Source: an uncultured virus (IMG/VR IMGVR_UViG_3300032167_000064) (lineage: Duplodnaviria; Heunggongvirae; Uroviricota; Caudoviricetes). Taken from it: 62,387 nucleotides of DNA. Where the stretch lies: the IMG/VR virus record IMGVR_UViG_3300032167_000064, positions 62,001 through 124,387 of that record. The stretch is one strand, 5' to 3'. This document shows positions 1-62,387 of this stretch, one piece after another; position 1 is the stretch's first letter, and the number at the start of each line of letters is the position of its first letter. A model generated the notes under the pieces. It was not told where the DNA came from. It worked only from the letters and a program-made list of their open reading frames with translations, and ran no database searches. The translations under genes were made by a program, and so were the position numbers.

Positions 1-454
1 TGTATTCTGCAATGAATCTATTATAAATGTCTTTATTAAACTCAGCATCTTCATAATGCCACAAGCTTCGTCTTAAATAATCACGGCAATAATCAGCTAA
101 AGAATATGCCGTATGAGTTTTAAAAGACATTCTATGAGCAACTACATACATATGCCTACTTTTATCAATAAGATAGATCATAGCAGCAGTTAATTTGGTT
201 AATTGAAATTTTTCTTTTTCTCCATTTGGATTAGTAATCTGCACACATTCTCTAAAATAATACCAGATATTATGCAAACATTCTAATTTAACTTTATTTC
301 TTGTCAACTCATCAAGATTAGGATCATTTGGATCAACGTTAATCAGTGTATGATCATTTAATCTTAGCATGAAGTCATAATTATTAACTCCATTATTTTT
401 GAGTTGCTCGGATACTCTAAGAAAACTTTCATTAGAAGTTTTAAAATTAACCAT
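1..454 (-). CDS. Terminase large-subunit N-terminal-like protein (phiKZ-type), runs off the window start; Walker A-equivalent looks degenerate
   Basis: Not in the ORF track. Manual translation from ATG 454 (RBS GAAGGAGGTG): MVNFKTSNESFLRVSEQLKNNGVNNYDFMLRLNDHTLINVDPNDPNLDELTRNKVKLECLHNIWYYFRECVQ...VVAHRMSFKT..., open to base 1. The T-N-SFL...VDP-DPNL...EC--N-WY-FRE pattern resembles phiKZ-like terminase N-termini. Confidence 0.6.
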   Translation of the reverse strand, partial: MVNFKTSNESFLRVSEQLKNNGVNNYDFMLRLNDHTLINVDPNDPNLDELTRNKVKLECLHNIWYYFRECVQITNPNGEKEKFQLTKLTAAMIYLIDKSRHMYVVAHRMSFKTHTAYSLADYCRDYLRRSLWHYEDAEFNKDIYNRFIAEY

Positions 455-517
455 AGATAACACCTCCTTCTTTGGTTACTTACTAAGATGTATACAAGAG
501 GTTTCTAATAAGAACTA

Positions 518-528
518 TAATGATTTAG
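518..528 (+). repeat. Cassette-start / putative recombination site TAATGATTTAG, copy 1
   Basis: Identical 11-mer at the start of five tail-fibre-like frames; encodes N-D-L in frame. Confidence 0.85.
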
Positions 529-1181
529 CTGGGTATGGTAATGGTAGCAAAGTAGCAGCTAAAGCTACTAGTGCTACATCAGCAGTATATTCTTCTACTA
601 CTAACTATGCTAAAGCTAGTGCTGGTGCTACTACTGCATCTAAAGCTACATCTGCTACTAGTGCTACTTATTCTAGTACTGCTAATTATGCTAAAGCTAT
701 ACCATCTACGATAACTACTAGATTAACAAATCTTGAAACGTCTTTTCAGGATGGCTGTAATACAATAATGCAGGCAGTTACAGCCAAAGGACAAACTCCT
801 GCATCAAATAGTCCTACTGATATTGCTGCTGCTATAAATGCAATTCCTAATATATCAACAATATATGGAGATATAGTTGCTGGAGTTGGTGGATATAAAT
901 CAACTAAAATAACAGCTGTCAATGCTGCTCATTTTTGTAATCAGGAATATTTATTAAATAGATCTGATGGGCAATGGGATGTATTAAAAGCTGGAACTTA
1001 TAGAGTTGCAATGTATTCACAGAATTCATATGTTTATTTTTCAGTAAATGGTACACAGACAAATTTAAAGTTTGGTCAACAATATATAGACTTTAATTTA
1101 AAGGTAGGAGATATTGTTTGTTTTTATCGAGATATATCTCAAGCAATGTATTGTTGCGGATATATTTGTTATATAGGATAA
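519..1181 (+). CDS. Tail-fibre C-terminal cassette 1 (no own start codon or RBS)
   Basis: Frame begins NDLAGYGNGSKVAAKATSATS at the repeat. Ala/Thr/Ser-rich stalk repeats, then SFQDGC..AVTAKGQTPASNSPTDIAAAI and a beta-rich tip. The ORF-track TTG start at 399 overlaps the opposite-strand gene and has no RBS. Confidence 0.75.
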   Translation, partial: NDLAGYGNGSKVAAKATSATSAVYSSTTNYAKASAGATTASKATSATSATYSSTANYAKAIPSTITTRLTNLETSFQDGCNTIMQAVTAKGQTPASNSPTDIAAAINAIPNISTIYGDIVAGVGGYKSTKITAVNAAHFCNQEYLLNRSDGQWDVLKAGTYRVAMYSQNSYVYFSVNGTQTNLKFGQQYIDFNLKVGDIVCFYRDISQAMYCCGYICYIG

Positions 1182-1217
1182 TAATATCGGTAGTCTGATA
1201 AAGACTACCGATATTAT
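1181..1217. terminator. Bidirectional hairpin terminator between convergent cassettes 1 and 2
   Basis: Perfect 16-bp stem ATAATATCGGTAGTCT / AGACTACCGATATTAT with a 5-nt loop. Confidence 0.8.
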
Positions 1218-1219
1218 AT

Positions 1220-1993
1220 TTATTTTGTTATATAAATCATTCTGAAAGTAAATTCTACATATCCGGTAAAAGTTTCATTACTACCAATTACCATATACTG
1301 GTGATTATAATAACCATCTGCAATAATATGTCTTGTTGTATCTGTTAAATTTCTAGGTCTAAGTATTAATTCGCCTCTTAAATCATAATCAGATTCTCTA
1401 TCCATTGCCCAAGGTAAACTAAATAAGGAAGTGTTTTTAGGTATATCTTGACCAGATCCATATGTTCCAGAACACATAACAACAGCAACTTTACCAAATC
1501 TTTTACAATAATTATCAGCAAGAGTTGCACTCCAAGCAGTACATTGAGACGTTTCTACAGTTATATTTGAACCTTCTGTGATACCAAGATTTAATATATC
1601 CTGTTTTGTTACAGCTGTAGCTCCTGTGATATGACCGAGAGAATTAACAGTTATATTGTATAATCCTTTATTGTAAGCATTATAACTAGGATGAGTATAA
1701 AAATTTGCATCTCCTGAATTTAATTTCTTATTCCAAGGTACAGATATAGCCCAAGATCCACCTGAATTAGTTAAAGCTGTTGTATATATAACAGATCCAT
1801 ATCCTACCCAACCTATTAAATATATAGAAGTGCTTGATGTTTTTCTTGCCAAAATATACATTGTTTCACCACTATAAATTTCAGGTAAACCAAGATTAGT
1901 ACATTTACATACATATGAACCACTATCATTAATCTGACTAATAGATGTAATAGTAGTTATAGTATTATCTTTAGGAGACAAAGCTAAATCATT
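1220..1993 (-). CDS. Tail-fibre C-terminal cassette 2 (no own start)
   Basis: Frame begins NDLALSPKDN at repeat copy 2. Contains YTHPSY...GLYNITVNSLGHITGATAVTKQDI, a motif typical of Firmicute phage fibres. Confidence 0.75.
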   Translation of the reverse strand, partial: NDLALSPKDNTITTITSISQINDSGSYVCKCTNLGLPEIYSGETMYILARKTSSTSIYLIGWVGYGSVIYTTALTNSGGSWAISVPWNKKLNSGDANFYTHPSYNAYNKGLYNITVNSLGHITGATAVTKQDILNLGITEGSNITVETSQCTAWSATLADNYCKRFGKVAVVMCSGTYGSGQDIPKNTSLFSLPWAMDRESDYDLRGELILRPRNLTDTTRHIIADGYYNHQYMVIGSNETFTGYVEFTFRMIYITK

Positions 1994-1994
1994 A
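1984..1994 (-). repeat. Cassette-start site TAATGATTTAG, copy 2
   Basis: CTAAATCATTA on the + strand; 7 nt after the stop codon of cassette 3. Confidence 0.85.
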
Positions 1995-2001
1995 ATAATA
2001 A

Positions 2002-2913
2002 TTATACTTCAATATATACATTTGTTGCAGATAACCAAGCATCCATATCACTTGGATATGTAGATCTAAAACATGAAACTGTAACTTTAAATTCTCCAGT
2101 AGATAATGAAGAAATATCATATGACAATGGTGTAGTTAATGCTTTTTCTGAACTTGATCCAGCAGTATCTTTAAATCCTATATTTCCTAATGTCATATAA
2201 GAATAACTATTATATCCAGCGACAGCAGTTTTATATTTACCATTAACAATTACAAATTTATTAAATTGAGAAATATCAATATTATTAAATGTCCAAGTTA
2301 CATTAGTATGATATCCTCCATTACCGCTATTGCTGGTACTAATAGCATAAAATTGACATATACCATTTACTTGTTTAATAGATTGATTTGCATATCCTGT
2401 TGCACCGTTTTTGGTTTTTGTAACTGTTCCAGATCCAAGTAGATCTGTATTCAATATACCATCTTTAATTAAATATATTCTTGCAGGATATTCTGCAGCT
2501 AATATATCACATATTTCATCAAATGTCATACCTTCTGTTACAAGTCCAGAATATTGCATAGCTTCATATAATTGATCAAGATCAGTTCCTTCTCCAGTAC
2601 CAGATTTAAAAGGGGTTACTGTATCAGCACCACTTGGAATATATCCCCAATTTCCTTTCGAATCTTTTCCAAAAGACAATCCGCTACAATTCTTAGCATA
2701 ATTAGCAGTACTAGAATAAGTAGCACTAGTAGCAGATGTAGCTTTAGCTCCATTCTTAGCATAATTAGCAGTAGAACTATAAGTAGCACTAGTTGCACTA
2801 GTAGCTTTAGATGCAGATCCAGCACTTGTTGCTGTTGTTGCATATCTAGCCGATGTAGCAGATGTAGCTTTAGCTGCTACCTTACTTCCACTACCATATC
2901 CAGCTAAATCATT
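2002..2913 (-). CDS. Tail-fibre C-terminal cassette 3 (no own start)
   Basis: Begins NDLAGYGSGSKVAAKATSATS. Two KATSATSATYSSTANYAKN repeats, then GLSFGKDSKGNWGYIPSGADTVTPFK fibre motif and a beta-rich tip. Confidence 0.78.
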   Translation of the reverse strand, partial: NDLAGYGSGSKVAAKATSATSARYATTATSAGSASKATSATSATYSSTANYAKNGAKATSATSATYSSTANYAKNCSGLSFGKDSKGNWGYIPSGADTVTPFKSGTGEGTDLDQLYEAMQYSGLVTEGMTFDEICDILAAEYPARIYLIKDGILNTDLLGSGTVTKTKNGATGYANQSIKQVNGICQFYAISTSNSGNGGYHTNVTWTFNNIDISQFNKFVIVNGKYKTAVAGYNSYSYMTLGNIGFKDTAGSSSEKALTTPLSYDISSLSTGEFKVTVSCFRSTYPSDMDAWLSATNVYIEV

Positions 2914-2914
2914 A
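2904..2914 (-). repeat. Cassette-start site TAATGATTTAG, copy 3
   Basis: CTAAATCATTA on the + strand; 6 nt after the stop codon of cassette 4. Confidence 0.85.
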
Positions 2915-2920
2915 TTAATA

Positions 2921-3544
2921 TTATCCAATAGCTATATATCCTACTTGTACTGTAATTTTTGTATTTTGCAAATTATGGATACATAAATTGCAATCGGTAT
3001 TATTTAAGTTTGCAATCATTGTTGTTACATAATACCAATTTCCAGATGTACTATAAACAATAGGTATTACCATAGGAGGTAAATAAGGATATGAATTTCT
3101 AAAAGTCACCTTTAAAACACTATCTCCATTTGCAAGTATATCTACTCCTCCAATAAATGAAGATTCGATTCCACAAGAAGTCCATTCATCAGGAAATTGT
3201 AAAAAATCAGATCCATAAGTTCTCTTCCATACAATATTTCCATCATTAGAAAAATATCCTTTATAAAATTTTATATTACTATTATCATTGTTTGTATAAA
3301 ACAAATCAAATGTAGAAAATTGATTAGAACCATATTGAACTTCCGTTGAGTAATTCTTAACAACTCTTACGTTGTAATACCCTGTAATATTTATAGGAAA
3401 ATCGGAAAGGGCATTCCATATAGTTATAATTCCAATAGAACCGTTTTCTAAGCTATTATAAATATCAACTAATTTTACAGAAGATGTATCCAGATTGTAC
3501 TCGTCAAAATATACAACTTTATTATCTACTTTATCTAAATCATT
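2921..3544 (-). CDS. Tail-fibre C-terminal cassette 4 (no own start)
   Basis: Manual translation extends the ORF-track frame (2921..3304) by 80 codons without a stop to repeat copy 4: NDLDKVDNKVVYFDEYNLDTSSVKLVDIYNSLENGSIG...FDLFYTNND. The C-terminus VTFRNSY..PPMVIP...VGYIAIG resembles fibre-tip beta domains. Confidence 0.75.
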   Translation of the reverse strand, partial: NDLDKVDNKVVYFDEYNLDTSSVKLVDIYNSLENGSIGIITIWNALSDFPINITGYYNVRVVKNYSTEVQYGSNQFSTFDLFYTNNDNSNIKFYKGYFSNDGNIVWKRTYGSDFLQFPDEWTSCGIESSFIGGVDILANGDSVLKVTFRNSYPYLPPMVIPIVYSTSGNWYYVTTMIANLNNTDCNLCIHNLQNTKITVQVGYIAIG

Positions 3545-3545
3545 A
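3535..3545 (-). repeat. Cassette-start site TAATGATTTAG, copy 4
   Basis: Back-to-back with copy 5, separated by 10 nt (ATATTATTAA). Confidence 0.85.
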
Positions 3546-3555
3546 ATATTATTAA

Positions 3556-3566
3556 TAATGATTTAG
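3556..3566 (+). repeat. Cassette-start site TAATGATTTAG, copy 5
   Basis: Identical 11-mer, divergent from copy 4. Confidence 0.85.
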
Positions 3567-4225
3567 CTGGTTATGGTAGTGGTACTAAAGTAGCAGCTAA
3601 AGCTACTAGTGCTACAAGTGCTAGATATAGTAGCACTTCTAACTATGCTAAAGCAATACCATCTACTGTAGCTAGTAGAATTACTACATTAGAATCATCA
3701 TTAGCTAATAAAGTAAGTATTGGAAGTCAACCAAATTTTCCTGGTGTAACTATTGGATCGTCTGATAGTATGTCATATATTTATACAGAAAATGGTGATA
3801 TTAATTTTAGATATCAACTAACCGGAAAAGAAACAAATTATATATCTATTTCTAATCTTCATGATCAATGTATCAATGGATTTAAATCATATAATACATA
3901 TTGGGGAAATGTAAATACATCTTTTACAGATGTAAATAATATTTATATAAATGGTATAGGTAATACTGTTGGAGGACAATATACAAATTTACCTTTAGAT
4001 ACAGATGGTTGGGGTACATTAATTAATTTTGTATGTGATGTTACTATAATTCAATATTATTTTGGATGGAATTCTGGACATTTATGGTATAGAATGCATT
4101 ATAATAATTATGCATGGGTAGATTGGTGTGATATAACAAGTATTTCAAATAGACTTGATAATCTTGAAAATAAGTTTAATAATTTATTTTCACAGAGTGG
4201 TACCACTCTTAATATTACCTATTAA
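3557..4225 (+). CDS. Tail-fibre C-terminal cassette 5 (no own start), knob-like domain
   Basis: Manual translation NDLAGYGSGTKVAAKATSATSARYSSTSNYAKAIPSTVASRITTLE... is in frame (71 codons upstream) with the ORF-track 3770..4225. NLP..GWGTL..F...QYYF.....LWYR...W..W resembles pyocin-knob-type fibre domains; ends FSQSGTTLNITY. Confidence 0.75.
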   Translation, partial: NDLAGYGSGTKVAAKATSATSARYSSTSNYAKAIPSTVASRITTLESSLANKVSIGSQPNFPGVTIGSSDSMSYIYTENGDINFRYQLTGKETNYISISNLHDQCINGFKSYNTYWGNVNTSFTDVNNIYINGIGNTVGGQYTNLPLDTDGWGTLINFVCDVTIIQYYFGWNSGHLWYRMHYNNYAWVDWCDITSISNRLDNLENKFNNLFSQSGTTLNITY

Positions 4226-4245
4226 ATAAGGAGGTATTTATTATT

Positions 4246-4761
4246 ATGAGTATTAAATTTAATAATACAGAAATACCTTCTACTGGTGTTATAAGATTTA
4301 ATGGAACTAAACTTGACACAGTTATATCTAATAATGTTACTGTATGGGGAGGCAGTACTCCATATACTATTACAGATTTTACAAAATATGATTGGCGTTA
4401 TTCTTATCAAGATGGTAGTGTTAATGAGTATAAAATATCACAAAATCTACTTAAGGTACAAGCAAAGAAAGATCCAAATAGTGGAGCTTTTGGTCAAACT
4501 AAATTAACTGCAACTTTACCAACAGGTGGATGTAATAAGATGAAAGTTGAATACTATGCATATGATGGATTTTCATCTTTTCAAGCAGTAACTGCATCTT
4601 TTGGTATATATAATACAGACTCTATATATCAAGCTGAAAGAAGAACTATCGTTTTTGATATATCTGGAGATACTATAAATTTTCAAATGTATGCTACAGA
4701 TGCAACAGAATATTTTACAGCAGTTCTTGAAATATATTCTATAGAATTTTATAATGAATAG
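4246..4761 (+). CDS. Probable fibre-tip-associated protein (adhesin-like partner of cassette 5)
   Basis: Own RBS AAGGAGGT; beta-rich 171 aa with N-terminal IKFNNTEI...IRFNGTKLDTVISNNVTVW; directly follows cassette 5. Confidence 0.5.
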   Translation: MSIKFNNTEIPSTGVIRFNGTKLDTVISNNVTVWGGSTPYTITDFTKYDWRYSYQDGSVNEYKISQNLLKVQAKKDPNSGAFGQTKLTATLPTGGCNKMKVEYYAYDGFSSFQAVTASFGIYNTDSIYQAERRTIVFDISGDTINFQMYATDATEYFTAVLEIYSIEFYNE

Positions 4762-4813
4762 ATAATAAATAGTATATTATACCAAAATTTATTGCTGATT
4801 ATATCAAATAAAT

Positions 4814-4844
4814 ATCCCAGTAGACTATAATAGTCTACTGGGAT
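4814..4844. terminator. Bidirectional hairpin terminator
   Basis: 14-bp stem ATCCCAGTAGACTA / TAGTCTACTGGGAT between convergent genes. Confidence 0.75.
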
Positions 4845-5077
4845 TTATTATCACTAATTAACCAAAATAGTATAGATCCTATTACAATAGATATAAATCC
4901 AGATCGATATAACCAATTATTAGCAAGCATATCTATTAAAAATAGTAATGAAAAAGTGTCTTTCTTAAAATCTACAATATTAAGATATAATGTATATCCA
5001 ATACATATTGTAAATCCAAGCAAAACTAATATTATGCTAATTTTCATTATTGTTTCTTGTAACTTATTTTTCTTCAT
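4835..5077 (-). CDS. Small membrane protein (2 predicted TM segments)
   Basis: ATG at 5077 with RBS GGAGGT; two hydrophobic stretches. Confidence 0.6.
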   Translation of the reverse strand: MKKNKLQETIMKISIILVLLGFTICIGYTLYLNIVDFKKDTFSLLFLIDMLANNWLYRSGFISIVIGSILFWLISDNKSQ

Positions 5078-5126
5078 AATTGCCACCTCCGATTTATATA
5101 ATTGTATTATATATCATACTGAACAA

Positions 5127-5157
5127 ATCCTCTAGGGTTTTATTAACCCTAGAGGAT
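5127..5157 (-). terminator. Hairpin terminator downstream of the tRNA pair
   Basis: 13-bp stem ATCCTCTAGGGTT / AACCCTAGAGGAT. Confidence 0.7.
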
Positions 5158-5206
5158 CGTTCAAATATATTTGAGTTCTTATGGAATTCCAAAGTATCAT
5201 CTTTGC

Positions 5207-5283
5207 TAACGATGACGGGATTTGAACCCGTGACCACCGGATGTGCACTTTCCGGTTGCTCTACCGAACTAAGCTACATCAAA
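5207..5283 (-). ncRNA. Atypical tRNA-like RNA / pseudo-tRNA (undetermined anticodon)
   Basis: Canonical D arm (GCTT-AGTTCGGTA-GAGC) and T arm (ACGGG-TTCAAAT-CCCGT), but a 6-bp anticodon stem with a 9-nt loop AAGTGCACA and an acceptor stem with mismatches. Confidence 0.65.
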
Positions 5284-5289
5284 AGCAAA

Positions 5290-5362
5290 CTCCCCGAGTA
5301 GGACTCGAACCTACGACACCCTGATTAACAGTCAGATGCTCTACCGACTGAGCTATCGAGGA
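5290..5362 (-). tRNA. tRNA-Asn(GTT), CCA not encoded
   Basis: TCCTCGATAGCTCAGTCGGTAGAGCATCTGACTGTTAATCAGGGTGTCGTAGGTTCGAGTCCTACTCGGGGAG folds as a canonical cloverleaf with anticodon GTT. Confidence 0.93.
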
Positions 5363-5413
5363 ATAATCTATACTCTTATGTTGGTTATGAATTGTAAAAA
5401 TGTTGATTTTCAA

Positions 5414-5425
5414 TTATATATTATA
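5414..5425 (+). promoter_or_regulatory. Putative early phage promoter motif TYATATAWTATA (representative copy)
   Basis: Recurs intergenically upstream of genes at 5414, 13512, 21066, 32537, 34279, 41495, 43400, 46838 and 49325, with variants at 26577 and 30737. Confidence 0.65.
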
Positions 5426-5475
5426 ATTATGATAGATGTAATCAATATTACTAAAGCTAAAAGGAGGTAAAGTCT

Positions 5476-6024
5476 ATGAAAACACTATCGAACAAGCAGC
5501 TTGAGGAAATGGAACCTAAAATTGTCGAAGAGCTCACCAAAGCTAAAGGCAAGGATGCTGTAAAACAGGTTGCTAATAAGCTTAAGATTGATCAAGATCT
5601 GGTTAGACACATTTATAATACCAGAAAAATTGGTCAAAAGAAAATCAAAGTAGCACCAATTTCATCTATTGTTCAAATTTCTTCTCCAACTAATTTGAAT
5701 CCAATTGTGAACGTTGCTGAATTATTACCTAATCCTGAACTTCAAAGTAAAGTATCTGGGAATTTATCAGAAGATACTAATAACGTTGAAGTAAAGGGAG
5801 GAGGTAAAGGTAAACGACTTAGCGATGATATTAAGATCGCTGTAGCAATGGATCTTGAGACAGGAAAATATACTTATTCTCAGCTTTGTGAAAAGTATCA
5901 TATTTCATATGCATCTGTAGCAAGAATAAAGAAAGAAATCATAGGAGGAGGATACGATTTGAGAAAACAACAACATGGAAAAAGAGATCTGGTGGTAAAA
6001 GAACAACATCTCCAAAGTCGATGA
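5476..6024 (+). CDS. Helix-turn-helix DNA-binding protein
   Basis: RBS AAGGAGGT; RLSDDIKIAVAMDLETGKYTYSQLCEKYHISYASVARIKKE is HTH-like. Confidence 0.6.
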   Translation: MKTLSNKQLEEMEPKIVEELTKAKGKDAVKQVANKLKIDQDLVRHIYNTRKIGQKKIKVAPISSIVQISSPTNLNPIVNVAELLPNPELQSKVSGNLSEDTNNVEVKGGGKGKRLSDDIKIAVAMDLETGKYTYSQLCEKYHISYASVARIKKEIIGGGYDLRKQQHGKRDLVVKEQHLQSR

Positions 6025-6818
6025 ACAAATATCAGGTAAGAAAGTCGATTGAGGAGTTGCAGGCAGAATATGTCAAGAAATCTGAAGAAGAAGTTGCACC
6101 TAACAATGAGAAAGAACAAAATATTGCAACTATATCGGATAGTCTTAAGACTGCTTTTAGTACAACATTCAAAATTGAAGAAGTAAAAGAAACAGCTGTT
6201 AAAGTTGGTCTTTGTGCTGATCGTCATGAAATGAATGTGGATAAATTTATATTTGGAACGCTTAACGAAAGTGAGATGTTCAATTATCCTTTATTGTACA
6301 ATAAAGCAATGGCATTTATAGCAGATAATTGCCCTGATAAAATTCTTCATTTATATTGCACTGGTATTCAGTGTGCTTTAGCTGCTGTAATTAAAGCTTG
6401 TCATGATTCGAAATGCACATTGAGCTTATTTCATTACAATGCATCAAATTCTACATATATGCGTCAGGATATGTGGAAGTATACAGATACTTTTGTCGAT
6501 GAATTAACTGCAGCATATGCTGATATTTTGAGAAAAGGTCCTGTATATACATTTAACGCTCAGAGAATCAATCAGGAAGAATTTTTCACAATTAGTATCA
6601 ATGAAATAAATAGAGAATCTGATGGATTTGCTAATCAGGTATATGTAATCTGCAGTTCTATAGAGGATGCGTTTAAACTCTATGCTGATTATGTAAAATA
6701 TAGCACATCAGAGGAAGGCAGCAAACAGAAAAAAGCTATCTTCTTGACAAGATGTAAAGTTGAAAAAGGAAAGTTCTTGTGGGATGCAAATATCTGCAAG
6801 TCTTTCAATTACAAGTAA
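6021..6818 (+). CDS. Hypothetical protein with a conserved phage alpha/beta domain (GLC..RHEM / LY-TG / L-HY)
   Basis: ATGA overlap with the upstream gene; 265-aa ORF followed by a terminator. Confidence 0.6.
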   Translation: MNKYQVRKSIEELQAEYVKKSEEEVAPNNEKEQNIATISDSLKTAFSTTFKIEEVKETAVKVGLCADRHEMNVDKFIFGTLNESEMFNYPLLYNKAMAFIADNCPDKILHLYCTGIQCALAAVIKACHDSKCTLSLFHYNASNSTYMRQDMWKYTDTFVDELTAAYADILRKGPVYTFNAQRINQEEFFTISINEINRESDGFANQVYVICSSIEDAFKLYADYVKYSTSEEGSKQKKAIFLTRCKVEKGKFLWDANICKSFNYK

Positions 6819-6829
6819 TATAATTTAGG

Positions 6830-6862
6830 CTCGGGGTGAAAATCACCCCGAGTTTATTTTTT
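6830..6862 (+). terminator. Rho-independent terminator
   Basis: CTCGGGGTGA-AAA-TCACCCCGAG followed by a T tract. Confidence 0.8.
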
Positions 6863-6878
6863 CTTTGGAGGTATTAAA

Positions 6879-7988
6879 ATGATTGATTTTAGATCAATGG
6901 GAAAATTAGAATATATGACCAAGTATCGTATTGATAAAGATAAAAAGACTATTAAAGGTTTTTTGGCAATTATTGAAAATATAGATAACGAATTTTTCAA
7001 AATTTGTATATCTGCATTTTTGGATGATACAGATAATATTAAAGGACCTATTTTTAATAATCTGGTAGTATTTAGGGACAGAATGGGAATTCAGCATAAA
7101 TTTAGTTTCGAAACTCGTTATATAATGAGATTAGATCATTATATCGAGCATATTAAAAGAACTTATAAAACAAAAGTTAAAAAAGAAACTGTAAAGTTGG
7201 ATTTCTCACAACGTCATTGGTACAATTCTACTATTAAAACAGAGAATGAATATCAAGTTAATCTTGGTTCTATAAGAAAAGGAAAAAATGTTGATGCTGA
7301 ATCTGGAGATATGATAATAACAGTAGATAAAAAGAATGGTGTTATTTGTAGAGAAAAAGATGCATTTATAAAACCTATAAGTATTATAAATGATGAGGTA
7401 AAATTTGACAATTTATCTATAGAAATTTTTACTCTTGGAAATACAGGAATAGTTCATTTTGTAGATAAAGAAATTTATCATGATTATTATGATACAAATG
7501 GAAAATATCATCATTTAAAATTTTCAAGATTAGATGTAGCTAGAGATATGGCTTTACATAATATTCCTACTTTATATCAGAATCATAAAATCATTAATAT
7601 TGATGATCAGGAAACAATAGAAGTAGAATACGATGTATATGGTATATACAAATCAAACAATGTAGAAGAAAAATATCCTGTAATGTATGACGAAATTTAT
7701 TCAAGTAGAGATATATCCGGATATCCTGCAATTGTATATTCTCTTCATCCTGTACATATTGATCATAATAATCTCAGTTTAACTCATTCAGATTCTTTAT
7801 ATGCTTTAGATAATTATGATTCAGCGTTTGAAGCAAATAATAATGAATATATCTTTACTAGAGAAACTAGAAGATTTGGTCAAAGAGAGATTGACAAAAT
7901 CAAACATGAAATAAAAGATAATAGACATGGTATTATGGTTCCTAGCATTGATAGTCTTATTTACGAAGTTTTATATGGAAATAATTAA
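6879..7988 (+). CDS. Hypothetical protein
   Basis: 369-aa ORF with RBS GGAGGT. Confidence 0.7.
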   Translation: MIDFRSMGKLEYMTKYRIDKDKKTIKGFLAIIENIDNEFFKICISAFLDDTDNIKGPIFNNLVVFRDRMGIQHKFSFETRYIMRLDHYIEHIKRTYKTKVKKETVKLDFSQRHWYNSTIKTENEYQVNLGSIRKGKNVDAESGDMIITVDKKNGVICREKDAFIKPISIINDEVKFDNLSIEIFTLGNTGIVHFVDKEIYHDYYDTNGKYHHLKFSRLDVARDMALHNIPTLYQNHKIINIDDQETIEVEYDVYGIYKSNNVEEKYPVMYDEIYSSRDISGYPAIVYSLHPVHIDHNNLSLTHSDSLYALDNYDSAFEANNNEYIFTRETRRFGQREIDKIKHEIKDNRHGIMVPSIDSLIYEVLYGNN

Positions 7989-7993
7989 AAGAA

Positions 7994-8022
7994 AGCGTTA
8001 GGAGTGACAAACTCCTAACGCT
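7994..8022. terminator. Bidirectional hairpin terminator
   Basis: AGCGTTAGGAGT / ACTCCTAACGCT between convergent genes. Confidence 0.75.
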
Positions 8023-8026
8023 ATTT

Positions 8027-9346
8027 TTATACTGTTCGAGATGCTGCTGTAGAGCCAAGAGGTTTGTTTGCAGAACTTGATCTATTAGAAGATCTATTTC
8101 TAGTAATTAAACTAGGTTTATATGTATCTTCCATAGATCTAGCAACCTCTTCCGTTACAGCCTGTTTTAATCCAACATTACAACTTATAATAAATTTATT
8201 GCCAGATTTTTGATAAAAGAATTCTCTTTTATAAGCAAGATAATATTTACCATTATATTGAGAATAATCGGGATAGTGTTTAATATTATATCTCTTATTA
8301 GGAGTAAATATATCTGGGTCCAGATTTTGTTTCAATAATTGAACCATTACTGCATTACTTTGTAGATCATTTTTAATAGCAGCAGCACTATTAGATCTTA
8401 CATAAGTAGTCTTAGTTGTATTTTGTTCATTTGGATTTGTAGTAACAGTTAAATTTTGTTTACCAGTTATATCACTATAACCAACAATATTATTTGCTAC
8501 TTTATCAGTTGATGTATTTACAATAACATTGGTATCATTTGCATTTACATAAACATGATAAGCTCCATTTTCTATATTAAATCCATCTGTAAATGCTTCT
8601 TTTGCAGTATAATTCTTTATTTCTATAATAACAGTATCAGGTTTACCGTCTTTGCTAGATACAGCTTCTCCATTTCTAGGTATAAGATAAGTATGTTTAA
8701 AATCCATAAAGAATGTAAAATATGAATCCCAGAAAGCAAACTTATTAAACAAGAAATTTAGCAGTTTATATCTAGAAGATAATGGTGGTAATAAAATGCT
8801 AGGAAATGTAGTATCATATTTAATATCAGGCATTATAACATTTCTCATTCCACCTAAAGCAACATCTTCTATTATATCCTTTACAGAAATATTCTTAAAT
8901 ACTCCATTAAAAGATCTTCTTAATTCATTTGTCATAGAAGAACTTACAAGACCAATGATAGTTCCTCTATAAGATGTATCTTTTGCAGTTTTTGTTTGAT
9001 TTAAAGTATCAGCATAATTTGCATTAGTATTAGGAGTTACATAACTGAAAGTGTCATTGACCACTTCTTCAAATACAGAAGTTTTTGATAAGGCATTTCT
9101 CTTTCTTATTCTTAATCTAAACTCTGAATAATCTCTAGTGTTAGTGATTTTAGTATACAATTCACTACCAAGATTTACAGATACATATATTACAGGAAGA
9201 ATTCTTTCATTTTCATATATTTCTTCAATCATTGCATAGCTAATTACAGCAGGATCTATAACATAAGCCTGGGGAATACTAGTTTGTGATTGTTTATATA
9301 AGAAGGTCAAGTCAATTTCGCCTTCATAAGCTCTTTCACTACTCAT
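8027..9346 (-). CDS. Probable virion structural protein (tail/baseplate-like)
   Basis: 439-aa ORF with RBS AAGGAG and a late-type promoter motif at 9369-9382; function inferred only. Confidence 0.5.
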   Translation of the reverse strand: MSSERAYEGEIDLTFLYKQSQTSIPQAYVIDPAVISYAMIEEIYENERILPVIYVSVNLGSELYTKITNTRDYSEFRLRIRKRNALSKTSVFEEVVNDTFSYVTPNTNANYADTLNQTKTAKDTSYRGTIIGLVSSSMTNELRRSFNGVFKNISVKDIIEDVALGGMRNVIMPDIKYDTTFPSILLPPLSSRYKLLNFLFNKFAFWDSYFTFFMDFKHTYLIPRNGEAVSSKDGKPDTVIIEIKNYTAKEAFTDGFNIENGAYHVYVNANDTNVIVNTSTDKVANNIVGYSDITGKQNLTVTTNPNEQNTTKTTYVRSNSAAAIKNDLQSNAVMVQLLKQNLDPDIFTPNKRYNIKHYPDYSQYNGKYYLAYKREFFYQKSGNKFIISCNVGLKQAVTEEVARSMEDTYKPSLITRNRSSNRSSSANKPLGSTAASRTV

Positions 9347-9406
9347 TTTAAACTCTCCTTTCTCTTGGATTATTCGGATGTGAATTTGATATCTTTATAA
9401 TTATAG

Positions 9407-9420
9407 AACTTCCTTATAAT
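9407..9420 (+). promoter_or_regulatory. Putative late (non-virion RNAP) promoter motif AACW-N6-TAAT (representative copy)
   Basis: AACTTCCTTATAAT; about 13 similar copies upstream of other genes (see findings). Resembles the AR9 nvRNAP consensus AACA-N6-TA. Confidence 0.65.
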
Positions 9421-9441
9421 TATGAAAAGGAGGTAAGTGTA

Positions 9442-10788
9442 ATGCCCAGAGAGATTATGTCTGCTCAGGATATAGAGCGTAATATTACTTTACCAGAAGA
9501 TAGATATGGTTTTGAAAAAATAAAAAATCTTCACGCTAGTTTAGCATTACCATCTTATGTACATGGTTATTCGTTAGCTATTCAGTATATGTATAATTGG
9601 TTTAAAGCTAAGTTTCCAAATGAATTCTTCAGAGGAGGAATTTATATAGATGGAAAGAATGTTTTGGACGATTATAAGAGACTTAATGACTATGCTATGA
9701 AGAATATTGTAAAAGGACAGAATCCTAGAGCAAGAATTGCTCCTGTTGTACAATACGATTATGATAGAGAAGGTCTCGATGTATATTTAGGTTCTCCTCA
9801 TGTGTATCTGAGAAGATCAAAATTTCAAGATAGTTTCTTCAAAGATCCTGAAAGAGATTTATTTTTAGGATTTGTTCCTAGAGGATTAAGAATGGACTTT
9901 GGATTTAAGGTTCGTTTAAATTCTCGCTCTGAACAGCTTGATACTTATAATATGATGGAATTATATTTCAGAAATGGATCTACACAGTCTGAATATATCA
10001 GTGTAGATTTCCATGTTCCAAAGCATATTGTTCATCATATTGCAGAGAAAGCTGGATTTGAAATCGTAAATGATCAGGTAGTTGATGTAATCGATTTTAT
10101 CAATTACCTTAATCGTCATTCTAGTTTACCTTTCTTATTTAAGATGCGTTCTATTAATCAGCAACCTGAATATTTTATCAGGGTAAATAATGTATATACA
10201 CGTATTGCTGTAAGAGATAAATTACAACTTGATGATGGTGAAAGAGATGGCAAGCTTGATTTTAATTTCCATATAGAAATGGCTGCTACTTTAGATATTC
10301 CTATTCCTCATTATTATGCTTTTTATTCAGCAGAAGAAATGAAGTCTGAGTTGGTTGTAAAAGAAACTACAGATTGTGTTGCTGTTTATAGTATCAATAT
10401 CTTTGATATTCCTGAAGAAGATGAACATGGATGGCAGAATATATCTGAAACTTCTTATCAAGCTGATAAAGGTGAAACAGAAATCGATATGAGTTCCATA
10501 TTCTCTGGTGATAATTTGTTAACTAGAGCTATAGATCACGAATTAACAAATTTTGTTTCTCCATATAAATTCTGCAATATCAAGATATTCAGGCAAAATG
10601 ATGTAGCAAGAGTAGTTGATTTTGACTTTGATTGGAATACTAAGATTGCCAAACTTCATGTTCCTGAAGATGAAGGTGTATTGGATTTAGTTATATATTG
10701 TGATATGGAATATGTAAATAGTCTTAACATTGAACTTGGTAATTATAATAAAACTCGTTTATCAAAAGATAATAGAATAGACGGATAA
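9442..10788 (+). CDS. Probable virion structural protein
   Basis: 448-aa ORF, RBS AAGGAGGT, late-type promoter; function not recognised. Confidence 0.5.
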   Translation: MPREIMSAQDIERNITLPEDRYGFEKIKNLHASLALPSYVHGYSLAIQYMYNWFKAKFPNEFFRGGIYIDGKNVLDDYKRLNDYAMKNIVKGQNPRARIAPVVQYDYDREGLDVYLGSPHVYLRRSKFQDSFFKDPERDLFLGFVPRGLRMDFGFKVRLNSRSEQLDTYNMMELYFRNGSTQSEYISVDFHVPKHIVHHIAEKAGFEIVNDQVVDVIDFINYLNRHSSLPFLFKMRSINQQPEYFIRVNNVYTRIAVRDKLQLDDGERDGKLDFNFHIEMAATLDIPIPHYYAFYSAEEMKSELVVKETTDCVAVYSINIFDIPEEDEHGWQNISETSYQADKGETEIDMSSIFSGDNLLTRAIDHELTNFVSPYKFCNIKIFRQNDVARVVDFDFDWNTKIAKLHVPEDEGVLDLVIYCDMEYVNSLNIELGNYNKTRLSKDNRIDG

Positions 10789-10792
10789 AAAG

Positions 10793-10821
10793 ACCCTAGG
10801 AGTTTTATCAACTCCTAGGGT
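10793..10821. terminator. Bidirectional hairpin terminator
   Basis: ACCCTAGGAGTT / AACTCCTAGGGT. Confidence 0.75.
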
Positions 10822-10829
10822 ATTTATTG

Positions 10830-11015
10830 TCAAATAGAAGATGTTTGTACAGCAACTCTAAGTATCTCTTTATGAATTGCTTTCTTTTCAGCTGCTTTCT
10901 TCTGTTCATAATCAGTGTCAGCATCTGAAATAAATGGATCTGATGTGGGCATATTTGTAGTTAATAAAGTACCACGCCTATTGGTGGTTTTAACTGTTGT
11001 TACATTAAGAGGCAT
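10830..11015 (-). CDS. Small hypothetical protein
   Basis: ATG with RBS GAGAGGT; fills the gap between the upstream gene and the terminator. Confidence 0.55.
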   Translation of the reverse strand: MPLNVTTVKTTNRRGTLLTTNMPTSDPFISDADTDYEQKKAAEKKAIHKEILRVAVQTSSI

Positions 11016-11030
11016 AATAATGTACCTCTC

Positions 11031-11822
11031 TTATTCTCCAAGCTCAGCAAGGATTTCTTCTGCTCCACCCTGCTCTTTCAGCTTAGGAATAGCTTCTGCT
11101 TTAGAAATTCTGTTCTTCTTTCCCTCATTGTCAAGTTCATAGAAGCACCATCTACCGATAGCATCCTTGATAGCAAGAACTTTGCCCACTTCGTCTTCTT
11201 CAGGAATAATCTCCATAGATTCATCTGCAGCATCAAATTCTTCTTCTTCATCTCTCTGAGGATTAAGTGCAGCAATTTCTTCTTCAGTATGTACAGGTTC
11301 AGTTGCAGGTTCCAAATGTTCATCTTCAACTTCTTCCGTAAAATACTTTTCTTCATCTGCATATTCTTCAGCAAGAGCTTCATCCTGTTCCTCTGTATTA
11401 TTTACAGAGAGTCTGTAAGACATATATTCTCCCTGAATATTATCTGTAATTCCAGCTTTTTCACAAAGAGTATCAATAAACTTGATTACATAATCCTTAT
11501 CGATGATATTTAATATAGTTTTAACGATAGAATCATCATCAAGTCTCTTGTTCATCTCTTCTACAACATAATCCCAAGCATTGTCATAAACAGCATTAAG
11601 AACTGTAATTTCAAATTCTTCTACAGAATCGACCTTTGACGGATCAATATCCTTGATTGTAGTAATAATGATCTTGATAAGTTCATCTCCAAGACCTTCT
11701 AAGAACTCAATAGCGGCTTTAGTGTCATCACTGTTCTTTTTTCTGATAATAAGAGCACCGACTCCAACCAGAATAGCAAGAACAAGAATAGCACCAATAG
11801 CAGTGATTAATTCAGCATTCAT
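11031..11822 (-). CDS. N-terminally membrane-anchored acidic protein
   Basis: Hydrophobic N-terminal helix followed by RKK; very Glu-rich C-half; RBS AGGAGGT; late motif at 11849-11862. Confidence 0.7.
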   Translation of the reverse strand: MNAELITAIGAILVLAILVGVGALIIRKKNSDDTKAAIEFLEGLGDELIKIIITTIKDIDPSKVDSVEEFEITVLNAVYDNAWDYVVEEMNKRLDDDSIVKTILNIIDKDYVIKFIDTLCEKAGITDNIQGEYMSYRLSVNNTEEQDEALAEEYADEEKYFTEEVEDEHLEPATEPVHTEEEIAALNPQRDEEEEFDAADESMEIIPEEDEVGKVLAIKDAIGRWCFYELDNEGKKNRISKAEAIPKLKEQGGAEEILAELGE

Positions 11823-11897
11823 ATTAATTTACCTCCTAAAAATTGGTTATTATTAAAAAGTTATACATCTTCTATTTTTATCATTTTAGAAATATAA

Positions 11898-11928
11898 GGA
11901 TACCAGATAGACTAACTATCTGGTATCC
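11898..11928 (-). terminator. Hairpin terminator
   Basis: GGATACCAGATAG / CTATCTGGTATCC. Confidence 0.7.
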
Positions 11929-11943
11929 AGAGTTATTCAACAA

Positions 11944-13422
11944 TTACAGATATTTCTTGATCTCCATAAACTCAAGTATTGTTTTAGAAACAATATTCTT
12001 GGTTTCTTTATCAGCATCAGAATGCTGGCAAGCTTCTCTCAGAGCTTCAATATCTCTGTTGATAGTTGATTCGATAGCAAATCTCTGTCTATCAGTAAGC
12101 TTATTCTTGAAAGCTTTGCCAAGTTCAGTTAAAGCTCCAGATTCATAAAGAACTTCACCGTTTCGCAATACAGAAATGCAACTTGTATATGCCTGAGCAA
12201 TACCATTCATATAAGAACTTTCAGCATAGATATTAAGTTTATCAGTAATATTAGCTGCCTTGCAAATCTTCATGAGATCAGAACATTTCTCTTTTACAAC
12301 TTCTGCAGAAGAAAATTCTCCTGATTCTACAATAATAGTTCTCTCGTCAAGAATCATCTGAAGTTTTCTAGATTCTGCCATCTCACAAGTATATCTATCA
12401 TGTACTTCTCTTTCAGCAAGCTGTGATTCACTCATGAATGCCTTAGAAGTGTTGAAAGATTCTACTCCTGCTTTTATAATAGCATTTGATAATTTAACCA
12501 TAGAATCTCCACAAGATCTTTCAACCTGTCTCTGACCAACAATGTAACAACCAGTATATGCATTTACAATAAGGCATAAGAAAGATGTAAGAAGTTCTGT
12601 AGCATAATGTGTACCTGTACCATAATAATACATCCATTTACTGATAAATACTTCAAGAGTTAATCCTTTAAGATTAAATACACTTGAAACACTTGTGATA
12701 AATTCGAAAATATTACCGAATTCCATATCAGTTAAATATAATTCATAAGCCTTAATTTCAGAAGCAGATAAACCTGCAATCTTTCCAGCGAGAGACTTAT
12801 TATACTGATCCATTTCTTTGCCCATCATATTGGTTAAGAAGAATAAACCAGCCATATAAGCAACTTTCTTGCGATTAGCAGAATATCCAGGAATACCCAT
12901 ATACTCAATATTGTTATGTACCATTGCTACATAACAATCAAGTGCTGCATTTACAATACTACTGTTATTTACAAGCTTATTAGGATTATGTCTGTATAAC
13001 AGATAAATCAAAGCATCGAACAGATAAGCACAAAGTACATCAATCTTCTTACATACATAGTAGCCGTTTTTAAATTCGATGATTCCTGTAGCATCGATAA
13101 ACACTGCCGGCTGTCTTCCATTTGAAGGATCTTTCGCGTCGAAGACTTTGAATGCTCTGGGCATTTCATACTGGTTAATACAGATTTTGACACTGTCCAT
13201 CATAAGAACAGTATACAGAATAGAACTTGTCTGCTGTCTCTTAACCTCTTCTACAATACCTCTGAAAGCATCTGATTTTTTATCTTCAACTCTATGAGCC
13301 TTAATAATGAAATCCATAATAGCCTGATTGTTTCGTTTTTCAGGGTTATCCTGTTCACGGCTGTTCGTTTTCACCTTATAAAGATAGCTATCATTATAAG
13401 TTTTCATAATGAAGTTTTTCAT
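11944..13422 (-). CDS. Hypothetical protein (late-promoter class, possibly virion)
   Basis: 492-aa ORF with RBS GGGAGGT; late motif at 13464-13477. Confidence 0.65.
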   Translation of the reverse strand: MKNFIMKTYNDSYLYKVKTNSREQDNPEKRNNQAIMDFIIKAHRVEDKKSDAFRGIVEEVKRQQTSSILYTVLMMDSVKICINQYEMPRAFKVFDAKDPSNGRQPAVFIDATGIIEFKNGYYVCKKIDVLCAYLFDALIYLLYRHNPNKLVNNSSIVNAALDCYVAMVHNNIEYMGIPGYSANRKKVAYMAGLFFLTNMMGKEMDQYNKSLAGKIAGLSASEIKAYELYLTDMEFGNIFEFITSVSSVFNLKGLTLEVFISKWMYYYGTGTHYATELLTSFLCLIVNAYTGCYIVGQRQVERSCGDSMVKLSNAIIKAGVESFNTSKAFMSESQLAEREVHDRYTCEMAESRKLQMILDERTIIVESGEFSSAEVVKEKCSDLMKICKAANITDKLNIYAESSYMNGIAQAYTSCISVLRNGEVLYESGALTELGKAFKNKLTDRQRFAIESTINRDIEALREACQHSDADKETKNIVSKTILEFMEIKKYL

Positions 13423-13581
13423 TATTACTACCTCCCTTATAATCGTTGTATTATTGATATCAATTTATAAGGATGTTGACTATTTACACAATCCCATAAA
13501 TATAAACTGGGTTATATAATATAATTATGAGATATTGAGCACTTATCAATAATCTAAAATGATACTAAGGAGGTATTAAAA

Positions 13582-14484
13582 ATGAATAAAGTAGAACTTC
13601 CTACAGAAGAACAGGTAGTAAAATATTTGATTACTATTATTGAGGATGCTTACAGAGATGCTGTCAATGAAGATGCATATAATGACGTTGTTGATGATAC
13701 TTATGTTTTTGAAATTTCAGATGATCCAAACGATTTGAAATATTATGTCGCAGTTCAATATTGTTATGATGTAGACTATAATAGAATATTTATTGAATTT
13801 GAATTGTCAAATTCTATTAAAAGATCTTTACCCTGGGAAAGAATTGTAGCTACAATACACAACTTTATTAACGATACTTTCTTCAAAACAACTCATGTAT
13901 ATCCTGAGATTATAGCCTATGATGATGGTACAAATGAAAGATATGATTCAGTTCATGATCTTTCTCCATATACAATTGGATATTGGAATTGTTTACATGG
14001 TCATTATGAATATTTGTATTCTCATCAAGTATTTATGGATCATATGGCTGGTTTAAATGTACCTACTTGGAGTTCTGAATTTATCAAAGAAATGGATGAT
14101 AATTTTAAGAAAAATTATATTTCTAATTATCCTAAGTTCTTAAATGAAATGATAACTATTAGAGATAAGTATAAAATAAGTGCTGATCAGCAGCCTGAAA
14201 AGAAAATTGAAGATTTTGCTGATATAGTACAAGCAATTCATCATAAATATATGAAAGAATTGACAGGTGCTGAAAAAGATTCTTATATTCAGGAATACAT
14301 GTCTGTAGCTGGTAATCCTACAAAGATAAAAGAGCTTAATAAAAAATATGGAATTGGAGATCCAATGTGGTCAAAAGTTCCTGAAATTATGGAAGAATAT
14401 AAGAAAATATATAAAGATTTCTTTGGAGTTGAACTGCATGATTTTATATCTAATACTAAAAGATTTTATATCATTCAGTCTTAA
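13582..14484 (+). CDS. Hypothetical protein (early-promoter class)
   Basis: 300-aa ORF with RBS AAGGAGGT. Confidence 0.7.
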   Translation: MNKVELPTEEQVVKYLITIIEDAYRDAVNEDAYNDVVDDTYVFEISDDPNDLKYYVAVQYCYDVDYNRIFIEFELSNSIKRSLPWERIVATIHNFINDTFFKTTHVYPEIIAYDDGTNERYDSVHDLSPYTIGYWNCLHGHYEYLYSHQVFMDHMAGLNVPTWSSEFIKEMDDNFKKNYISNYPKFLNEMITIRDKYKISADQQPEKKIEDFADIVQAIHHKYMKELTGAEKDSYIQEYMSVAGNPTKIKELNKKYGIGDPMWSKVPEIMEEYKKIYKDFFGVELHDFISNTKRFYIIQS

Positions 14485-14532
14485 TAACTATAAAACGTTA
14501 CATTATTTTTAAAAAGAAAGGAAATTACTATT

Positions 14533-14922
14533 ATGAAATTGAATCTTGGATTCTCTGTTATTGCTAATTGTGTTCCATTGGAACCGGAAAAGTGTGATAT
14601 TAAGTCTACAGAATTTACTATCCATTTTGATATCGAAACAGCTATGATGTTTGTAACCAAACTGGGTCCTAGTGCTATGGATATTGAAATTGGAGAAGAT
14701 CATTTGCCTGCTAAAATTATATTTTCTAGAAAAGCAACAGATCCTGATTATATTGCAATCTTGTTAGTATTAGAAGACGATGATACATTTATTGTTAAAA
14801 ATCCACATCAATTGATAAAAGATTCTTTAGAAGGATATGTAAAACTTACAACACTTGACAAAATTAGTTCTATTATCGATTTTGATTTTGATGCTGGATT
14901 GGAATTTCAGGATCAGAAATGA
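14533..14922 (+). CDS. Hypothetical protein
   Basis: 129-aa ORF followed by a terminator hairpin at 14941-14969. Confidence 0.65.
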   Translation: MKLNLGFSVIANCVPLEPEKCDIKSTEFTIHFDIETAMMFVTKLGPSAMDIEIGEDHLPAKIIFSRKATDPDYIAILLVLEDDDTFIVKNPHQLIKDSLEGYVKLTTLDKISSIIDFDFDAGLEFQDQK

Positions 14923-15031
14923 TTAAATTAAAATTACGAGAGGGGTGAGGACTTAGTGTTCTCACCCCTTTTATTTTTTATCACAGCTCAAACTTCTCTA
15001 TAATGAAAATATAGAGAGGTGTGTTAATTTT

Positions 15032-15886
15032 ATGATAATTGATCAATTAGAATTAGTGTTAGATAATGATCTTTTGGAGTTAGAGGGAATTGATAATGCT
15101 AGAGAGAATATTTGGCTTCATTATAAGGATGCTAATGATAATCCTATACCAAGAGTAACTCATATAATTAAACAGTGTACTGATCAGGAATATCTTATTA
15201 AGTGGGCAGCAAGAATAGGATATAATAAATACGAGATGTATAGAGAAAAAGCTTTAGAAGTTGGCACTTTGGTACATTTTTATATTGATTTATATCTTGA
15301 AGCTAAATATATCAAGAAGGATATATCTTTATTTAAAATAAATTATGATGAAATTGGAGTAGCATATAGAGCTGCTGTTCATAACGGAATTGAAAGTTTT
15401 ATTGCTTGGGAAAAGAATCTCAATCAAATGGGATATTTCATTGAAGAAGTTATTGGTCTTGAAGTTCCTGTAAGATGTCCTTGGTTTGGTGGAACTGTAG
15501 ATGCTATTTTGAGAATCAATGGAGCAGTATACCTTATAGATTTTAAAACATCTAAGCAGATTACTACAGATTATCTTATCCAAGCTGCTGCATATATGTG
15601 GATGATTAATAATGGATATGATCCTGAATTACCTCTTATTGACGGTATTGGAATTATCAGAGTTGATAAACAGAGCATCAGATTTAATGATTTATTTTTA
15701 AATTGTTGGAAATTAGATGCTCGTAATTTTGTAACAAGATTAATTCAGACTTTTTTAAGTTATGTAGAGAGTTATTATAGAACTATTAATTCGAATTTTA
15801 TGTTTGATTGTTATAATAAAACTTTCTATTTCCAATCAGATGTACCTATCGAAAATGGAGGAGGTTATTTTATAAATGGAAACTGA
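15032..15886 (+). CDS. PD-(D/E)XK family exonuclease
   Basis: GTLVH, GGTVDAI...LIDFKTS and QAAAY motifs. Confidence 0.85.
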   Translation: MIIDQLELVLDNDLLELEGIDNARENIWLHYKDANDNPIPRVTHIIKQCTDQEYLIKWAARIGYNKYEMYREKALEVGTLVHFYIDLYLEAKYIKKDISLFKINYDEIGVAYRAAVHNGIESFIAWEKNLNQMGYFIEEVIGLEVPVRCPWFGGTVDAILRINGAVYLIDFKTSKQITTDYLIQAAAYMWMINNGYDPELPLIDGIGIIRVDKQSIRFNDLFLNCWKLDARNFVTRLIQTFLSYVESYYRTINSNFMFDCYNKTFYFQSDVPIENGGGYFINGN

Positions 15887-16085
15887 TAGAATGATCCGGG
15901 AACTTAGACGAACTGCAAAGAAACATGAAAAAGATATGGTTTTTACTGGACAAACAAATATTTTTCTTATGTGTACAGATGTAGCAAATCGTCTTGAAGA
16001 ATTAGATAATGAAAATAAAGATCTTAAAAGACAACTTGAAGATATAAAAATTCTTGAGCGTAGAAAAGAAGATGATGGGAAGTAG
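15876..16085 (+). CDS. Small hypothetical protein
   Basis: RBS GGAGGAGG; in operon. Confidence 0.6.
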   Translation: METDRMIRELRRTAKKHEKDMVFTGQTNIFLMCTDVANRLEELDNENKDLKRQLEDIKILERRKEDDGK

Positions 16086-16096
16086 AGGTTGCACTT

Positions 16097-16654
16097 ATGG
16101 AAAATACAGATCGTATTATTGGAAGCTGTTTGGAAATAAACAGTGATATTATCAGAATGAAATTCGAAGATGTTAAGTATCCTAAGTGGATTATATCTAT
16201 TAAGGAGACTTATTATAGACATAAACTTATTAAGTCTGTAAAGAAATTGGAAAAAGCAAATGTTCCTCTTAATAAAGAAAATTTATTGGAGTTGTTCGCC
16301 TATATCTTCAGTAATTTTCCTCCATATGGAACGTATAAAAATATTAAACAGGTTATGCATGTAGATAAAGAAGATATGAATATCTGGAAAGCCGTAATAA
16401 GATATTCAGAAGATATTGTATATAGTATTGATATCGATGTAAAAGATAATACTTTTACAGTTGCTATTGTTGTAAGAAATCCTGAAAAAGATACAAGAAA
16501 TACTGTTACAGTTTATCTTAAAGAGCTTTACAGCACAAAAGAAAATATAGGAGATCATATTTATGATTTAAATAAGCTTCTCATCAGTATTATTAAAGAT
16601 TACATACTTGACGTAATAGAGTCTACTAAGGAGTTAGAAAGGAAACAAAAATAA
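16097..16654 (+). CDS. Hypothetical protein
   Basis: 185-aa ORF in operon. Confidence 0.65.
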   Translation: MENTDRIIGSCLEINSDIIRMKFEDVKYPKWIISIKETYYRHKLIKSVKKLEKANVPLNKENLLELFAYIFSNFPPYGTYKNIKQVMHVDKEDMNIWKAVIRYSEDIVYSIDIDVKDNTFTVAIVVRNPEKDTRNTVTVYLKELYSTKENIGDHIYDLNKLLISIIKDYILDVIESTKELERKQK

Positions 16655-16656
16655 TT

Positions 16657-17448
16657 ATGGGAAAAATGGAAAAAGAAATGACATCGCTCAAATTACAGGA
16701 TAATCCATTCTTTGAATTTACAAAGAAATATTTCTATTTTTTAAGACAAGTTAAATTCGACTTTGAAAGCCCTGATAGATGTATAACTTCTACTTGGATA
16801 TGGTCGAAAGATAAGAAATATAATATTTCTGATAAATTGGAGCGTGAATTAAAAGATCTACAATTTTGTAGAAATAATAAAGTTGGTCCAATGCAGCTTC
16901 TCAATATCAACTACAGTGTCGATGAATGGCTTGCTTTAGTTAGACAATTTATTGTATATTTAGATACTATTGAATTAGCTTCTTTATATAAAAATGACAA
17001 AGATGAATCTAATGTTTATATTGATTGTGACCCTCTTAATTCTAGTTACGTTCTTTATTATTATGATGATAATAATGAAACAGAATATAGAATTTCGTTT
17101 ATTGAAACTTCTATTCCTAGACCTGGAGCTCCATCTGCAATTGCGACATTTATCAATGCTGCAGAAGATGAAGAAGACTCTACAATAACATTAGTTCAAA
17201 TTGATATTTTAAGAAGATATGGTAATAAAAGAACTAATCAAATCAAACTTGTTGAGAATTCAGGTGATGGAAAAAGTCTTCTTGTCAAACCAGAAGAAGC
17301 TCTTGTATTTAATGTATTCAGAGATATTTTATCTCAGGTTATTTTCAATACCTTTAATGACATTCTTAATAATGTCAATAAAACAATCGGCTTTGAAAGA
17401 AATATAACTGAAGAGGTGTTACATGGATACATTAAATTATCAGAATAA
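16657..17448 (+). CDS. Hypothetical protein
   Basis: 263-aa ORF in operon. Confidence 0.65.
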   Translation: MGKMEKEMTSLKLQDNPFFEFTKKYFYFLRQVKFDFESPDRCITSTWIWSKDKKYNISDKLERELKDLQFCRNNKVGPMQLLNINYSVDEWLALVRQFIVYLDTIELASLYKNDKDESNVYIDCDPLNSSYVLYYYDDNNETEYRISFIETSIPRPGAPSAIATFINAAEDEEDSTITLVQIDILRRYGNKRTNQIKLVENSGDGKSLLVKPEEALVFNVFRDILSQVIFNTFNDILNNVNKTIGFERNITEEVLHGYIKLSE

Positions 17449-18568
17449 AATTAGAGGAACTCTTATTGAGGTACATCTTGCTGATCTACATTTTGGTGCT
17501 TTTGAACCTTCAAAACAATATCAAATTTTGGTAGAGCAGGTTTTATCAGATTTATATCAGTTACCTGTTATAGATATTATATCTATCGATGGTGATTTAT
17601 TCGACCATAAGGTTATGAGTAATTCCGATGCTGCTTTATATGCTAGCAAGTTTATTGCAGATTTGGTTCATTTGTCAAAATTGAAAAATGCTACGTTAAT
17701 CTTATTAGCTGGTACATATTCACACGATTTCGATCAATTGAAACTATTTTACCATTATATGGATAACTCTCAGAATTATGGAGTTGACGTTAGGGTAATC
17801 ACTAACATTCAGTTCGAGTATATTAAAGGTGCTAGAATATTAATGATACCTGAATTAAATGGAGTAGATGAAGAGGTGTATCAGAAATTTTTCAATCAAT
17901 CTGGTTGGTATGATGCAGCATTTGTTCATGGTACTTTTGAAGGTTCAGTATATGGTAATTTGACATCCGGAAGTAGCCGGTTATTAACAGCAGAAGATTT
18001 TAAATATTGTACAGGGGTTGCAATATCAGGTCATGTTCATAAAGCTGGTTGTTTCCAAGGTTTCTATTACTATTGTGGATGTCCTTACAGATGGAAGTTT
18101 GGAGAAGAAGAAGAGAAAGGTTATATTATTCTTGCTCATGATTTGGACACTCAGGTTCATTATGTAGACTTTAGACCGATAAAGTCATTCCGATATGATA
18201 CTATTTTTCTTGATCAATTAGTTTCAGAAGACCCTAAGAAAATATGTGATTACATCAATCAAAGAAGAGTGAATGATGGAATTGATTATATTAAGGTCAA
18301 ATTCAGGATACCAATACCTGGATATAATAAAACCATTATCAATAATTATTATAGGAATAATCCTACAACATTTGTTGAATTTATGGATACTGTTGAAGTA
18401 GAGCAACAAAAACAGAAAGAAGCTATTTTGAATTCGGGTCAGTATAGTTATCTAATGGATTCTAGCATTTCAGATTTTGAGAGATTTGTTATGTATGTCA
18501 ATGATAAAGAAGGGTGTGAATTTATCACTGTACAGAAATTAACAGAATTACTTGGCGAAAATATTTAG
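17423..18568 (+). CDS. sbcD: SbcD/Mre11-like metallophosphoesterase nuclease
   Basis: ADLH, GDLFD, GTYSHD, HG and SGHVH motifs; an SbcC partner lies at 54243. Confidence 0.85.
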   Translation: MDTLNYQNKIRGTLIEVHLADLHFGAFEPSKQYQILVEQVLSDLYQLPVIDIISIDGDLFDHKVMSNSDAALYASKFIADLVHLSKLKNATLILLAGTYSHDFDQLKLFYHYMDNSQNYGVDVRVITNIQFEYIKGARILMIPELNGVDEEVYQKFFNQSGWYDAAFVHGTFEGSVYGNLTSGSSRLLTAEDFKYCTGVAISGHVHKAGCFQGFYYYCGCPYRWKFGEEEEKGYIILAHDLDTQVHYVDFRPIKSFRYDTIFLDQLVSEDPKKICDYINQRRVNDGIDYIKVKFRIPIPGYNKTIINNYYRNNPTTFVEFMDTVEVEQQKQKEAILNSGQYSYLMDSSISDFERFVMYVNDKEGCEFITVQKLTELLGENI

Positions 18569-18651
18569 AAAATATCAAGTTAAAAACACTGTACTAATCA
18601 CTCGAAAGAAATAAGAATGTTAAATATCGTATAAAGGAAGTAATTGGCATT

Positions 18652-20541
18652 ATGAGTATAATGTTTGATGCAAACAAAATAGGCAGAAAGAACAAGTATA
18701 ATATTGAAACTGCTAAAATTACATTGGATATGACTACTCTCAATGTATTTTGTAGATATATTTTACAGGATGCTAGAGTCATTAGAATGGAACACCTTGT
18801 AAATATGAGAAGACTATTATCAATTGTTGATAGGTCTACTTATGAGAACGACCCAGAAAAGGTAAAGCGTTTCAATTTCATATATAAAGTATTGGAAGCA
18901 AGACTTGAACAGAATTTAACAGATATGGATTTAATTCTTCTTCATGTAAATGGAGGAATTAATTTTCAGGTTGATTTCTTAGATTATAATAATCTTGCAA
19001 TGGACAAGTCTAATATTCAATATTGTCATAAAATGGTAGAAGACTTATTAAAGTATTCATTCTTCTATAATGAAGCAGATAATTTACAAGAACTTATAAC
19101 CAGATTTAAAACATCTGATATGTCTAAGAGAGTTAGTCTTATCAAAGAAACAGAACAACTTTTAGATAGAGTAAAAAATAAGTTTAGAAAAACTCATGTA
19201 GAAGATAATGTAAATGATGTATTCTTTTCATTAGAGGATGGTACTTTTGAGTCTGCTATTACTGATACATATAATATGGTAACTAACCCATCAAGAAGAT
19301 TATACACTGGTATGCAAGGTTTCAATGAATTAATTGGTGGTGGATTTGAATCCGGTCGTGTTTATATGTTATTGGGTGTAGCAGGTGTTGGTAAATCATT
19401 AACTTTGCTTAATTTAATTAAGCAGATAAAGAAATATAATCCTATGGTTAAACCTAAGGACCCTACTAAAATTCCTTGTATTGTATTATTAACAATGGAA
19501 AATACTGTAGTGGAAACTATTACTCGTCTTTTTGATATGAGTATAGATAATTCTCATGGTATGGGTAACTATGAATTGAATGAAGTTATCTATAAATTAA
19601 GAACAGAAGGTGAGTTAACGATTAATGACTCTTCACCTTTAGATATTGTAATTAAATATAAACCTAATAGAAGTATCAGTACTGATTATCTGTATACATT
19701 ATATGAGGATTTATTAGATCAAGGAAAAGAAATGGTTTGTTTGGTTCAGGACCATATCAAACGTATTCGCTCAATCGATGGTCAGCAGGATATTCGTCTT
19801 GAATTAGGTGATATTGTAAACGAATTTAAAGTATTTGCTGCAGATAAGGATATTCCTGTAATTACAATATCTCATCTTAATCGTGAAGCAACTCGTATAT
19901 TAGAAGAAACAGCAAGAAAAGGAAATCAAGATAGTGGTAAACTTATTGGAAAATCTAATACTGGTGAATCATTATTAATGATTGATAATTTAGACTGTGG
20001 TATTACTATTGCGAGAGATTATGATAGAGATGGATTATGTTATATGACATTTCATCGTATCAAAATGAGAGATAAGGGCAGTACAAGAGATTATATTGCT
20101 CAACCATTCTTACCTGACAATCCGATTAGATTGGTAACAGATGTTGGTGGAGTTCCTCAGTTCAAAGATTCGTTGCATAATGTTGAATTGCCTGGAAGTA
20201 TTAATAACAATAGTAGAGTTAAAATGTCCGGTGCATCTGGATTTATTCAGCAGAATGATATTCTTGGTGTTATTGATACAAATGATACAGGAGACAATGC
20301 ATTCAATAACAAGGTTACTTATAATCTTGAACCTGTTGCAGCAAATTATAATAATCCTGAATATACAGCTCAGATGGAAGCATTTGATGAAGAATTATCA
20401 GAGCTTATTGTTGAGGATGCAAAGAATAGAGAAGCTATGAACATCATTATGCTGACAAACTATAATCAGTTACCGTCAGCTAATCCACCTATTTGTCCAA
20501 TCGAGTTTGTTAATGTTATTAAACCGATTGAATTTGTGTAA
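18652..20541 (+). CDS. DnaB-like replicative helicase (phiKZ-like type)
   Basis: TGMQGFNELIGGGFESGRVY, Walker A GVAGVGKS, TMEN, QDH and SHLNRE motifs. Confidence 0.85.
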   Translation: MSIMFDANKIGRKNKYNIETAKITLDMTTLNVFCRYILQDARVIRMEHLVNMRRLLSIVDRSTYENDPEKVKRFNFIYKVLEARLEQNLTDMDLILLHVNGGINFQVDFLDYNNLAMDKSNIQYCHKMVEDLLKYSFFYNEADNLQELITRFKTSDMSKRVSLIKETEQLLDRVKNKFRKTHVEDNVNDVFFSLEDGTFESAITDTYNMVTNPSRRLYTGMQGFNELIGGGFESGRVYMLLGVAGVGKSLTLLNLIKQIKKYNPMVKPKDPTKIPCIVLLTMENTVVETITRLFDMSIDNSHGMGNYELNEVIYKLRTEGELTINDSSPLDIVIKYKPNRSISTDYLYTLYEDLLDQGKEMVCLVQDHIKRIRSIDGQQDIRLELGDIVNEFKVFAADKDIPVITISHLNREATRILEETARKGNQDSGKLIGKSNTGESLLMIDNLDCGITIARDYDRDGLCYMTFHRIKMRDKGSTRDYIAQPFLPDNPIRLVTDVGGVPQFKDSLHNVELPGSINNNSRVKMSGASGFIQQNDILGVIDTNDTGDNAFNNKVTYNLEPVAANYNNPEYTAQMEAFDEELSELIVEDAKNREAMNIIMLTNYNQLPSANPPICPIEFVNVIKPIEFV

Positions 20542-20551
20542 CAGAAACAGT

Positions 20552-20582
20552 ATGCTTGTAGGTATTATCTACCTACAAGCAT
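20552..20582. terminator. Bidirectional hairpin terminator
   Basis: ATGCTTGTAGGTA / TACCTACAAGCAT. Confidence 0.75.
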
Positions 20583-20586
20583 CTTT

Positions 20587-21015
20587 TTATCTGTAGATTT
20601 TATTTATTGCTCTATTTTCCTGAATATATTTGGACTCTTTTCCATAAATATCGTTAAGGAATGTTGCTAGTACACTAGCATATGGAAGCTTCACTGTTTT
20701 TACATTAAACTCTTTTGGATCGACCATATCATTCAATAATAATAAAACAAAGTCTAATTGAACTGACCCGTATAAATCATATGCTAATAAATCAGGATTA
20801 TATTTATATCTCTTAAACTCTGTATCAGATAGAGATATAGTTTCACAAGTGCCAGCCAAGTGAGGTAAATAATCCTCTACGAGATTATGGTCAAGGTGGT
20901 GTACACCATTGATTACTTCCAAAATAGAGAAATTATAATATGTCATATCATCTATATTTCTCATATTGATAAAATCTTGCAAAGTATAAGTGGTAGCAGG
21001 ATTATGTTGAGCCAT
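20587..21015 (-). CDS. Baseplate wedge protein, T4 gp53/LysM-like
   Basis: YKYNPDLLAYDLYGSVQLDFVLLLLNDMVDP matches the gp53-like P-LA--LYG------LL-N---P pattern; late motif at 21046-21059. Confidence 0.65.
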   Translation of the reverse strand: MAQHNPATTYTLQDFINMRNIDDMTYYNFSILEVINGVHHLDHNLVEDYLPHLAGTCETISLSDTEFKRYKYNPDLLAYDLYGSVQLDFVLLLLNDMVDPKEFNVKTVKLPYASVLATFLNDIYGKESKYIQENRAINKIYR

Positions 21016-21125
21016 ATCTCATACCCCTTTCTATATAATTCTTTAATTATAAACATGTTTTTGAATTATATAATATATTTATGTAAACAAATGATACTAT
21101 TTTTCATGCGAAAGGAGAAAACAAA

Positions 21126-21599
21126 ATGAAAGACAATGAAAAATTGATTGAAGAAACGACAGGAACAGAAATTATCTGTCATTCTTTAGATGATTTGGAA
21201 TTTTATGTAGCAGAATCAACCAAATTGATCGAAAGAAAACATGAAGAGTTATTAAAGGTTACAGTAGATAAACCTCTTTATGTAATCAAAAGAAAGGTAA
21301 CTGATTCTGATAGCAATGATGAATTAGAAATTGTATTGATTTATGACTGTTGTTATGTGCTTTTCACATCAAAAGAATCAGCAGAAGCATTTATGGATTC
21401 TTTTATGGATATTTCTATGAAAGAAGAATGTGAAGTTGTAACTGTTTCTGATTACGGTGAATTATGTCATAGATTACCTATTTCTATGCTTGGAGATGGT
21501 CTTATTATGAAAAGAATTGAATTCAAATCAGATGATGATGTTTGGCATTGTGAAGATCTTATTTATGATCCTGCCGATAACAATTCTAAAACAGAGTAA
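21126..21599 (+). CDS. Hypothetical protein
   Basis: RBS AAGGAG; early motif upstream. Confidence 0.65.
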   Translation: MKDNEKLIEETTGTEIICHSLDDLEFYVAESTKLIERKHEELLKVTVDKPLYVIKRKVTDSDSNDELEIVLIYDCCYVLFTSKESAEAFMDSFMDISMKEECEVVTVSDYGELCHRLPISMLGDGLIMKRIEFKSDDDVWHCEDLIYDPADNNSKTE

Positions 21600-21654
21600 G
21601 AAATTACTCATTAATTTACAACCTATTAATTTTAAGGAGGATTAAGAAACATAT

Positions 21655-22314
21655 ATGGTATCATTAACAATGGATAATATTGACAAAACAGAAGTTGTTA
21701 CTGTCATTGGTAGTACAAGATTTGATAAAGAGATGATTGATAAAGCCAGATATCTTCAATCAACTGGAAAGTTATCATTAATTACTTCTATAACAAAAGA
21801 ACCTACTTATGCTGTATCAGAGGATATGTTGATGAAAGAAGGTTATAAAAGAATCAATTTATCAGATACAGTTGTATGTATGAACTGTCATGGTTATATT
21901 GGAGAAAATACTGCAAGAGAATATCAGTATGCTACTTTGGTAAGAAGAATTCCGGTATATTTTGATGAAGATGAAGTTACAGAGCATATGCTCAAGTATC
22001 TTAACTCATATTTCATTGATGATGAAGGTCAATATCGTCTTTGGAATTATTCTAATATAGAAGGTCTTACAATTAAGACTATTTGTATTAGAGAAAATCC
22101 TATAGTTGCTCCTGATATAGCAACAATGCTTTCTGATATGGATATTGATAAAGAGTTTTATCATGCTATATTATCAATTGATATGAGGAAACAGTGCAAA
22201 CATACAGGAGTTCCTGTCAGAATTTTACCGAATGATATATTCGATGCAAATATTAGAGAATCTAATCTGATCGCTTATAATGATAAAGCAGATGAACCTG
22301 AAGATCAGATTTGA
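21655..22314 (+). CDS. Protein with an N-terminal nucleoside 2-deoxyribosyltransferase-like domain
   Basis: VTVIGSTRF...KRINLSDTVVCMN..GYIGENTARE..YA....IPVYF pattern. Confidence 0.55.
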   Translation: MVSLTMDNIDKTEVVTVIGSTRFDKEMIDKARYLQSTGKLSLITSITKEPTYAVSEDMLMKEGYKRINLSDTVVCMNCHGYIGENTAREYQYATLVRRIPVYFDEDEVTEHMLKYLNSYFIDDEGQYRLWNYSNIEGLTIKTICIRENPIVAPDIATMLSDMDIDKEFYHAILSIDMRKQCKHTGVPVRILPNDIFDANIRESNLIAYNDKADEPEDQI

Positions 22315-22357
22315 TTATATATGATACTATTAATTTAAAGGAAAGGAATAAGGTGAA

Positions 22358-24508
22358 ATGGAGTACAAAGAACAATTCTATTATCCTTATAAGGAATTGT
22401 GTGAAACTGGCACGCAGACTATTCACACGAAAGATTTAAACCAATCCAATATTGATAATCATTTCTACTCAATTATCAATATACTCAAAGATGGAGTAGA
22501 AAAACCTGAAGTGCAGAATATGATGATTCATGTTGTATTTGCTAACAAAGTAGATGTAGATTTAACTATATTTGATTACACTATCAACTTGATGTTCTGG
22601 AATCTCTGTACAGCAGTAGATCATCCAATTAATGATGTACATTTGGTATTCTTTGAGAATATCACCAAGAGATTTATTAAGGAATATATCGATAATATCT
22701 TTATTGATAGATATCGTAAAAAGATTCCATTCATTATGCTTAATCAGACTATCGATGCAGTAATTGGAAAATTCAGAGATCTCAGATTTATGCAAATGTA
22801 TCTTGGTAATACTTTGAATCTTGAAGATACTATTGACTTGATGAATAAGTATCCTGATTTTGCAGATACTATTCATTTCAATCCTGATGGTATTCCTATT
22901 GAAGATGTAAAAGAGAAAGGTATGGAAGCAACTGATTTACAGATTAGATATATCAAGAATTCTGATCACTGTTTAAGAGATTCATTCCGCACAGGTGAAG
23001 CAATATCACCTAAACAGTATAAAGAAGTTGCTGTTAATATTGGTTCAAAACCTGATGGTCAGGGATCAGTATTCCCTCATCCTATTCGTCATTCATTTAT
23101 GAATGGTGGTTTACAGACTCCTGAAGAGGTAGCTATTGAATCATCAGTAGGTCGTGTAGCTCAGATTTTGCAGAAAACAAACGTTGGTGAATCTGGTGCA
23201 TTTGCAAGATGTCTTGAATTAAATAATCAGGATACTATATTGCATCCTGATCCGACTTATATTTGTGATTCTCATAACTTTCAGGAAATTGTACTTGAAG
23301 ATGATACAATGCTTCGTATGTATGATATGAGATATTATAGAGATAATCCTGACGGAGTAGATAAGTTGTTATCAGCTAAAACTGCAGATAAACAGAAGAT
23401 GCTTCATAGAAAACTCTATTTCCGTTCTCCTATGACTTGTGCAAGTGCTGCTAGAGGGCATGGTATTTGTTATAAATGTTATGGCGACCTTGCATATGTA
23501 AATAGAGAAGTTAATATTGGACAGATTGCAGCTGAAGGACTATCTTCAATTTATACTCAGATCTTATTGTCAGCAAAACATCTTCTTGAATCTTTGGTTG
23601 TTAAAATGGAGTGGTCTAAAGGATTTTATGATTATTTCCAGATTACTTTTAATACCATAGCTTTGATTGAGAATAAAACCTATAGAGGTATTAAACTCAT
23701 CATTGACGAGGATATTAAGTCTGAAGAAGAATATGACGATGTAGATTATAATCACTACATCAATAGTTTCATTATCAGAAAACCTGATGGTGAAGAGTTT
23801 AAGATATCTACAACAAATACAGATAACCTGTATTTTGATTCCGATTTCTATGAATATGTAATGTCAGTTCAGCCTGAGAATAACAGTTCCGAGGAACCTT
23901 ATCATGTAGAGCTTAACTTAACAGACTTGATTGATTTTCCTTGTCTTTTTGTAGTTGAGATTAAGAATAACGAATTATCTGCGACTATGAATAAGATTGA
24001 AAAGCTTATCAATAACAAGAGTGTAATTTCTTTATATGATAGGAATTCAATTCTCAAAGAATTTATTACTACAAATATTCAGGGTAATATTAAGCTCAAT
24101 GCAGTCCACTTCGAAGTTCTTCTGATGAATCAGATCAGAGCATTTGATGATGAGCTTGAGAAACCTGATTGGACAAATCCCGGTGAAATTTGTCAGATTC
24201 TCACTTTGGATAAATCGTTGTCTAATAATCAATCTATAACTGTAAGATTGCAGAGTTCGAAAGTACAGAAGGCTTTGGCAAATCCTCAGAATAGATACAT
24301 CTGTAGACCTTCTATGACAGATATTTATTATATGGAACAGCCTCAGGAGTACTTAGACGAGGAGTTCATTTCTGACGAATATACACCTAAGTCTGATGTT
24401 GAGCAACCTATTATTGAACCTATTACTTTCTCTAACCCTAAGATTAGAGTTGGTCGTAAGGTAGAAAAGCGTAAGATTCCCAAGAAGAATTTCCGCAGAG
24501 ATTATTAA
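22358..24508 (+). CDS. Phage multisubunit RNA polymerase beta-prime C-terminal subunit (non-virion type)
   Basis: SFMNGGL, KTNVGESGAFAR (bridge helix-like), RSPMTC...GICYKCYG (Zn site), NIGQIAAE..S..TQ.LLSAKH (trigger loop), VHFEVLL. Confidence 0.9.
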   Translation: MEYKEQFYYPYKELCETGTQTIHTKDLNQSNIDNHFYSIINILKDGVEKPEVQNMMIHVVFANKVDVDLTIFDYTINLMFWNLCTAVDHPINDVHLVFFENITKRFIKEYIDNIFIDRYRKKIPFIMLNQTIDAVIGKFRDLRFMQMYLGNTLNLEDTIDLMNKYPDFADTIHFNPDGIPIEDVKEKGMEATDLQIRYIKNSDHCLRDSFRTGEAISPKQYKEVAVNIGSKPDGQGSVFPHPIRHSFMNGGLQTPEEVAIESSVGRVAQILQKTNVGESGAFARCLELNNQDTILHPDPTYICDSHNFQEIVLEDDTMLRMYDMRYYRDNPDGVDKLLSAKTADKQKMLHRKLYFRSPMTCASAARGHGICYKCYGDLAYVNREVNIGQIAAEGLSSIYTQILLSAKHLLESLVVKMEWSKGFYDYFQITFNTIALIENKTYRGIKLIIDEDIKSEEEYDDVDYNHYINSFIIRKPDGEEFKISTTNTDNLYFDSDFYEYVMSVQPENNSSEEPYHVELNLTDLIDFPCLFVVEIKNNELSATMNKIEKLINNKSVISLYDRNSILKEFITTNIQGNIKLNAVHFEVLLMNQIRAFDDELEKPDWTNPGEICQILTLDKSLSNNQSITVRLQSSKVQKALANPQNRYICRPSMTDIYYMEQPQEYLDEEFISDEYTPKSDVEQPIIEPITFSNPKIRVGRKVEKRKIPKKNFRRDY

Positions 24509-24536
24509 AATATAAGATTGAGAGGTATGTCAAATT

Positions 24537-24845
24537 ATGAAAAGATTCTTTGGTATGATGCCTACTAATGAGGTAGAAATCGAAAAGAAATATAAAGACA
24601 AAAATGACTATAACGTTACTATTCAGGCTGGTCCTAACGGTTGGACTGTACTTTGGGCTGATGGTGGTTCATCTTGGAAAGATGAAGAAAATACAGCAGA
24701 AGAAAACTTCAATACTGCATTAAAAGTAGCAGAAGAAGCTGTAGGAACTCTTACAGAAGTAACTCTTCCTGTAGCATATAATGTAGTAGAAGCAGGTGAA
24801 ACCTGTGATGAAGATGAATCCGATGGAGAATGTTGGGAAGGATAA
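24537..24845 (+). CDS. Hypothetical protein
   Basis: 102-aa acidic ORF with RBS GAGGT; hairpin at 24873-24894. Confidence 0.65.
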   Translation: MKRFFGMMPTNEVEIEKKYKDKNDYNVTIQAGPNGWTVLWADGGSSWKDEENTAEENFNTALKVAEEAVGTLTEVTLPVAYNVVEAGETCDEDESDGECWEG

Positions 24846-24924
24846 ATTAGACAAATAAAAGCCATAGAATCCGGAAGGGTCTCCTGACCCTTCCAGTTTC
24901 AGGCTGACAATTAGAGGTAATATT

Positions 24925-26553
24925 ATGGACAGAATAAAAGTTACAAATACTTCCATTATAGTCGAAAACTATACAATGGGAGAGTCCGAACAATTAGAAA
25001 AACCTTTTAGAATATATGATCCTATTACACATAAAGTATTTTATAAAGGGTTTTATTATGATGAAGAAAATAAGAGATTATATCTTCCTGCAGGTATGGA
25101 CATTTGGTATGTTCGTAAAGCATTAGGAGAAAAATATTATACAAGAATAGATTCAGAACCATTTCAAATGATTGATAATGTAATGATAAAGTTCAAGCCC
25201 AGAGATGAGGAACAAGTTGAAGCTTTAAAGTTTACCTGTAATGTAGGTGAGTATGAAGACAACAAGTATCTACATCAGCTGAGTTTGAACCTGTTTACTG
25301 GTAAAGGAAAAACATATGTATCTATTGCTACTATTTGTTTTTTCAAAATCAAGAGTATTATCATTACTGGTTCTAACTCGTTATTATCACAATGGGGAGA
25401 AGAGATTTGTAAATATACAAATTTAAAGCCAGGTGATATAGTTTCTATTAATGGATCAGAATATTGTAATATGATTCTTAATGGTTCGTCTAATAAAGCT
25501 AAGAATGGTAAAGTTTTCTTATGCAGTCATGGTACATTAAGATCGTTTGGTGATAGATATGGTTGGGACAAAGTGTCTCAATTATTCAGAGAATTAGGAA
25601 TTGGTATGAAGTTTTATGATGAAGCTCATACTAATTTTGACAATATGTTGATGATAGACTTCTTTACCAATACTTTTAAAACTTTTTATGTAACAGCTAC
25701 ACCTGGTAGAAGTAATTGGAAAGAAAATCATATATTTCAGATATCATTAAAGAATGTACCTGGTATTGATTTATTTGATGAAAATAATGATCCTCATACT
25801 AGTTATGTAGCTATTAAATGGAACTCTAATCCGACTCCACAAGCAGTATCAGCATGTAAAAATGTTTATGGATTAGATAGAAATAAATATATCAATTATG
25901 TTACTCAAAAACCTGAATTTTATGATATGATGAGAATTATAATGGATATGGTTATCAAATGTAAGGGTAGAGTTTTAATGTATATTGGTACTAATGAAGG
26001 TATATTGAGATTATATCATTGGCTTGGTAAAGAATATCCTGAGTTTCTTGGAGATATAGGTATATTTACATCTCTCTTGGATAAAACTCAAAAGCAAAAA
26101 GATAAGAAAAAGAAACTTATCATATCTACTACAAAATCTGCTGGTCTTGGAGAGCATATTGAAGGATTAAAAATGACTATAGTGTTAGCTGAACCTTTTA
26201 AATCTGAAATTATCACAAGACAGACATTAGGTAGAACACGAGATAAGAATACTTTGTATATAGAATTAGTAGATATGGGATTTAGATATTGTAGAAAATT
26301 TTATAACGATAAACTTCCTATATTTAATAAATATGCAAGTGATGTTTCTGATACTACAGTTGATTCTTATGAATTAACTAGAAGAGCAAAAATTCTTAAA
26401 GCTGAAAGAACTCATTATCAGATTTGTCCAATTGAATTAGCTGATGATAGATTTGATTTTAGTTTTATCAAAGATAAACAAACAGGACCTATTTGTCCTA
26501 TAGAATTTATCGATACCGATCCTTTATCCAGTATAAAATATCGTAAAAGATAA
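24925..26553 (+). CDS. SF2 (DEAH) helicase
   Basis: TGKGKT, DEAH, TATPGR and QTLGRTR motifs. Confidence 0.9.
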   Translation: MDRIKVTNTSIIVENYTMGESEQLEKPFRIYDPITHKVFYKGFYYDEENKRLYLPAGMDIWYVRKALGEKYYTRIDSEPFQMIDNVMIKFKPRDEEQVEALKFTCNVGEYEDNKYLHQLSLNLFTGKGKTYVSIATICFFKIKSIIITGSNSLLSQWGEEICKYTNLKPGDIVSINGSEYCNMILNGSSNKAKNGKVFLCSHGTLRSFGDRYGWDKVSQLFRELGIGMKFYDEAHTNFDNMLMIDFFTNTFKTFYVTATPGRSNWKENHIFQISLKNVPGIDLFDENNDPHTSYVAIKWNSNPTPQAVSACKNVYGLDRNKYINYVTQKPEFYDMMRIIMDMVIKCKGRVLMYIGTNEGILRLYHWLGKEYPEFLGDIGIFTSLLDKTQKQKDKKKKLIISTTKSAGLGEHIEGLKMTIVLAEPFKSEIITRQTLGRTRDKNTLYIELVDMGFRYCRKFYNDKLPIFNKYASDVSDTTVDSYELTRRAKILKAERTHYQICPIELADDRFDFSFIKDKQTGPICPIEFIDTDPLSSIKYRKR

Positions 26554-26674
26554 AAGAAAAATAAATCCTCTTTTGATTATATATAATAATAGTGAATAAA
26601 GGTTATACAATAGCCTTTCCTATCATGATACTGTCACAGACAAAAAAAAATATAATCAAAGGAGGATAAGATTT

Positions 26675-28111
26675 ATGATGACAGCATTAAACACATTTAA
26701 TCCACTTATAGTAGCAGCTGTTAACCCTTTCGTTATTAATAACGATTATACTATTAAGGTGGAAAACAAACCTAAAAAAGAAAAGAAAAGTTCCAAATTT
26801 AATTCTAAGGAAGCAGACAAGTTCGTTAATCAGGGACAAGTTTCTAACAGATTATACGAAGATATTTGTAAGATGGCTAAAGATAATGCATTTTTGCGTT
26901 TAGTCTTTGTTTCCAAGGGTATCGAAACAAATCAGTGGATTAGATTTGCCATTTATTATATGACAGATCCGCTTGCAACAGCTATATCATTTGCAGACGA
27001 AGAATCTAGAGAATTAGTTAATGCTATCTCTATACTGGCTGGTTTCGGTAAAGTCTATGAAAGCAATAGTGTTGCTAACATAGACGAATATGATAGTACA
27101 CAATTAAATTCTGAGTATACAGGTAGATTCTTGTTGAACAAACCTGAGCTGGTTGATTTTTTATCAACTGTACAGTTCCAGTCAGTTATGGCAGCTAGAA
27201 AATTCAGAATGAACGAAACTATTCTTGAAGGACCTGTGATGATTACTGTAGATGAAAGTGAACTTCGTTATGTGGACGAACAGAAAAAATCTATGGCTAA
27301 TCCAGCATTTGCAATTCTTGATGCTGATGATGAAGAAATTGTTCAACCTAGTTTTACTATTAATGAGTCTAATTCATTTAGTCCACTTGAGTTTAACATA
27401 AAGCCTAAAGTTATGCCTAAAAAAGGTGAAGGAATCGATGCTCATACCTATACAAGATTTGAAGCTATGATAGGAAAATATATTCCTGAAACTATTCATT
27501 ATCATTACGAATGTATTAATGGTATCTATCATCTGTTTATTACAAGACCTGATACAGGTGCAGAAGAAATGTATATTATTGATAATGGTAGTATTGTTGG
27601 TGGAAGTACAGTAGCTATTTTAGGTATGTATGTAAATTCTGAAGGCTTTGAACGATACAGATTTGTTGATGTATTAGCTCATCCGGCAATTGTTTCTAAG
27701 ATTCTTGATAGAACTATATTTAACTATCTGAGTTTTCAGGAATTAGAAGATGTACAAGGAGATTATTTGTATAATTATAGAATTTATAATAACATTGATT
27801 TCCATAATACAGATTTCTTTGATGATTTGAAACCTGAAGATAAATATGATTTTGAATCTTCGTTACTTGCAGTTATGAGTTCAATCGATTTGGCTGGATT
27901 TGGAAATGTAAGATTTAGATTTAGCTCATATGATAATCCTCATAATTTTACATTAGTTTCAGATTTTAATATGTATCGTCCGCTACCGTTTATCCAGGAT
28001 AAAATGATGCCTGAGACTTATGTTGTAGAAGGTTTAGAGATTTCCGTTGTTCCTGATCATGTATATATCAAAATGAACAATGAAATTATAAATAGCTATA
28101 GAATAGGATGA
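26675..28111 (+). CDS. Hypothetical protein
   Basis: 478-aa ORF with RBS AAGGAGG. Confidence 0.7.
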   Translation: MMTALNTFNPLIVAAVNPFVINNDYTIKVENKPKKEKKSSKFNSKEADKFVNQGQVSNRLYEDICKMAKDNAFLRLVFVSKGIETNQWIRFAIYYMTDPLATAISFADEESRELVNAISILAGFGKVYESNSVANIDEYDSTQLNSEYTGRFLLNKPELVDFLSTVQFQSVMAARKFRMNETILEGPVMITVDESELRYVDEQKKSMANPAFAILDADDEEIVQPSFTINESNSFSPLEFNIKPKVMPKKGEGIDAHTYTRFEAMIGKYIPETIHYHYECINGIYHLFITRPDTGAEEMYIIDNGSIVGGSTVAILGMYVNSEGFERYRFVDVLAHPAIVSKILDRTIFNYLSFQELEDVQGDYLYNYRIYNNIDFHNTDFFDDLKPEDKYDFESSLLAVMSSIDLAGFGNVRFRFSSYDNPHNFTLVSDFNMYRPLPFIQDKMMPETYVVEGLEISVVPDHVYIKMNNEIINSYRIG

Positions 28112-28866
28112 TAACCATGAACAACAATAGCAATATTGATTTTACAGAATATGATAGAGTACAAGATATATTAATGTATCTAACTGACAAAATCACGCTT
28201 AGCTTTGTTGTTGCATTGTCTAAAAAGAATTTAGGAGGACAAAGATCCTTCTTTCATTACGAGACTCAGTACACTTCTGATTCTTATGGTACTCAATTAA
28301 GATCTATTAAAAGAAATATGTCTTACTATTTCTTGATTTCTAATAAAGATATCTTTGGATCTGGAATTGTACTGAGACCTCAAGATGTAGAAATATTGAT
28401 AATGCTCATAGAACAAAGAGTAATACCTTGGTTCTTTGGAACTCAAGAACAACATGCATTTCATATGGTAGATAATAAACTAGTATTAAAAGAATTTACT
28501 CCGGTAATATATACACAATCTGATACAAAGTTTATAGGATTTGAACCTATAGTTTATCATTATGAAAATTCAGATCAGTTTGCAGAGGGAGTTAACTTGT
28601 TATTTACACAAGGTGAATCCTGTCCATTAACTGTAGATAAGTTTATGGGTCTGTTTAATGTGCTGAAATCTGACATGTATAATATAGCTTGTCAGTTATG
28701 TACTTATGCTAAGGTTCCACCTTATGGTGTGAATGTATTTAAACCTGTTGGTTTGGGATCTTCTCCCAATCAACAACGAAATGATACTGGTTGGAGCAAC
28801 CAAAACAATTATAAAGGTTTTGGTGCTAATTCCTTCTTGGAAAATGCCAAGAAGAAAGGAGATTAG
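28108..28866 (+). CDS. Hypothetical protein
   Basis: 252-aa ORF coupled to the upstream gene. Confidence 0.7.
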   Translation: MITMNNNSNIDFTEYDRVQDILMYLTDKITLSFVVALSKKNLGGQRSFFHYETQYTSDSYGTQLRSIKRNMSYYFLISNKDIFGSGIVLRPQDVEILIMLIEQRVIPWFFGTQEQHAFHMVDNKLVLKEFTPVIYTQSDTKFIGFEPIVYHYENSDQFAEGVNLLFTQGESCPLTVDKFMGLFNVLKSDMYNIACQLCTYAKVPPYGVNVFKPVGLGSSPNQQRNDTGWSNQNNYKGFGANSFLENAKKKGD

Positions 28867-28872
28867 GATACT

Positions 28873-29457
28873 ATGAGATTTTATGTATTTAAGAAACGTA
28901 ACGATTTATCTGCTCGTCCCGATTGGTACGAGCCTATAATTACAAAGAAAATATATTCTACTACAGAGTTTGATTTAGCTAAGATTAGATATGAATCTAT
29001 GGAACTCGAACTTAAGTCTGAAGAAGTATTATTTATGGCTGTGGATTTTGGATTTGCTGCTGAGAAGAACTTTGAAGTTACTTATTGTGACCCCAGTAAA
29101 ACATATTTCCCTTATCTTGTTATCAAGTGCAGTGATGATTCTTATTTCAATTATGAAGAAAAACTCAATATGAAAAATATTAAGTTTGTACTTATAAACG
29201 ATGGTATTCATCAGCACTATTTCAATCCAATGAACGCATTTGAAAAGTTTGAATATTATAAAAATAATCGTATCGCTGCTATGTTAGCTATTGATTATAT
29301 TACTCCTGCAGGTACAAATAATCTTGTACCAATCACAAGTATTCAGGAAATTCTTTGGAGAGAGAAAGAGAAATATATTAAAAGATTAGGATTTGAGCCA
29401 TTGCCTAACAGTATTAAAATTGGTCCTATTGTGATAAAGAAGAGAGTAGAGTCTTAA
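28873..29457 (+). CDS. Hypothetical protein
   Basis: 194-aa ORF ending in a hairpin at about 29442-29470. Confidence 0.65.
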   Translation: MRFYVFKKRNDLSARPDWYEPIITKKIYSTTEFDLAKIRYESMELELKSEEVLFMAVDFGFAAEKNFEVTYCDPSKTYFPYLVIKCSDDSYFNYEEKLNMKNIKFVLINDGIHQHYFNPMNAFEKFEYYKNNRIAAMLAIDYITPAGTNNLVPITSIQEILWREKEKYIKRLGFEPLPNSIKIGPIVIKKRVES

Positions 29458-29481
29458 TGACTCTACTCCCTATTTTTATTT

Positions 29482-30186
29482 TTATTTGTTTCGTTTTGCA
29501 GTTAAAGGTGTAACATAATCGATATCAACAAGGTTTGAATGTAAATGAGCTCCTATAAGATATACATTCATTAAATTCTTTCCAAGTGAATCGGTTCTAG
29601 AAACATTAAGATCTTCCTGAGAAACATATCCCTTGGCTAAGATTTCATTACTCATCTGAGCCATTGCATCCATAGCATCTGCTTTAGGTCTTGCAAATTC
29701 ATCCATTGTATAATCAAGACCCATAGTAGCAAGGGATTCGAATTCTCTATCTGTTTCTTTGCCACCTTTGTCATCTGATGTGAGAAGACCTGTCTTCATA
29801 TCACGTTTTTCAATGTTAATAGAAGTATGATTCTTCTTGGTAAGCATCTGTTTCATTCGCTTTAAGTGAATATAGATTACCATACATTCTTCAGATTCAA
29901 TAGGTTCACCATCTTCATTGGTATAAACATAAGGAAGTTTTACTCTTTCAAGAAGTGGCTTATCAAGAACCTTAAAAGCGTCTACAATATCATACATTTT
30001 AGGTTCCACTTTAAAAACTTGTGTATGGAATCTGAAAGGAAGTCTTCTTTTACAGAATGCCATAAAATCATTGTCTGACATTGTAGCAAATATCTTTTTA
30101 TAGTAATCTGAGTTTGTATGAGTTTTATCAGCAGCATCTAATACATCGTAGATGAGTTTTTCTGCTTTTTCTCTTTGTTTATTCAT
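29482..30186 (-). CDS. Phage RNA polymerase beta C-terminal fragment (virion RNAP type)
   Basis: KRMKQMLTKKN...RDMKTGLLTSDDKGGKETDREFESL..G....EF..PKAD is a divergent beta C-terminal region of the phiKZ-like virion RNAP kind, distinct from the copy at 43941. Confidence 0.7.
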   Translation of the reverse strand: MNKQREKAEKLIYDVLDAADKTHTNSDYYKKIFATMSDNDFMAFCKRRLPFRFHTQVFKVEPKMYDIVDAFKVLDKPLLERVKLPYVYTNEDGEPIESEECMVIYIHLKRMKQMLTKKNHTSINIEKRDMKTGLLTSDDKGGKETDREFESLATMGLDYTMDEFARPKADAMDAMAQMSNEILAKGYVSQEDLNVSRTDSLGKNLMNVYLIGAHLHSNLVDIDYVTPLTAKRNK

Positions 30187-30209
30187 TTTGTGTTCTCCTC
30201 TCTTAATTC

Positions 30210-30689
30210 CTATTGAGGTAGGCTAAATACACCTAAAATGGCTATATGATCAATTTCCATATGTCCACCCAAGAATTCTATTAAGAACTCTGTTCCTTTA
30301 GGAATAGTAAATTTATCAGAATCAAATCCCAAGATATAATTAATTCCACTTATTGTATGTCTCATTTCTGTACAATTTTCACCGCCACATTCTGTAGGAT
30401 TATGTATAATATCCTTAACTGGTACAATCTTGGGTTTCATAAACATTAAGAGAATATGAGGCGGAATAACCAAATCAACATAATTAGATTGAGTGTACTT
30501 TCTTGTTTTCTTGTTCATTACATTTTCTGTATCTATAGAAGGTGTTGTACTAGGTATAAAAAATTTACCCATAAGAGCTTCAAGATTATAAAATGTAAGA
30601 TTTTCTGCCAGCACAGCTTTTTCTATTGTTTGAATATTATCGCTGGCTTGCTCATAATAATTCATTTCATTCGTTACACTATTATTCAT
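30210..30689 (-). CDS. Hypothetical protein (late-promoter class)
   Basis: ATG at 30689 with RBS GAGGTG; late motif at 30714-30727. Confidence 0.6.
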   Translation of the reverse strand: MNNSVTNEMNYYEQASDNIQTIEKAVLAENLTFYNLEALMGKFFIPSTTPSIDTENVMNKKTRKYTQSNYVDLVIPPHILLMFMKPKIVPVKDIIHNPTECGGENCTEMRHTISGINYILGFDSDKFTIPKGTEFLIEFLGGHMEIDHIAILGVFSLPQ

Positions 30690-30771
30690 TTTTAACACCT
30701 CGTTCAACCATTAATTAATCTAATGTTTTTTGAACTCTATATAATATTTTTTGATCAAAGGAGAGATAAGA

Positions 30772-31257
30772 ATGATTTATTTACCAAACGGTACCGTCTA
30801 TTTTGACAATATTTATGATATGTATTACGATTTATTTTCAGAGATTGGTCTGGGTATTAACTCACAACAGTATTTGTATGATCAGGATACTCAAACTGTT
30901 ATCCAGTTCAAGGAAAAATATATTAAGGCTTCTATCAACGGTCAGCCAGTATATGCAGGGCGTAACGATATTGTTTTTGAACCTGCTAAAAATTATACTC
31001 TTATGACTAGATTATTTGAGTATTATCTTGATAAATGTCAGAACTCAGATGATGGAGATCAGCTTCAGGGATATATTGCTCATTATATTGATGACGATGA
31101 AACTAAAGAAAAACAAAGGGTTGTAGTTAAAACTGTTGGCAGAGGAGAAATTTCTTCTCAGTTCTATTTCAATGTATATCTTGCATATATTGATTGTTTA
31201 TTCAAAATTGCAGGTTATAATGCTGATCTTAGCAATTTTGATATTAAAGTTGAATAA
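30772..31257 (+). CDS. Hypothetical protein
   Basis: ATG at 30772 after AAGGAG. Confidence 0.65.
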   Translation: MIYLPNGTVYFDNIYDMYYDLFSEIGLGINSQQYLYDQDTQTVIQFKEKYIKASINGQPVYAGRNDIVFEPAKNYTLMTRLFEYYLDKCQNSDDGDQLQGYIAHYIDDDETKEKQRVVVKTVGRGEISSQFYFNVYLAYIDCLFKIAGYNADLSNFDIKVE

Positions 31258-31279
31258 GTAGTGTTAAGGTGTAACGAAT

Positions 31280-32527
31280 ATGATTATATTAAATCCGCAA
31301 CAAGAATTAATAAAAAATCAAGCCGTAAACTGGTTCCTGAATGAGTCTAGTCAAGTTTTTGAAATTGACGGACCTGCAGGAACCGGTAAATCGGTTCTTA
31401 TAGGACAGATATTAAAAGAATTAGGATTAAAACCATATGAAGTAGCAGCTATGAGTTACACTGGTCAGGCTTCTATAGTTATGAGAATGCGTGGTTTTCC
31501 TAGTGCTAGGTCTATACATTCTACTTTATATGAGCTTGTAGAGATAGAAGATGAAGATACACGATTAGCAGAAACTTTTGGTGTAGCTTCAAAAAAGAAA
31601 GTCTTTACTTTAAAGAAAATGATAGACCCGAACATTCGTTTATTTTTTATAGACGAAGGATATATGGTTCCAAGAGATATGGTAAATGATATCTTATCTT
31701 TTGGTATCAAAGTTATTGTAGCAGGTGATGCTCATCAGTTACCACCTGTTAGTGGAGAACCGGGATTTTTAACTGGTTATGGAGTTCATCATCTTACTCA
31801 ATTAATGAGACAATCTGAATCTAATCCGATTGTCTATATAGCTAATAGAGCTATGAACGGTGAGCCTATACATAATGGAACATATTCCTCTAGAGGATAT
31901 GGTGGTCAAAATGTGTTAGTAATTAACGATGATGAATTTGTTCCACAAATGATAGGATTAGCTGATTGTATTTTGTGTGGAACTAATAAGACCAGAGAAG
32001 CTATGAATAGCTATGTAAGAAAATTGGCAGGATTTGAAGGTCAATATCCTCATCATGGTGAAAGAGTTGTATGTAGAAAGAATGATTGGGAAAGAAGTAT
32101 AGATGGAATAGCACTTGCTAATGGTTTAGCCGGTACAGTTATAAATAATCCAGATGTAAGTCCTGATGGAAAATTCTTTACTATAAATTTTAAACCTGAT
32201 TTGGTAAATGCTGTATTTTATGGAGTTCCTGTAAATTACGATTATTTTATTTCTGATTTTGAAAAGAAGAATGCTATAAAATCTTCATTTAATTCAAGAT
32301 GGTTAGTTGGAGAATTATTCGACTATGCTTATGCTTTAACTACACATCTTGCTCAAGGTTCAGAATATCCAAATTGTTTGTATATAGAAGAATTTATGAG
32401 ACAACAGATACAAAATCAGTTGAATTATACTGCAGCTACTCGTGCTGTACAAACATTAATTTGGCTTAAAAAGAAACATAAGTATTTTTATCTACCGGGA
32501 TTAAATATGATTAAAACTAATCAATAA
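31280..32527 (+). CDS. RecD/Dda-like SF1B helicase
   Basis: GPAGTGKS, IDEGYMV, GDAHQLPPV, MRQ, YALTTHLAQGSEY and YTAATRA motifs. Confidence 0.9.
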   Translation: MIILNPQQELIKNQAVNWFLNESSQVFEIDGPAGTGKSVLIGQILKELGLKPYEVAAMSYTGQASIVMRMRGFPSARSIHSTLYELVEIEDEDTRLAETFGVASKKKVFTLKKMIDPNIRLFFIDEGYMVPRDMVNDILSFGIKVIVAGDAHQLPPVSGEPGFLTGYGVHHLTQLMRQSESNPIVYIANRAMNGEPIHNGTYSSRGYGGQNVLVINDDEFVPQMIGLADCILCGTNKTREAMNSYVRKLAGFEGQYPHHGERVVCRKNDWERSIDGIALANGLAGTVINNPDVSPDGKFFTINFKPDLVNAVFYGVPVNYDYFISDFEKKNAIKSSFNSRWLVGELFDYAYALTTHLAQGSEYPNCLYIEEFMRQQIQNQLNYTAATRAVQTLIWLKKKHKYFYLPGLNMIKTNQ

Positions 32528-32574
32528 TAAAAATGATCATATATTATATTTATGATAGATAAGGAGATTACAAG

Positions 32575-33156
32575 ATGTTTGATGAATTTAAGAAAAAGAT
32601 AATTAATCCTATAGAATTTGTTAAACCCGGTGAATCCTATGCTATTACTCCAATCGAAAGATTAGAGCAGGTTAACGGAATTACAAGTTTTGCCATCCTT
32701 AAGACTACTGAGGGTGGTAAGTATATGAGAGGTAATATGTTATATTATCATCTCAATGGTGTTAGTATCTATACAGATCCTAATAACGTTATTTTTGTTG
32801 ATACAGTAAACAATATGATGTGGGTTAGAGAGTATGAAAAAGTATTAAAAGAAATCGAACCTGATAATCCTGAAGAAAAACAATATATTATGCTCTATAC
32901 GGATTTATGCTACGAAGATGATGATCAGGAATATCCTTTTAGGTGGGAAGCGGTAACTGGAAGATCAAGTGCATATGATGCTATCAAAATTAATGCTCCT
33001 GTAATTGATATTGATAAATCACTTGTATTGGTTGAAACAGTAGGTTTTAAAGACGCTTTAACTGTAAGGCAATTTATTGATTATCTGCAAAATTCTGGCA
33101 TAATCGAAGATGATACTTTCAGTACAGAAGATTATACAGGCTCAGATTATATTTAA
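32575..33156 (+). CDS. Hypothetical protein (N-terminal PIEF motif)
   Basis: RBS AAGGAG; early motif upstream. Confidence 0.7.
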   Translation: MFDEFKKKIINPIEFVKPGESYAITPIERLEQVNGITSFAILKTTEGGKYMRGNMLYYHLNGVSIYTDPNNVIFVDTVNNMMWVREYEKVLKEIEPDNPEEKQYIMLYTDLCYEDDDQEYPFRWEAVTGRSSAYDAIKINAPVIDIDKSLVLVETVGFKDALTVRQFIDYLQNSGIIEDDTFSTEDYTGSDYI

Positions 33157-33190
33157 TAAAATAATAAAAAGAAAGACGAGGTAATGTACT

Positions 33191-33616
33191 ATGGCAAAAA
33201 ATAATTCGTATATCCAGATGATGATGAATCAGAATGGTGACGAATGGATCTTGGCTTTACGTCCGGAAGATATTCAGAGATCCACAAGAAGAATTGTAAA
33301 GGATATGGTTCGAGGAACTATAGACTATCAGACTCAAGGTAAATTTTTCCTTGATCCTAAATTTATGGAGAATCTGATTATTGGTGTTAGTAATGAACTT
33401 GAAATTAATACGTTGAATTATAATGCGTGTCAGTTCTATTATCAATATTTTCCTCAGACACCTAATATACAGCCTCATATTTATCATCTGGAAAGAACAT
33501 GCTATATTTTTAGCACTATTCTCCAGAGATTAAATGCTGTTAAGATGACCGGTAATGTTGGTTATATGACTGATATTTCTGCATTATTGTTTAACGATAG
33601 AAATAATCTCAATTAA
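33191..33616 (+). CDS. Hypothetical protein
   Basis: 141-aa ORF with RBS GAGGT. Confidence 0.7.
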   Translation: MAKNNSYIQMMMNQNGDEWILALRPEDIQRSTRRIVKDMVRGTIDYQTQGKFFLDPKFMENLIIGVSNELEINTLNYNACQFYYQYFPQTPNIQPHIYHLERTCYIFSTILQRLNAVKMTGNVGYMTDISALLFNDRNNLN

Positions 33617-33635
33617 ATGACGGAGGTACAATAAA

Positions 33636-34160
33636 ATGAATAAGACTCAGTGCCAAAAATGGATGGCAGCTCTTAATGCAGCGGGGCTTACATCTTATCA
33701 GTTTGATACAGACTTAGGTACACATTTAATGAACGACGGAAAAAATGCTATTGCTATTCCTGTTGATGATATTGAAGCTGTATTAGCTATTAGAACCAAT
33801 AATTTGGCAGGTTCTCATAATGTGTATGCTAATAACGTTCAGGCAGTATTGTCTGACTATGCAGACGTTCATGAGGTTAGAACAGCTGGAACATCAGATC
33901 AGATTAAAAAGCTTGTTGAAACCTTAGGTGTAACATTAACAGACGAACAGGTTAAAATTATAGTAGAGATTGACAAACGTAACTATGATATAAAACCTGC
34001 AACCGGTGATTATGTTAATCGGTTTCGTTATCTTACTCAGAAACAGTACGAAGCTCTCTCTGAAGATGAGAAAGCTAAGTATGATTCTGAGAAGGAAAAA
34101 TACGAGACTGATAAAAAGAATTATATCGGGCAGAATATGGCAGCATCTATTACTATGTAA
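33636..34160 (+). CDS. Hypothetical protein
   Basis: 174-aa ORF with RBS GGAGGT. Confidence 0.7.
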   Translation: MNKTQCQKWMAALNAAGLTSYQFDTDLGTHLMNDGKNAIAIPVDDIEAVLAIRTNNLAGSHNVYANNVQAVLSDYADVHEVRTAGTSDQIKKLVETLGVTLTDEQVKIIVEIDKRNYDIKPATGDYVNRFRYLTQKQYEALSEDEKAKYDSEKEKYETDKKNYIGQNMAASITM

Positions 34161-34381
34161 TAGTTTTTACCTGTTCATATAACATGATATTACTATGACA
34201 AATCAAATCGTTTGCTTTCAAATATATTCCTACCGTAGAAATATCCGGAGGAAATATGAAAAGTAAACGAATTTATAGTCATATAATATAATATTGATAA
34301 GAAGAGGAAAATGTCATCCTTAACTTGTCGCGACAAAGATCAAATAGCTATTTAAAAATTATTATCAAGGAGGACAAAAAC

Positions 34382-35242
34382 ATGTTTGATCAGACTTTTG
34401 GAGCAAACCCTTATGGAATGCAGGGAGGTTATCAGTTCAATGGAATGCAGAATGGACAGATGCCTAAAATTCCTAACGTACTTAATGCAGAGGAAATCAA
34501 GGAACTTCAGCAGCAGAGAAGCCAGTTCTCACTTGGCTTAACAAAGAAAGAAAGCTTACAGGCAGCATGTAATCATCGTACAGCAGATGGTATGCAGGAT
34601 ACTTTGGTATACGATAACGTTACCGGTATTGCAACTTGTACAATTTGTGGTTATCAGTTCCGTCCGGTTGAGGCAGAAGCAACTTATGAAACAATCAAGG
34701 AAGCTTCAGATCGCCTTGTTGATATTCTTCAGACAATTAAGATTATGTATACAGATCTTCCTGCAGAGGCAGCAAAAGAATACTTCCAGATCATTCCTTT
34801 GATCGGTAAGGTTCCTCAGTTATTCGAGTTTGCAGCTAAGAACTTCGCTAAGCATGAATACAACGGCTGGAGCTACAACAACCACAATATGGGTGGTATT
34901 GCTATGCTTCAGAATCTTTCTTCTATGTTTGGTGGCGGTATGCAGCCTAACTTCGTACAGCAGCCTCAGTTCAATGGTTACGCTATGAATCCTCAGCAGC
35001 CTGTAGGTTATCCTAACGGAATGGCTCCTCAGATGCCTGGACAGAATCCTTTCGGTTATCCTGGTGCAAGTGCTCCTATGATGGGTATGCCTCAGATGGG
35101 TGCTCCGGTACAGCAGCCTGTAGCAGGTGGATATGCTCCTCAGACTCAGGGTTATGCTTATCAGCCTAACGTAGCAGCTCCGGCAGCTCCTGATGCTCCT
35201 GCAGTAACAGATGATACTGTTAAGCAGAATGTAACCGTATAA
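34382..35242 (+). CDS. Zn-binding protein with Q/P/G/M-rich low-complexity termini
   Basis: ATG at 34382 after AAGGAGG; CNH...CTIC; C-terminal about 100 aa rich in Q, P, G, M, Y and A. Confidence 0.7.
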   Translation: MFDQTFGANPYGMQGGYQFNGMQNGQMPKIPNVLNAEEIKELQQQRSQFSLGLTKKESLQAACNHRTADGMQDTLVYDNVTGIATCTICGYQFRPVEAEATYETIKEASDRLVDILQTIKIMYTDLPAEAAKEYFQIIPLIGKVPQLFEFAAKNFAKHEYNGWSYNNHNMGGIAMLQNLSSMFGGGMQPNFVQQPQFNGYAMNPQQPVGYPNGMAPQMPGQNPFGYPGASAPMMGMPQMGAPVQQPVAGGYAPQTQGYAYQPNVAAPAAPDAPAVTDDTVKQNVTV

Positions 35243-35280
35243 GATAAGGTTATCTATAAAGATAGAATGAGATAATTAGG

Positions 35281-35312
35281 TTGCCAGTAGAGACTTCAAT
35301 CTCTACTGGCAA
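35281..35312 (+). terminator. Hairpin terminator
   Basis: TTGCCAGTAGAGA / TCTCTACTGGCAA. Confidence 0.75.
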
Positions 35313-35496
35313 TTTCTCGTTCTATCTTAAATTTCAATATATTTATTTTTGTTACCAATTTTTCTTTAGGATTATTTTTTACATCCTGATATTACATACG
35401 ATTAATGAGCTTATCGTATGCAAAATCCCCAAATTTTCTAAGTTACGGGGTCCTCTACGGAAGCAAAAATAAAATTAATAAAAAAGGAGAAACAAC

Positions 35497-37854
35497 ATGG
35501 CTGTATTATCAAAAGAACAAATAGCATCAATTGATAATTATAGTAACGAAATTAAGACATTAAAAGATTTCGTTAGTGCTGTTAGAAAAAGACCTGGTAT
35601 GTATCTTGGTCCAATCAGTAACAAAGGTCTCTTAAATATGATGAGAGAAATTTTTCAGAACTGTATTGACCAGATTTTAGATCCTACCAGTCCAGCAAAT
35701 TGGTTTTCGTTCTTCTACGATGAAAGAACACTTGAGATTATTGTTGAAGATAATGGTAAGGGATTTCCTTTCAATGATATTGTAAGAATACTTACATCTC
35801 AGCACACTTCAAAGAACTTTGAAAAGAAACTTGGAGATTATTCTTCTGGTATGAATGGTGTAGGTTCTAAGATTGTAAATGCATTATCTGAAAGATTTAC
35901 AGCAGAATCTTTTAGATATGATGGTACTGCTGTAAAGGTTGATTTTGTTAAAGGATATCCGAAGACAAATGAACCTGTTAAAATTTCTAATAAAGAAAAC
36001 AAACAAGGTTCAAGAATTACATTTGTTCCTGATACTGAAATTCTTGGAGAAATGAATCTTGAATGGAAGGTTGTATATAATCTGATTAAGAATATTATGT
36101 CACTTACTCCTATTGGATCAGTATGTGACTTTGCTGCTATAGATATCAATGGTAAACAGTTTACCGAGCATATTGTAAACAAAGATGGTATTATTACAAA
36201 CTTGATTATGAATGTGAAGACTCCTATGGTTAAACCTATTGTATTATCTATGGATGACGGTGTTCATAAATTAGAAGCAGCTTTCTGTTATGATACCGGT
36301 GGAGAAGACGGTCCTGATGATTTGTCAGTTACATCTTTTTGTAACTTCTGTCCATCATATGGTACACATGTTGATGGTACTGTTGACGGTATTTGTAGAT
36401 GGTTTTCTATGTATATGAATAATATTTATCTGGCTAATCAGAAATCAAAAGATAAAACAAAGGTATTACCTATTGATATTAAGTCAGGTTTGAATATATT
36501 TATCTCTGCAGCTCATTTAGAACCCGTGTTTACAGGTCAGGCAAAAGAAATCCTATCTAATGAAGATATGATTGGATTTTGTAAAGAAGTAGCAATGAAA
36601 GGTCTTGATGAGTGGAGCAAAGCCAATCCTCAGGATTTAGCAAAACTTGCAAAATTCTTTAAAGAAATTGCAGATCTTCGTATGAAGCAGGAAGCTGGCA
36701 AGGCTAAAATTGCTACAAAGTATGCAAAGAATCCGGTTACAAATTTACCTCGTAAATATATTAGACCTCTTACTAATAAAGATAATGAACTTATAATAGT
36801 TGAAGGAGATTCTGCTCTTGGAAAAGCTGAAGAAGATAGGGATCCTAATACTCAAGGTCTGTTTCCAATAAGAGGTAAAATTATTAATGCTTTTAAGGCA
36901 AGTAGACAAGCTTTCTTCAGCAATGAAGAAGTTCAGGGTATTACTCGTATCACTTTTGGACAAGATTATCGTAAAGGTCTTACTATAGAAGATGCTAAAG
37001 TGAAAAAAATCATATTTATGACCGATGGTGATATTGATGGTGCTCATATAGCAGCACTTTTGCTTCGAATGTTCGTTATGTATTATCCGTTTTTAATAGA
37101 AGCTGGTATGGTATATAAGGCTATTCCTCCTTTATACAGTATCAAAGACGGAAAGAAAACAAGATACTTTACAGATAATCTTGATATGATTAGATATATT
37201 CAGAAATTCTTCTTATCATCGAATGAATTTAAGTCTATAGATAATAAAGATCTTAGCTCAAAAGAGATTACTAGTTTCTTCTTAAAAAATGCTGATTATA
37301 TTTATTATATCACAAGAACCGCTAGTACTTATGCTGTAGATCCTTATTTGCTCGAAATGGTATTAATACATTATCTCTTAAATAAGAAAACTATCAAGTT
37401 TGAGAAACTTCAAAAAGAAGTAAAATCTGTATACAGATTTATGGATGTATATAAAGAACACGGAACTATCGTTGTTAGAGGTTCTATTGACAAATCAAAC
37501 TTGATTATTATCAGTGATAAATTCTTAAGAGATTGTGCTGATATTCTTCGTATAATGGAATCAAATGATAGCCTTTATTATATGCTCAATAAACAGAAAA
37601 GTTCACTGCTTACTGTAATGAAAGTATATGAATCTAATACGCCTAAAGATATTCAGCGATACAAGGGTCTTGGTGAAATGGGAGATGGTCAGCTTGGAGA
37701 ATCTACTCTTAGACCTGATTCTGATAGAATGCTTATCAGATATACTATGGATAGTGCTAAAGAAGCTATTAACTTCATTAGAGAATATGAATCTGATACA
37801 AAGAAGATTCTATCTGAAGTTGGTGTTGTTACTAGGGATGATCTGTTAGACTAG
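35497..37854 (+). CDS. gyrB: Type IIA topoisomerase subunit B (GyrB/ParE-like)
   Basis: VRKRPGMYLG, EDNGKG, GMNGVG, VEGDSA, PIRGK, TDGDIDG and RYKGLGEM motifs. Confidence 0.9.
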   Translation: MAVLSKEQIASIDNYSNEIKTLKDFVSAVRKRPGMYLGPISNKGLLNMMREIFQNCIDQILDPTSPANWFSFFYDERTLEIIVEDNGKGFPFNDIVRILTSQHTSKNFEKKLGDYSSGMNGVGSKIVNALSERFTAESFRYDGTAVKVDFVKGYPKTNEPVKISNKENKQGSRITFVPDTEILGEMNLEWKVVYNLIKNIMSLTPIGSVCDFAAIDINGKQFTEHIVNKDGIITNLIMNVKTPMVKPIVLSMDDGVHKLEAAFCYDTGGEDGPDDLSVTSFCNFCPSYGTHVDGTVDGICRWFSMYMNNIYLANQKSKDKTKVLPIDIKSGLNIFISAAHLEPVFTGQAKEILSNEDMIGFCKEVAMKGLDEWSKANPQDLAKLAKFFKEIADLRMKQEAGKAKIATKYAKNPVTNLPRKYIRPLTNKDNELIIVEGDSALGKAEEDRDPNTQGLFPIRGKIINAFKASRQAFFSNEEVQGITRITFGQDYRKGLTIEDAKVKKIIFMTDGDIDGAHIAALLLRMFVMYYPFLIEAGMVYKAIPPLYSIKDGKKTRYFTDNLDMIRYIQKFFLSSNEFKSIDNKDLSSKEITSFFLKNADYIYYITRTASTYAVDPYLLEMVLIHYLLNKKTIKFEKLQKEVKSVYRFMDVYKEHGTIVVRGSIDKSNLIIISDKFLRDCADILRIMESNDSLYYMLNKQKSSLLTVMKVYESNTPKDIQRYKGLGEMGDGQLGESTLRPDSDRMLIRYTMDSAKEAINFIREYESDTKKILSEVGVVTRDDLLD

Positions 37855-37895
37855 TTCATCCCTAGTCTTTATTTTCTATTAGAAAGGAAAAAGTT

Positions 37896-38519
37896 ATGAA
37901 ACATAGAAGACGATACACTTCAGTAGAAAGTGTTTTAGATATTTATGATCATAATAGATGCTGGTACTATATTCCTGGCTTTAATGGATATGAAGTATCT
38001 AACGATGGTTATATTCGTTCTATGAAACATTACTTAAGATATCCTTATGGAATTCTCATTAGTCCAGTTACAAGAGAACCTTATGGATCTAGTTGTGATC
38101 CATTATTTGAAATCTCTGATGATAATAATGTAAGAAGAAGAATTAGATTGTCTCAATTAATTCATCTTGCTCATACAAGTAATTATCATGCAGCTGGATA
38201 TCCTAGAGCTACTATTATTACAGATAATACCTCTAGAAATAAATATGTAAAAAATCAAAATGGAGCATATGTGAAGGTTTATAATGGTAATAAACCAGGT
38301 GGAGGTAGAAAATCATTTACTATACCACCTATGGATAATTCTGTACACTATGCAAAATTTACTATCATACAAGAAGGGAACGAATTACCAAGAATGACTT
38401 ATTGTCAACCTGAAGTACAAGTTCCAATAGAATCAATCAAAGGAGACGAATATTATGGCAGAAAAGATTGTAGAGCGATCAGCCACCTCAATGTATGTGG
38501 AAGATCAGGCGAAGTATAG
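37896..38519 (+). CDS. NUMOD4-domain protein (homing-endonuclease-derived, no recognisable HNH)
   Basis: WYYIPGFNGYEVSNDGYIRS is a NUMOD4-like motif; overlaps the start of the A-subunit gene by 65 nt. Confidence 0.6.
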   Translation: MKHRRRYTSVESVLDIYDHNRCWYYIPGFNGYEVSNDGYIRSMKHYLRYPYGILISPVTREPYGSSCDPLFEISDDNNVRRRIRLSQLIHLAHTSNYHAAGYPRATIITDNTSRNKYVKNQNGAYVKVYNGNKPGGGRKSFTIPPMDNSVHYAKFTIIQEGNELPRMTYCQPEVQVPIESIKGDEYYGRKDCRAISHLNVCGRSGEV

Positions 38520-40821
38520 TATCGTTGCCAATAGACGTAGAGCAATTCCTGCAGTACAAGATGGATTAAAACCTGTTCAAAGAAGATCTTTATATGGAGC
38601 ATTTAAGAAAGGTTTTAGAAAACCTAGTCAACATGGCAAATCAGCTCAGCTTACTGGTCTGGTTATGGGCGATTATCATCCACATGGAGATAGTTCAATT
38701 TATGATGCTTTTGTTACTATGGCTGCTTGGTATAAAATTAAATATCCATTAATGTATGGATATGGTAACTGGGGTAATGTTTCTGGAGCTGGAGCAGCAG
38801 CTCAACGATATACTGAAGTTGCACTTAGTGATTTCGGCTATGATGTTATGATTGACGAATTAGCACAATCAACAAATATTGTAGACTGGATTGATACTTA
38901 TACAAGAAAAGATAAGGAACCTGAATATCTTCCAGCTAAATTACCTAATCTTTTAATTAATGGAGCATTTGGTATCGGTGTTGGTATGAGTATTAATGTA
39001 CCGTCTCATAATGTAGGAGAAGTTATTGATGTTATTATCAATCTTATCAAAAATCCGAATGCTAAAGCTGTATTAATTCCCGATCTTATTCAGGAATGTG
39101 ATATTGTAAATACAGATTGGGAGGAAATTTCTAATACTGGTAGAGGTTCTTTTAAAGTGAGAGGTAGAATTATTACCGAACAGGACAAGAACGGTAATTA
39201 TACTTTAAGAATTGTATCATTACCTGATCAGGTTACTACTACATCAGTATATGAAAAAATCCTTGATATGATTGCTGACAAACAGCTCCCTATGGTTAAG
39301 GATGTATTCAACTCCTTACAGAATAAGAAGCCAAATATTATTATTAATTTATCTAAAGGAGCTGATCCTGGATATGTAAAGCAGGCTATTTATGCTAAAA
39401 CTAAAGTTCAGGATTCAATCAATGTAAACTTTGAAGCAGTATCTATGAATGGTATTGACTTGGAGAGATTCTCATATAAGAAATATCTTATGGATTTTAT
39501 CGATCAGAGAATGTCTATTAAATTTAGACTGTATTGTAATCTACTTCAGCAGGTTATGACAAAACATCTTCAGATCGATGCATTAGTTAAAGTTGTTGGT
39601 TCCAAAGAATTTGACAAACTTATGAATATGATTCGTAAGTATAATGGAACAGATGCTGAGCCTATTGTTGAGTTTATGATCAAGAATTGTGGAGTAAGTG
39701 ATATTCAGGCTAAATATATTTTAGCAAGAACTCTTCCTCAGCTTTCCAAAGGTCATCTTGCCGCATATATCAAAGAAAGAGATGAATTGCAGAAGAAAAT
39801 TGATATTTACATGCAATATGTAACCGACGATGGAACTCTTATTAAGAATGAGATTATCGAAGAGCTTCAGGAATTAAAGAAGAAATATAATACTCCTAGA
39901 CTCTGTACTATTGTTGATGCAAAAGAAAATGCTGATATCCCTAAAGGTATCTTTAAGGTTATTATTACAGAAAGAAACTATATTAGAAAGATTCCTGATG
40001 TAGATAAGATTGCTGTAATTAAGAAAGATAATCCTAAATTTATTCTTCGAGTTGACAATGCAGAGAATCTGCTTATCTTTGACAATAAAGGTAAAGTATT
40101 TAGTCTTCCGGTTCATAAGATTCCTATTACAGATAGAAGTGGTATTGGTACAGATGTAAGAATTCTTATCAAGAACTTGACATCTAATATTGCTTCTGTT
40201 TATTATGAACCTATCTTTGATAAGATTAGCAAAGGAACAAATAAGCACTATCTTACAGTATTAACTAAGTCTAATACTATTAAGAAACTTGATATTGAAG
40301 ATTTCTTAAATGTATCACCATCTGGTCTTATGTATTCTAAGATTAGACCTGAAGATGAAGTTGTTGGAGTATCTTTGGTACCTCACAATCTTGACATTGC
40401 TATTTGTAGTGGAAAGAAAGTTTTGAGATGTAAACTTAAAGATGTACCTTTGTATAAGAGAAATGCTGCTGGTTCTAGAGCTATGTCTAGTAATGAAGAT
40501 ATGACTGGATTATCAGTATTATATCCTGATAGTACAGATATTGTTGTAGTTACAAAGAATGGTAAGTTTAACAGATTCAATATTGCTATGCTTACTTGTA
40601 GTGCAAGAGGTAGAAGTGGTAATAAAGTAATTAAGCTGGATAATAATGATGATATTCTGAATGTATTTGCTGTAAATGAAACTGATAAAATCAGATTACT
40701 TACAACAGATGGAGTTGAAGAGATTAATGTATCAGATATCAAAGTTAAATCCAGTATTGCTGCTGGTACTAAAATGGTACAAAGTAAAGGTGTTATTGTA
40801 AAAGCTGATGTTATAAGATAA
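38455..40821 (+). CDS. gyrA: Type IIA topoisomerase subunit A (GyrA/ParC-like)
   Basis: RAIP..DGLKPVQRR, YHPHGDSS, catalytic AAQRYTE, PNLLING and PSHN motifs; C-terminal beta-pinwheel repeats. Confidence 0.9.
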   Translation: MAEKIVERSATSMYVEDQAKYSIVANRRRAIPAVQDGLKPVQRRSLYGAFKKGFRKPSQHGKSAQLTGLVMGDYHPHGDSSIYDAFVTMAAWYKIKYPLMYGYGNWGNVSGAGAAAQRYTEVALSDFGYDVMIDELAQSTNIVDWIDTYTRKDKEPEYLPAKLPNLLINGAFGIGVGMSINVPSHNVGEVIDVIINLIKNPNAKAVLIPDLIQECDIVNTDWEEISNTGRGSFKVRGRIITEQDKNGNYTLRIVSLPDQVTTTSVYEKILDMIADKQLPMVKDVFNSLQNKKPNIIINLSKGADPGYVKQAIYAKTKVQDSINVNFEAVSMNGIDLERFSYKKYLMDFIDQRMSIKFRLYCNLLQQVMTKHLQIDALVKVVGSKEFDKLMNMIRKYNGTDAEPIVEFMIKNCGVSDIQAKYILARTLPQLSKGHLAAYIKERDELQKKIDIYMQYVTDDGTLIKNEIIEELQELKKKYNTPRLCTIVDAKENADIPKGIFKVIITERNYIRKIPDVDKIAVIKKDNPKFILRVDNAENLLIFDNKGKVFSLPVHKIPITDRSGIGTDVRILIKNLTSNIASVYYEPIFDKISKGTNKHYLTVLTKSNTIKKLDIEDFLNVSPSGLMYSKIRPEDEVVGVSLVPHNLDIAICSGKKVLRCKLKDVPLYKRNAAGSRAMSSNEDMTGLSVLYPDSTDIVVVTKNGKFNRFNIAMLTCSARGRSGNKVIKLDNNDDILNVFAVNETDKIRLLTTDGVEEINVSDIKVKSSIAAGTKMVQSKGVIVKADVIR

Positions 40822-40824
40822 TTT

Positions 40825-40867
40825 AACGTGGTATAGAGTATTTCTACTCTATACCACGTTTTATTTT
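40825..40867 (+). terminator. Rho-independent terminator
   Basis: AACGTGGTATAGAGTA / TACTCTATACCACGTT followed by a T tract. Confidence 0.8.
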
Positions 40868-40880
40868 TAAAGGAGTAAAT

Positions 40881-41204
40881 ATGAGAGTATTTGATATCAA
40901 AAATTGTATAATGTTGAAATCTTATAGTTTGTTTACATATAAATTTGCTTATTTTGATATTAAAGAAAATTATTTAGCAGATGACTTATTTATTAAATAT
41001 AAAATAAGAGTAAAATTTGGTAGAGAATTTTGGAAAGATGATGATAAATATGCTTTGATAATGTGTAAAATTAAGAAACGAGATGTACCAAAATTTATAC
41101 AAGCGATAGGAGAATTAGAAAATAAAGCTTTGCTTATGGGTTATGTAGATTATCCAGCTTTTTGTAAGAAAACAATAGAATCATTTAATCATAGAGAAAA
41201 ATAA
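40881..41204 (+). CDS. Hypothetical protein
   Basis: RBS AAGGAG; 107 aa. Confidence 0.65.
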   Translation: MRVFDIKNCIMLKSYSLFTYKFAYFDIKENYLADDLFIKYKIRVKFGREFWKDDDKYALIMCKIKKRDVPKFIQAIGELENKALLMGYVDYPAFCKKTIESFNHREK

Positions 41205-41223
41205 TAAATCTTGAGGAGATGAA

Positions 41224-41478
41224 ATGAACAATAAACAAAATATTTCTACTATAGAAGAAACTATGACAAGGGCAGAATATTATAAATATATTGGTTTATC
41301 AGGATCTCCTATAGATAGACCAAATGATATAGCAGACGAAACTTTTAAAATTCATTGCAACCAGTTAGCAAATTTTGCTAATCAATTTATAGATTTTTGT
41401 AAATCTGAAGATAAAATATCCAATGGTATAAGTTTATCAGATTTTAAATATAATTCAAATGATAATAGAAAAATGTAA
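41224..41478 (+). CDS. Hypothetical protein
   Basis: RBS GAGGAG; 84 aa. Confidence 0.6.
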   Translation: MNNKQNISTIEETMTRAEYYKYIGLSGSPIDRPNDIADETFKIHCNQLANFANQFIDFCKSEDKISNGISLSDFKYNSNDNRKM

Positions 41479-41573
41479 AAGTTAGAAATTTGAATTATAT
41501 AATATAATAATGAATAAAGATATATATTATTCAACAAATGATACTATTATAAAAATACATGGAGGTGCTTTTT

Positions 41574-41999
41574 ATGAGCAAATTATCTACAGAAGAAAGA
41601 TTACAAAAGGAAATCGTAAGAATTAGCCAAAGAAAAGAAAGAAATATTAAGGCTTACCAGAAGTCTATGTTCAAGAAATTCATTGGATATCATATTGTCA
41701 CCGTATTTCAGGTAATCGTAGCCATTGTACTTACATTGATAGCAATGTTTTCATTATGGAATCATTTTAATCCTACTCAGGATTACTTATATTTTATAGT
41801 AATCTATGCTGTTTTCGGTAATATGTTAAATATGATATATTTTGGCATTGCTGGAGAAAGATTAAAGAGATACAAAAACATGACAGGATTAAAGATGAAA
41901 TTAAGAGAAAGACAGATCAATGAGTATTTTGATTACCAGATTCGCGATGAGTATGAACGTGCTGGATATGAATGGTATCTGGCATGGACAGAAGTGTAA
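41574..41999 (+). CDS. Membrane protein (2 TM segments)
   Basis: ATG at 41574 after GGAGGT; two hydrophobic segments; terminator at 42012-42041. Confidence 0.65.
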   Translation: MSKLSTEERLQKEIVRISQRKERNIKAYQKSMFKKFIGYHIVTVFQVIVAIVLTLIAMFSLWNHFNPTQDYLYFIVIYAVFGNMLNMIYFGIAGERLKRYKNMTGLKMKLRERQINEYFDYQIRDEYERAGYEWYLAWTEV

Positions 42000-42124
42000 A
42001 GATAATATGAGAATAAACCCGAGAGATCGGGTTTATTTTTTGTTAAAAATAATATGTTTCACAACTCAATATTAAATTATAAGATTTAATAAAAATACTA
42101 TTAGAATAGGAGAGATTTAACGAA

Positions 42125-43384
42125 ATGGCTATGGATTTAAAGTCACAGTTTAGAAGTAAACTGTCTAAAGTAAAAACGACCGGTGTAAATAGGTCAGCAG
42201 ATTTCGATGTTATGTATACTACAGGATTCTTATCCTTAGATTATCTCAATGGTACAGTGGTTCATGTCAACGGAGAAGACAGAAATTTTACATATAACTC
42301 TGTCGGAATTGTAGATGGTTCTGCTAATAGTATTATTGGTCGTTCCGGTTCAGGTAAGTCTACATTGACTACTCAGATTGCTGGTAATATTGTAAGACCG
42401 TTTATCAAGAAGGGTCTTCCTACTGGATTATATATTGATGATATTGAGGGTTCTCTTCCTTGGGCAAGAAAAGAGTTCTTGCTTGGTTTAACAGCAGAAG
42501 AATTAGACAAGTATGTTGATATTCGCAATGCTGGCATTACAACAGAAAACTTATATCAGCGTATTCAGGCACTTCATGATGCTAAAGTGGAAAACAGAAA
42601 AGATTATGAATATGATACTGGTTTATATGATACTAATGGTAGAAGAATTTTCAAACTTGTTCCTACTGTTTATATCATTGACTCTCTTCCTATGCTTATG
42701 CCTGAAAGTTTGGCTGAAGATGATGAGCTCGGTGGTTCTATGTCAGCATCAAGTATTGCAAAGTCTAATACTATGCTCATAAAAATGATCAGTCAGAGGC
42801 TAAAGGATGCTAACATCATCATGTTTACAGTAAATCATATTCTTGATGATATTCAGATGGGTTTCTTACCTAAGCCTGCTCAGATTTCTGGTTTGAAACA
42901 GGGTGAAAGATTACCGGGTGGTAAAGCAGCTATTTATCTTGCAAATAACATGTTTAGAGCAGACGATAGTAATACTTTGAAGAAGGATAAAGATTATGGT
43001 ATCGACGGTTCGGTTGTTAATATTACACTTGTTAAATCAAGAACTAATGCAACTAAAAGAAGTATTCCCCTTATCTTTAATAAGACAGAGGGTAGATTTG
43101 ATGAAATTTTGTCACTCTTCCATCTTATTAAATCAGAAGGATTATTCAAAGGTGCAGGTGCTTACTTATATCTCGATGATTGTCCTGATATTAAGTTCTC
43201 TGCTAGAACCTTTAAAGAAGTCTTGGAAAATTCTCCGGAATTACAGGAAGCTTTTGCTAAAGTTGCATATTCACTCTTAAGAGAATTCTTATCGGATACG
43301 AGATCTATTTCAGAAGATAATTCAAAAGCTGCAGGTAATATCTCCAATTTATTTGATAAGTTCTCTATGGCTGGTTTAGAATAG
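42125..43384 (+). CDS. RecA/UvsX-like recombinase
   Basis: YTTGFLSLDYLNG, Walker A GRSGSGKST, IIDS, VNHI, PGGKA and KSRTN motifs. Confidence 0.85.
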   Translation: MAMDLKSQFRSKLSKVKTTGVNRSADFDVMYTTGFLSLDYLNGTVVHVNGEDRNFTYNSVGIVDGSANSIIGRSGSGKSTLTTQIAGNIVRPFIKKGLPTGLYIDDIEGSLPWARKEFLLGLTAEELDKYVDIRNAGITTENLYQRIQALHDAKVENRKDYEYDTGLYDTNGRRIFKLVPTVYIIDSLPMLMPESLAEDDELGGSMSASSIAKSNTMLIKMISQRLKDANIIMFTVNHILDDIQMGFLPKPAQISGLKQGERLPGGKAAIYLANNMFRADDSNTLKKDKDYGIDGSVVNITLVKSRTNATKRSIPLIFNKTEGRFDEILSLFHLIKSEGLFKGAGAYLYLDDCPDIKFSARTFKEVLENSPELQEAFAKVAYSLLREFLSDTRSISEDNSKAAGNISNLFDKFSMAGLE

Positions 43385-43436
43385 TGAATTATAATTTGAT
43401 TATATAATATAAATATGTATAATCAGAGGAGGTATT

Positions 43437-43853
43437 ATGTACATTAACGACTTTTATAATGTTATTGAGATTGATTCGATCATAGAACAGGTTATACGAG
43501 AAAAACGAATATATGATGTAAAGGATTTGCAAGATTTGATAATTGTTGTTCCTTGTTTATATCATAGGAATGATAAAAGATATAATAATAACTTTATGCC
43601 TGAGCTATTTGACAAGGTAAAATATTTAGAGTTTCCTTACGAAACTTCTTATAAGTTCAAAGATTATCCTGAAATTAAAGTAACAGTATACGATGATTTT
43701 CCTGATAAAGTAGAAGATAAGAACGATAAGAAGCAGGTTGAGGAGGTTCTAAAATCTTATAAGAAAATAACTTGTGAAAGTTCAGGAAGTAAATTTATTT
43801 TTCAATCTTACTATAAATTTGTCATATATTCTAAGTATAACAAGAAGCAATAA
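43437..43853 (+). CDS. Hypothetical protein
   Basis: RBS GAGGAGGT; early motif at 43400. Confidence 0.65.
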   Translation: MYINDFYNVIEIDSIIEQVIREKRIYDVKDLQDLIIVVPCLYHRNDKRYNNNFMPELFDKVKYLEFPYETSYKFKDYPEIKVTVYDDFPDKVEDKNDKKQVEEVLKSYKKITCESSGSKFIFQSYYKFVIYSKYNKKQ

Positions 43854-43940
43854 TAAATGATACTATGAGATAATACCTAGGGTATGTAATAATACCCTAG
43901 GTTTTTATAAGATGATATTACTAAAACTCGGAGGTTAAAA

Positions 43941-46166
43941 ATGGCAGGATTAGGATTTTCAGATAAGATAGCAGAGAATACTAAAAATCTCCAATCTATG
44001 GAACATATGTTGGGAAAAGGTCTTATGCAACCTTTTAATAACACAAATGCAGGATCAAGAAAGATAATGTTCTCAGTTCATAAAGAACATGTCTTTCCTC
44101 TTATGAGTGCTGAAAAAGCAATAATAGAAACTGGATATGAGATCAGATATGGTGATTATTCAAGTTCTATTACAAGAGCTGATACAGATTATATTGTAGT
44201 AGCAAAGATAAGCAAGTTTTCTTTTGCACCAAATCATCATTATTGGTTGATTATTAGAGATACTAAATCTAATAAAATCGATGTTGTAGAAAGAATCTCA
44301 TATCATTATGTAACAGAATCTTATGGATATCTCTATAATAATGAATATTTGGATTCTTTATCTATAGGAGATTATATACCTAACGGTCAAGTAGTTCAGA
44401 AATCTCTTGCATTCGATGAATATAATAATAGAGCCGATGGAGTAAACTTCAATGTTGCTTATATGGCTCTTGATGATAATATGGAAGACTCAATTGTTTG
44501 TTCAGAAGCAGCCCAAAGAAAATTAGTATCTCCACTTGTAAAACCTGTAGAGATTACTATTAATGACAATGATATTCCGGTAAATCTTTATGGAAATGAT
44601 AAGGTTTACAAAATCATTCCTGATATTGGAGAAGAAATTGTAGATGCAAATCTTATTGCTCTCCGTAAAGAGAAGAAAGAAGAATCATATTTTACTCAGT
44701 CTATTAATAACTTGAGCAAGATTATGATTTCTGATGATAAAAAGAGAGTTCATGGTAGAGTTATCGATGTTAACGTATATTGTAACAATCCTGAGATTCT
44801 TGATTCTCATTATTATGCTCAAATTAAGATGTATTATAATGAGCTTCACAGATATGCGAGAGAAATTGTACATGCAGTAACACCTCTTGTATCTGCTGGT
44901 TGTGATATGACTTATGAACTTGAGAAATTATTTGCCAATTGCAAACGTGTTATGAACAATGATATGTATATTGATAAGAGACCTTTCTCTAATATTATTC
45001 TTGAAGTGGATGTACTTGAAGAAAATATGATTGAAGCTGGAGACAAGATGTCTAACAGATATGGTGGTAAAGGCGTTATTTCTAAGATTCTTCCTATGGA
45101 TCAGATGCCTAGATTTAAGAATGCTAGAGGTGAATATGAATATCTCGATGTAATCTTCAATTCATCTACTATGATCAACCGCGAAAATACAGGACAGAAC
45201 TTTGAATTATCATTGAACCATATTTCTGCAGAAATTATCAATTATATAGTTGGTAATAACTTGAGCTTGGAAGAAGCTTATGGTTTGATTTATAAGTTTG
45301 TATCAATGTGTGCTCCAGAGCAGGCTGCTTATATGGAAGAAAGAAGAAGATCTATGTCAAGAGACGAACTTATCTTCTATGTAGAATCAATTATCAATTC
45401 TGGTACTATTCATCTTAGTATCAAACCTATTTCTGAATCTATGGATATCGATAGACTCAGAGATATTTATGCAGCATTTCCATTTGTGCAGCAAAATCTT
45501 GTAGAGGTTCCTATTGAAGGTTCTGATGGAAGTATCAGATATGTACCTGCAAGAAGAAGAATGGTAATTGGTAAGCAGTATATTTACAGATTAAAACAGT
45601 TTGCTGAAGAGAAGTTTTCTGCAACTTCATTGTCAGCAACTAATATCAGAAATGAAAATACAAAATCTAGAGTTAAGAAAGACTTTAGAGAATTGTATCC
45701 TAATACACCGATTAGATTTGGTAATATGGAAACCAATAATATGGCTCATATCGGTGTAGAAGCTCTTATCTCTAATATGATGATTCATAGTTTATCTCCT
45801 CAGGGTAGAAGATTAGTAGAGCAGATGTATACTGGAGATCCGTTTAAGATTGATATTAAACTTAATAGTGATTCTAAGAATAGATCTGCAGAAATTGCTA
45901 ATACTTATTTGAAGGCTATTGGTAGACGACTTAGATTTATCAAGAGAAAGAAGAACTTTTCACAAATTACTATTTCTCCTATTAGCTTTGACAGAGATCC
46001 TTATCAAAGACCAATTTCATTTGTTCCTAAAGATCAAAGAGCAGGATTTGATTATGTGAAAGATTATGAAGAGAGACAGAAGTATGAAGAATTGAAGAAG
46101 AAAGCAGGTGCTTTTTCTCCGATTGAATTTGAAGGTATAGATACAAGGAGAGTTAAGGAGGATTAA
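43941..46166 (+). CDS. Phage multisubunit RNA polymerase beta C-terminal subunit (non-virion type)
   Basis: PFNNTNAGSRKIM, NMEDS, GDKMSNRYGGKGVIS, NREN.GQ, YIYRLKQ and PIRFGNME motifs. Confidence 0.9.
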   Translation: MAGLGFSDKIAENTKNLQSMEHMLGKGLMQPFNNTNAGSRKIMFSVHKEHVFPLMSAEKAIIETGYEIRYGDYSSSITRADTDYIVVAKISKFSFAPNHHYWLIIRDTKSNKIDVVERISYHYVTESYGYLYNNEYLDSLSIGDYIPNGQVVQKSLAFDEYNNRADGVNFNVAYMALDDNMEDSIVCSEAAQRKLVSPLVKPVEITINDNDIPVNLYGNDKVYKIIPDIGEEIVDANLIALRKEKKEESYFTQSINNLSKIMISDDKKRVHGRVIDVNVYCNNPEILDSHYYAQIKMYYNELHRYAREIVHAVTPLVSAGCDMTYELEKLFANCKRVMNNDMYIDKRPFSNIILEVDVLEENMIEAGDKMSNRYGGKGVISKILPMDQMPRFKNARGEYEYLDVIFNSSTMINRENTGQNFELSLNHISAEIINYIVGNNLSLEEAYGLIYKFVSMCAPEQAAYMEERRRSMSRDELIFYVESIINSGTIHLSIKPISESMDIDRLRDIYAAFPFVQQNLVEVPIEGSDGSIRYVPARRRMVIGKQYIYRLKQFAEEKFSATSLSATNIRNENTKSRVKKDFRELYPNTPIRFGNMETNNMAHIGVEALISNMMIHSLSPQGRRLVEQMYTGDPFKIDIKLNSDSKNRSAEIANTYLKAIGRRLRFIKRKKNFSQITISPISFDRDPYQRPISFVPKDQRAGFDYVKDYEERQKYEELKKKAGAFSPIEFEGIDTRRVKED

Positions 46167-46215
46167 TCCTCCTTAACTCTTTTTATTAATAATACCAGAA
46201 AGGATACTTTAAATC

Positions 46216-46827
46216 ATGAGAGTTATGATTAACTTTTCAATTTTAACTCTTGGTACAGATGGTAATAGAATTAATAATATAATAAATACAAATTCTCAAC
46301 TCCTACAATTTCAAAAGACTATTGTTGACTATAATGATCAATATGCTTTGTCTACATATGACAAAAATACTATATTTGAAATTGCCAAGGATGTTGGGGA
46401 TTTGGCAAATATATCGATGCAATCCGTAAAGCTTAAAGATTTTACTTTTTTCTACGAAGATTCGATTTGTTTTAAAGTTCAGGGTAGCAATATATACCAG
46501 CTGAATAATTTATCTGCTAATATTAACAAAGAAACTATTATAAGAGGATTCAATATATCATTTCAGGAATATTTGGAGAGACAGATTATTACTGTAGAAG
46601 ATTTTCGAAATGGTAATCTGACTGAAGATTTTATTATATTGAATTTGTATGTTCTTGAAAAAGGAAAACCTTGTGCTGTAATAGAACCAGGTGAATTAAA
46701 AAGTAAATCTCCTCATCCTTGTTGGAATTTTGTTGCAAAATTAAGACGAAATGATTGCAGAAGATCTTTAAATGAAGAAGAATATACTGATGAAGATGAT
46801 GAGAATTATAATGATGGCTGGATATAA
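46216..46827 (+). CDS. Hypothetical protein
   Basis: 203-aa ORF. Confidence 0.6.
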   Translation: MRVMINFSILTLGTDGNRINNIINTNSQLLQFQKTIVDYNDQYALSTYDKNTIFEIAKDVGDLANISMQSVKLKDFTFFYEDSICFKVQGSNIYQLNNLSANINKETIIRGFNISFQEYLERQIITVEDFRNGNLTEDFIILNLYVLEKGKPCAVIEPGELKSKSPHPCWNFVAKLRRNDCRRSLNEEEYTDEDDENYNDGWI

Positions 46828-46871
46828 TTTCTCATAGTTATATATTATAAATATGAGAAAAGGAGGTTATT

Positions 46872-49289
46872 ATGAACAGTTTTGATTATTCGAAAATTCA
46901 AGATATATTGAATCATCTGTTAGCGAGAGATTTAAATATCATGACATCTGACAATATTAAATTTGTCAATGATTGTGCTATAAATTTATATCAGATTCCT
47001 TATATGAAATATACTCCATCTGATATTGATGGATTAAAGAGTATATTAAGAATCTGTAATATCTTGTATAATAGGACTGACCTGAGAGTTCTTCCTATAG
47101 AAGATGGATTTTATGATTTGCTCTTAGAATTATATAAGAGATTTGATCCTAATTTTCAGGTTGGATCTGATGTTATAGATTTCGAGTCTGGTACAGATTT
47201 TACAACCGATATCGTTAAAAAAGAAATAATATGTCCAATTGAATTTGTGCCACCAAGAAAGAAAAAAGGTGATGATGATCTTAGAGATCATATATATAAT
47301 GAAATTATTATGAAAGGAAAATCTACTCTGAATAAGAGAGATTTTTATACTTCTCCAATTGAATTCGAAGCAGCTTATATTCCTAAGAGACTTCATAATA
47401 TTGAACACAATCATCCAACTCTTGTTGGTACTTTAGATAAAGCAAAATTTGTATTAAATCAGGATGCTATAAATGCTGGTGTATTTAATGATCCGAATGT
47501 AAGTATACTAGAAAGAGATTTCTTTCAGGATCATCTATCAAAAGGTATCTATGATAAAAATAGAGTAATTCATATTGTTTGTGAAATAAAGTATGATGGA
47601 ATTTCTGTAGAAGGAGATTGTAATTTTACTCTTCAGTCTGCTAGATCAAGAGGAGATACAGGAATGGGAGCAGCAAGTGATATGACTCCTATATTGAAGG
47701 ATTATATATTCAAAAATGCTGCTTGTATGATAGGCGAAGAACCTGTTGGAGTTAAGTTTGAAGCGATTATGACTAAATCTGATTTATATCGTTTCAATAT
47801 AGCAAGAGGTAAGAATTATGCAAACTGTAGAACAGCTATAGTTGGTCTCTTTGGTGCTAGTGATGCATATTTATATAGAGATTATATTACATTGGTTCCT
47901 CTTGCTTTGGACTTAGAACAATTTAATGCAACTCATCCTAATATTGCTATTACAGATAGATTATCTGAAATTGCTTTCATCAACAGTGTATTCACTTCTA
48001 ATGGTGAACCTTTAAGATATTGTGTATTTAGCGGAACTGTTGGCGAAGTATTGTATTTGATAAAAATGTTTGTTGATGAGGCTAAGTATGCTAGAGATTT
48101 CTTAAACTTCATGTATGATGGAGTTGTAGTTAGTATTCTTGATGAAGATATTAGAATGACACTTGGTAGAAAGAATTTCATTAACAAATTCTCTATGGCT
48201 GTTAAATTTGATCCACTTGAAAAACAAACTACTTTTAGAGGATATACTTACGAAGTAGGTCAGCATGGAGATATTACACCTATGATTCATTATGATCCAG
48301 TAGAATTTAATGGAACTATTCATACAAAATCAACTGGATCGTCTTTGAATAGATTCAAAGATCTTGGTCTTAGACCTGGAGAAATTATCAATGTAACTTA
48401 TGTAAACGATGTAATGCCTTATGTAAGTAAATTGGATTGTGTACAAAACAGAGAAAACACCAATCCACCAATTCCATTCATTTCAGAGTGCCCTGTATGT
48501 GGTTCCAAACTTATGGAATCTACTTCTGGTAAATCTGCATATTGTCCTAATCATGAATGTCCTGCAAGAACAGTGCAGAGAATGACAAATATGTTTGCTA
48601 AAATGAATATTAAGGGATTTGCTGCAGCTTCATTCACAGCTTTAGGTAAATCTAACTTGAGAGATTTGTGCTCTATGTCTAAATATGAATTAGTAAACAT
48701 ATTGGGAGAAGCAGACGGTAATAATATGGCAGAAGTTATTTGTAATCTTTTGACAGTAAAACAAAGAGATTATGTTATTATGGGAGCTTTAGGTTTTACT
48801 TCTATTGCTAGAAAGAAATGGGAAGATATTTTGAGACATGTAACATTGAAAGAATTACATGATACTTATCAAAATCTTCTTGATGCTGGCTGTTCTATGG
48901 ATGAGATATTTGGAAAGTTTTCCTATTATCTTAGATCTAAGATTCCTAATCTTGGAGAGATTACAGAATATACTATTGTCAAAGAATTTCCATATTTCTT
49001 TGCAGATATTAAATTCATTGTAGAGAATATACCTTTAGAAAATTCTTATGGTATCGATAATAGTGGTAGAATTCAAGTAAGATTCACAGGATTTAGAAAT
49101 TCACAACTAGTAGAACAGTTAATTACTGCGGGATATGACGCAGGAGATGGTTCAATTACAAAGAATACTAATATTCTATTAATTCCTTATACCGGTTTTA
49201 CTAGCAGTAAAGTAACGAAAGCTGCAAAGATTCCTAATATTATGATAATGACTGAACAGGAGTTCAGAGAGAGATTTAATATCTATTAA
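46872..49289 (+). CDS. ligA: NAD-dependent DNA ligase
   Basis: EIKYDG adenylation motif, SRGD, DGVVV, AVKF, OB fold, CPVC...C....C zinc finger and C-terminal BRCT (FTGFR...SSK..KA). Confidence 0.9.
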   Translation: MNSFDYSKIQDILNHLLARDLNIMTSDNIKFVNDCAINLYQIPYMKYTPSDIDGLKSILRICNILYNRTDLRVLPIEDGFYDLLLELYKRFDPNFQVGSDVIDFESGTDFTTDIVKKEIICPIEFVPPRKKKGDDDLRDHIYNEIIMKGKSTLNKRDFYTSPIEFEAAYIPKRLHNIEHNHPTLVGTLDKAKFVLNQDAINAGVFNDPNVSILERDFFQDHLSKGIYDKNRVIHIVCEIKYDGISVEGDCNFTLQSARSRGDTGMGAASDMTPILKDYIFKNAACMIGEEPVGVKFEAIMTKSDLYRFNIARGKNYANCRTAIVGLFGASDAYLYRDYITLVPLALDLEQFNATHPNIAITDRLSEIAFINSVFTSNGEPLRYCVFSGTVGEVLYLIKMFVDEAKYARDFLNFMYDGVVVSILDEDIRMTLGRKNFINKFSMAVKFDPLEKQTTFRGYTYEVGQHGDITPMIHYDPVEFNGTIHTKSTGSSLNRFKDLGLRPGEIINVTYVNDVMPYVSKLDCVQNRENTNPPIPFISECPVCGSKLMESTSGKSAYCPNHECPARTVQRMTNMFAKMNIKGFAAASFTALGKSNLRDLCSMSKYELVNILGEADGNNMAEVICNLLTVKQRDYVIMGALGFTSIARKKWEDILRHVTLKELHDTYQNLLDAGCSMDEIFGKFSYYLRSKIPNLGEITEYTIVKEFPYFFADIKFIVENIPLENSYGIDNSGRIQVRFTGFRNSQLVEQLITAGYDAGDGSITKNTNILLIPYTGFTSSKVTKAAKIPNIMIMTEQEFRERFNIY

Positions 49290-49389
49290 GAGATTAATTC
49301 CCTATAAAGTAAGCTGAAACTTGGTTATATATTATAATCAAGATAGCATAGATATCTATTTAAAAATTAATCCTAGGAGGACAAGAACA

Positions 49390-49989
49390 ATGAAATTATT
49401 CGAAACAACTTTACCTCAGATGTATTCTAAGGCACTTTTTGAGGAGAAATGCTTTGATCTCGCACCCGAGCACACTGATAAGATGTTTGATACTCTGTTT
49501 ACCGGAACAGCTAACTTACTTAAGTCTATCAAGAGTCTGGAGAAGCCTGTAGCTTTTGCTATCAGAGAGCTTAATGGAAACCTTGTTGCAGCTGCTATTT
49601 GTCAGTATTTCAAGAATGATGATGCTAGTAAGCCTGGTAACTTCTCTCTGGTTTGGACTTTTGATGAAGCTGATATTCCTGCAGATGCTCTGGTTACATC
49701 TCTTGATGATACTAAGACACATTCATTCTTCATTGCTGCAGCCGGCAGTAAGTATGGTATCAAGTTTAAGGATGCGAGCTGTGTTGTTAACACATTAAGC
49801 TATACAGTTTCTCAGTTAAAGAAGTGGTTGGATGAGAATGCTAAAGAAGGATCAATTGTATCCGTAGAACAGGAAGGAATCTTCCAGGGTAGAGTTGAGG
49901 TTCAGAATGGTGTTAAGGTATTCGCTATTGAACCTCACGGTGAGATCAAGAACCTTATTAAAGATGATGCTGCTATCGAAGAAAGATAA
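49390..49989 (+). CDS. Hypothetical protein
   Basis: ATG at 49390 after AGGAGG; early motif at 49325. Confidence 0.7.
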   Translation: MKLFETTLPQMYSKALFEEKCFDLAPEHTDKMFDTLFTGTANLLKSIKSLEKPVAFAIRELNGNLVAAAICQYFKNDDASKPGNFSLVWTFDEADIPADALVTSLDDTKTHSFFIAAAGSKYGIKFKDASCVVNTLSYTVSQLKKWLDENAKEGSIVSVEQEGIFQGRVEVQNGVKVFAIEPHGEIKNLIKDDAAIEER

Positions 49990-50007
49990 GATTATGCTAT
50001 CAATATA

Positions 50008-50120
50008 GTGATTGACCAATGATGATACAACCAAGGTTATCACAGGTATCTATTCAAATTATTATGCTATCGTTTTGAGTAGATTCCTTGTGGTACTTTG
50101 GTTGTATCTAGGTCAATTAC
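50008..50120 (+). ncRNA. Long intergenic RNA hairpin (candidate structured leader or sRNA)
   Basis: Nested pairings GTGATTGACC/GGTCAATTAC, GATACAACCAA/TTGGTTGTATC, ATCACAGG/CCTTGTGGT and ATCTATTCAAA/TTTGAGTAGAT, with several G-U pairs. Confidence 0.5.
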
Positions 50121-50170
50121 AACTTTCGAAAAACGATTTTGATAATTCTTTTTTGACAGGAGATGCTAAA

Positions 50171-50917
50171 ATGATGATGATGAGTACTTTACCTCCTCTT
50201 AATATCTCTGTAACAAAAGCACCTGTAAATGGTCAAACTTTTGATATTATTGATTATGAGGAATATAGAGAACATTTTGATGCTTATAGTGGAAGATCAG
50301 ATGTAGCTATTGCTGTAGACCATAGAGGAAGACAAATGATGCTTCCGTTTAGAGGAAGTTATAACGGATCTACTACTCCTGGAGTTTATAATGCAGGATG
50401 TATTGATTTTATTGTAAAACCGGAAGAAGGTTTCGCCGACAGATATATTCCGGATCCTGAATCTATTATCTGTTTATCAAATACAGATACCATTAGAGAT
50501 TTGATCATTAAAGAAGACAGCGTAAAAAAGCTGGACGAACCTTTCATTACAACGCCCGATAATATAACAAATATTCCGATCAATCCTAATGATCAACCTG
50601 AAATGGTTTGTTTAAAGAAAGCATTAAATGCTAAGAAAATTGATATCGACAAATATGCTGGTAGATTTGGGGATAATTTTCCAAATGATAAAAGACAGCT
50701 TAAAAGTAAAGGTGCAACTCTTAATATCATTAAGAGATATTGTAAGAATTGTGATATGGAAGCTTTACTTATTCTGAGAGATGCTTCTCCAGATGTTGCT
50801 AATCCAATGAACACAGAAGTCTGTGTATCTTTAACTTCATTGGTAGAAGAAGACGAAATGGACATAAATTCAATTCCATCATATGAGTCTGATGAAGACG
50901 ATTATGATGAGGATTAA
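50171..50917 (+). CDS. Hypothetical protein
   Basis: ATG run at 50171 after CAGGAG; the ORF-track extension to 50012 runs through the hairpin and is unlikely to be coding. Confidence 0.65.
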   Translation: MMMMSTLPPLNISVTKAPVNGQTFDIIDYEEYREHFDAYSGRSDVAIAVDHRGRQMMLPFRGSYNGSTTPGVYNAGCIDFIVKPEEGFADRYIPDPESIICLSNTDTIRDLIIKEDSVKKLDEPFITTPDNITNIPINPNDQPEMVCLKKALNAKKIDIDKYAGRFGDNFPNDKRQLKSKGATLNIIKRYCKNCDMEALLILRDASPDVANPMNTEVCVSLTSLVEEDEMDINSIPSYESDEDDYDED

Positions 50918-50978
50918 AATTTTTATTCTTTAGACTTTTTGTAATAATATATTATTACAATTTTAGGAGGCAGAAATA

Positions 50979-52790
50979 ATGTTTATAGACCAGGCTCAGT
51001 TTATGAGACAATTCAATGAAACTCACAGAGAAGAATTCAATCCTGAGTTATTTGAAAGAAATAATGAAGAGATTGTTGAAGCTATAAAGTCTGTTGTTAT
51101 GTCATGTCAAAGAGACAAGTATTATACATTAAAACTTTTAAGCTTCAAAGCTATCTATAAATATGAAGAGATTTATAACACTCTTAGAGATCATGAAGCT
51201 AAACGTAAGAGAAAGAACTCTAAGATTGATAATATCTATGATTTTATCAATATTAGAGATACAGATATGATTCTGATTAAGTTAGAATGGTTAGTAAGAC
51301 ACAATGGTGTTGAAAGAATTGAAGAAGATAATAAGACTATGGAAGTGGTAAACCCTGAACAGATTTTGGAAGTATTAATTGCAGTTCCTAGATTCGTTAG
51401 AAAATACTATTTCCGCTTGTCAGGAAACTTTTATACAACCATCTTCCAGATTGTTGACGGTTCTACTTATAACAACTCTACTGCTAGCCAGAGTAAGGTT
51501 GATACTGTAACTATGAAGACAATGTTCATGCCTATCCGTATCTTTAGAGGTTTCAATACAATGGTAGATAAAAATACTAATAAAGCTGTTAATGCTATTG
51601 AGTATCAATCTATTATCTTTAATAATGTAGTGAATGTATTGTATTATATCCTTGCAGCTTATGGTATGTATGGTGCTATGAATTTCATGGAGATCAATTG
51701 TATTTCAATTACTCCTCATCAGTTTAATCATCCGGATTATTATTCATTCTGCAAAAATGATTCAATCTATATTAATTGTCCTAAGGTTTGTTTTGACAAT
51801 GATGCAGTTGTGCAGAGTTTTGTTGCAACAATTTATGATGGAATTTCGAAGGATGTAACTGATCCTAATATGTTGTTTGATCAGAGATATTGGTTAAGAA
51901 ATCTGGGTATTATTTTCAAACAGGCTACTGTAGAAAAAGGTTTATTTGTATTGGATTCTGTTGATGGAATCTATGATAATATTACCTTAAACGATTTACA
52001 TCTTCCTATGAGAGATAAAGAGAATATCTATTGTGTACTTAGATGGCTCATTAGAGAATTTTCTAATCTTCGTTCAAAAGAAAATGTAGATGTAACTACA
52101 AAACGTATCCGTATTGCTGACTATATTGCAGCTGTATATGCTACAAAGTTAAACAAAGGTATTCATCGTATTTCAGATATGGGTAGCAAGGTTACTTTAA
52201 AGAAAGTTATTCAGGCTATATATACACAACCTATGTATGTAATGAATAATATCTCTACAATGAGCAACTTGGTATCATATAGAGATTTGGTTAACGATTT
52301 GGATTCACTTACAGCTTTAAAATATACCTATAAAGGTATTTCAGGTCTTGGTGAGGATGGAGCTAGTATTCAGCCTATATATCGTTATGTAGATCCATCT
52401 CATGTTGGTATTCTTGATCTGGATGCTTCGTCTGCATCAGACCCGGGTATGTCTGGTATGATTTGTCCTATGACAAAATTATATGGTAATGATAGTTCGT
52501 TCTCTAATTATATGGAACCTAATGCTTGGAGAGAGAATTACAAACCATTTGCCGATGCTTATATGAATGGAGCCACTTCGCCTATTGTATTTGATAGACC
52601 ACCAGAACAGCCTGACTATATGGCTCAAAGAGAACAGATTGTTCAGGAAGAACTCGATATCAACAGAATTATTTGTCCTATTCAGAATATTAAGGATCCG
52701 AATATTCTGTATACTTGTTCACAGGCTATTATCGATCAGGATAATAGAAATGAACCGAAGTCTATCTTTACAATTAAAGATGAAAACTAA
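50979..52790 (+). CDS. Phage multisubunit RNA polymerase beta N-terminal subunit (non-virion type)
   Basis: IAVPRF...FRLSGNFY...QIVD, KRIR, and RYVDPSHVGILDLDASSASDPGMSG (equivalent of beta R.VHPSH.G.ID...T.EG...G). Confidence 0.85.
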   Translation: MFIDQAQFMRQFNETHREEFNPELFERNNEEIVEAIKSVVMSCQRDKYYTLKLLSFKAIYKYEEIYNTLRDHEAKRKRKNSKIDNIYDFINIRDTDMILIKLEWLVRHNGVERIEEDNKTMEVVNPEQILEVLIAVPRFVRKYYFRLSGNFYTTIFQIVDGSTYNNSTASQSKVDTVTMKTMFMPIRIFRGFNTMVDKNTNKAVNAIEYQSIIFNNVVNVLYYILAAYGMYGAMNFMEINCISITPHQFNHPDYYSFCKNDSIYINCPKVCFDNDAVVQSFVATIYDGISKDVTDPNMLFDQRYWLRNLGIIFKQATVEKGLFVLDSVDGIYDNITLNDLHLPMRDKENIYCVLRWLIREFSNLRSKENVDVTTKRIRIADYIAAVYATKLNKGIHRISDMGSKVTLKKVIQAIYTQPMYVMNNISTMSNLVSYRDLVNDLDSLTALKYTYKGISGLGEDGASIQPIYRYVDPSHVGILDLDASSASDPGMSGMICPMTKLYGNDSSFSNYMEPNAWRENYKPFADAYMNGATSPIVFDRPPEQPDYMAQREQIVQEELDINRIICPIQNIKDPNILYTCSQAIIDQDNRNEPKSIFTIKDEN

Positions 52791-52803
52791 AGGAGATTAA
52801 GAT

Positions 52804-53043
52804 ATGGTTTACTTCTTACATTCAGATGAACAAATCAAAGAGAAAAATAAAATCCTGGCGAACTGTGGAAAGCAGTTCGTGCCAGGAACAGTTACAGTAC
52901 AAGGTAAAAGATCTACTTTTACTCAGATTTCTAATAACCCTAATATTGATAGATTTATCGATACAAAGGTTATTGCAAGTTTCAATAATATTGATGAGGC
53001 TACTTATATAGCTCCTACAACAACAGCTATCAGAGGTGATTAA
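52804..53043 (+). CDS. Small hypothetical protein
   Basis: RBS AAGGAG; 79 aa. Confidence 0.65.
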   Translation: MVYFLHSDEQIKEKNKILANCGKQFVPGTVTVQGKRSTFTQISNNPNIDRFIDTKVIASFNNIDEATYIAPTTTAIRGD

Positions 53044-53044
53044 A

Positions 53045-53800
53045 ATGAGAAATTTGATTAATCTATATTATAATGCTATTAGTAATAAAGCATTTGAAGG
53101 TATTAGATTGGTAAGAGAATTTTTCACAAAAGACGGAGACATGTCCAGTTTCAGAAAACTGCGTTCATCTAATATAAGTTTACAAGAAAAAGTTATTTTA
53201 ACAAGTCTTGACGAAAAATTGAAAATATCTGAAGAAGATTATGTTCATAATGGATATCTTGCATCTAATGGAGATAGATATATTTTTGTAGATAATCTCG
53301 ATTTCACTTCAATTTTGTGCACTAAATTTCAGACAGTAACAAAACAACCAAATGGAACTAATTTTATTTCAGATATATCTATATTCTTTATCAGTCGTAA
53401 TTTGTTGAAAAACTGTGATGATAAGCAGGTAATTTATACTTGTTATAAAATTGCTCAATGGTATTTCAAGATCTCATTAACGGATATAAATAATAGTCCA
53501 ATAGCAATATCCGCTTATAGATCAGGATCAGAAAATATTTTTGACAAAAGAGATATATATGGTAGAGATGATAAGATTTTTTACGTGAATTATCTTATTA
53601 CTATGATTATGATTTTAGACGTTATGTTTAATTTCAAATTCAATGATATTATGTTATTTATAGAATCTATATTTACATCTTGTCCATTTTGGTTATCAAC
53701 AGAAGCTTTTAAAGGTATTTTTGAATATGCTATTAATGAGCAACCTGACGATTCAGACTATGTTTTGATATTTAGAGAAATATTTAAAGAGAATAAATAA
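53045..53800 (+). CDS. Hypothetical protein
   Basis: ATG at 53045 after GAGGTG; hairpin at 53808-53835. Confidence 0.65.
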   Translation: MRNLINLYYNAISNKAFEGIRLVREFFTKDGDMSSFRKLRSSNISLQEKVILTSLDEKLKISEEDYVHNGYLASNGDRYIFVDNLDFTSILCTKFQTVTKQPNGTNFISDISIFFISRNLLKNCDDKQVIYTCYKIAQWYFKISLTDINNSPIAISAYRSGSENIFDKRDIYGRDDKIFYVNYLITMIMILDVMFNFKFNDIMLFIESIFTSCPFWLSTEAFKGIFEYAINEQPDDSDYVLIFREIFKENK

Positions 53801-53859
53801 ATTATATGCTAGAAGAGGGGTAACTCTCTTCTAGCTATTATTTATAGGAGGAATAAATC

Positions 53860-54189
53860 ATGTTAGGAATTGATATGAATATAAAATTGGATGTAAAGAG
53901 AGTTACCTCACCTATATATTTTCAACACAGAAATGAATGTGTAAGGTGCGGAGCTAAAGGTAAACTCGTTTTTATAGATAGATTTGGAAGAGAATGTACA
54001 AGAGAAGTTAATGCGTTAGAGCATATTAAATGTACAAACTGTGGTAAGTTATATTCTATTCTTTGGGAACCTAAAGAAGGGACTGATAAGTTAATGCCTT
54101 CTCCGATTGATACAAGTATTTCAGTTGATTTTATGAATCTGGTTAGATTTAATAAACTTAAAAAAGATGGAGAGAATATTCTTTGTTAA
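53860..54189 (+). CDS. Zinc-ribbon protein
   Basis: CVRC...CTNC; RBS AGGAGG. Confidence 0.7.
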   Translation: MLGIDMNIKLDVKRVTSPIYFQHRNECVRCGAKGKLVFIDRFGRECTREVNALEHIKCTNCGKLYSILWEPKEGTDKLMPSPIDTSISVDFMNLVRFNKLKKDGENILC

Positions 54190-54242
54190 TTACCATCCCT
54201 GAAACTTAGTAGTAATATTGAAAACTAAGAGGTGTAAGAATT

Positions 54243-56915
54243 ATGAAATATTTGCAGGCTACATTTAAGAACTATATAGGTTTTTATAATGGAATGGGTT
54301 TGTATGAAGTTAGTATAGATTTCAGAAAATGTACTCATAATATCATTCTTATTACTGGTAAGAATGGTTCTGGAAAATCAACATTAATGAATCATCTTAA
54401 TCCGTTTCCTGATGGTAGCAATTCTTTTATCCCTGGAAAGACAGCAGAAAAATGTCTTGTATTATTTGATAATGGTGACACATATACAATACAAATTATT
54501 TCTCCTGCTGATTTAAAAGGTAGAAAAACTACTAAAGCTTATATACAAAAGAATGGTGTTGAATTAAATGAAAATGGAAATGTATCATCTTATAAAGATA
54601 TAGTATTTAACGAATTTGAATTGGATTCTAATTATGTTTCTCTTTCTAGATTAAGTAATTCTGATAGAGGATTGGGAGATAAAACACCATCTGAAAGAAA
54701 AAGATTTGCTTCTAATATTATAGATAATCTTGAGATATATAATAATATCTACAAGACTCTTAATAAGAAAAGCTTAATATATAAATCTCATACCAATACT
54801 ATTCACACTAAGATTCAAAATATTGGCAATGCTGAGAATTTAAAATCTAGATTGAAGATGCTTCAGGCTAGAGAAGGAGAATTGAATAGAGATATTATGG
54901 TTACTAATAATACTATAGTTTCTATAGAAGCTAAAAATAGTATTGATGAAGATGAAGCTATAAAAATTAAAGCTATCACTGATAAAGAAGCAGAATTATC
55001 TGCTCAAGTAGCTATAGTAGAAACTCAAGTTAATTCTCATTATCATAGAACTAAAATTAAACCCGAAGATATTAGCAATCAACAAGAGACTGATAAAGCT
55101 TTATTAGAATCATATAGATTACAATTATCTCAGGCTACTGATAAATGGAGAACTGAAAGTCAAAGGTTGAGAGAAACTGATGAAAGTATAGCTTCATTGA
55201 GAGCTGAATTAGATTGTAATATAACAGAAACAGATATTGTAGATAGATATAATAAATCTCAATCTATTATAGATGAAATTGTTGCAGAATTAAGACAGAT
55301 GAATATTCCTCTCGATACAGATGTAATGGAGCTTGAAAGAATAATATCATTCTGTGAAAGATTCTCAGTTGCAATAGACAAATTCAATGATGGTTTAACT
55401 CCGAGAGATTTAGAATATATTATTAAAGAATTTGATTCTATATCTGTGAGAGATATGTTACAGTCTCAGGATATGTTGATCAGTGAAATTGATGCTAATA
55501 AACAACAATTAGCAGAAACACAAGGTAAATTAAAACTTTTAGCTACTCTTGAGGATAGACCAAAAGAATGTAAAATTGATACTTGTCCTTTTATTGCTAA
55601 TGCTGTTCTGGTAAAGAATGAATTACAAGGAGATATTGTAGAAACTTTATCTTTAATTCAGGATACAAATCTTGGATTATCGGAGAAAGTTACAGAAATT
55701 CAATCACAGATTGATTATCACAATACAATGTCTTACAAGAAGCTCGAATTAGATACAATTAGAAGAGAAATTTCGGAAATAAGTTTTATTCTAAAGAAAT
55801 ATTATCCTCAGTTTGTAGAAAATTTTGAAATTATGGTTCTTAATATGAATACATTTGGATTCATTCGAGAACATAAAAAAGTTACAGATGTAGCAAATCT
55901 ATTGAGAATTTTTGCTGCAGAAAAACAACAAAATCAGTTGCTGGAATTGGAGTATAGAAATTATAGAGAAAAAGTTCAGTTATTAAATTCCTCTAGAAAT
56001 ATGCTCAATAAATTAGAAAAATCTCAAGCAGAGTTAATTGAAACTATTGCTAAAGCTAAATCTGATATGGATAGCTATTCTTCTACAGTTATAAGCCTTG
56101 AAACTAAGGTTAATAACGAAACAGAATATCTTGCAGTTTATCTAAGGTACGAAAAATTGTTAGAAGAATATATTGTTGTAAAAGATCAGGTTGAAGAATT
56201 TAAAAAGAAATCTTCAAAAGCTTTGGAAGCGTTATCTTCTATAACTGCATTGAGAGACAAAATTAATGTTTTATCTGCAGAATTAGAACCTCTGATGAGG
56301 GAAATCAATACTATCTCGGGTCAGCTTACTTTGTTAGATTCATATTACGAAGAATATGCTAAGTATAAACAGAGTTACGATATGATAGAAACACTCAAAA
56401 AATACTGTTCCCCTACTTCCGGTGGTATTCAAACATTATTCATGCAACTTTATATGAGCAAGACAAAGGATATTGCTAATAGTATTCTTTCAATGTTGTT
56501 TAATGGCTCATATAGACTTGAAGATTTTATTATCAATGAGAATGAATTTAGAATACCATTTATTGGTGAAGGATTACCTGTAGATGATATTAGTTCTGGA
56601 TCTGGTGCTCAGATTGCTATGATGGGGATGATTATCAATCTGGTATTATTACATCAGGCATCTACTAGATTTAATATTGCTCAATTAGATGAAGTTACAG
56701 CAGCTTTAGATTCTTACAATAATTCACTCTTTACAAATATCATGTTTTATTGTATGCAGATCTTAAATATAGAACAGTTATTCTTAATTTCTCATTCTAC
56801 AGAAACTGATAATTCTTATGCTGATATTATTAAGCTTAAGGGATATGAAAACTACGAGTCAAGTATTCAATCAGGTAATGTAATTTGGGATTTTGACGAA
56901 ATAATAAAGCAGTAA
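54243..56915 (+). CDS. sbcC: SbcC/Rad50-like SMC ATPase
   Basis: GKNGSGKST, long coiled coil with CKIDTCPF hook, SSGSG signature, LDE and ISH motifs. Confidence 0.88.
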   Translation: MKYLQATFKNYIGFYNGMGLYEVSIDFRKCTHNIILITGKNGSGKSTLMNHLNPFPDGSNSFIPGKTAEKCLVLFDNGDTYTIQIISPADLKGRKTTKAYIQKNGVELNENGNVSSYKDIVFNEFELDSNYVSLSRLSNSDRGLGDKTPSERKRFASNIIDNLEIYNNIYKTLNKKSLIYKSHTNTIHTKIQNIGNAENLKSRLKMLQAREGELNRDIMVTNNTIVSIEAKNSIDEDEAIKIKAITDKEAELSAQVAIVETQVNSHYHRTKIKPEDISNQQETDKALLESYRLQLSQATDKWRTESQRLRETDESIASLRAELDCNITETDIVDRYNKSQSIIDEIVAELRQMNIPLDTDVMELERIISFCERFSVAIDKFNDGLTPRDLEYIIKEFDSISVRDMLQSQDMLISEIDANKQQLAETQGKLKLLATLEDRPKECKIDTCPFIANAVLVKNELQGDIVETLSLIQDTNLGLSEKVTEIQSQIDYHNTMSYKKLELDTIRREISEISFILKKYYPQFVENFEIMVLNMNTFGFIREHKKVTDVANLLRIFAAEKQQNQLLELEYRNYREKVQLLNSSRNMLNKLEKSQAELIETIAKAKSDMDSYSSTVISLETKVNNETEYLAVYLRYEKLLEEYIVVKDQVEEFKKKSSKALEALSSITALRDKINVLSAELEPLMREINTISGQLTLLDSYYEEYAKYKQSYDMIETLKKYCSPTSGGIQTLFMQLYMSKTKDIANSILSMLFNGSYRLEDFIINENEFRIPFIGEGLPVDDISSGSGAQIAMMGMIINLVLLHQASTRFNIAQLDEVTAALDSYNNSLFTNIMFYCMQILNIEQLFLISHSTETDNSYADIIKLKGYENYESSIQSGNVIWDFDEIIKQ

Positions 56916-56963
56916 AACCACTATATATTAATCTAAAACTAGATTAGAAAAGGAGGTTTTGTT

Positions 56964-57224
56964 ATGAGATCTAGAGAAGAAATTGTTAAAGAGATTGAAA
57001 CTCTTGAAGAAAAATACAAGAAATCAAGAAATGTTGTAGAGAAAGCAAGATTTACTGCTCAGATTAAAGAACTCAATGTTGAACTTGCAGCAATTGGTGT
57101 TAACCATGAGCAAAAAATAGTATATCAGAACGATGCACCTTCCGTTGCTGATCACAAAAATACCAGAAAGTTATCCAGAGGAGATATTGCTAATGCCGGA
57201 TCAGCTTTCGTCGGTATTATCTAA
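56964..57224 (+). CDS. Small hypothetical protein
   Basis: RBS AAGGAGGT; 86 aa. Confidence 0.65.
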   Translation: MRSREEIVKEIETLEEKYKKSRNVVEKARFTAQIKELNVELAAIGVNHEQKIVYQNDAPSVADHKNTRKLSRGDIANAGSAFVGII

Positions 57225-57236
57225 AACTAAAAAGTA

Positions 57237-57265
57237 ATCCCAAGGGTTGTTGAAACCCTTGGGAT
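57237..57265. terminator. Bidirectional hairpin terminator
   Basis: ATCCCAAGGGTT / AACCCTTGGGAT. Confidence 0.75.
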
Positions 57266-57279
57266 CTTTATTTTTACTT

Positions 57280-58401
57280 TTAATACTGAGAAACAATATT
57301 ATCATTAAGAACAATGATAGGAAAAGTTTCATTCAGGTTAATATTCTTTGCAATCTTTGTCTTAAGATCAAGAGTTGTATCTTCCATAAACATCTGATCA
57401 TAAACAGGAACATTAGGAATTGCTTCTCCTGTTCTTACATTCATAACTTGGAAGAATTTTGCACCGGAAGCTGCATCATATACAACAACTTGTTTAACAT
57501 CAGGATTACCTTCATATCTCATCATGTTCTGTTCAGGTGTCATATTAGCAACATAATTAAGATATCCAGCATCCATAATAGGCTGACCAGGATTGCTAAC
57601 CATATCAGGAGTAAGATTTGCTCTTACAATACCAGAACCCATTATAGCAGGATCAATCATAGGCATCTGATACTGAGGTGCTGAATTATTAGGATTCTGA
57701 ATAAATGCCTGATAAATATCAGAAATATATTTATCATCATTCATGGTAGCTTGAGCTGCTTCGATATCCTTACGTTTCTTGTAATCCATATCATTGGCTT
57801 TTGTAATACAGTTATTGATTTCTTTGATTGCAGAAATTCTGTTACCAATCATAGCACCAATATTTTCAGATAATCCTGTTAATATACCATATTTATTCTT
57901 CAGAGTTCTATTATGACGAACCGCATTGAACTCTTGAACAAGTTCCCCATTTACAGCATCAATCTGTCTTAATGTTTCGTGTAACAAATTATTTGTTTCT
58001 CCATAACTGTAAATGGTGCCTGCTTCAACAAGTTCTGTTCCATTTACAACTTCAGCATCAGCTTTTACAATAGCTGTCTGTTGTTTAGTAGCAGGAAGAC
58101 TAGAACCGCCTCTTTTTCTTCTCTTCTTCTCTTCTGCTTCCATATCAGAAATATTATCGACTTTGATTTTCATTGAATCATCTTCGATTTTAAATAAAGA
58201 TGTCTTAGTTTCTCCCATAGTAATTGCAGGAGTTTCAAAGACTCTAGGATCTACAGCAGGTTTGTGTTGTACAACCTGAGGTGCCTGCTGACCATAACCA
58301 TATGGATTTTGATTCATAGCAAACTGAGGTTGCTGATAAGGATCAATTCCAATTCCATTACCATAACCTACAGGCATCATACCATTGTTCATATATTGCA
58401 T
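57280..58401 (-). CDS. Hypothetical protein with a Q/P/M/Y-rich N-terminus and a coiled coil
   Basis: RBS AAGGAGG; 373 aa. Confidence 0.7.
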   Translation of the reverse strand: MQYMNNGMMPVGYGNGIGIDPYQQPQFAMNQNPYGYGQQAPQVVQHKPAVDPRVFETPAITMGETKTSLFKIEDDSMKIKVDNISDMEAEEKKRRKRGGSSLPATKQQTAIVKADAEVVNGTELVEAGTIYSYGETNNLLHETLRQIDAVNGELVQEFNAVRHNRTLKNKYGILTGLSENIGAMIGNRISAIKEINNCITKANDMDYKKRKDIEAAQATMNDDKYISDIYQAFIQNPNNSAPQYQMPMIDPAIMGSGIVRANLTPDMVSNPGQPIMDAGYLNYVANMTPEQNMMRYEGNPDVKQVVVYDAASGAKFFQVMNVRTGEAIPNVPVYDQMFMEDTTLDLKTKIAKNINLNETFPIIVLNDNIVSQY

Positions 58402-58555
58402 GTATTTGTCCTCCTTTTCTTTAAAATAGTAGCAAATATATTACGTTTCATTCAATATGATATATTAACAAAATGTGCAGGTATTGGAAATCTATCGATA
58501 GAAAAACATCAGATTAATCAATAATATTAATAAATATAGAAAGGATTTAAGCATT

Positions 58556-60544
58556 ATGGGAATGATACCTGAGTTAGAGTGTAGATATCCAGAAGGTTCA
58601 GATATTACAGTTATGAATACTTACTATCGTTATCCTGAATTTGAAGAAGGTAAAAAAGTTTGTGATGATCAAATATTTATCATCTATAAGGATAATAAAA
58701 CAAAAAAGAAAGACTTTCTGGTTATTACAAATCCTGATTATACTTTCTATAAGATTAAGGATGGAATTGAAGTTCCACCTTATAGTCAGCTCTTCATTGA
58801 AAGAGAAAAAGTTGAACCTATAACAGTTCCATTTCATAAATTGGAATTAAACTTAGCAAAGGCTACAGGAATGGAAGAGTTCTATAAACAGAACTTAATG
58901 AATAGAAATAAAAGGGCTAATCAGGCTCTTCACAGTGACCCATCATTATTCTATTCAGATGCAAATATTGAAGATCATTATAGATTTAAGTTTGCTAATA
59001 CATATAGCAACGAAATTTATAAGATTACTAAGGGATTCTTCGATATAGAAGTAGATGGTAAATGGGCAAAAGGTGATTTTGTTGAAATGGGAGAATGTGC
59101 TATCAATTGTGTATCTTATTATGATGAAGGTACAGATACAGTATATACTTTTGTTTTAAGAGACGAAAGAAATCCTCAAATTCAACAACTTGAAGATTCA
59201 TTTAAATCAGGTAAATTTGGTTGGAATGAAATTCATAAATTTGTAGTTGATGCGGTTGGTGGTATAAAAGCTGCTACAAAATATGGACTTATGAAGACTA
59301 AATTTTGTCCAATGTTTTATGATAGTGAAATTCAACTCATTGCAGATTTGTTTGAAACGATGCATAGAACATGTCCGGACTTTATTGAGGGTTGGAACTC
59401 CAGTGGATTCGACTTGGAATATATTATAGCCAGAGTAATAGCTCTTGGATATAATCCTGAAGATATATTATGTGATCAGAGATGGAAAGATAAGGTCGTT
59501 AAGAATTTCGTTGATCATCAACATCAAAACGAATTGGCAGAACGTGGTGATTATACTTTTATTTCCGGATTACCTGTATTTCTTGATCAGATGATTCAAT
59601 ATGCTTCAAGAAGAAAATCTAAGATTGGTTCATATAAATCATTCAAATTAGATGATATTGGTTTGAAAGAAGCTAATGTAAGAAAGTTGGATTATCATCA
59701 TATAACTGATTCTGTTACAGAATTACCTTGGTTAGATTTCAAGACATTCTTTTTATATAACATCATGGATGTTATTGTTCAGAAATGTATTGAAGCTCAA
59801 ACTAATGACTTAGAATATATCTTCTCTAAGTGTGTAGTTAATAATACAGTATATAAGAAAGGTCATAGACAGACAGTATATCTTATCAATCGTATGGCTG
59901 CTGACTGGTATAAGATGGGTTATATTATTGGTAATAACTGTAACAAAGAGAACCCTAAACCTCCAAAATATCTTGGAGCATTGGTAGGTGATCCTACAAA
60001 GACCAATGAATATTCAAAGATGATAATCGATGGTAGAGCAATTTGGGTATGTGAGAATTTGCTTGATTACGATTTTAAATCATTATATCCAAGCCTTATG
60101 GGTGAATATAATATTGCACCTAATACTCAGATTGGTAAGATTATCATTGATGAGAAGGTATATAAAGATGAAAACTATTATCATATCGAGGAAGAGAAAT
60201 ATTCTCGTGGAGGCGAGTTTATAGAAAATCTTGTTACTGATAATATGATTGAATTCTGTACAAGATGGTTCCATCTTGGAAATATTCAAGAAGTATTGTT
60301 TGATATGGACGAATATTATGAGAAAAAGTTTGGTCTTGGAAGATATAGTAATCTTATCTCAGCAGGATTTGGTAATATAGATTCAGATAAACCATTTGCT
60401 TATAGTCCTATTATTCCTACATCTTATAAGCCAGAATCTCCAATTGAATTTAATGCTCCTAAAGCTGAAAGTCCAATTATATTCCTTAATCAGAGACCGG
60501 ATAATATGACTTATGAAAAATTACTTGAAAGTAAGAAAGGTTGA
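58556..60544 (+). CDS. Family B DNA polymerase, N-terminal subunit (3'-5' exonuclease plus motif A) of a split enzyme
   Basis: FFDIEVD (ExoI), GWNSSGFDLEYI (ExoII), YNIMDV (ExoIII), DYDFKSLYPS (motif A); motifs B (K...NS.YG) and C (DTDS) are absent before the stop. Confidence 0.85.
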   Translation: MGMIPELECRYPEGSDITVMNTYYRYPEFEEGKKVCDDQIFIIYKDNKTKKKDFLVITNPDYTFYKIKDGIEVPPYSQLFIEREKVEPITVPFHKLELNLAKATGMEEFYKQNLMNRNKRANQALHSDPSLFYSDANIEDHYRFKFANTYSNEIYKITKGFFDIEVDGKWAKGDFVEMGECAINCVSYYDEGTDTVYTFVLRDERNPQIQQLEDSFKSGKFGWNEIHKFVVDAVGGIKAATKYGLMKTKFCPMFYDSEIQLIADLFETMHRTCPDFIEGWNSSGFDLEYIIARVIALGYNPEDILCDQRWKDKVVKNFVDHQHQNELAERGDYTFISGLPVFLDQMIQYASRRKSKIGSYKSFKLDDIGLKEANVRKLDYHHITDSVTELPWLDFKTFFLYNIMDVIVQKCIEAQTNDLEYIFSKCVVNNTVYKKGHRQTVYLINRMAADWYKMGYIIGNNCNKENPKPPKYLGALVGDPTKTNEYSKMIIDGRAIWVCENLLDYDFKSLYPSLMGEYNIAPNTQIGKIIIDEKVYKDENYYHIEEEKYSRGGEFIENLVTDNMIEFCTRWFHLGNIQEVLFDMDEYYEKKFGLGRYSNLISAGFGNIDSDKPFAYSPIIPTSYKPESPIEFNAPKAESPIIFLNQRPDNMTYEKLLESKKG

Positions 60545-60551
60545 TTAAATT

Positions 60552-61184
60552 ATGTTTGTAATTGATCCTAGATTGGACCAGGTACAAAAAATTGTAGAAA
60601 GTTTGGTTACTAAGAGTTTGTTGCCTAATACAAACTGCTTGGTAACCAGCGATAATACTCTTGTACTATTAGTCGATGAAACTTTATTATATATAATTCA
60701 TTTGAGAGATGAACTTTGTTATCCATCATTGGGATTTTCTTATTCCAAGTTTATGTACGAGGTATCGAGTAGATCTATTACAGATTTTAATATATCTTCA
60801 TTAGATATATACGATACTTTAATAACAACAAAACTTCTTAATTATTATGCTTCCTATTATGGTTATATATTTGAGGAAGCTGTACCTGTAGCTGTAAATA
60901 ATGATTTAAAAACAGACGAATCATTTTCTGATTATCTCAATATTAAATCAGATGATGGTATGAAATACTACAGACTTCCTGCATTACAACCTGGAAAACA
61001 ATATATGATTCCTATATTTACAGGATTTCCTAATATCACTTCACAAGATAAGTTAGGAATATATGTCTATGATATAGGTAATAGTTTTCTAATTGGAAGA
61101 TTTAAAATCTTTAAGAAGAAAATCAATAGAGATATCAATATATTCTTCAGAATGCTTGATATAACTGGAGGTATACTAAGATGA
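60552..61184 (+). CDS. Hypothetical protein
   Basis: 210-aa ORF directly after the polymerase gene. Confidence 0.65.
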   Translation: MFVIDPRLDQVQKIVESLVTKSLLPNTNCLVTSDNTLVLLVDETLLYIIHLRDELCYPSLGFSYSKFMYEVSSRSITDFNISSLDIYDTLITTKLLNYYASYYGYIFEEAVPVAVNNDLKTDESFSDYLNIKSDDGMKYYRLPALQPGKQYMIPIFTGFPNITSQDKLGIYVYDIGNSFLIGRFKIFKKKINRDINIFFRMLDITGGILR

Positions 61185-61870
61185 TGAAAAGAGATATAAT
61201 AGAAGAAATTATTGCTCAAAGCAACTTCAAACCTGATAATATTGATCAAGTTAAAGCTTTTACTAACTCATATATTGAGCATCTTGTCAATGTACTCAAA
61301 TTAGAAGATAAAGATTATATCATATATATTAGTGGTCCTGTCACTAATATTGAAGATTATGAGAAAAGATTCAATGGTATTGAATTTATTACTTACCAGG
61401 CATTCTCGGCATATAATATCTATGTAATAAATCCTGTACAAGTGTTAAATTTGATAGATAAACATTTTGAGTTCACCTATATCGACAAAGTGTTTATATG
61501 TTATGCTTTATTATCAATTGCTAATGTAATGATTTATGATAATAGAGATAATAAGTGGGAAAAGAGTATGGGCACATTTACTGAAATTTCTTTTGCAATG
61601 GGTAAAGGTATTGAAGTTATTGACTATATGTATGTCAAAAACACTCTTAATGCTAGAAATCTTATTATTACAGATACACCTATTTTGCTTCTTAAACAGT
61701 CATTAAAATCTCCGAAAGAATTAATGGAAGATACCGCAGCTAGAGAAGCATTAGGTGCTGTTAAATCGGATGATGAAGAGGTTGTAGAAAAAGAACCTGA
61801 AAAAAGAGACTTTGTAGAGATTGTAAGAGATATGGCTGAAATTAATAAGATGAACAGAGAATCAAAATAA
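61181..61870 (+). CDS. DUF4406 / nucleoside deoxyribosyltransferase-like protein
   Basis: IYISGPVT.IEDY..RF...INP...WEKSMG...E...A...GIEVI pattern. Confidence 0.7.
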   Translation: MMKRDIIEEIIAQSNFKPDNIDQVKAFTNSYIEHLVNVLKLEDKDYIIYISGPVTNIEDYEKRFNGIEFITYQAFSAYNIYVINPVQVLNLIDKHFEFTYIDKVFICYALLSIANVMIYDNRDNKWEKSMGTFTEISFAMGKGIEVIDYMYVKNTLNARNLIITDTPILLLKQSLKSPKELMEDTAAREALGAVKSDDEEVVEKEPEKRDFVEIVRDMAEINKMNRESK

Positions 61871-61927
61871 TCTGTTGTGAAAGAACTTATTAAAGAAACA
61901 GATAAAAAGATTGGAGGAATGTAAATC

Positions 61928-62387
61928 ATGAAACAAAATGATGATGTTTTGCTCCATCGGAGAATAACAAAGCATAGTAATTTAATGATTCCTTTTTCGG
62001 ATCATGTTACAGCTTTCAAATTTCCGAGTCAAAATGAGCAGTTAATTAATACAACCGTTACACTAAAGTATAGAGATAGATATATAGCAGACAAAGAAGC
62101 TTATTCTATTTCTAATTCAAAAAGACCAAAAGATGATACTCTTTGTATGCCTCCTGGAAATATGAAAGAAGATATAGGTGATATTATCTTTACAGGAGAA
62201 TTTAGAATACTTAGAGCTGATAGATCTGCTCCATTTATCTTTATAGGTATATCAACCAATTATAAATATATTGTAACTGGTAAAACTGATGAAAATGGTA
62301 TTCTTGAAAATATTTATCCTGTAGCAATGTTTCAAATGTCAGAGTATGTTGGGTTATGTGTAACTAATATGTATTTTGGTAAGCTTG
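61928..62387 (+). CDS. Hypothetical protein, runs off the window end
   Basis: ATG at 61928 after GGAGG; open frame MKQNDDVLLHRRITKHSNLMIPFSDH... to the end of the window. Confidence 0.6.
   Translation, partial: MKQNDDVLLHRRITKHSNLMIPFSDHVTAFKFPSQNEQLINTTVTLKYRDRYIADKEAYSISNSKRPKDDTLCMPPGNMKEDIGDIIFTGEFRILRADRSAPFIFIGISTNYKYIVTGKTDENGILENIYPVAMFQMSEYVGLCVTNMYFGKL

What the first reader, a model, noticed from the sequence alone, without database searches (positions are those of the whole stretch)
518..4761. Shufflon-like array of five start-less tail-fibre tip cassettes in a jumbo phage, each beginning at an identical 11-bp site
Seen in sequence: TAATGATTTAG occurs at 518-528(+), 1984-1994(-), 2904-2914(-), 3535-3545(-) and 3556-3566(+), extending to TAATGATTTAGCT in four of five. 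In every case it encodes N-D-L in the frame of a 208-304 codon open frame lacking its own ATG and RBS. The ORF track hides this: cassettes 4 and 5 extend 80 and 71 codons upstream exactly to the site. Packing is tight: 6-7 nt between a stop codon and the next site, and 10 nt between the back-to-back sites 4 and 5. Cassettes 1 and 2 converge on a bidirectional terminator between inverted sites. The five tips are unrelated to one another. Established knowledge: this is the layout of multiple-inversion systems (R64 shufflon/Rci, p15B Min, Mu Gin, P1 Cin) that fuse alternative C-termini onto a constant N-terminus. Inference: a site-specific receptor-binding-protein switch giving at least five host ranges; I know of no such system described for phiKZ/AR9-like jumbo phages.
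Basis: partly seen in the sequence, partly recalled or inferred. Interest (0 to 1): 0.88.

Follow-up and report, generated by a model that had tools for sequence, protein, structure and literature searches.

The report
Genome-dispersed tail-fibre tip cassette switch
A roughly 278-kb gut jumbo phage stores about eighteen spare, start-less tail-fibre tips, five of them in this window. Each begins at the same 10-11-base site that also sits inside the one complete fibre gene, so the phage can probably swap its host-recognition tip by DNA recombination.

Summary
TAATGATTTAG occurs 5 times in the window, against 0.30 in shuffles. It occurs 16 times in the 124-kb record, always reading N-D-L at the head of a long frame with no start codon or ribosome-binding site.

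Four further contigs of the same phage give a circular map of about 278 kb with 20 sites. One site lies in frame inside a 305-aa fibre gene with a ribosome-binding site and ATG: 125 constant residues, then N-D-L, then a cassette.

Contigs identical at every aligned base differ only at the sites. One difference fits a 23-kb inversion. In another, one cassette is joined to two different upstream flanks.

A Xer-like tyrosine recombinase lies about 5 kb past the window end; no serine recombinase was found. In public data, 120 proteins with this constant part carry 80 groups of tips.

No rearrangement of the window's own five cassettes was seen.

Verdict: a real tail-fibre shufflon, nearest to the Rin type, but dispersed over about 98 kb of a jumbo phage. 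The scan noted a similar library on other DNA (e1-5707927).

The parts
518..528 (+). Site 1 (TAATGATTTAG), heading cassette 1
   Evidence: Exact match. Reads N-D-L. Preceded by 55 nt of intergenic DNA next to a divergent gene start at 463.
519..1181 (+). Cassette 1: 220 codons plus stop, no start codon. Shaft repeats followed by a unique tip.
   Evidence: The N-terminal 63-127 residues resemble other cassettes. No Pfam or PHROG hit.
1181..1217 (.). Hairpin between the converging cassettes 1 and 2; terminator-like on the + strand
   Evidence: 16-pair stem, listed on the + strand only.
1220..1994 (-). Cassette 2 (257 codons plus stop) with its site at 1984-1994
   Evidence: No similarity to the other 19 cassettes. 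The only database relatives are its own truncated ORF and one protein at 60% identity. The protein atlas gives only weak leads to phage fibre or knob clusters, scoring 0.81-0.89.
2002..2914 (-). Cassette 3 (303 codons plus stop) with its site at 2904-2914. Its stop lies 7 nt before site 2.
2921..3545 (-). Cassette 4 (207 codons plus stop) with its site at 3535-3545. Its stop lies 6 nt before site 3.
   Evidence: No similarity to the other cassettes.
3546..3555 (.). 10-nt spacer between the back-to-back sites 4 and 5, too short for a promoter or ribosome-binding site
   Evidence: The same back-to-back layout with a 10-nt spacer recurs at G000:46152/46173 and 56619/56640.
3556..4225 (+). Site 5 and cassette 5 (222 codons plus stop), ending ...SGTTLNITY
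4246..4761 (+). Partner gene (171 aa, own SD and ATG, begins MSIKFNNTEIP...). It would travel with cassette 5 as a two-gene unit.
   Evidence: One search shows AAGGAGG upstream of the ATG. All five cassettes ending SGT(T/V)L(T/N)IT(F/Y) are followed by a paralogue of this gene, with a conserved first 35 residues and a variable remainder. That it binds the cassette end is inferred.
4814..4844 (.). Bidirectional terminator-like hairpin closing the cluster
   Evidence: 14-pair stem found on both strands.

Best explanation
What it is. The five frames are silent, interchangeable 3' ends (tips) of one tail-fibre gene of a roughly 278-kb jumbo phage.

The expressed gene. It lies outside the window, in the tail-fibre module, and supplies the promoter, ribosome-binding site, ATG and 125 constant N-terminal residues ending ...QLTTLN-N-D-L.

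The switch. A site-specific recombinase cuts and rejoins DNA inside the 10-bp core TAATGATTTA. That core is found at this junction and at the head of every cassette: 20 sites in all, comprising 18 silent tips, 1 expressed tip and 1 empty slot.
- Exchange between the expression site and a silent site in inverted orientation flips the DNA between them and puts a new tip in frame, as in a shufflon.
- Exchange between sites in the same orientation would excise or delete DNA, or trade arms between replicating genome copies, which is closer to integron logic.

The enzyme. The most likely enzyme is the phage's own Xer-like tyrosine recombinase.

Two-gene units. Cassettes ending SGTTLTIT(F/Y) carry along a separately translated partner protein.

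Shown: the sites, the start-less frames, the in-frame expression locus, junctions that differ exactly at the site between otherwise identical contigs, and the presence of the recombinase.

Inferred: that the recombinase is the catalyst, that switching happens during infection, and that the tips change host range.
For: 1. Site statistics and frames. There are 5 exact 11-mers in the window against 0.30 expected, and 16 in the record against 0+1 for the reversed control. All 16 are in the N-D-L frame with 79-382 open codons downstream (33 at the contig end). The frame is closed 3-7 codons upstream in 13 of 16.

2. The constraint is on DNA, not on the peptide. All 16 sites use AATGATTTA. The 14 N-D-L tripeptides elsewhere in ORFs use 9 codon combinations, and only 3 of 14 are AATGATTTA.

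3. No independent translation signals. 2 of 16 sites have an SD-like 4-mer upstream, against 119 of 124 other ORFs. Three divergent pairs are separated by only 10 nt.

4. Expression locus. A 305-aa ORF has AAAGGAGG 8 nt before its ATG and the site in frame after codon 125. The same locus is present in a second record, G004. It sits beside collagen-like tail-fibre genes (PHROG tail fibre, 2e-44) and an Mtd_N-domain gene. Its N-terminus matches that neighbour at 7e-14.

5. Exchanges at the site.
- G000 and G002 are 100% identical from G000:92 on, over 46,669 bp. They diverge exactly at the site: G000 has cassette X, G002 has an empty slot.
- Cassette X is fused to the constant part in G003 and G004.
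- G003 equals G002 over 21,488 bp (100%). At the same site it then runs into the reverse complement of the flank of the site 23 kb away (100% over 123 nt), which is the junction expected of a 23,084-bp inversion.

6. Recombinase. A 359-aa protein scores PF00589 at 1e-35 and matches the XerA/integron-integrase-type model at 223 bits against a cut-off of 220. It has 1795 homologues at E<=1e-40. Three of the longest-contig lengths listed for them (103589, 250055 and 289635) are also listed for hits to the constant part.

7. Family-wide junction. 234 proteins match the constant part at E<=0.001, of which 120 were listed. 69 of the 120 show ...NNDL. Their variable parts fall into 80 clusters, 66 of them singletons. 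P0008 has a 100% identical constant part but a tip 61.5% identical, over its full length, to a cassette that is silent here. Some relatives' tips carry H_lectin, Peptidase_S74 or Gp10_C domains.

8. Other metagenome contigs. The same 10-mer sits at the junction and at downstream start-less frames in L164 and L173. The pairs L172/L173 and L174/L175 share a constant part but differ after the site.
Against: - No rearranged form of the window's five cassettes was seen. G000 and G001 have the same order. Logan contigs of 4 runs bridge site 2 (3 runs) and the site 4/5 pair (1 run) in the reference order, and no strand-changing joint was listed. These are low-depth contigs (depth about 5-10), which drop rare variants.
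- No database protein fuses the constant part to cassette 2; only 2 hits were found.
- The two variant junctions sit 91 and 113 nt from contig ends. Their reciprocal junctions were not found: scans for them returned only G002.
- Both expression loci seen for this phage carry the same cassette X.
- The recombinase lies 63 kb from the nearest site. It is of a generic Xer type that could serve another purpose, and it scores only 34 bits on the tyrosine-invertase model against a cut-off of 222.
- Eleven sites share the orientation of the expression site. Unrestricted recombination between them would delete essential genes. The G000 junction is the one that such a 29-kb deletion would give.
Confidence: 0.78

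Rival explanations
1. The sites are evolutionary joints, not a running switch. On this reading the short conserved sequence is a hot spot where related phages occasionally trade fibre modules, by rare illegitimate or recombinase-mediated events. The start-less frames are stored or decaying leftovers that are not swapped within a phage population.
For: The cassette order is identical in G000 and G001 and in the Logan contigs that bridge sites. Both expression loci seen carry cassette X. No reciprocal junctions were found. The family carries 80 tip clusters, which shows exchange over evolutionary time.
Against: All 18 silent frames are intact over 79-382 codons, and each keeps the exact 11-mer. 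Three different junction states occur among contigs with zero substitutions over 21-78 kb, so the exchanges are much faster than point mutation. A conserved recombinase accompanies the family.
Confidence: 0.13
2. Each cassette is an independent gene translated from an unconventional start, for example ATT or ATA codons or a phage-specific leaderless signal within ATATTAATAATGATTTAG.
For: ATT codons lie 1-3 codons upstream of N-D-L at 4 of the 5 window sites. In L173, TTG lies 3 codons upstream of two cassettes. The AT-rich conserved flank could in principle be a promoter of the phage's own RNA polymerase.
Against: There is no shared start codon across the 16 sites, and some have none. 2 of 16 sites have an SD-like motif, against 119 of 124 other genes. 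Back-to-back pairs leave only 10 nt for two promoters and two ribosome-binding sites. The ATG inside the site opens a 2-codon frame. The same site is read through in frame in a normal gene. This idea does not explain why junctions differ exactly at the site.
Confidence: 0.04
3. The parts are joined at RNA or ribosome level (trans-splicing, RNA ligation or ribosome hopping onto cassette transcripts) without any DNA rearrangement.
For: The cassettes are dispersed and lie on both strands, which an RNA-level process would tolerate. A HAD domain of RNA-repair proteins is encoded near the clusters.
Against: DNA contigs themselves carry the alternative junctions. No intron-like element was looked for or seen. 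No precedent is known to me in phages (recalled).
Confidence: 0.02

Closest known systems
Rin shufflon of Bifidobacterium breve/longum prophages (Mavrich et al. 2018, PMC6109161; passages read)
   Same: Both have a constant N-terminal receptor-binding-protein segment and several start-less variable C-terminal segments, each preceded by a short asymmetric repeat. The repeat is 11 bp there and a 10-bp core plus G here. Both have a XerD-like tyrosine recombinase with core-binding and catalytic domains. In both, inversions are inferred from comparing genomes.
   Different: Rin is one compact locus with the recombinase gene at its edge, in temperate siphophage prophages of about 40 kb class. Here there are 20 sites in 7 clusters spread over about 98 kb of a roughly 278-kb phiKZ/AR9-like jumbo phage, interleaved with replication, nucleotide-metabolism and structural genes. 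The recombinase is 63 kb from the nearest site. The site sequence is different. Some cassettes bring a second gene with them.
Min (p15B), Gin (Mu), Cin (P1) and Pin (e14) tail-fibre inversion systems
   Same: Alternative fibre C-termini are fused to a constant N-terminus by DNA inversion. Two-gene cassettes (Mu Sv-U) parallel the cassette-plus-partner units here.
   Different: Those systems use serine invertases, and none was found here. From recall, they use about 26-bp dyad-symmetric sites and an enhancer. They form a single local segment, of up to 6 sites in Min, and occur in temperate phages or plasmids.
R64/IncI shufflon (Rci tyrosine recombinase, pilV)
   Same: Both are multi-site systems with asymmetric sites and a tyrosine recombinase, in which alternative C-termini are placed on a constant N-terminus.
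   Different: The target there is a conjugative pilus adhesin. There are 7 sites in one 2-kb locus beside rci, and the system makes inversions only (recalled). Here the sites are dispersed, and tandem same-orientation cassettes exist in relatives.
Integrons
   Same: Both hold promoter-less cassettes stored in arrays and expressed only at one entry site. The recombinase's best NCBIfam model is named 'tyrosine recombinase/integron integrase'. Relatives have tandem, same-orientation cassettes behind the expressed gene.
   Different: The integron-integrase models score far below their cut-offs (77 bits against 265, and 43 against 435). No attC-type hairpin sites were looked for or seen. Here cassettes are protein segments fused in frame, not whole genes.
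Silent-cassette antigenic variation (Neisseria pilE/pilS, Borrelia vlsE)
   Same: Both have many start-less silent copies, partly dispersed, that feed one expression locus.
   Different: Those systems work by homologous gene conversion over long shared sequence (recalled). Here there are reciprocal exchanges at a 10-bp site, with no homology on either side.

Membership tests
Rin-type (tyrosine-recombinase) tail-fibre shufflon | A constant N-terminal fibre/RBP segment with its own start, ending at the crossover site | tested here: met
   L146 1137-2054(-): SD and ATG, then 125 codons, then the site in frame. The same locus is in G004.
Rin-type (tyrosine-recombinase) tail-fibre shufflon | Several start-less variable C-terminal segments, each headed by the same short asymmetric repeat | tested here: met
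   18 silent cassettes plus one empty slot, all with TAATGATTTA. 5 of them are in the window.
Rin-type (tyrosine-recombinase) tail-fibre shufflon | A Xer-like tyrosine recombinase encoded in the element | tested here: met
   G001:82418-83497, PF00589 at 1e-35 with SAM-like N-terminal domains, and the XerA-type model at 223 bits against a cut-off of 220.
Rin-type (tyrosine-recombinase) tail-fibre shufflon | Recombinase gene flanking a single compact cassette locus | tested here: not met
   The recombinase is about 63 kb from the nearest site. The sites form 7 clusters over about 98 kb.
Rin-type (tyrosine-recombinase) tail-fibre shufflon | Inverted arrangements between otherwise identical genomes, breaking at the repeat | tested here: met
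   G003 against G002 shows one junction of a 23,084-bp inversion, with 100% identity on both sides. The reciprocal junction was not recovered.
Rin-type (tyrosine-recombinase) tail-fibre shufflon | The recombinase catalyses the exchange | not testable with these tools
   Needs an inversion assay.
Serine-invertase fibre switches (Gin/Cin/Min/Pin) | A serine recombinase (Resolvase, PF00239) | tested here: not met
   0 of 3 records (G000, G001, G002) have a match at E<=1, while the control rang in 13 of 14 genomes. The additional 9 kb of G003 was not searched with the model. Its listed ORFs are the fibre genes, a 365-aa ORF and a 121-aa ORF; no family search was run on the last two.
Serine-invertase fibre switches (Gin/Cin/Min/Pin) | A dyad-symmetric crossover site of about 26 bp (recalled) | tested here: not met
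   Conservation covers about 16 bp, (TAA)TAATGATTTAG(CT), and is asymmetric.
Integron | An IntI-type integrase | tested here: not met
   TIGR02249 scores 77 bits against a cut-off of 265, and NF011946 scores 43 against 435.
Integron | attC hairpin recombination sites bounding each cassette | not tested
   No fold search of cassette ends was made. The shared site lies at the 5' end of cassettes and inside coding sequence.
phiKZ/AR9-like jumbo phage (the host genome of the system) | Genome over 200 kb with a divergent PolB, tubulin and multisubunit RNAP pieces | tested here: met
   The union map is about 278 kb. It carries PF20286, Tubulin, Rpb2_6 and divDNAB.

The most novel reading that the evidence does not exclude
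A virulent-type jumbo phage runs a genome-scale recombination system. One Xer-like enzyme acts on 20 ten-base sites scattered over a third of the chromosome. It flips blocks of tens of kilobases that contain essential genes, and also excises or re-inserts cassettes, so that it combines features of a shufflon and an integron. Each burst would then contain virions with any of about 18 different fibre tips, or none. The same site would serve as a common currency through which a whole family of rumen and gut phages trades tips (at least 80 tip groups).
Probability: 0.4. Interest if true: 0.88.

Novelty: new variant of a known kind. Interest (0 to 1): 0.74.

Why it matters
Tail-fibre switches are known from temperate phages as small local devices offering two to a handful of tips. 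Here the same logic appears in a roughly 278-kb phiKZ/AR9-like phage with about 18 spare tips spread through the genome.

Switching would therefore re-arrange large parts of the chromosome. That bears on how jumbo phages keep broad host ranges, and on why their metagenomic assemblies break or look 'complete' when they are not. It also bears on how receptor-binding modules move between phages.

[quoted passage not shown] No paper in the held library contains both 'shufflon' and 'jumbo'.

The short, defined site and its recombinase would also make a compact tool for swapping fibre tips.

Tried and rejected
- Near-match constant gene. G002:16973(-) has TAATGATTAAG ending a 575-aa ORF '...INND*' and looked like the constant gene. 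It is a tail sheath (phrog_19666) followed by a normal SD and ATG, so the match is chance.
- Frameshift or TAG recoding from the ATG inside the site. The frames do not fit, and the other frame closes after about 50 codons (read by eye).
- 16-mer scan of viral contigs.
- Metagenome scan for the constant-part junction: 0 matches.
- Scans for reciprocal junctions: only G002 was returned.
- Sequencing runs. 24 runs were found, all held as contigs and from animal faeces or bovine gut. Laying 4 of them on 18 kb gave only 'skip' joints with short sides, probably cross-mapping between paralogous cassettes. No strand-changing joint was listed, and depth was 5-10. This does not show absence.
- Complex prediction of the cassette 5 end with the partner protein: no verdict (score 0.09).
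- Genome-collection scan for a complete relative. It found only a homologue of a tip domain in an Anaerovibrio lipolyticus genome.
- PDB sequence search with the constant part: nothing meaningful (E = 0.087).
- Pfam and PHROGs on the cassettes and partner genes: no hits, apart from phrog_4302 (unknown function) on two cassettes outside the window.
- Earlier-findings look-ups by place and by sequence: nothing returned.
- G005 is an unrelated phage with the motif inside a normal 113-aa protein.

Full report
OBSERVATION

TAATGATTTAG occurs exactly at window 518(+), 1984(-), 2904(-), 3535(-) and 3556(+). 100 dinucleotide-preserving shuffles gave a mean of 0.30 and at most 2. With one mismatch allowed, the seven extra matches are what chance gives (12 found, 7.2 expected).

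From each site the frame reading N-D-L is open for 220, 257, 303, 207 and 222 codons. It closes 5-6 codons upstream at sites 2-5. At site 1 it is open 46 codons upstream, but without an ATG and running into a divergent gene start.

There are 7 and 6 nt between a stop and the next site, 10 nt between the back-to-back sites 4 and 5, and a 16-pair hairpin between the converging cassettes 1 and 2.

One statement needs correcting. Cassettes 1, 3 and 5 share their first 50-75 residues (AGYGSGxKVAAKATSATSA... repeats). Only cassettes 2 and 4 are unrelated to everything else, and the C-terminal ends all differ.

THE WINDOW IS ONE CLUSTER OF A MUCH LARGER SYSTEM

The window is bases 62001-124387 of a 124,387-bp viral record, G000. 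That record holds 16 exact copies of the 11-mer, against 0 and 1 for the reversed control.

All 16 copies read N-D-L at the head of an open frame. The frames run 79-382 codons, except one cut to 33 codons by the contig end. None has a long in-frame ORF running into it.

Two results show the conservation is in the DNA and not in the peptide.
- All 16 sites use AATGATTTA. The 14 N-D-L tripeptides elsewhere in ORFs use nine codon combinations, and only 3 are AATGATTTA.
- Only 2 of the 16 sites have any Shine-Dalgarno-like 4-mer within 25 nt upstream. By contrast 119 of 124 other ORFs have one, and 120 of 124 start with ATG.

The back-to-back layout with a 10-nt spacer occurs three times. That leaves no room for two promoters and two ribosome-binding sites.

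THE WHOLE GENOME

A scan for the back-to-back pattern found two more records of the same phage.
- G001 is 200,990 bp and equals G000 from base 46634 on, 100.000% over 77,754 bp.
- G002 is 68,144 bp and equals G000:92-46760, 100.000% over 46,669 bp.

G003 (30,734 bp) extends G002 to the left, and G004 (64,927 bp) bridges the right end of G001 to the left end of G003. The site spacings in G004 (1484, 1083 and 1239) fit a 43-nt overlap of G001 and G003.

Together the records give a circular map of about 278.1 kb. The 127-bp 'inverted terminal repeat' that made G001 look complete is a repeat shared by two paralogous cassette/partner-gene junctions.

The map carries 20 sites in 7 clusters within an arc of about 98 kb. 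Between the clusters lie PhoH, a prohead protease, a divergent PolB, tubulin, ThyX, FolD, glycosyltransferases and endolysins. The window beyond the cluster adds a divergent DnaB, gyrase A and B, an RNA-polymerase beta-like subunit and an NAD ligase.

THE EXPRESSION LOCUS

In G003, and again in G004, a 305-aa ORF starts with AAAGGAGG-N8-ATG. It reads MASYLRPRRGKK...NYNSQLTTLN, then N-D-L through the site in frame, then a 180-codon cassette, here called X.

Several things place it in the tail-fibre module. It sits next to collagen-like tail-fibre genes of 475 and 1310 aa (PHROG tail fibre, 2e-44 for the second). Beside it is a 141-aa gene with the Mtd_N domain. Its own N-terminus matches that neighbour at 7e-14.

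A near-match that first looked like a constant gene, an ORF ending ...INND*, turned out to be the tail sheath and was dropped.

EXCHANGES EXACTLY AT THE SITE

In what follows, U is the flank upstream of a site and D is the cassette side.

G000 and G002 are identical from G000:92 rightwards and unrelated leftwards. The break falls inside the site. G000 has U(spacer)+X, whose first 33 codons are identical to cassette X at the expression locus. G002 has U(spacer) plus an 'empty slot' (TAATGATTTA-A, reading NDLTFLRFSK*).

G003 is identical to G002 for 21,488 bp up to that empty slot. It then continues, with 100% identity over 123 nt, as the reverse complement of the flank upstream of the site 23 kb further on (G000:23186). 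This is the junction expected if the 23,084 bp between a (-) and a (+) site were inverted.

The five junction types seen are therefore:
- U(spacer)+X
- U(spacer)+null
- U(23186)+Q
- U(23186)+null
- U(const)+X

The eleventh base travels with the cassette side, so the crossover lies within TAATGATTTA.

The flanks share no more than about 13 nt. That is too little for an assembler to have built chimeras, and too little for homologous recombination.

Because the backbones have no substitutions at all, these events are fast relative to point mutation.

The G000 junction is the one expected from recombination between two sites in the same orientation, 29 kb apart. It could arise by deletion or excision, or by two successive inversions that move the block.

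Both variant junctions lie close to contig ends (91 and 113 nt from them). That fits assembly graphs branching there because the population is mixed. It also means each junction is seen only once, and the reciprocal junctions were not found.

THE ENZYME

No serine recombinase was found in G000, G001 or G002. One tyrosine recombinase is encoded at G001:82418-83497, about 5 kb beyond the window's end. Its features are:
- 359 aa, PF00589 at 1e-35, with SAM-like N-terminal domains
- best NCBIfam model XerA / 'integron integrase' type, at 223 bits against a cut-off of 220
- XerC, XerD and integron-integrase models below their cut-offs
- tyrosine-invertase model at 34 bits

The gene is 63 kb from the nearest site. 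It has 1795 homologues at E<=1e-40. Three of the longest-contig lengths listed for them (103,589, 250,055 and 289,635 bp) are also listed for homologues of the constant fibre part. This suggests, but does not prove, that the two genes travel together in this phage family. That this enzyme acts on the sites is inference.

THE FAMILY

A search with residues 1-128 of the fibre gene found 234 proteins of 167-534 aa at E<=0.001, and 120 of them were listed.
- 69 of the 120 show ...NNDL at the junction.
- Beyond the junction they are unrelated: 80 clusters, 66 of them singletons.
- P0008 has a 100% identical constant part. Its tip is a full-length homologue (61.5% identity) of the cassette that is silent at G001:200295.
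- Some relatives' tips carry H-type lectin, Peptidase_S74 (endosialidase chaperone), Gp10_C or DUF6273 domains, which fits receptor-binding fibre ends.

In metagenome contigs the same 10-mer marks the junction of other constant parts (...ITQLN|NDL). The pairs L172/L173 and L174/L175 share a constant part and differ from the site on. L164 and L173 have two further start-less cassettes directly behind the expressed gene, in the same orientation.

Same-orientation arrays cannot be used by inversion alone. They point to excision and insertion, or to exchange between genome copies.

PARTNER GENES

All five cassettes that end SGT(T/V)L(T/N)IT(F/Y) are followed by a gene with its own ribosome-binding site that begins M(S/A)IK(V/F)N(G/N)TEIP. 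This includes window cassette 5 and its partner at 4246-4761. The first 35 residues of these partners are conserved and the rest varies.

I read these as two-gene units, like Sv-U of phage Mu, with the partner as the distal piece. That reading is inference.

WHAT DID NOT SUPPORT THE READING

- The order of the window's five cassettes is the same in G000 and G001.
- Logan contigs from four animal-gut runs bridge site 2 (three runs) and the site 4/5 pair (one run) in the reference order, and no strand-changing joint was listed. Their depth is only 5-10, and contigs drop rare variants.
- A database search with cassette 2 found only its own truncated ORF and one relative at 60% identity, with no fusion to the constant part.
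- Both expression loci seen for this phage carry cassette X.

COMPARISON WITH KNOWN SYSTEMS

The nearest described system is the Rin shufflon of Bifidobacterium prophages. It has a constant Rc segment and variable Rv segments, each behind an 11-bp asymmetric repeat. Its recombinase is an arm-less XerD-like tyrosine recombinase, and the whole is a compact locus with the recombinase at its edge (PMC6109161, passages read).

The present system meets the first three features and fails the last.

It differs from Gin, Cin, Min and Pin in enzyme class and in site type. It differs from the R64 shufflon in its target and its layout. It differs from integrons in its integrase type and in fusing protein segments rather than whole genes.

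On novelty in print:
- 12 papers hold 'shufflon', 'tail fiber' and 'phage'; I saw the listing and read passages of two.
- No paper holds both 'shufflon' and 'jumbo'.
- Two further searches gave nothing relevant. Supplements were not consulted.

Earlier notes of this scan, which are unchecked AI notes, describe a similar dispersed start-less tip library keyed to a different short word in another 250-kb gut jumbo phage (e1-5707927). So the kind has been seen by the scan before on other DNA.

VERDICT

This is a new variant of a known kind: a Rin-like tyrosine-recombinase fibre switch. It is unusual in four ways:
- its scale, with 20 sites and about 18 spare tips
- its dispersal across a third of a jumbo-phage genome
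- the unlinked position of its recombinase
- signs of both inversion-type and excision-type products

Active switching, the identity of the enzyme and any effect on host range remain to be shown.

Noticed in passing
window 5205-5280 (-), next to tRNA-Asn at 5289-5363 (-): ARAGORN reports only tRNA-Asn. By eye, the stretch just before it also looks tRNA-like. Public contigs pile up to a depth of about 2,500 over window 4801-5400 (L012 16801-17400), presumably through cross-mapping of cellular tRNAs.
   Followed up: no
G001 (L131/L132) ends; G000:46566-46760: The 127-bp 'inverted terminal repeat' that makes G001 count as 100% complete is an assembly break inside an inverted repeat of at least 195 bp. 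That repeat is shared by two cassette-end/partner-gene junctions. The real map is about 278 kb and closes through G004.
   Followed up: yes
G002:21475-21485 (L134), also G003:30612: This is an 'empty slot': the site with A instead of G at base 11, followed by only 10 codons (NDLTFLRFSK*) and a terminator hairpin. If joined to the constant part it would give a truncated, tip-less fibre, a possible off state.
   Followed up: partly
L146 4427-5854(-) and 5941-9873(-): Two collagen-like (G-X-Y repeat) tail-fibre genes of 475 and 1310 aa lie beside the expression locus. G002 breaks inside the longer one.
   Followed up: no
L185 (Anaerovibrio lipolyticus genome contig), 10001-10810: A tip domain common among relatives of this fibre (P0072 type...GVRPLIxIG) has a homologue at 45% identity over 268 residues in an Anaerovibrio lipolyticus genome. 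It is probably in a prophage and is a weak clue to the host range of the family.
   Followed up: no
L173 1128 and 1488; L164 4785 and 5123: In relatives the spare cassettes stand in tandem, in the same orientation as the expressed gene. In L173 each has ATTG..CAT directly before TAATGATTTA. This is a different left flank from the ATATTAA seen in this phage.
   Followed up: partly
L152 178-519(-) (G005): An unrelated phage encodes a normal 113-aa protein with ...KPFNDLAGYGN... in its middle, encoded by the same DNA words. This shows that NDLAGYG is an internal fibre motif and not an N-terminus.
   Followed up: no
window 43941-46166 (+) and 35497-40821 (+): An RNA-polymerase beta-like subunit (Rpb2_6) and full gyrase B and A genes lie in the window, typical of phages with their own transcription and topology machinery.
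   Followed up: no

Follow-up and report, generated by a model that had tools for sequence, protein, structure and literature searches.

Why do enzymes as unrelated as a DnaB helicase, a DNA ligase and the subunits of an RNA polymerase carry the same short peptide? The question is raised by a stretch of 62,387 nucleotides (the window), positions 62,001 to 124,387 of the IMG/VR record IMGVR_UViG_3300032167_000064, whose source is an AR9-related jumbo phage. A reading made from the sequence alone had taken the peptide for a docking signal addressed to one hub. A shared docking signal at the protein level is well supported by conservation in orthologues, portability between protein ends, absence from virion proteins and joint respelling in related phages; for the hub there is a candidate only. 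Our best explanation, to which we assign a probability of about 0.45, is a docking system like that of T4 gp45 but with a spelling that changes by lineage, its hub being a clamp-fold protein encoded behind the polymerase gene. This gene, the lineage-private respelling and a family-specific protein kinase had been overlooked in the sequence-only reading.

A peptide tag on replication and transcription enzymes

The identities of the tag-carrying genes agree with Pfam and PHROGs. The genes and tags concerned are the following:

18652..20541, plus strand: divergent DnaB helicase, 629 aa (PF20307, divDNAB), with two tags on a C-terminal tail; tail tags also in relatives
20491..20538, plus strand: the DnaB tags ICPIEF (20491-20508) and KPIEFV (20521-20538), from the translation
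22358..24508, plus strand: non-virion RNAP beta-prime C-terminal subunit (phrog_3015), tail tag EPITF 24416-24430
24925..26553, plus strand: SF2 helicase (Pfam/PHROGs, translation), tail tags ICPIEL (26422-26439) and ICPIEF (26491-26508)
26675..28111, plus strand: 478-aa protein, internal SPLEF 27380-27394; a weaker case, with HPIFF nearby in one orthologue
28108..28866, plus strand: 252-aa family-core protein, no tag here; N-terminal tag in genomes G002 and G023
32575..33156, plus strand: 193-aa protein, N-terminal INPIEF 32602-32619; the orthologues of G018, G023 and G025 bear the tags of their own genomes
43941..46166, plus strand: non-virion RNAP beta C-terminal subunit (PF00562, phrog_3295; 120 homologs), three tail tags at 45972-45989, 46008-46022 and 46113-46130
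46872..49289, plus strand: NAD-dependent DNA ligase (Pfam, translation), N-terminal insertion with ICPIEF (47229-47246) and TSPIEF (47349-47366)
50979..52790, plus strand: non-virion RNAP beta N-terminal subunit (phrog_2943), tail with TSPIVF (52575-52592) and CPIQN (52674-52688)
53860..54189, plus strand: Zn-ribbon protein, N-terminal TSPIYF 53905-53922; the G015 orthologue bears the tag of G015
58556..60544, plus strand: N-terminal (exonuclease) subunit of a split family-B DNA polymerase (PF03104, phrog_3011), tail with ESPIEF (60434-60451) and ESPIIF (60467-60484)

All 15 intervals originally listed as tags encode the expected peptides, on the plus strand and in frame within the named genes; two further copies, RPISF and CPIQN, had been left without coordinates and lie at 46008-46022 and 52674-52688. 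In the 140 ORFs of the window (genome G000), the pattern [CSTNKER]P[IL].F occurs 17 times, against 3.07 +/- 1.7 in per-protein shuffles, none of which (0/300) reached this count. PIEF, seen 10 times where 0.31 copies are expected, is far ahead of every other 4-mer. Enrichment persists in a proteome of 259 ORFs that adds a further part of the identical record G001 (12 vs 0.65 for [CS]PI.F and 10 vs 0.57 for PIEF). By contrast, enrichment is slight for the looser pattern P[IVL].[FYL] (55 vs 41, with 5/300 shuffles as high), so that less trust can be placed in an isolated loose match, for example SPLEF in the 478-aa protein. As had been claimed, the copies differ in their codons (among the 15, Pro is CCA 7, CCT 6 and CCG 2 times, Phe TTT 12 and TTC 3 times), and PIEF is never found off-frame in 376,939 positions; together these two facts rule out a DNA repeat as the origin of the tag.

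The placement is equally selective. Of the strict copies, 15/18 are no more than 70 residues away from a protein end, compared with 44% of all residues. P-I-x-F is present in 9 of the 22 DNA-acting proteins and in none of the 29 virion proteins, and it is kept in 120 RNA-polymerase homologs, where the anchors are conserved and the third position is free; both tests bear out what the sequence-only reading would predict. Tandem tags are spaced 9-11 residues apart. The tag is also portable, since RusA carries it at the N-terminus in G001 and at the C-terminus in G002.

The carriers in six genomes comprise DnaB, the SF2 helicase, the ligase, both polymerase subunits and three RNAP subunits, with sporadic gains on a sigma-like subunit, SbcD and RusA. 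In the same six genomes gyrase A/B, RecA, Dda, primase, SbcC, PhuZ, GroEL, capsid and the virion RNAP pieces are untagged except for isolated internal matches. Low-complexity proteins are found among the carriers; RNase H has no more than a loose copy in the present phage, and strict copies number 0 in four other genomes.

The P-I-x-F tag is thus real and not a matter of chance. Although the pattern was picked after the sequence had been seen, the probability that it reflects chance, composition or a spreading DNA repeat is negligible, given the rank of PIEF, its absence off-frame, the mixed codons, the conserved anchors around a free third position and the independent tags of other genomes.

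Spellings private to each lineage

The same seven enzymes have tails in 23 related genomes, yet the tag is private to each lineage: PIxF, GMxY, FMxR, LFxKI, IAxRV and others, KKIWNK and KPFT being among the further spellings. The tails of the polymerase N-subunit were compared across 128 loci. None of 2000 permutations reached the lineage-private signal. One spelling changes across unrelated proteins, lineage by lineage, i.e., respelling is concerted. All spellings are hydrophobic and beta-prone and often come in 2-6 tandem copies about 10 residues apart. The proteome-wide tests of spelling leave out genome G020. In the G003 group the xLF spelling can be seen in tails, without proteome-wide enrichment of LF.[FY] (20 vs 23), and the G014 tag was seen once against 1.15 expected in the first 120 kb of its 213 kb.

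The closest cultured relatives are the Bacillus phages of the AR9/PBS1 group, with about 31% identity in RNAP beta-C. AR9 has the same split polymerase, RNAP subunits, ligase and DnaB, but its versions end without the tails and are shorter: beta-C has 665 aa against 741 here, and beta-N 496 against 603. There is no tag enrichment in its 285 ORFs, nor any match to the kinase or to PhuZ.

A clamp-fold protein behind the polymerase gene

A clamp-like hub had been one of the initial proposals. The best fit to the carrier list is a predicted clamp-fold protein encoded in the window, 8 bases behind the polymerase gene:

60552..61184, plus strand: 210-aa stand-alone protein with a predicted sliding-clamp fold, candidate tag reader (predicted structure, synteny)

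The AF2 model, built from 144 sequences, has a pLDDT of 95.4. Its Foldseek PDB rows are all beta clamp or PCNA (best E 8.9e-4), and the first 38 VIA rows contain nothing but clamps and viral processivity factors (beta clamp, PCNA, gp45, UL42/UL44), after which Z drops to 4.4. The highest-ranking VIA structure is that of gp45 in complex with a peptide from ligase (Z 8.9, rmsd 4.1, 174 residues aligned of the 230 in gp45); UL42/UL44/BMRF1 and PCNA share the fold at Z 5.8-8.7. On this model, the product of 60552-61184 would have the two-domain clamp fold of the sliding clamp/processivity-factor superfamily. The further matches of the model include chimallivirus 'RNase H' proteins, about 490-560 aa long. 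By sequence, the family gave no useful match in searches against solved structures, PHROGs, Pfam, NCBIfam and Atlas, and none in deposited phage records.

When loci were scanned with the polymerase as anchor, the clamp gene lay directly behind the polymerase gene in 65/71 distinct loci. Lys or Arg is conserved at sequence positions 132, 164, 188-190, 193 and 200, and K132, K188 and K190, which may form a basic patch facing DNA, are present in more than 90% of the family. Identity between the clamps of G000 and G002 is only 31% despite near-identical tags, no greater than between lineages whose tags differ (20-30%), which speaks against the clamp as reader. When 259 ORFs, from a genome that may be incomplete, were scanned for Walker-A motifs, the scan found DnaB, Dda, RecA, SbcC and two virion proteins but no RFC-like AAA+ clamp loader; the sole PHROG clamp-loader row is a secondary match on a PhoH-like protein. 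According to a 2021 survey, a classical sliding clamp is lacking in this group of jumbo phages (PMC7824862).

The paradigm for such docking is the T4/RB69 gp45 system (gp43, gp55, gp33 and ligase), in which a single short hydrophobic peptide likewise recurs on the tails of polymerase, ligase and late-transcription proteins. The available text of one paper has gp55 and gp33 bind gp45 via a C-terminal LDFL motif, and PCNA organise polymerase, FEN1 and ligase (PMC9690074). In addition to the gp45-ligase peptide match, a clamp-fold gene beside the polymerase gene is common to both systems. However, the consensus here is PIxF instead of LDFL, the tags are in tandem, respelled per lineage and carried by a phage-encoded multisubunit RNAP and by DnaB, no clamp loader was found by the scan, and docking is predicted. 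PIxF matches neither the PIP-box nor the QL[SD]LF consensus, both of which are stable across large clades whereas the tags change between related phages; only the xLF spellings (G003/G011/G019/G027) resemble the PIP box, the beta-clamp motif or LDFL. With regard to the loader, a preprint available in part reports that UL42 functions without one (10.64898/2026.09.30.755723).

A second comparison is provided by Rhc (RNase H-clamp; phiKZ gp155, Goslar gp190), a clamp-derived domain of chimalliviruses, which have the same split family-B polymerase and two RNAPs as the present phage. According to the accessible portions of two preprints, Rhc has a stimulating effect on the split polymerase, and late transcription depends on this domain (10.64898/2026.09.30.755723; 10.64898/2026.10.01.755736); PhiKZ Rhc is monomeric and contacts the polymerase through an extensive folded interface, and that portion of the first preprint describes no peptide motif. 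These October 2026 preprints, as far as available, present only a fused, monomeric clamp domain and mention no shared peptide tag, whereas the clamp here is a stand-alone protein of 210 aa and RNase H a separate 237-aa gene (L020:8394-9104). In AR9, gp128, two genes behind the polymerase N-subunit, does not match the clamp profile, so that an AR9 clamp orthologue is not established. The neighbouring gp130 ('RNase H') was considered as part of a split Rhc and rejected: the start of its sequence resembles a DEDD-type exonuclease, and AR9 encodes its RNase HI as gp240.

In the proposed scheme, [S/C]-P-[I/V/L/F]-x-F would serve as a short linear docking motif, carried on the flexible tails and insertions of replication and late-transcription enzymes and read by a single phage-encoded hub, most likely the stand-alone clamp-fold protein. 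This protein would act as a DNA-bound processivity factor and tool belt to which polymerase subunits, ligase, helicases, resolvase and the non-virion RNA polymerase would be tethered via their tags, and the tethering would link late transcription to replication in the manner of T4 gp45. The tag would drift jointly with its reader, and therefore each lineage would have its own spelling. Like clamp-binding motifs, the tags do sit at the flexible termini of polymerase, ligase, nucleases and late-transcription factors; the 9-11 residue spacing of tandem tags is probably too short to join the subunits of a ring. DnaB, the linker of a protein kinase and the low-complexity proteins would be odd clients for a clamp. 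The Walker-A scan without a loader, the folded interface of phiKZ Rhc and the loose copy on RNase H also weigh against the scheme. Clamp-fold proteins are also present in phages without known tags, so that possession of one is not distinctive; some 20 further family-core genes without an AR9 match are alternative reader candidates.

Other candidate readers

The tag could instead be an address label for a chimallin-free replication/transcription compartment, be it a scaffold, a shell or a condensate, with a family-specific core protein as its reader and the private spellings parting self from co-infecting phages. We consider this unlikely. In its favour, a PhuZ tubulin is encoded, about 20 early core genes without an AR9 match are common to the tagged genomes, and several core proteins, some of them tagged, have Q/G/P/Y-rich low-complexity regions. 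Chimallivirus import (PicA/Imp1) likewise selects DNA-acting proteins in a species-specific manner; however, in the available part of that work, recognition is by a folded surface, with no conserved linear signal found (PMC11087766). Moreover, gyrase, RecA, Dda, primase and SbcC would need entry and yet are untagged. The genome search suggested earlier did yield a clamp-fold gene, but in single-sequence searches, which may miss remote homologs, PhiKZ chimallin (gp54) matches 0/21 family records, and neither it nor gp69 (PicA) nor gp70 has a phmmer match; the idea of an import receptor for a chimallin nucleus gains no support from them. The statement that no linear signal of this kind has been described in jumbo phages agrees with a literature search largely confined to papers outside subscription.

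It is improbable that the tag is a substrate-docking motif for a family-specific protein kinase (L020:11762-14116, outside the window) phosphorylating replication and transcription enzymes. The kinase domain folds like RIO2/PknB and is encoded in 14/14 near-complete family genomes, without a match in AR9 or in 50,697 deposited phage records; its gene neighbours bear tags, and many copies here start with S-P. Yet the Ser position is often taken by Cys, Lys, Glu, Asn or Arg, and a phospho-acceptor is missing from most other spellings, so that the tag itself is not a phosphosite, which is ruled out as a general explanation. The catalytic domain is well conserved (29-58%) across lineages with differing tags. 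The kinase itself looks like a client, because close homologs carry the tag, which is in the linker in 75/120 of them.

There is a slim chance that no separate reader exists and that the tags are short beta-strands pairing mutually, one spelling per phage being needed for co-assembly of a factory. Concerted respelling would be a natural consequence, and the hydrophobic, beta-prone, tandem character of the spellings agrees with it. On the other hand, many carriers have a single copy, and proline- or lysine-rich spellings such as PIEF, KKIWNK and KPFT would be poor self-pairing strands.

Terminal hydrophobic peptides are also typical of signals read by SSB, chaperonins or protease adaptors, and the phage encodes a GroEL-like protein. 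A reader of this sort, i.e., a single-strand binding protein, the phage chaperonin or a host protease adaptor recognizing a degron, is nevertheless quite improbable. The SSB-like hub once proposed fits poorly because Dda, RecA and primase, its typical partners, are never tagged; AR9 has GroEL without tag enrichment, and a host reader is not expected to change specificity so fully between related phages.

If the clamp is the reader, a stand-alone clamp-fold protein together with a proteome-wide tag would suggest in concrete terms how the replisome of this family is built and how replication is coupled to transcription. The surprising part is the concerted respelling, in which many unrelated genes switch code jointly; the clamp motifs known so far stay constant throughout entire domains of life. 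Tentatively, and with more doubt than belief, one may see here a private peptide barcode for the replication and late-transcription factory across a whole family of uncultured jumbo phages, in which one reader and 15-25 clients co-change their code through at least 16 distinct spellings, keeping the enzymes of co-infecting phages apart or gating a chimallin-independent compartment, and thereby acting as a speciation barrier. The tag system would offer a natural case of a hub co-evolving with many clients, the tag alone may mark unknown genes as DNA-acting, and the lineage spellings provide sets of possibly orthogonal peptide-protein pairs.

The PIxF tag and its carriers

Tails and insertions of replication and transcription enzymes in the source phage had been read as sharing a short PIxF-type peptide (ICPIEF, SPIEF and similar), and all the intervals claimed for it translate in frame, on the + strand, into the peptides described. 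Two copies that had been named without positions can now be placed:

46008-46022, copy in the tail of RNAP beta-C
52674-52688, copy in the tail of RNAP beta-N

Pfam and PHROGs back the host identities (a divergent DnaB, an SF2 helicase, an NAD ligase and three non-virion RNAP subunits) and identify the tagged polymerase as the subunit of a split family-B enzyme that bears the exonuclease. Among cultured phages, AR9/PBS1 and Staphylococcus jumbo phages come closest, with ~30 % identity. The source record (G000) is a 124-kb fragment, which a second record (G001), identical where compared, extends; together they yield a pooled list of 259 ORFs (custom script, longest non-overlapping ORFs, at least 60 aa). 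Outside the window the motif occurs in RusA, a conserved unknown protein (phrog_12252) and several unknown proteins, as a loose copy in RNase H, and in the second polymerase subunit, where it sits on an internal loop.

The pattern [CSTNKER]P[IL].F is found 17 times in G000 vs 3.07 +/- 1.7 in shuffled controls (0/300 shuffles), PIEF is the top 4-mer of all in that record, and in the pooled list [CS]PI.F occurs 12 times vs 0.65 expected while PIEF is absent from 376,939 off-frame positions. The expected bias towards DNA-acting proteins is also borne out, with categories hand-assigned from family matches and patterns picked post hoc: PI.F is present in 9/22 of them vs 0/29 virion, virion-RNAP or lysis proteins (p 1.6e-4). 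With the stricter [CS]P[IVL].F the figures are 6/22 vs 1/29 (p 0.03), and with a broader one 6 vs 2 proteins (p 0.06). Codon use across the copies is mixed, as had been noted, and 15 of the 18 strict copies are found close to one end of their protein.

In five relatives (50–75 % identity) the motif is retained at matching positions of tails that otherwise align poorly. Across 120 RNAP beta-C homologs, the last copy starts with S (91 %) and P (98 %), continues with I/V/L/F and one unconstrained residue, and closes with F (96 %), with variable residues before it; the first two copies sit in better conserved sequence and might pack against the enzyme as well. The RusA tag is N-terminal in G001 and C-terminal in the relative G002. 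AR9 enzymes stop short of the tails, and a search for motif enrichment in AR9 showed none.

Two phrog_12252 paralogs have, by eye, an HNH-like residue pattern. One bears its own genome's tag in three genomes (C-terminally in the source phage and G018, N-terminally in G015), the second never.

L021:9128-9946, phrog_12252 paralog
L020:17722-18492, phrog_12252 paralog

Tail-fibre-like segments (ATSATS repeats) recur on both strands, and the G001 record starts and ends inside one of them. Together with a tyrosine recombinase gene, the repeats and record ends suggest that the fibre region is invertible or shuffled.

window 399-4761, tail-fibre-like repeats
G000 46152-47511 and 56617-57109, tail-fibre-like repeats
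L019:7418-8494, tyrosine recombinase

Lineage-private spellings

Scans anchored on the polymerase yielded 128 loci. Their polymerase tails commonly carry two or three short repeats spaced ~10 residues apart, and the spelling of these repeats differs between lineages. When the matching regions of seven enzymes were taken from 23 genomes, most genomes repeated one tag across unrelated proteins.

Table. Tags shared by the seven enzymes, and proteome-wide counts (observed/expected) of patterns taken from the tails themselves
Source phage (G000): PI.F, 7/7 proteins; [CS]PI.F, 12/0.6
G015: LF.K, 7/7; LF.KI, 14/1.7
G018: FM.R, 7/7; FM.R, 39/3.4
G023: GM.Y, 7/7; GM.Y, 31/2.9
G025: IA.R, 5/7; IA.R[VI], 15/1.8
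G012: AFS, 6/7
G013: IRF, 6/7
G026: Y.PF, 6/6

A weaker signal (3 proteins) is seen in G003, G005, G019, G024 and G027. Within genomes, the best 5-mer similarity between different proteins averages 20.4 vs 17.3 +/- 0.14 after shuffling of genome labels (0/2000 permutations; 16 genomes, one per spelling, 7 close relatives excluded), and 20.2 vs 17.4 in all 23. From unrelated proteins alone, 66/108 tails are assigned to their own genome in the 16-genome set and 70/152 in the full set. Proteome-wide counts form a diagonal across genomes; off-diagonal counts are mostly near expectation, the largest being LF.KI (5/1.4) and [CS]PI.F (3/0.6) in G002, PIEF in G003 (3/0.5) and GM.Y in G018 (11/5.6). 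These patterns also detect proteins beyond the seven classes, among them SbcD, a sigma-like subunit, a 193-aa protein and a Zn-ribbon protein. Since the tag changes jointly across unrelated genes, we infer a shared binding partner or self-association.

The gene for the polymerase N-subunit is split at about the same point in G002 (L047) and G005 (L051), and in G005 an HNH endonuclease gene lies inside the interruption; both cases suggest introns. A primase-family gene (phrog_19847) adjoins that of the sigma-like subunit; group 1 jumbo phages are described as lacking a primase.

L024:14735-15796, primase-family gene

Candidate readers of the tag

Because the list of carriers looked like clamp clients, the unannotated gene behind the polymerase was folded.

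60552-61184, +, 210-aa clamp-fold candidate

The AF2 model is confident (pLDDT 95.4, pTM 0.90) and gives a predicted clamp fold. In Foldseek the matches are beta clamps and PCNA, at modest scores (best E 8.9e-4, TM ~0.4–0.47); in VIA, T4 gp45 comes first (Z 8.9, rmsd 4.1, 174 aligned), and 38 clamps or viral processivity factors precede the first unrelated fold. Among viral models it matches uncharacterised myovirus proteins (E to 3e-9) and 'RNase H' proteins of chimalliviruses. The family comprises 334 clusters at 50 % identity, and its gene immediately follows the polymerase gene in 65/71 distinct loci with room downstream (66/95 with default filters). In AR9 the corresponding position, flanked by the polymerase N-subunit cluster and a virion gene, is taken by an unannotated 238-aa protein that the clamp profile does not match.

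L091:6726-7442, AR9 gp128

The division into carriers and non-carriers in six genomes agrees better with a clamp than with an SSB or a general importer. Against a clamp as reader stand the failure to find a clamp-loader candidate, the close spacing of tandem tags, the tags on DnaB, a kinase linker and low-complexity proteins, and a clamp divergence unrelated to tag similarity. The clamp-fold protein is nevertheless the most likely candidate, at a probability of roughly 0.45.

Two beta-rich family-core proteins with similar G/N-rich ends (N-x-F-L) are possible single-strand DNA-binding proteins.

window 28108-28866, beta-rich protein
L024:8540-9331, beta-rich protein

That the tag addresses proteins to a compartment is rather unlikely. 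A single-sequence search detected neither chimallin nor PicA; a PhuZ-like tubulin is present and conserved in the family, with no AR9 match. Possible condensate scaffolds are three proteins that contain long Q/G/P/M/Y-rich stretches of low complexity; the two in the window are family-core and lack an AR9 match.

L002:14738-15841 (G000 31738-32844), PhuZ-like tubulin
window 34325-35242, +, low-complexity protein
window 57280-58401, -, low-complexity protein
L020:10378-11766, low-complexity protein

Docking to a protein kinase is improbable. The kinase has an N-terminal RIO2/PknB-like fold, a Cys-rich extension and a long acidic tail; its gene occurs in 14/14 near-complete family genomes and its linker is tagged in 75/120 close homologs, but the strict pattern was not found in the kinases of G002, G015, G018 and G025. 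It has no match in AR9 or deposited phages, and two mutually similar unknown genes (224 and 180 aa) follow it. By PSI-BLAST, ~20 family-core early genes are without an AR9 match and are further candidates.

L020:11762-14116 (G001, beyond the window), kinase

Self-association of the tags, which would also accommodate joint respelling, is equally improbable.

The PIP-box and QL[SD]LF are consensus sequences of clamp-binding motifs. The tags work in the manner of the T4 clamp-motif system, of which they are at most putative members. Group 1 jumbo phages are described, in PMC7824862, as lacking a classical clamp. A literature search found no description of such tags, term searches giving no mention of a motif, AR9 or Bacillus in 10.64898/2026.10.01.755736 and no match in PMC12625630. 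Lineage-private docking tags are a real, family-wide system.
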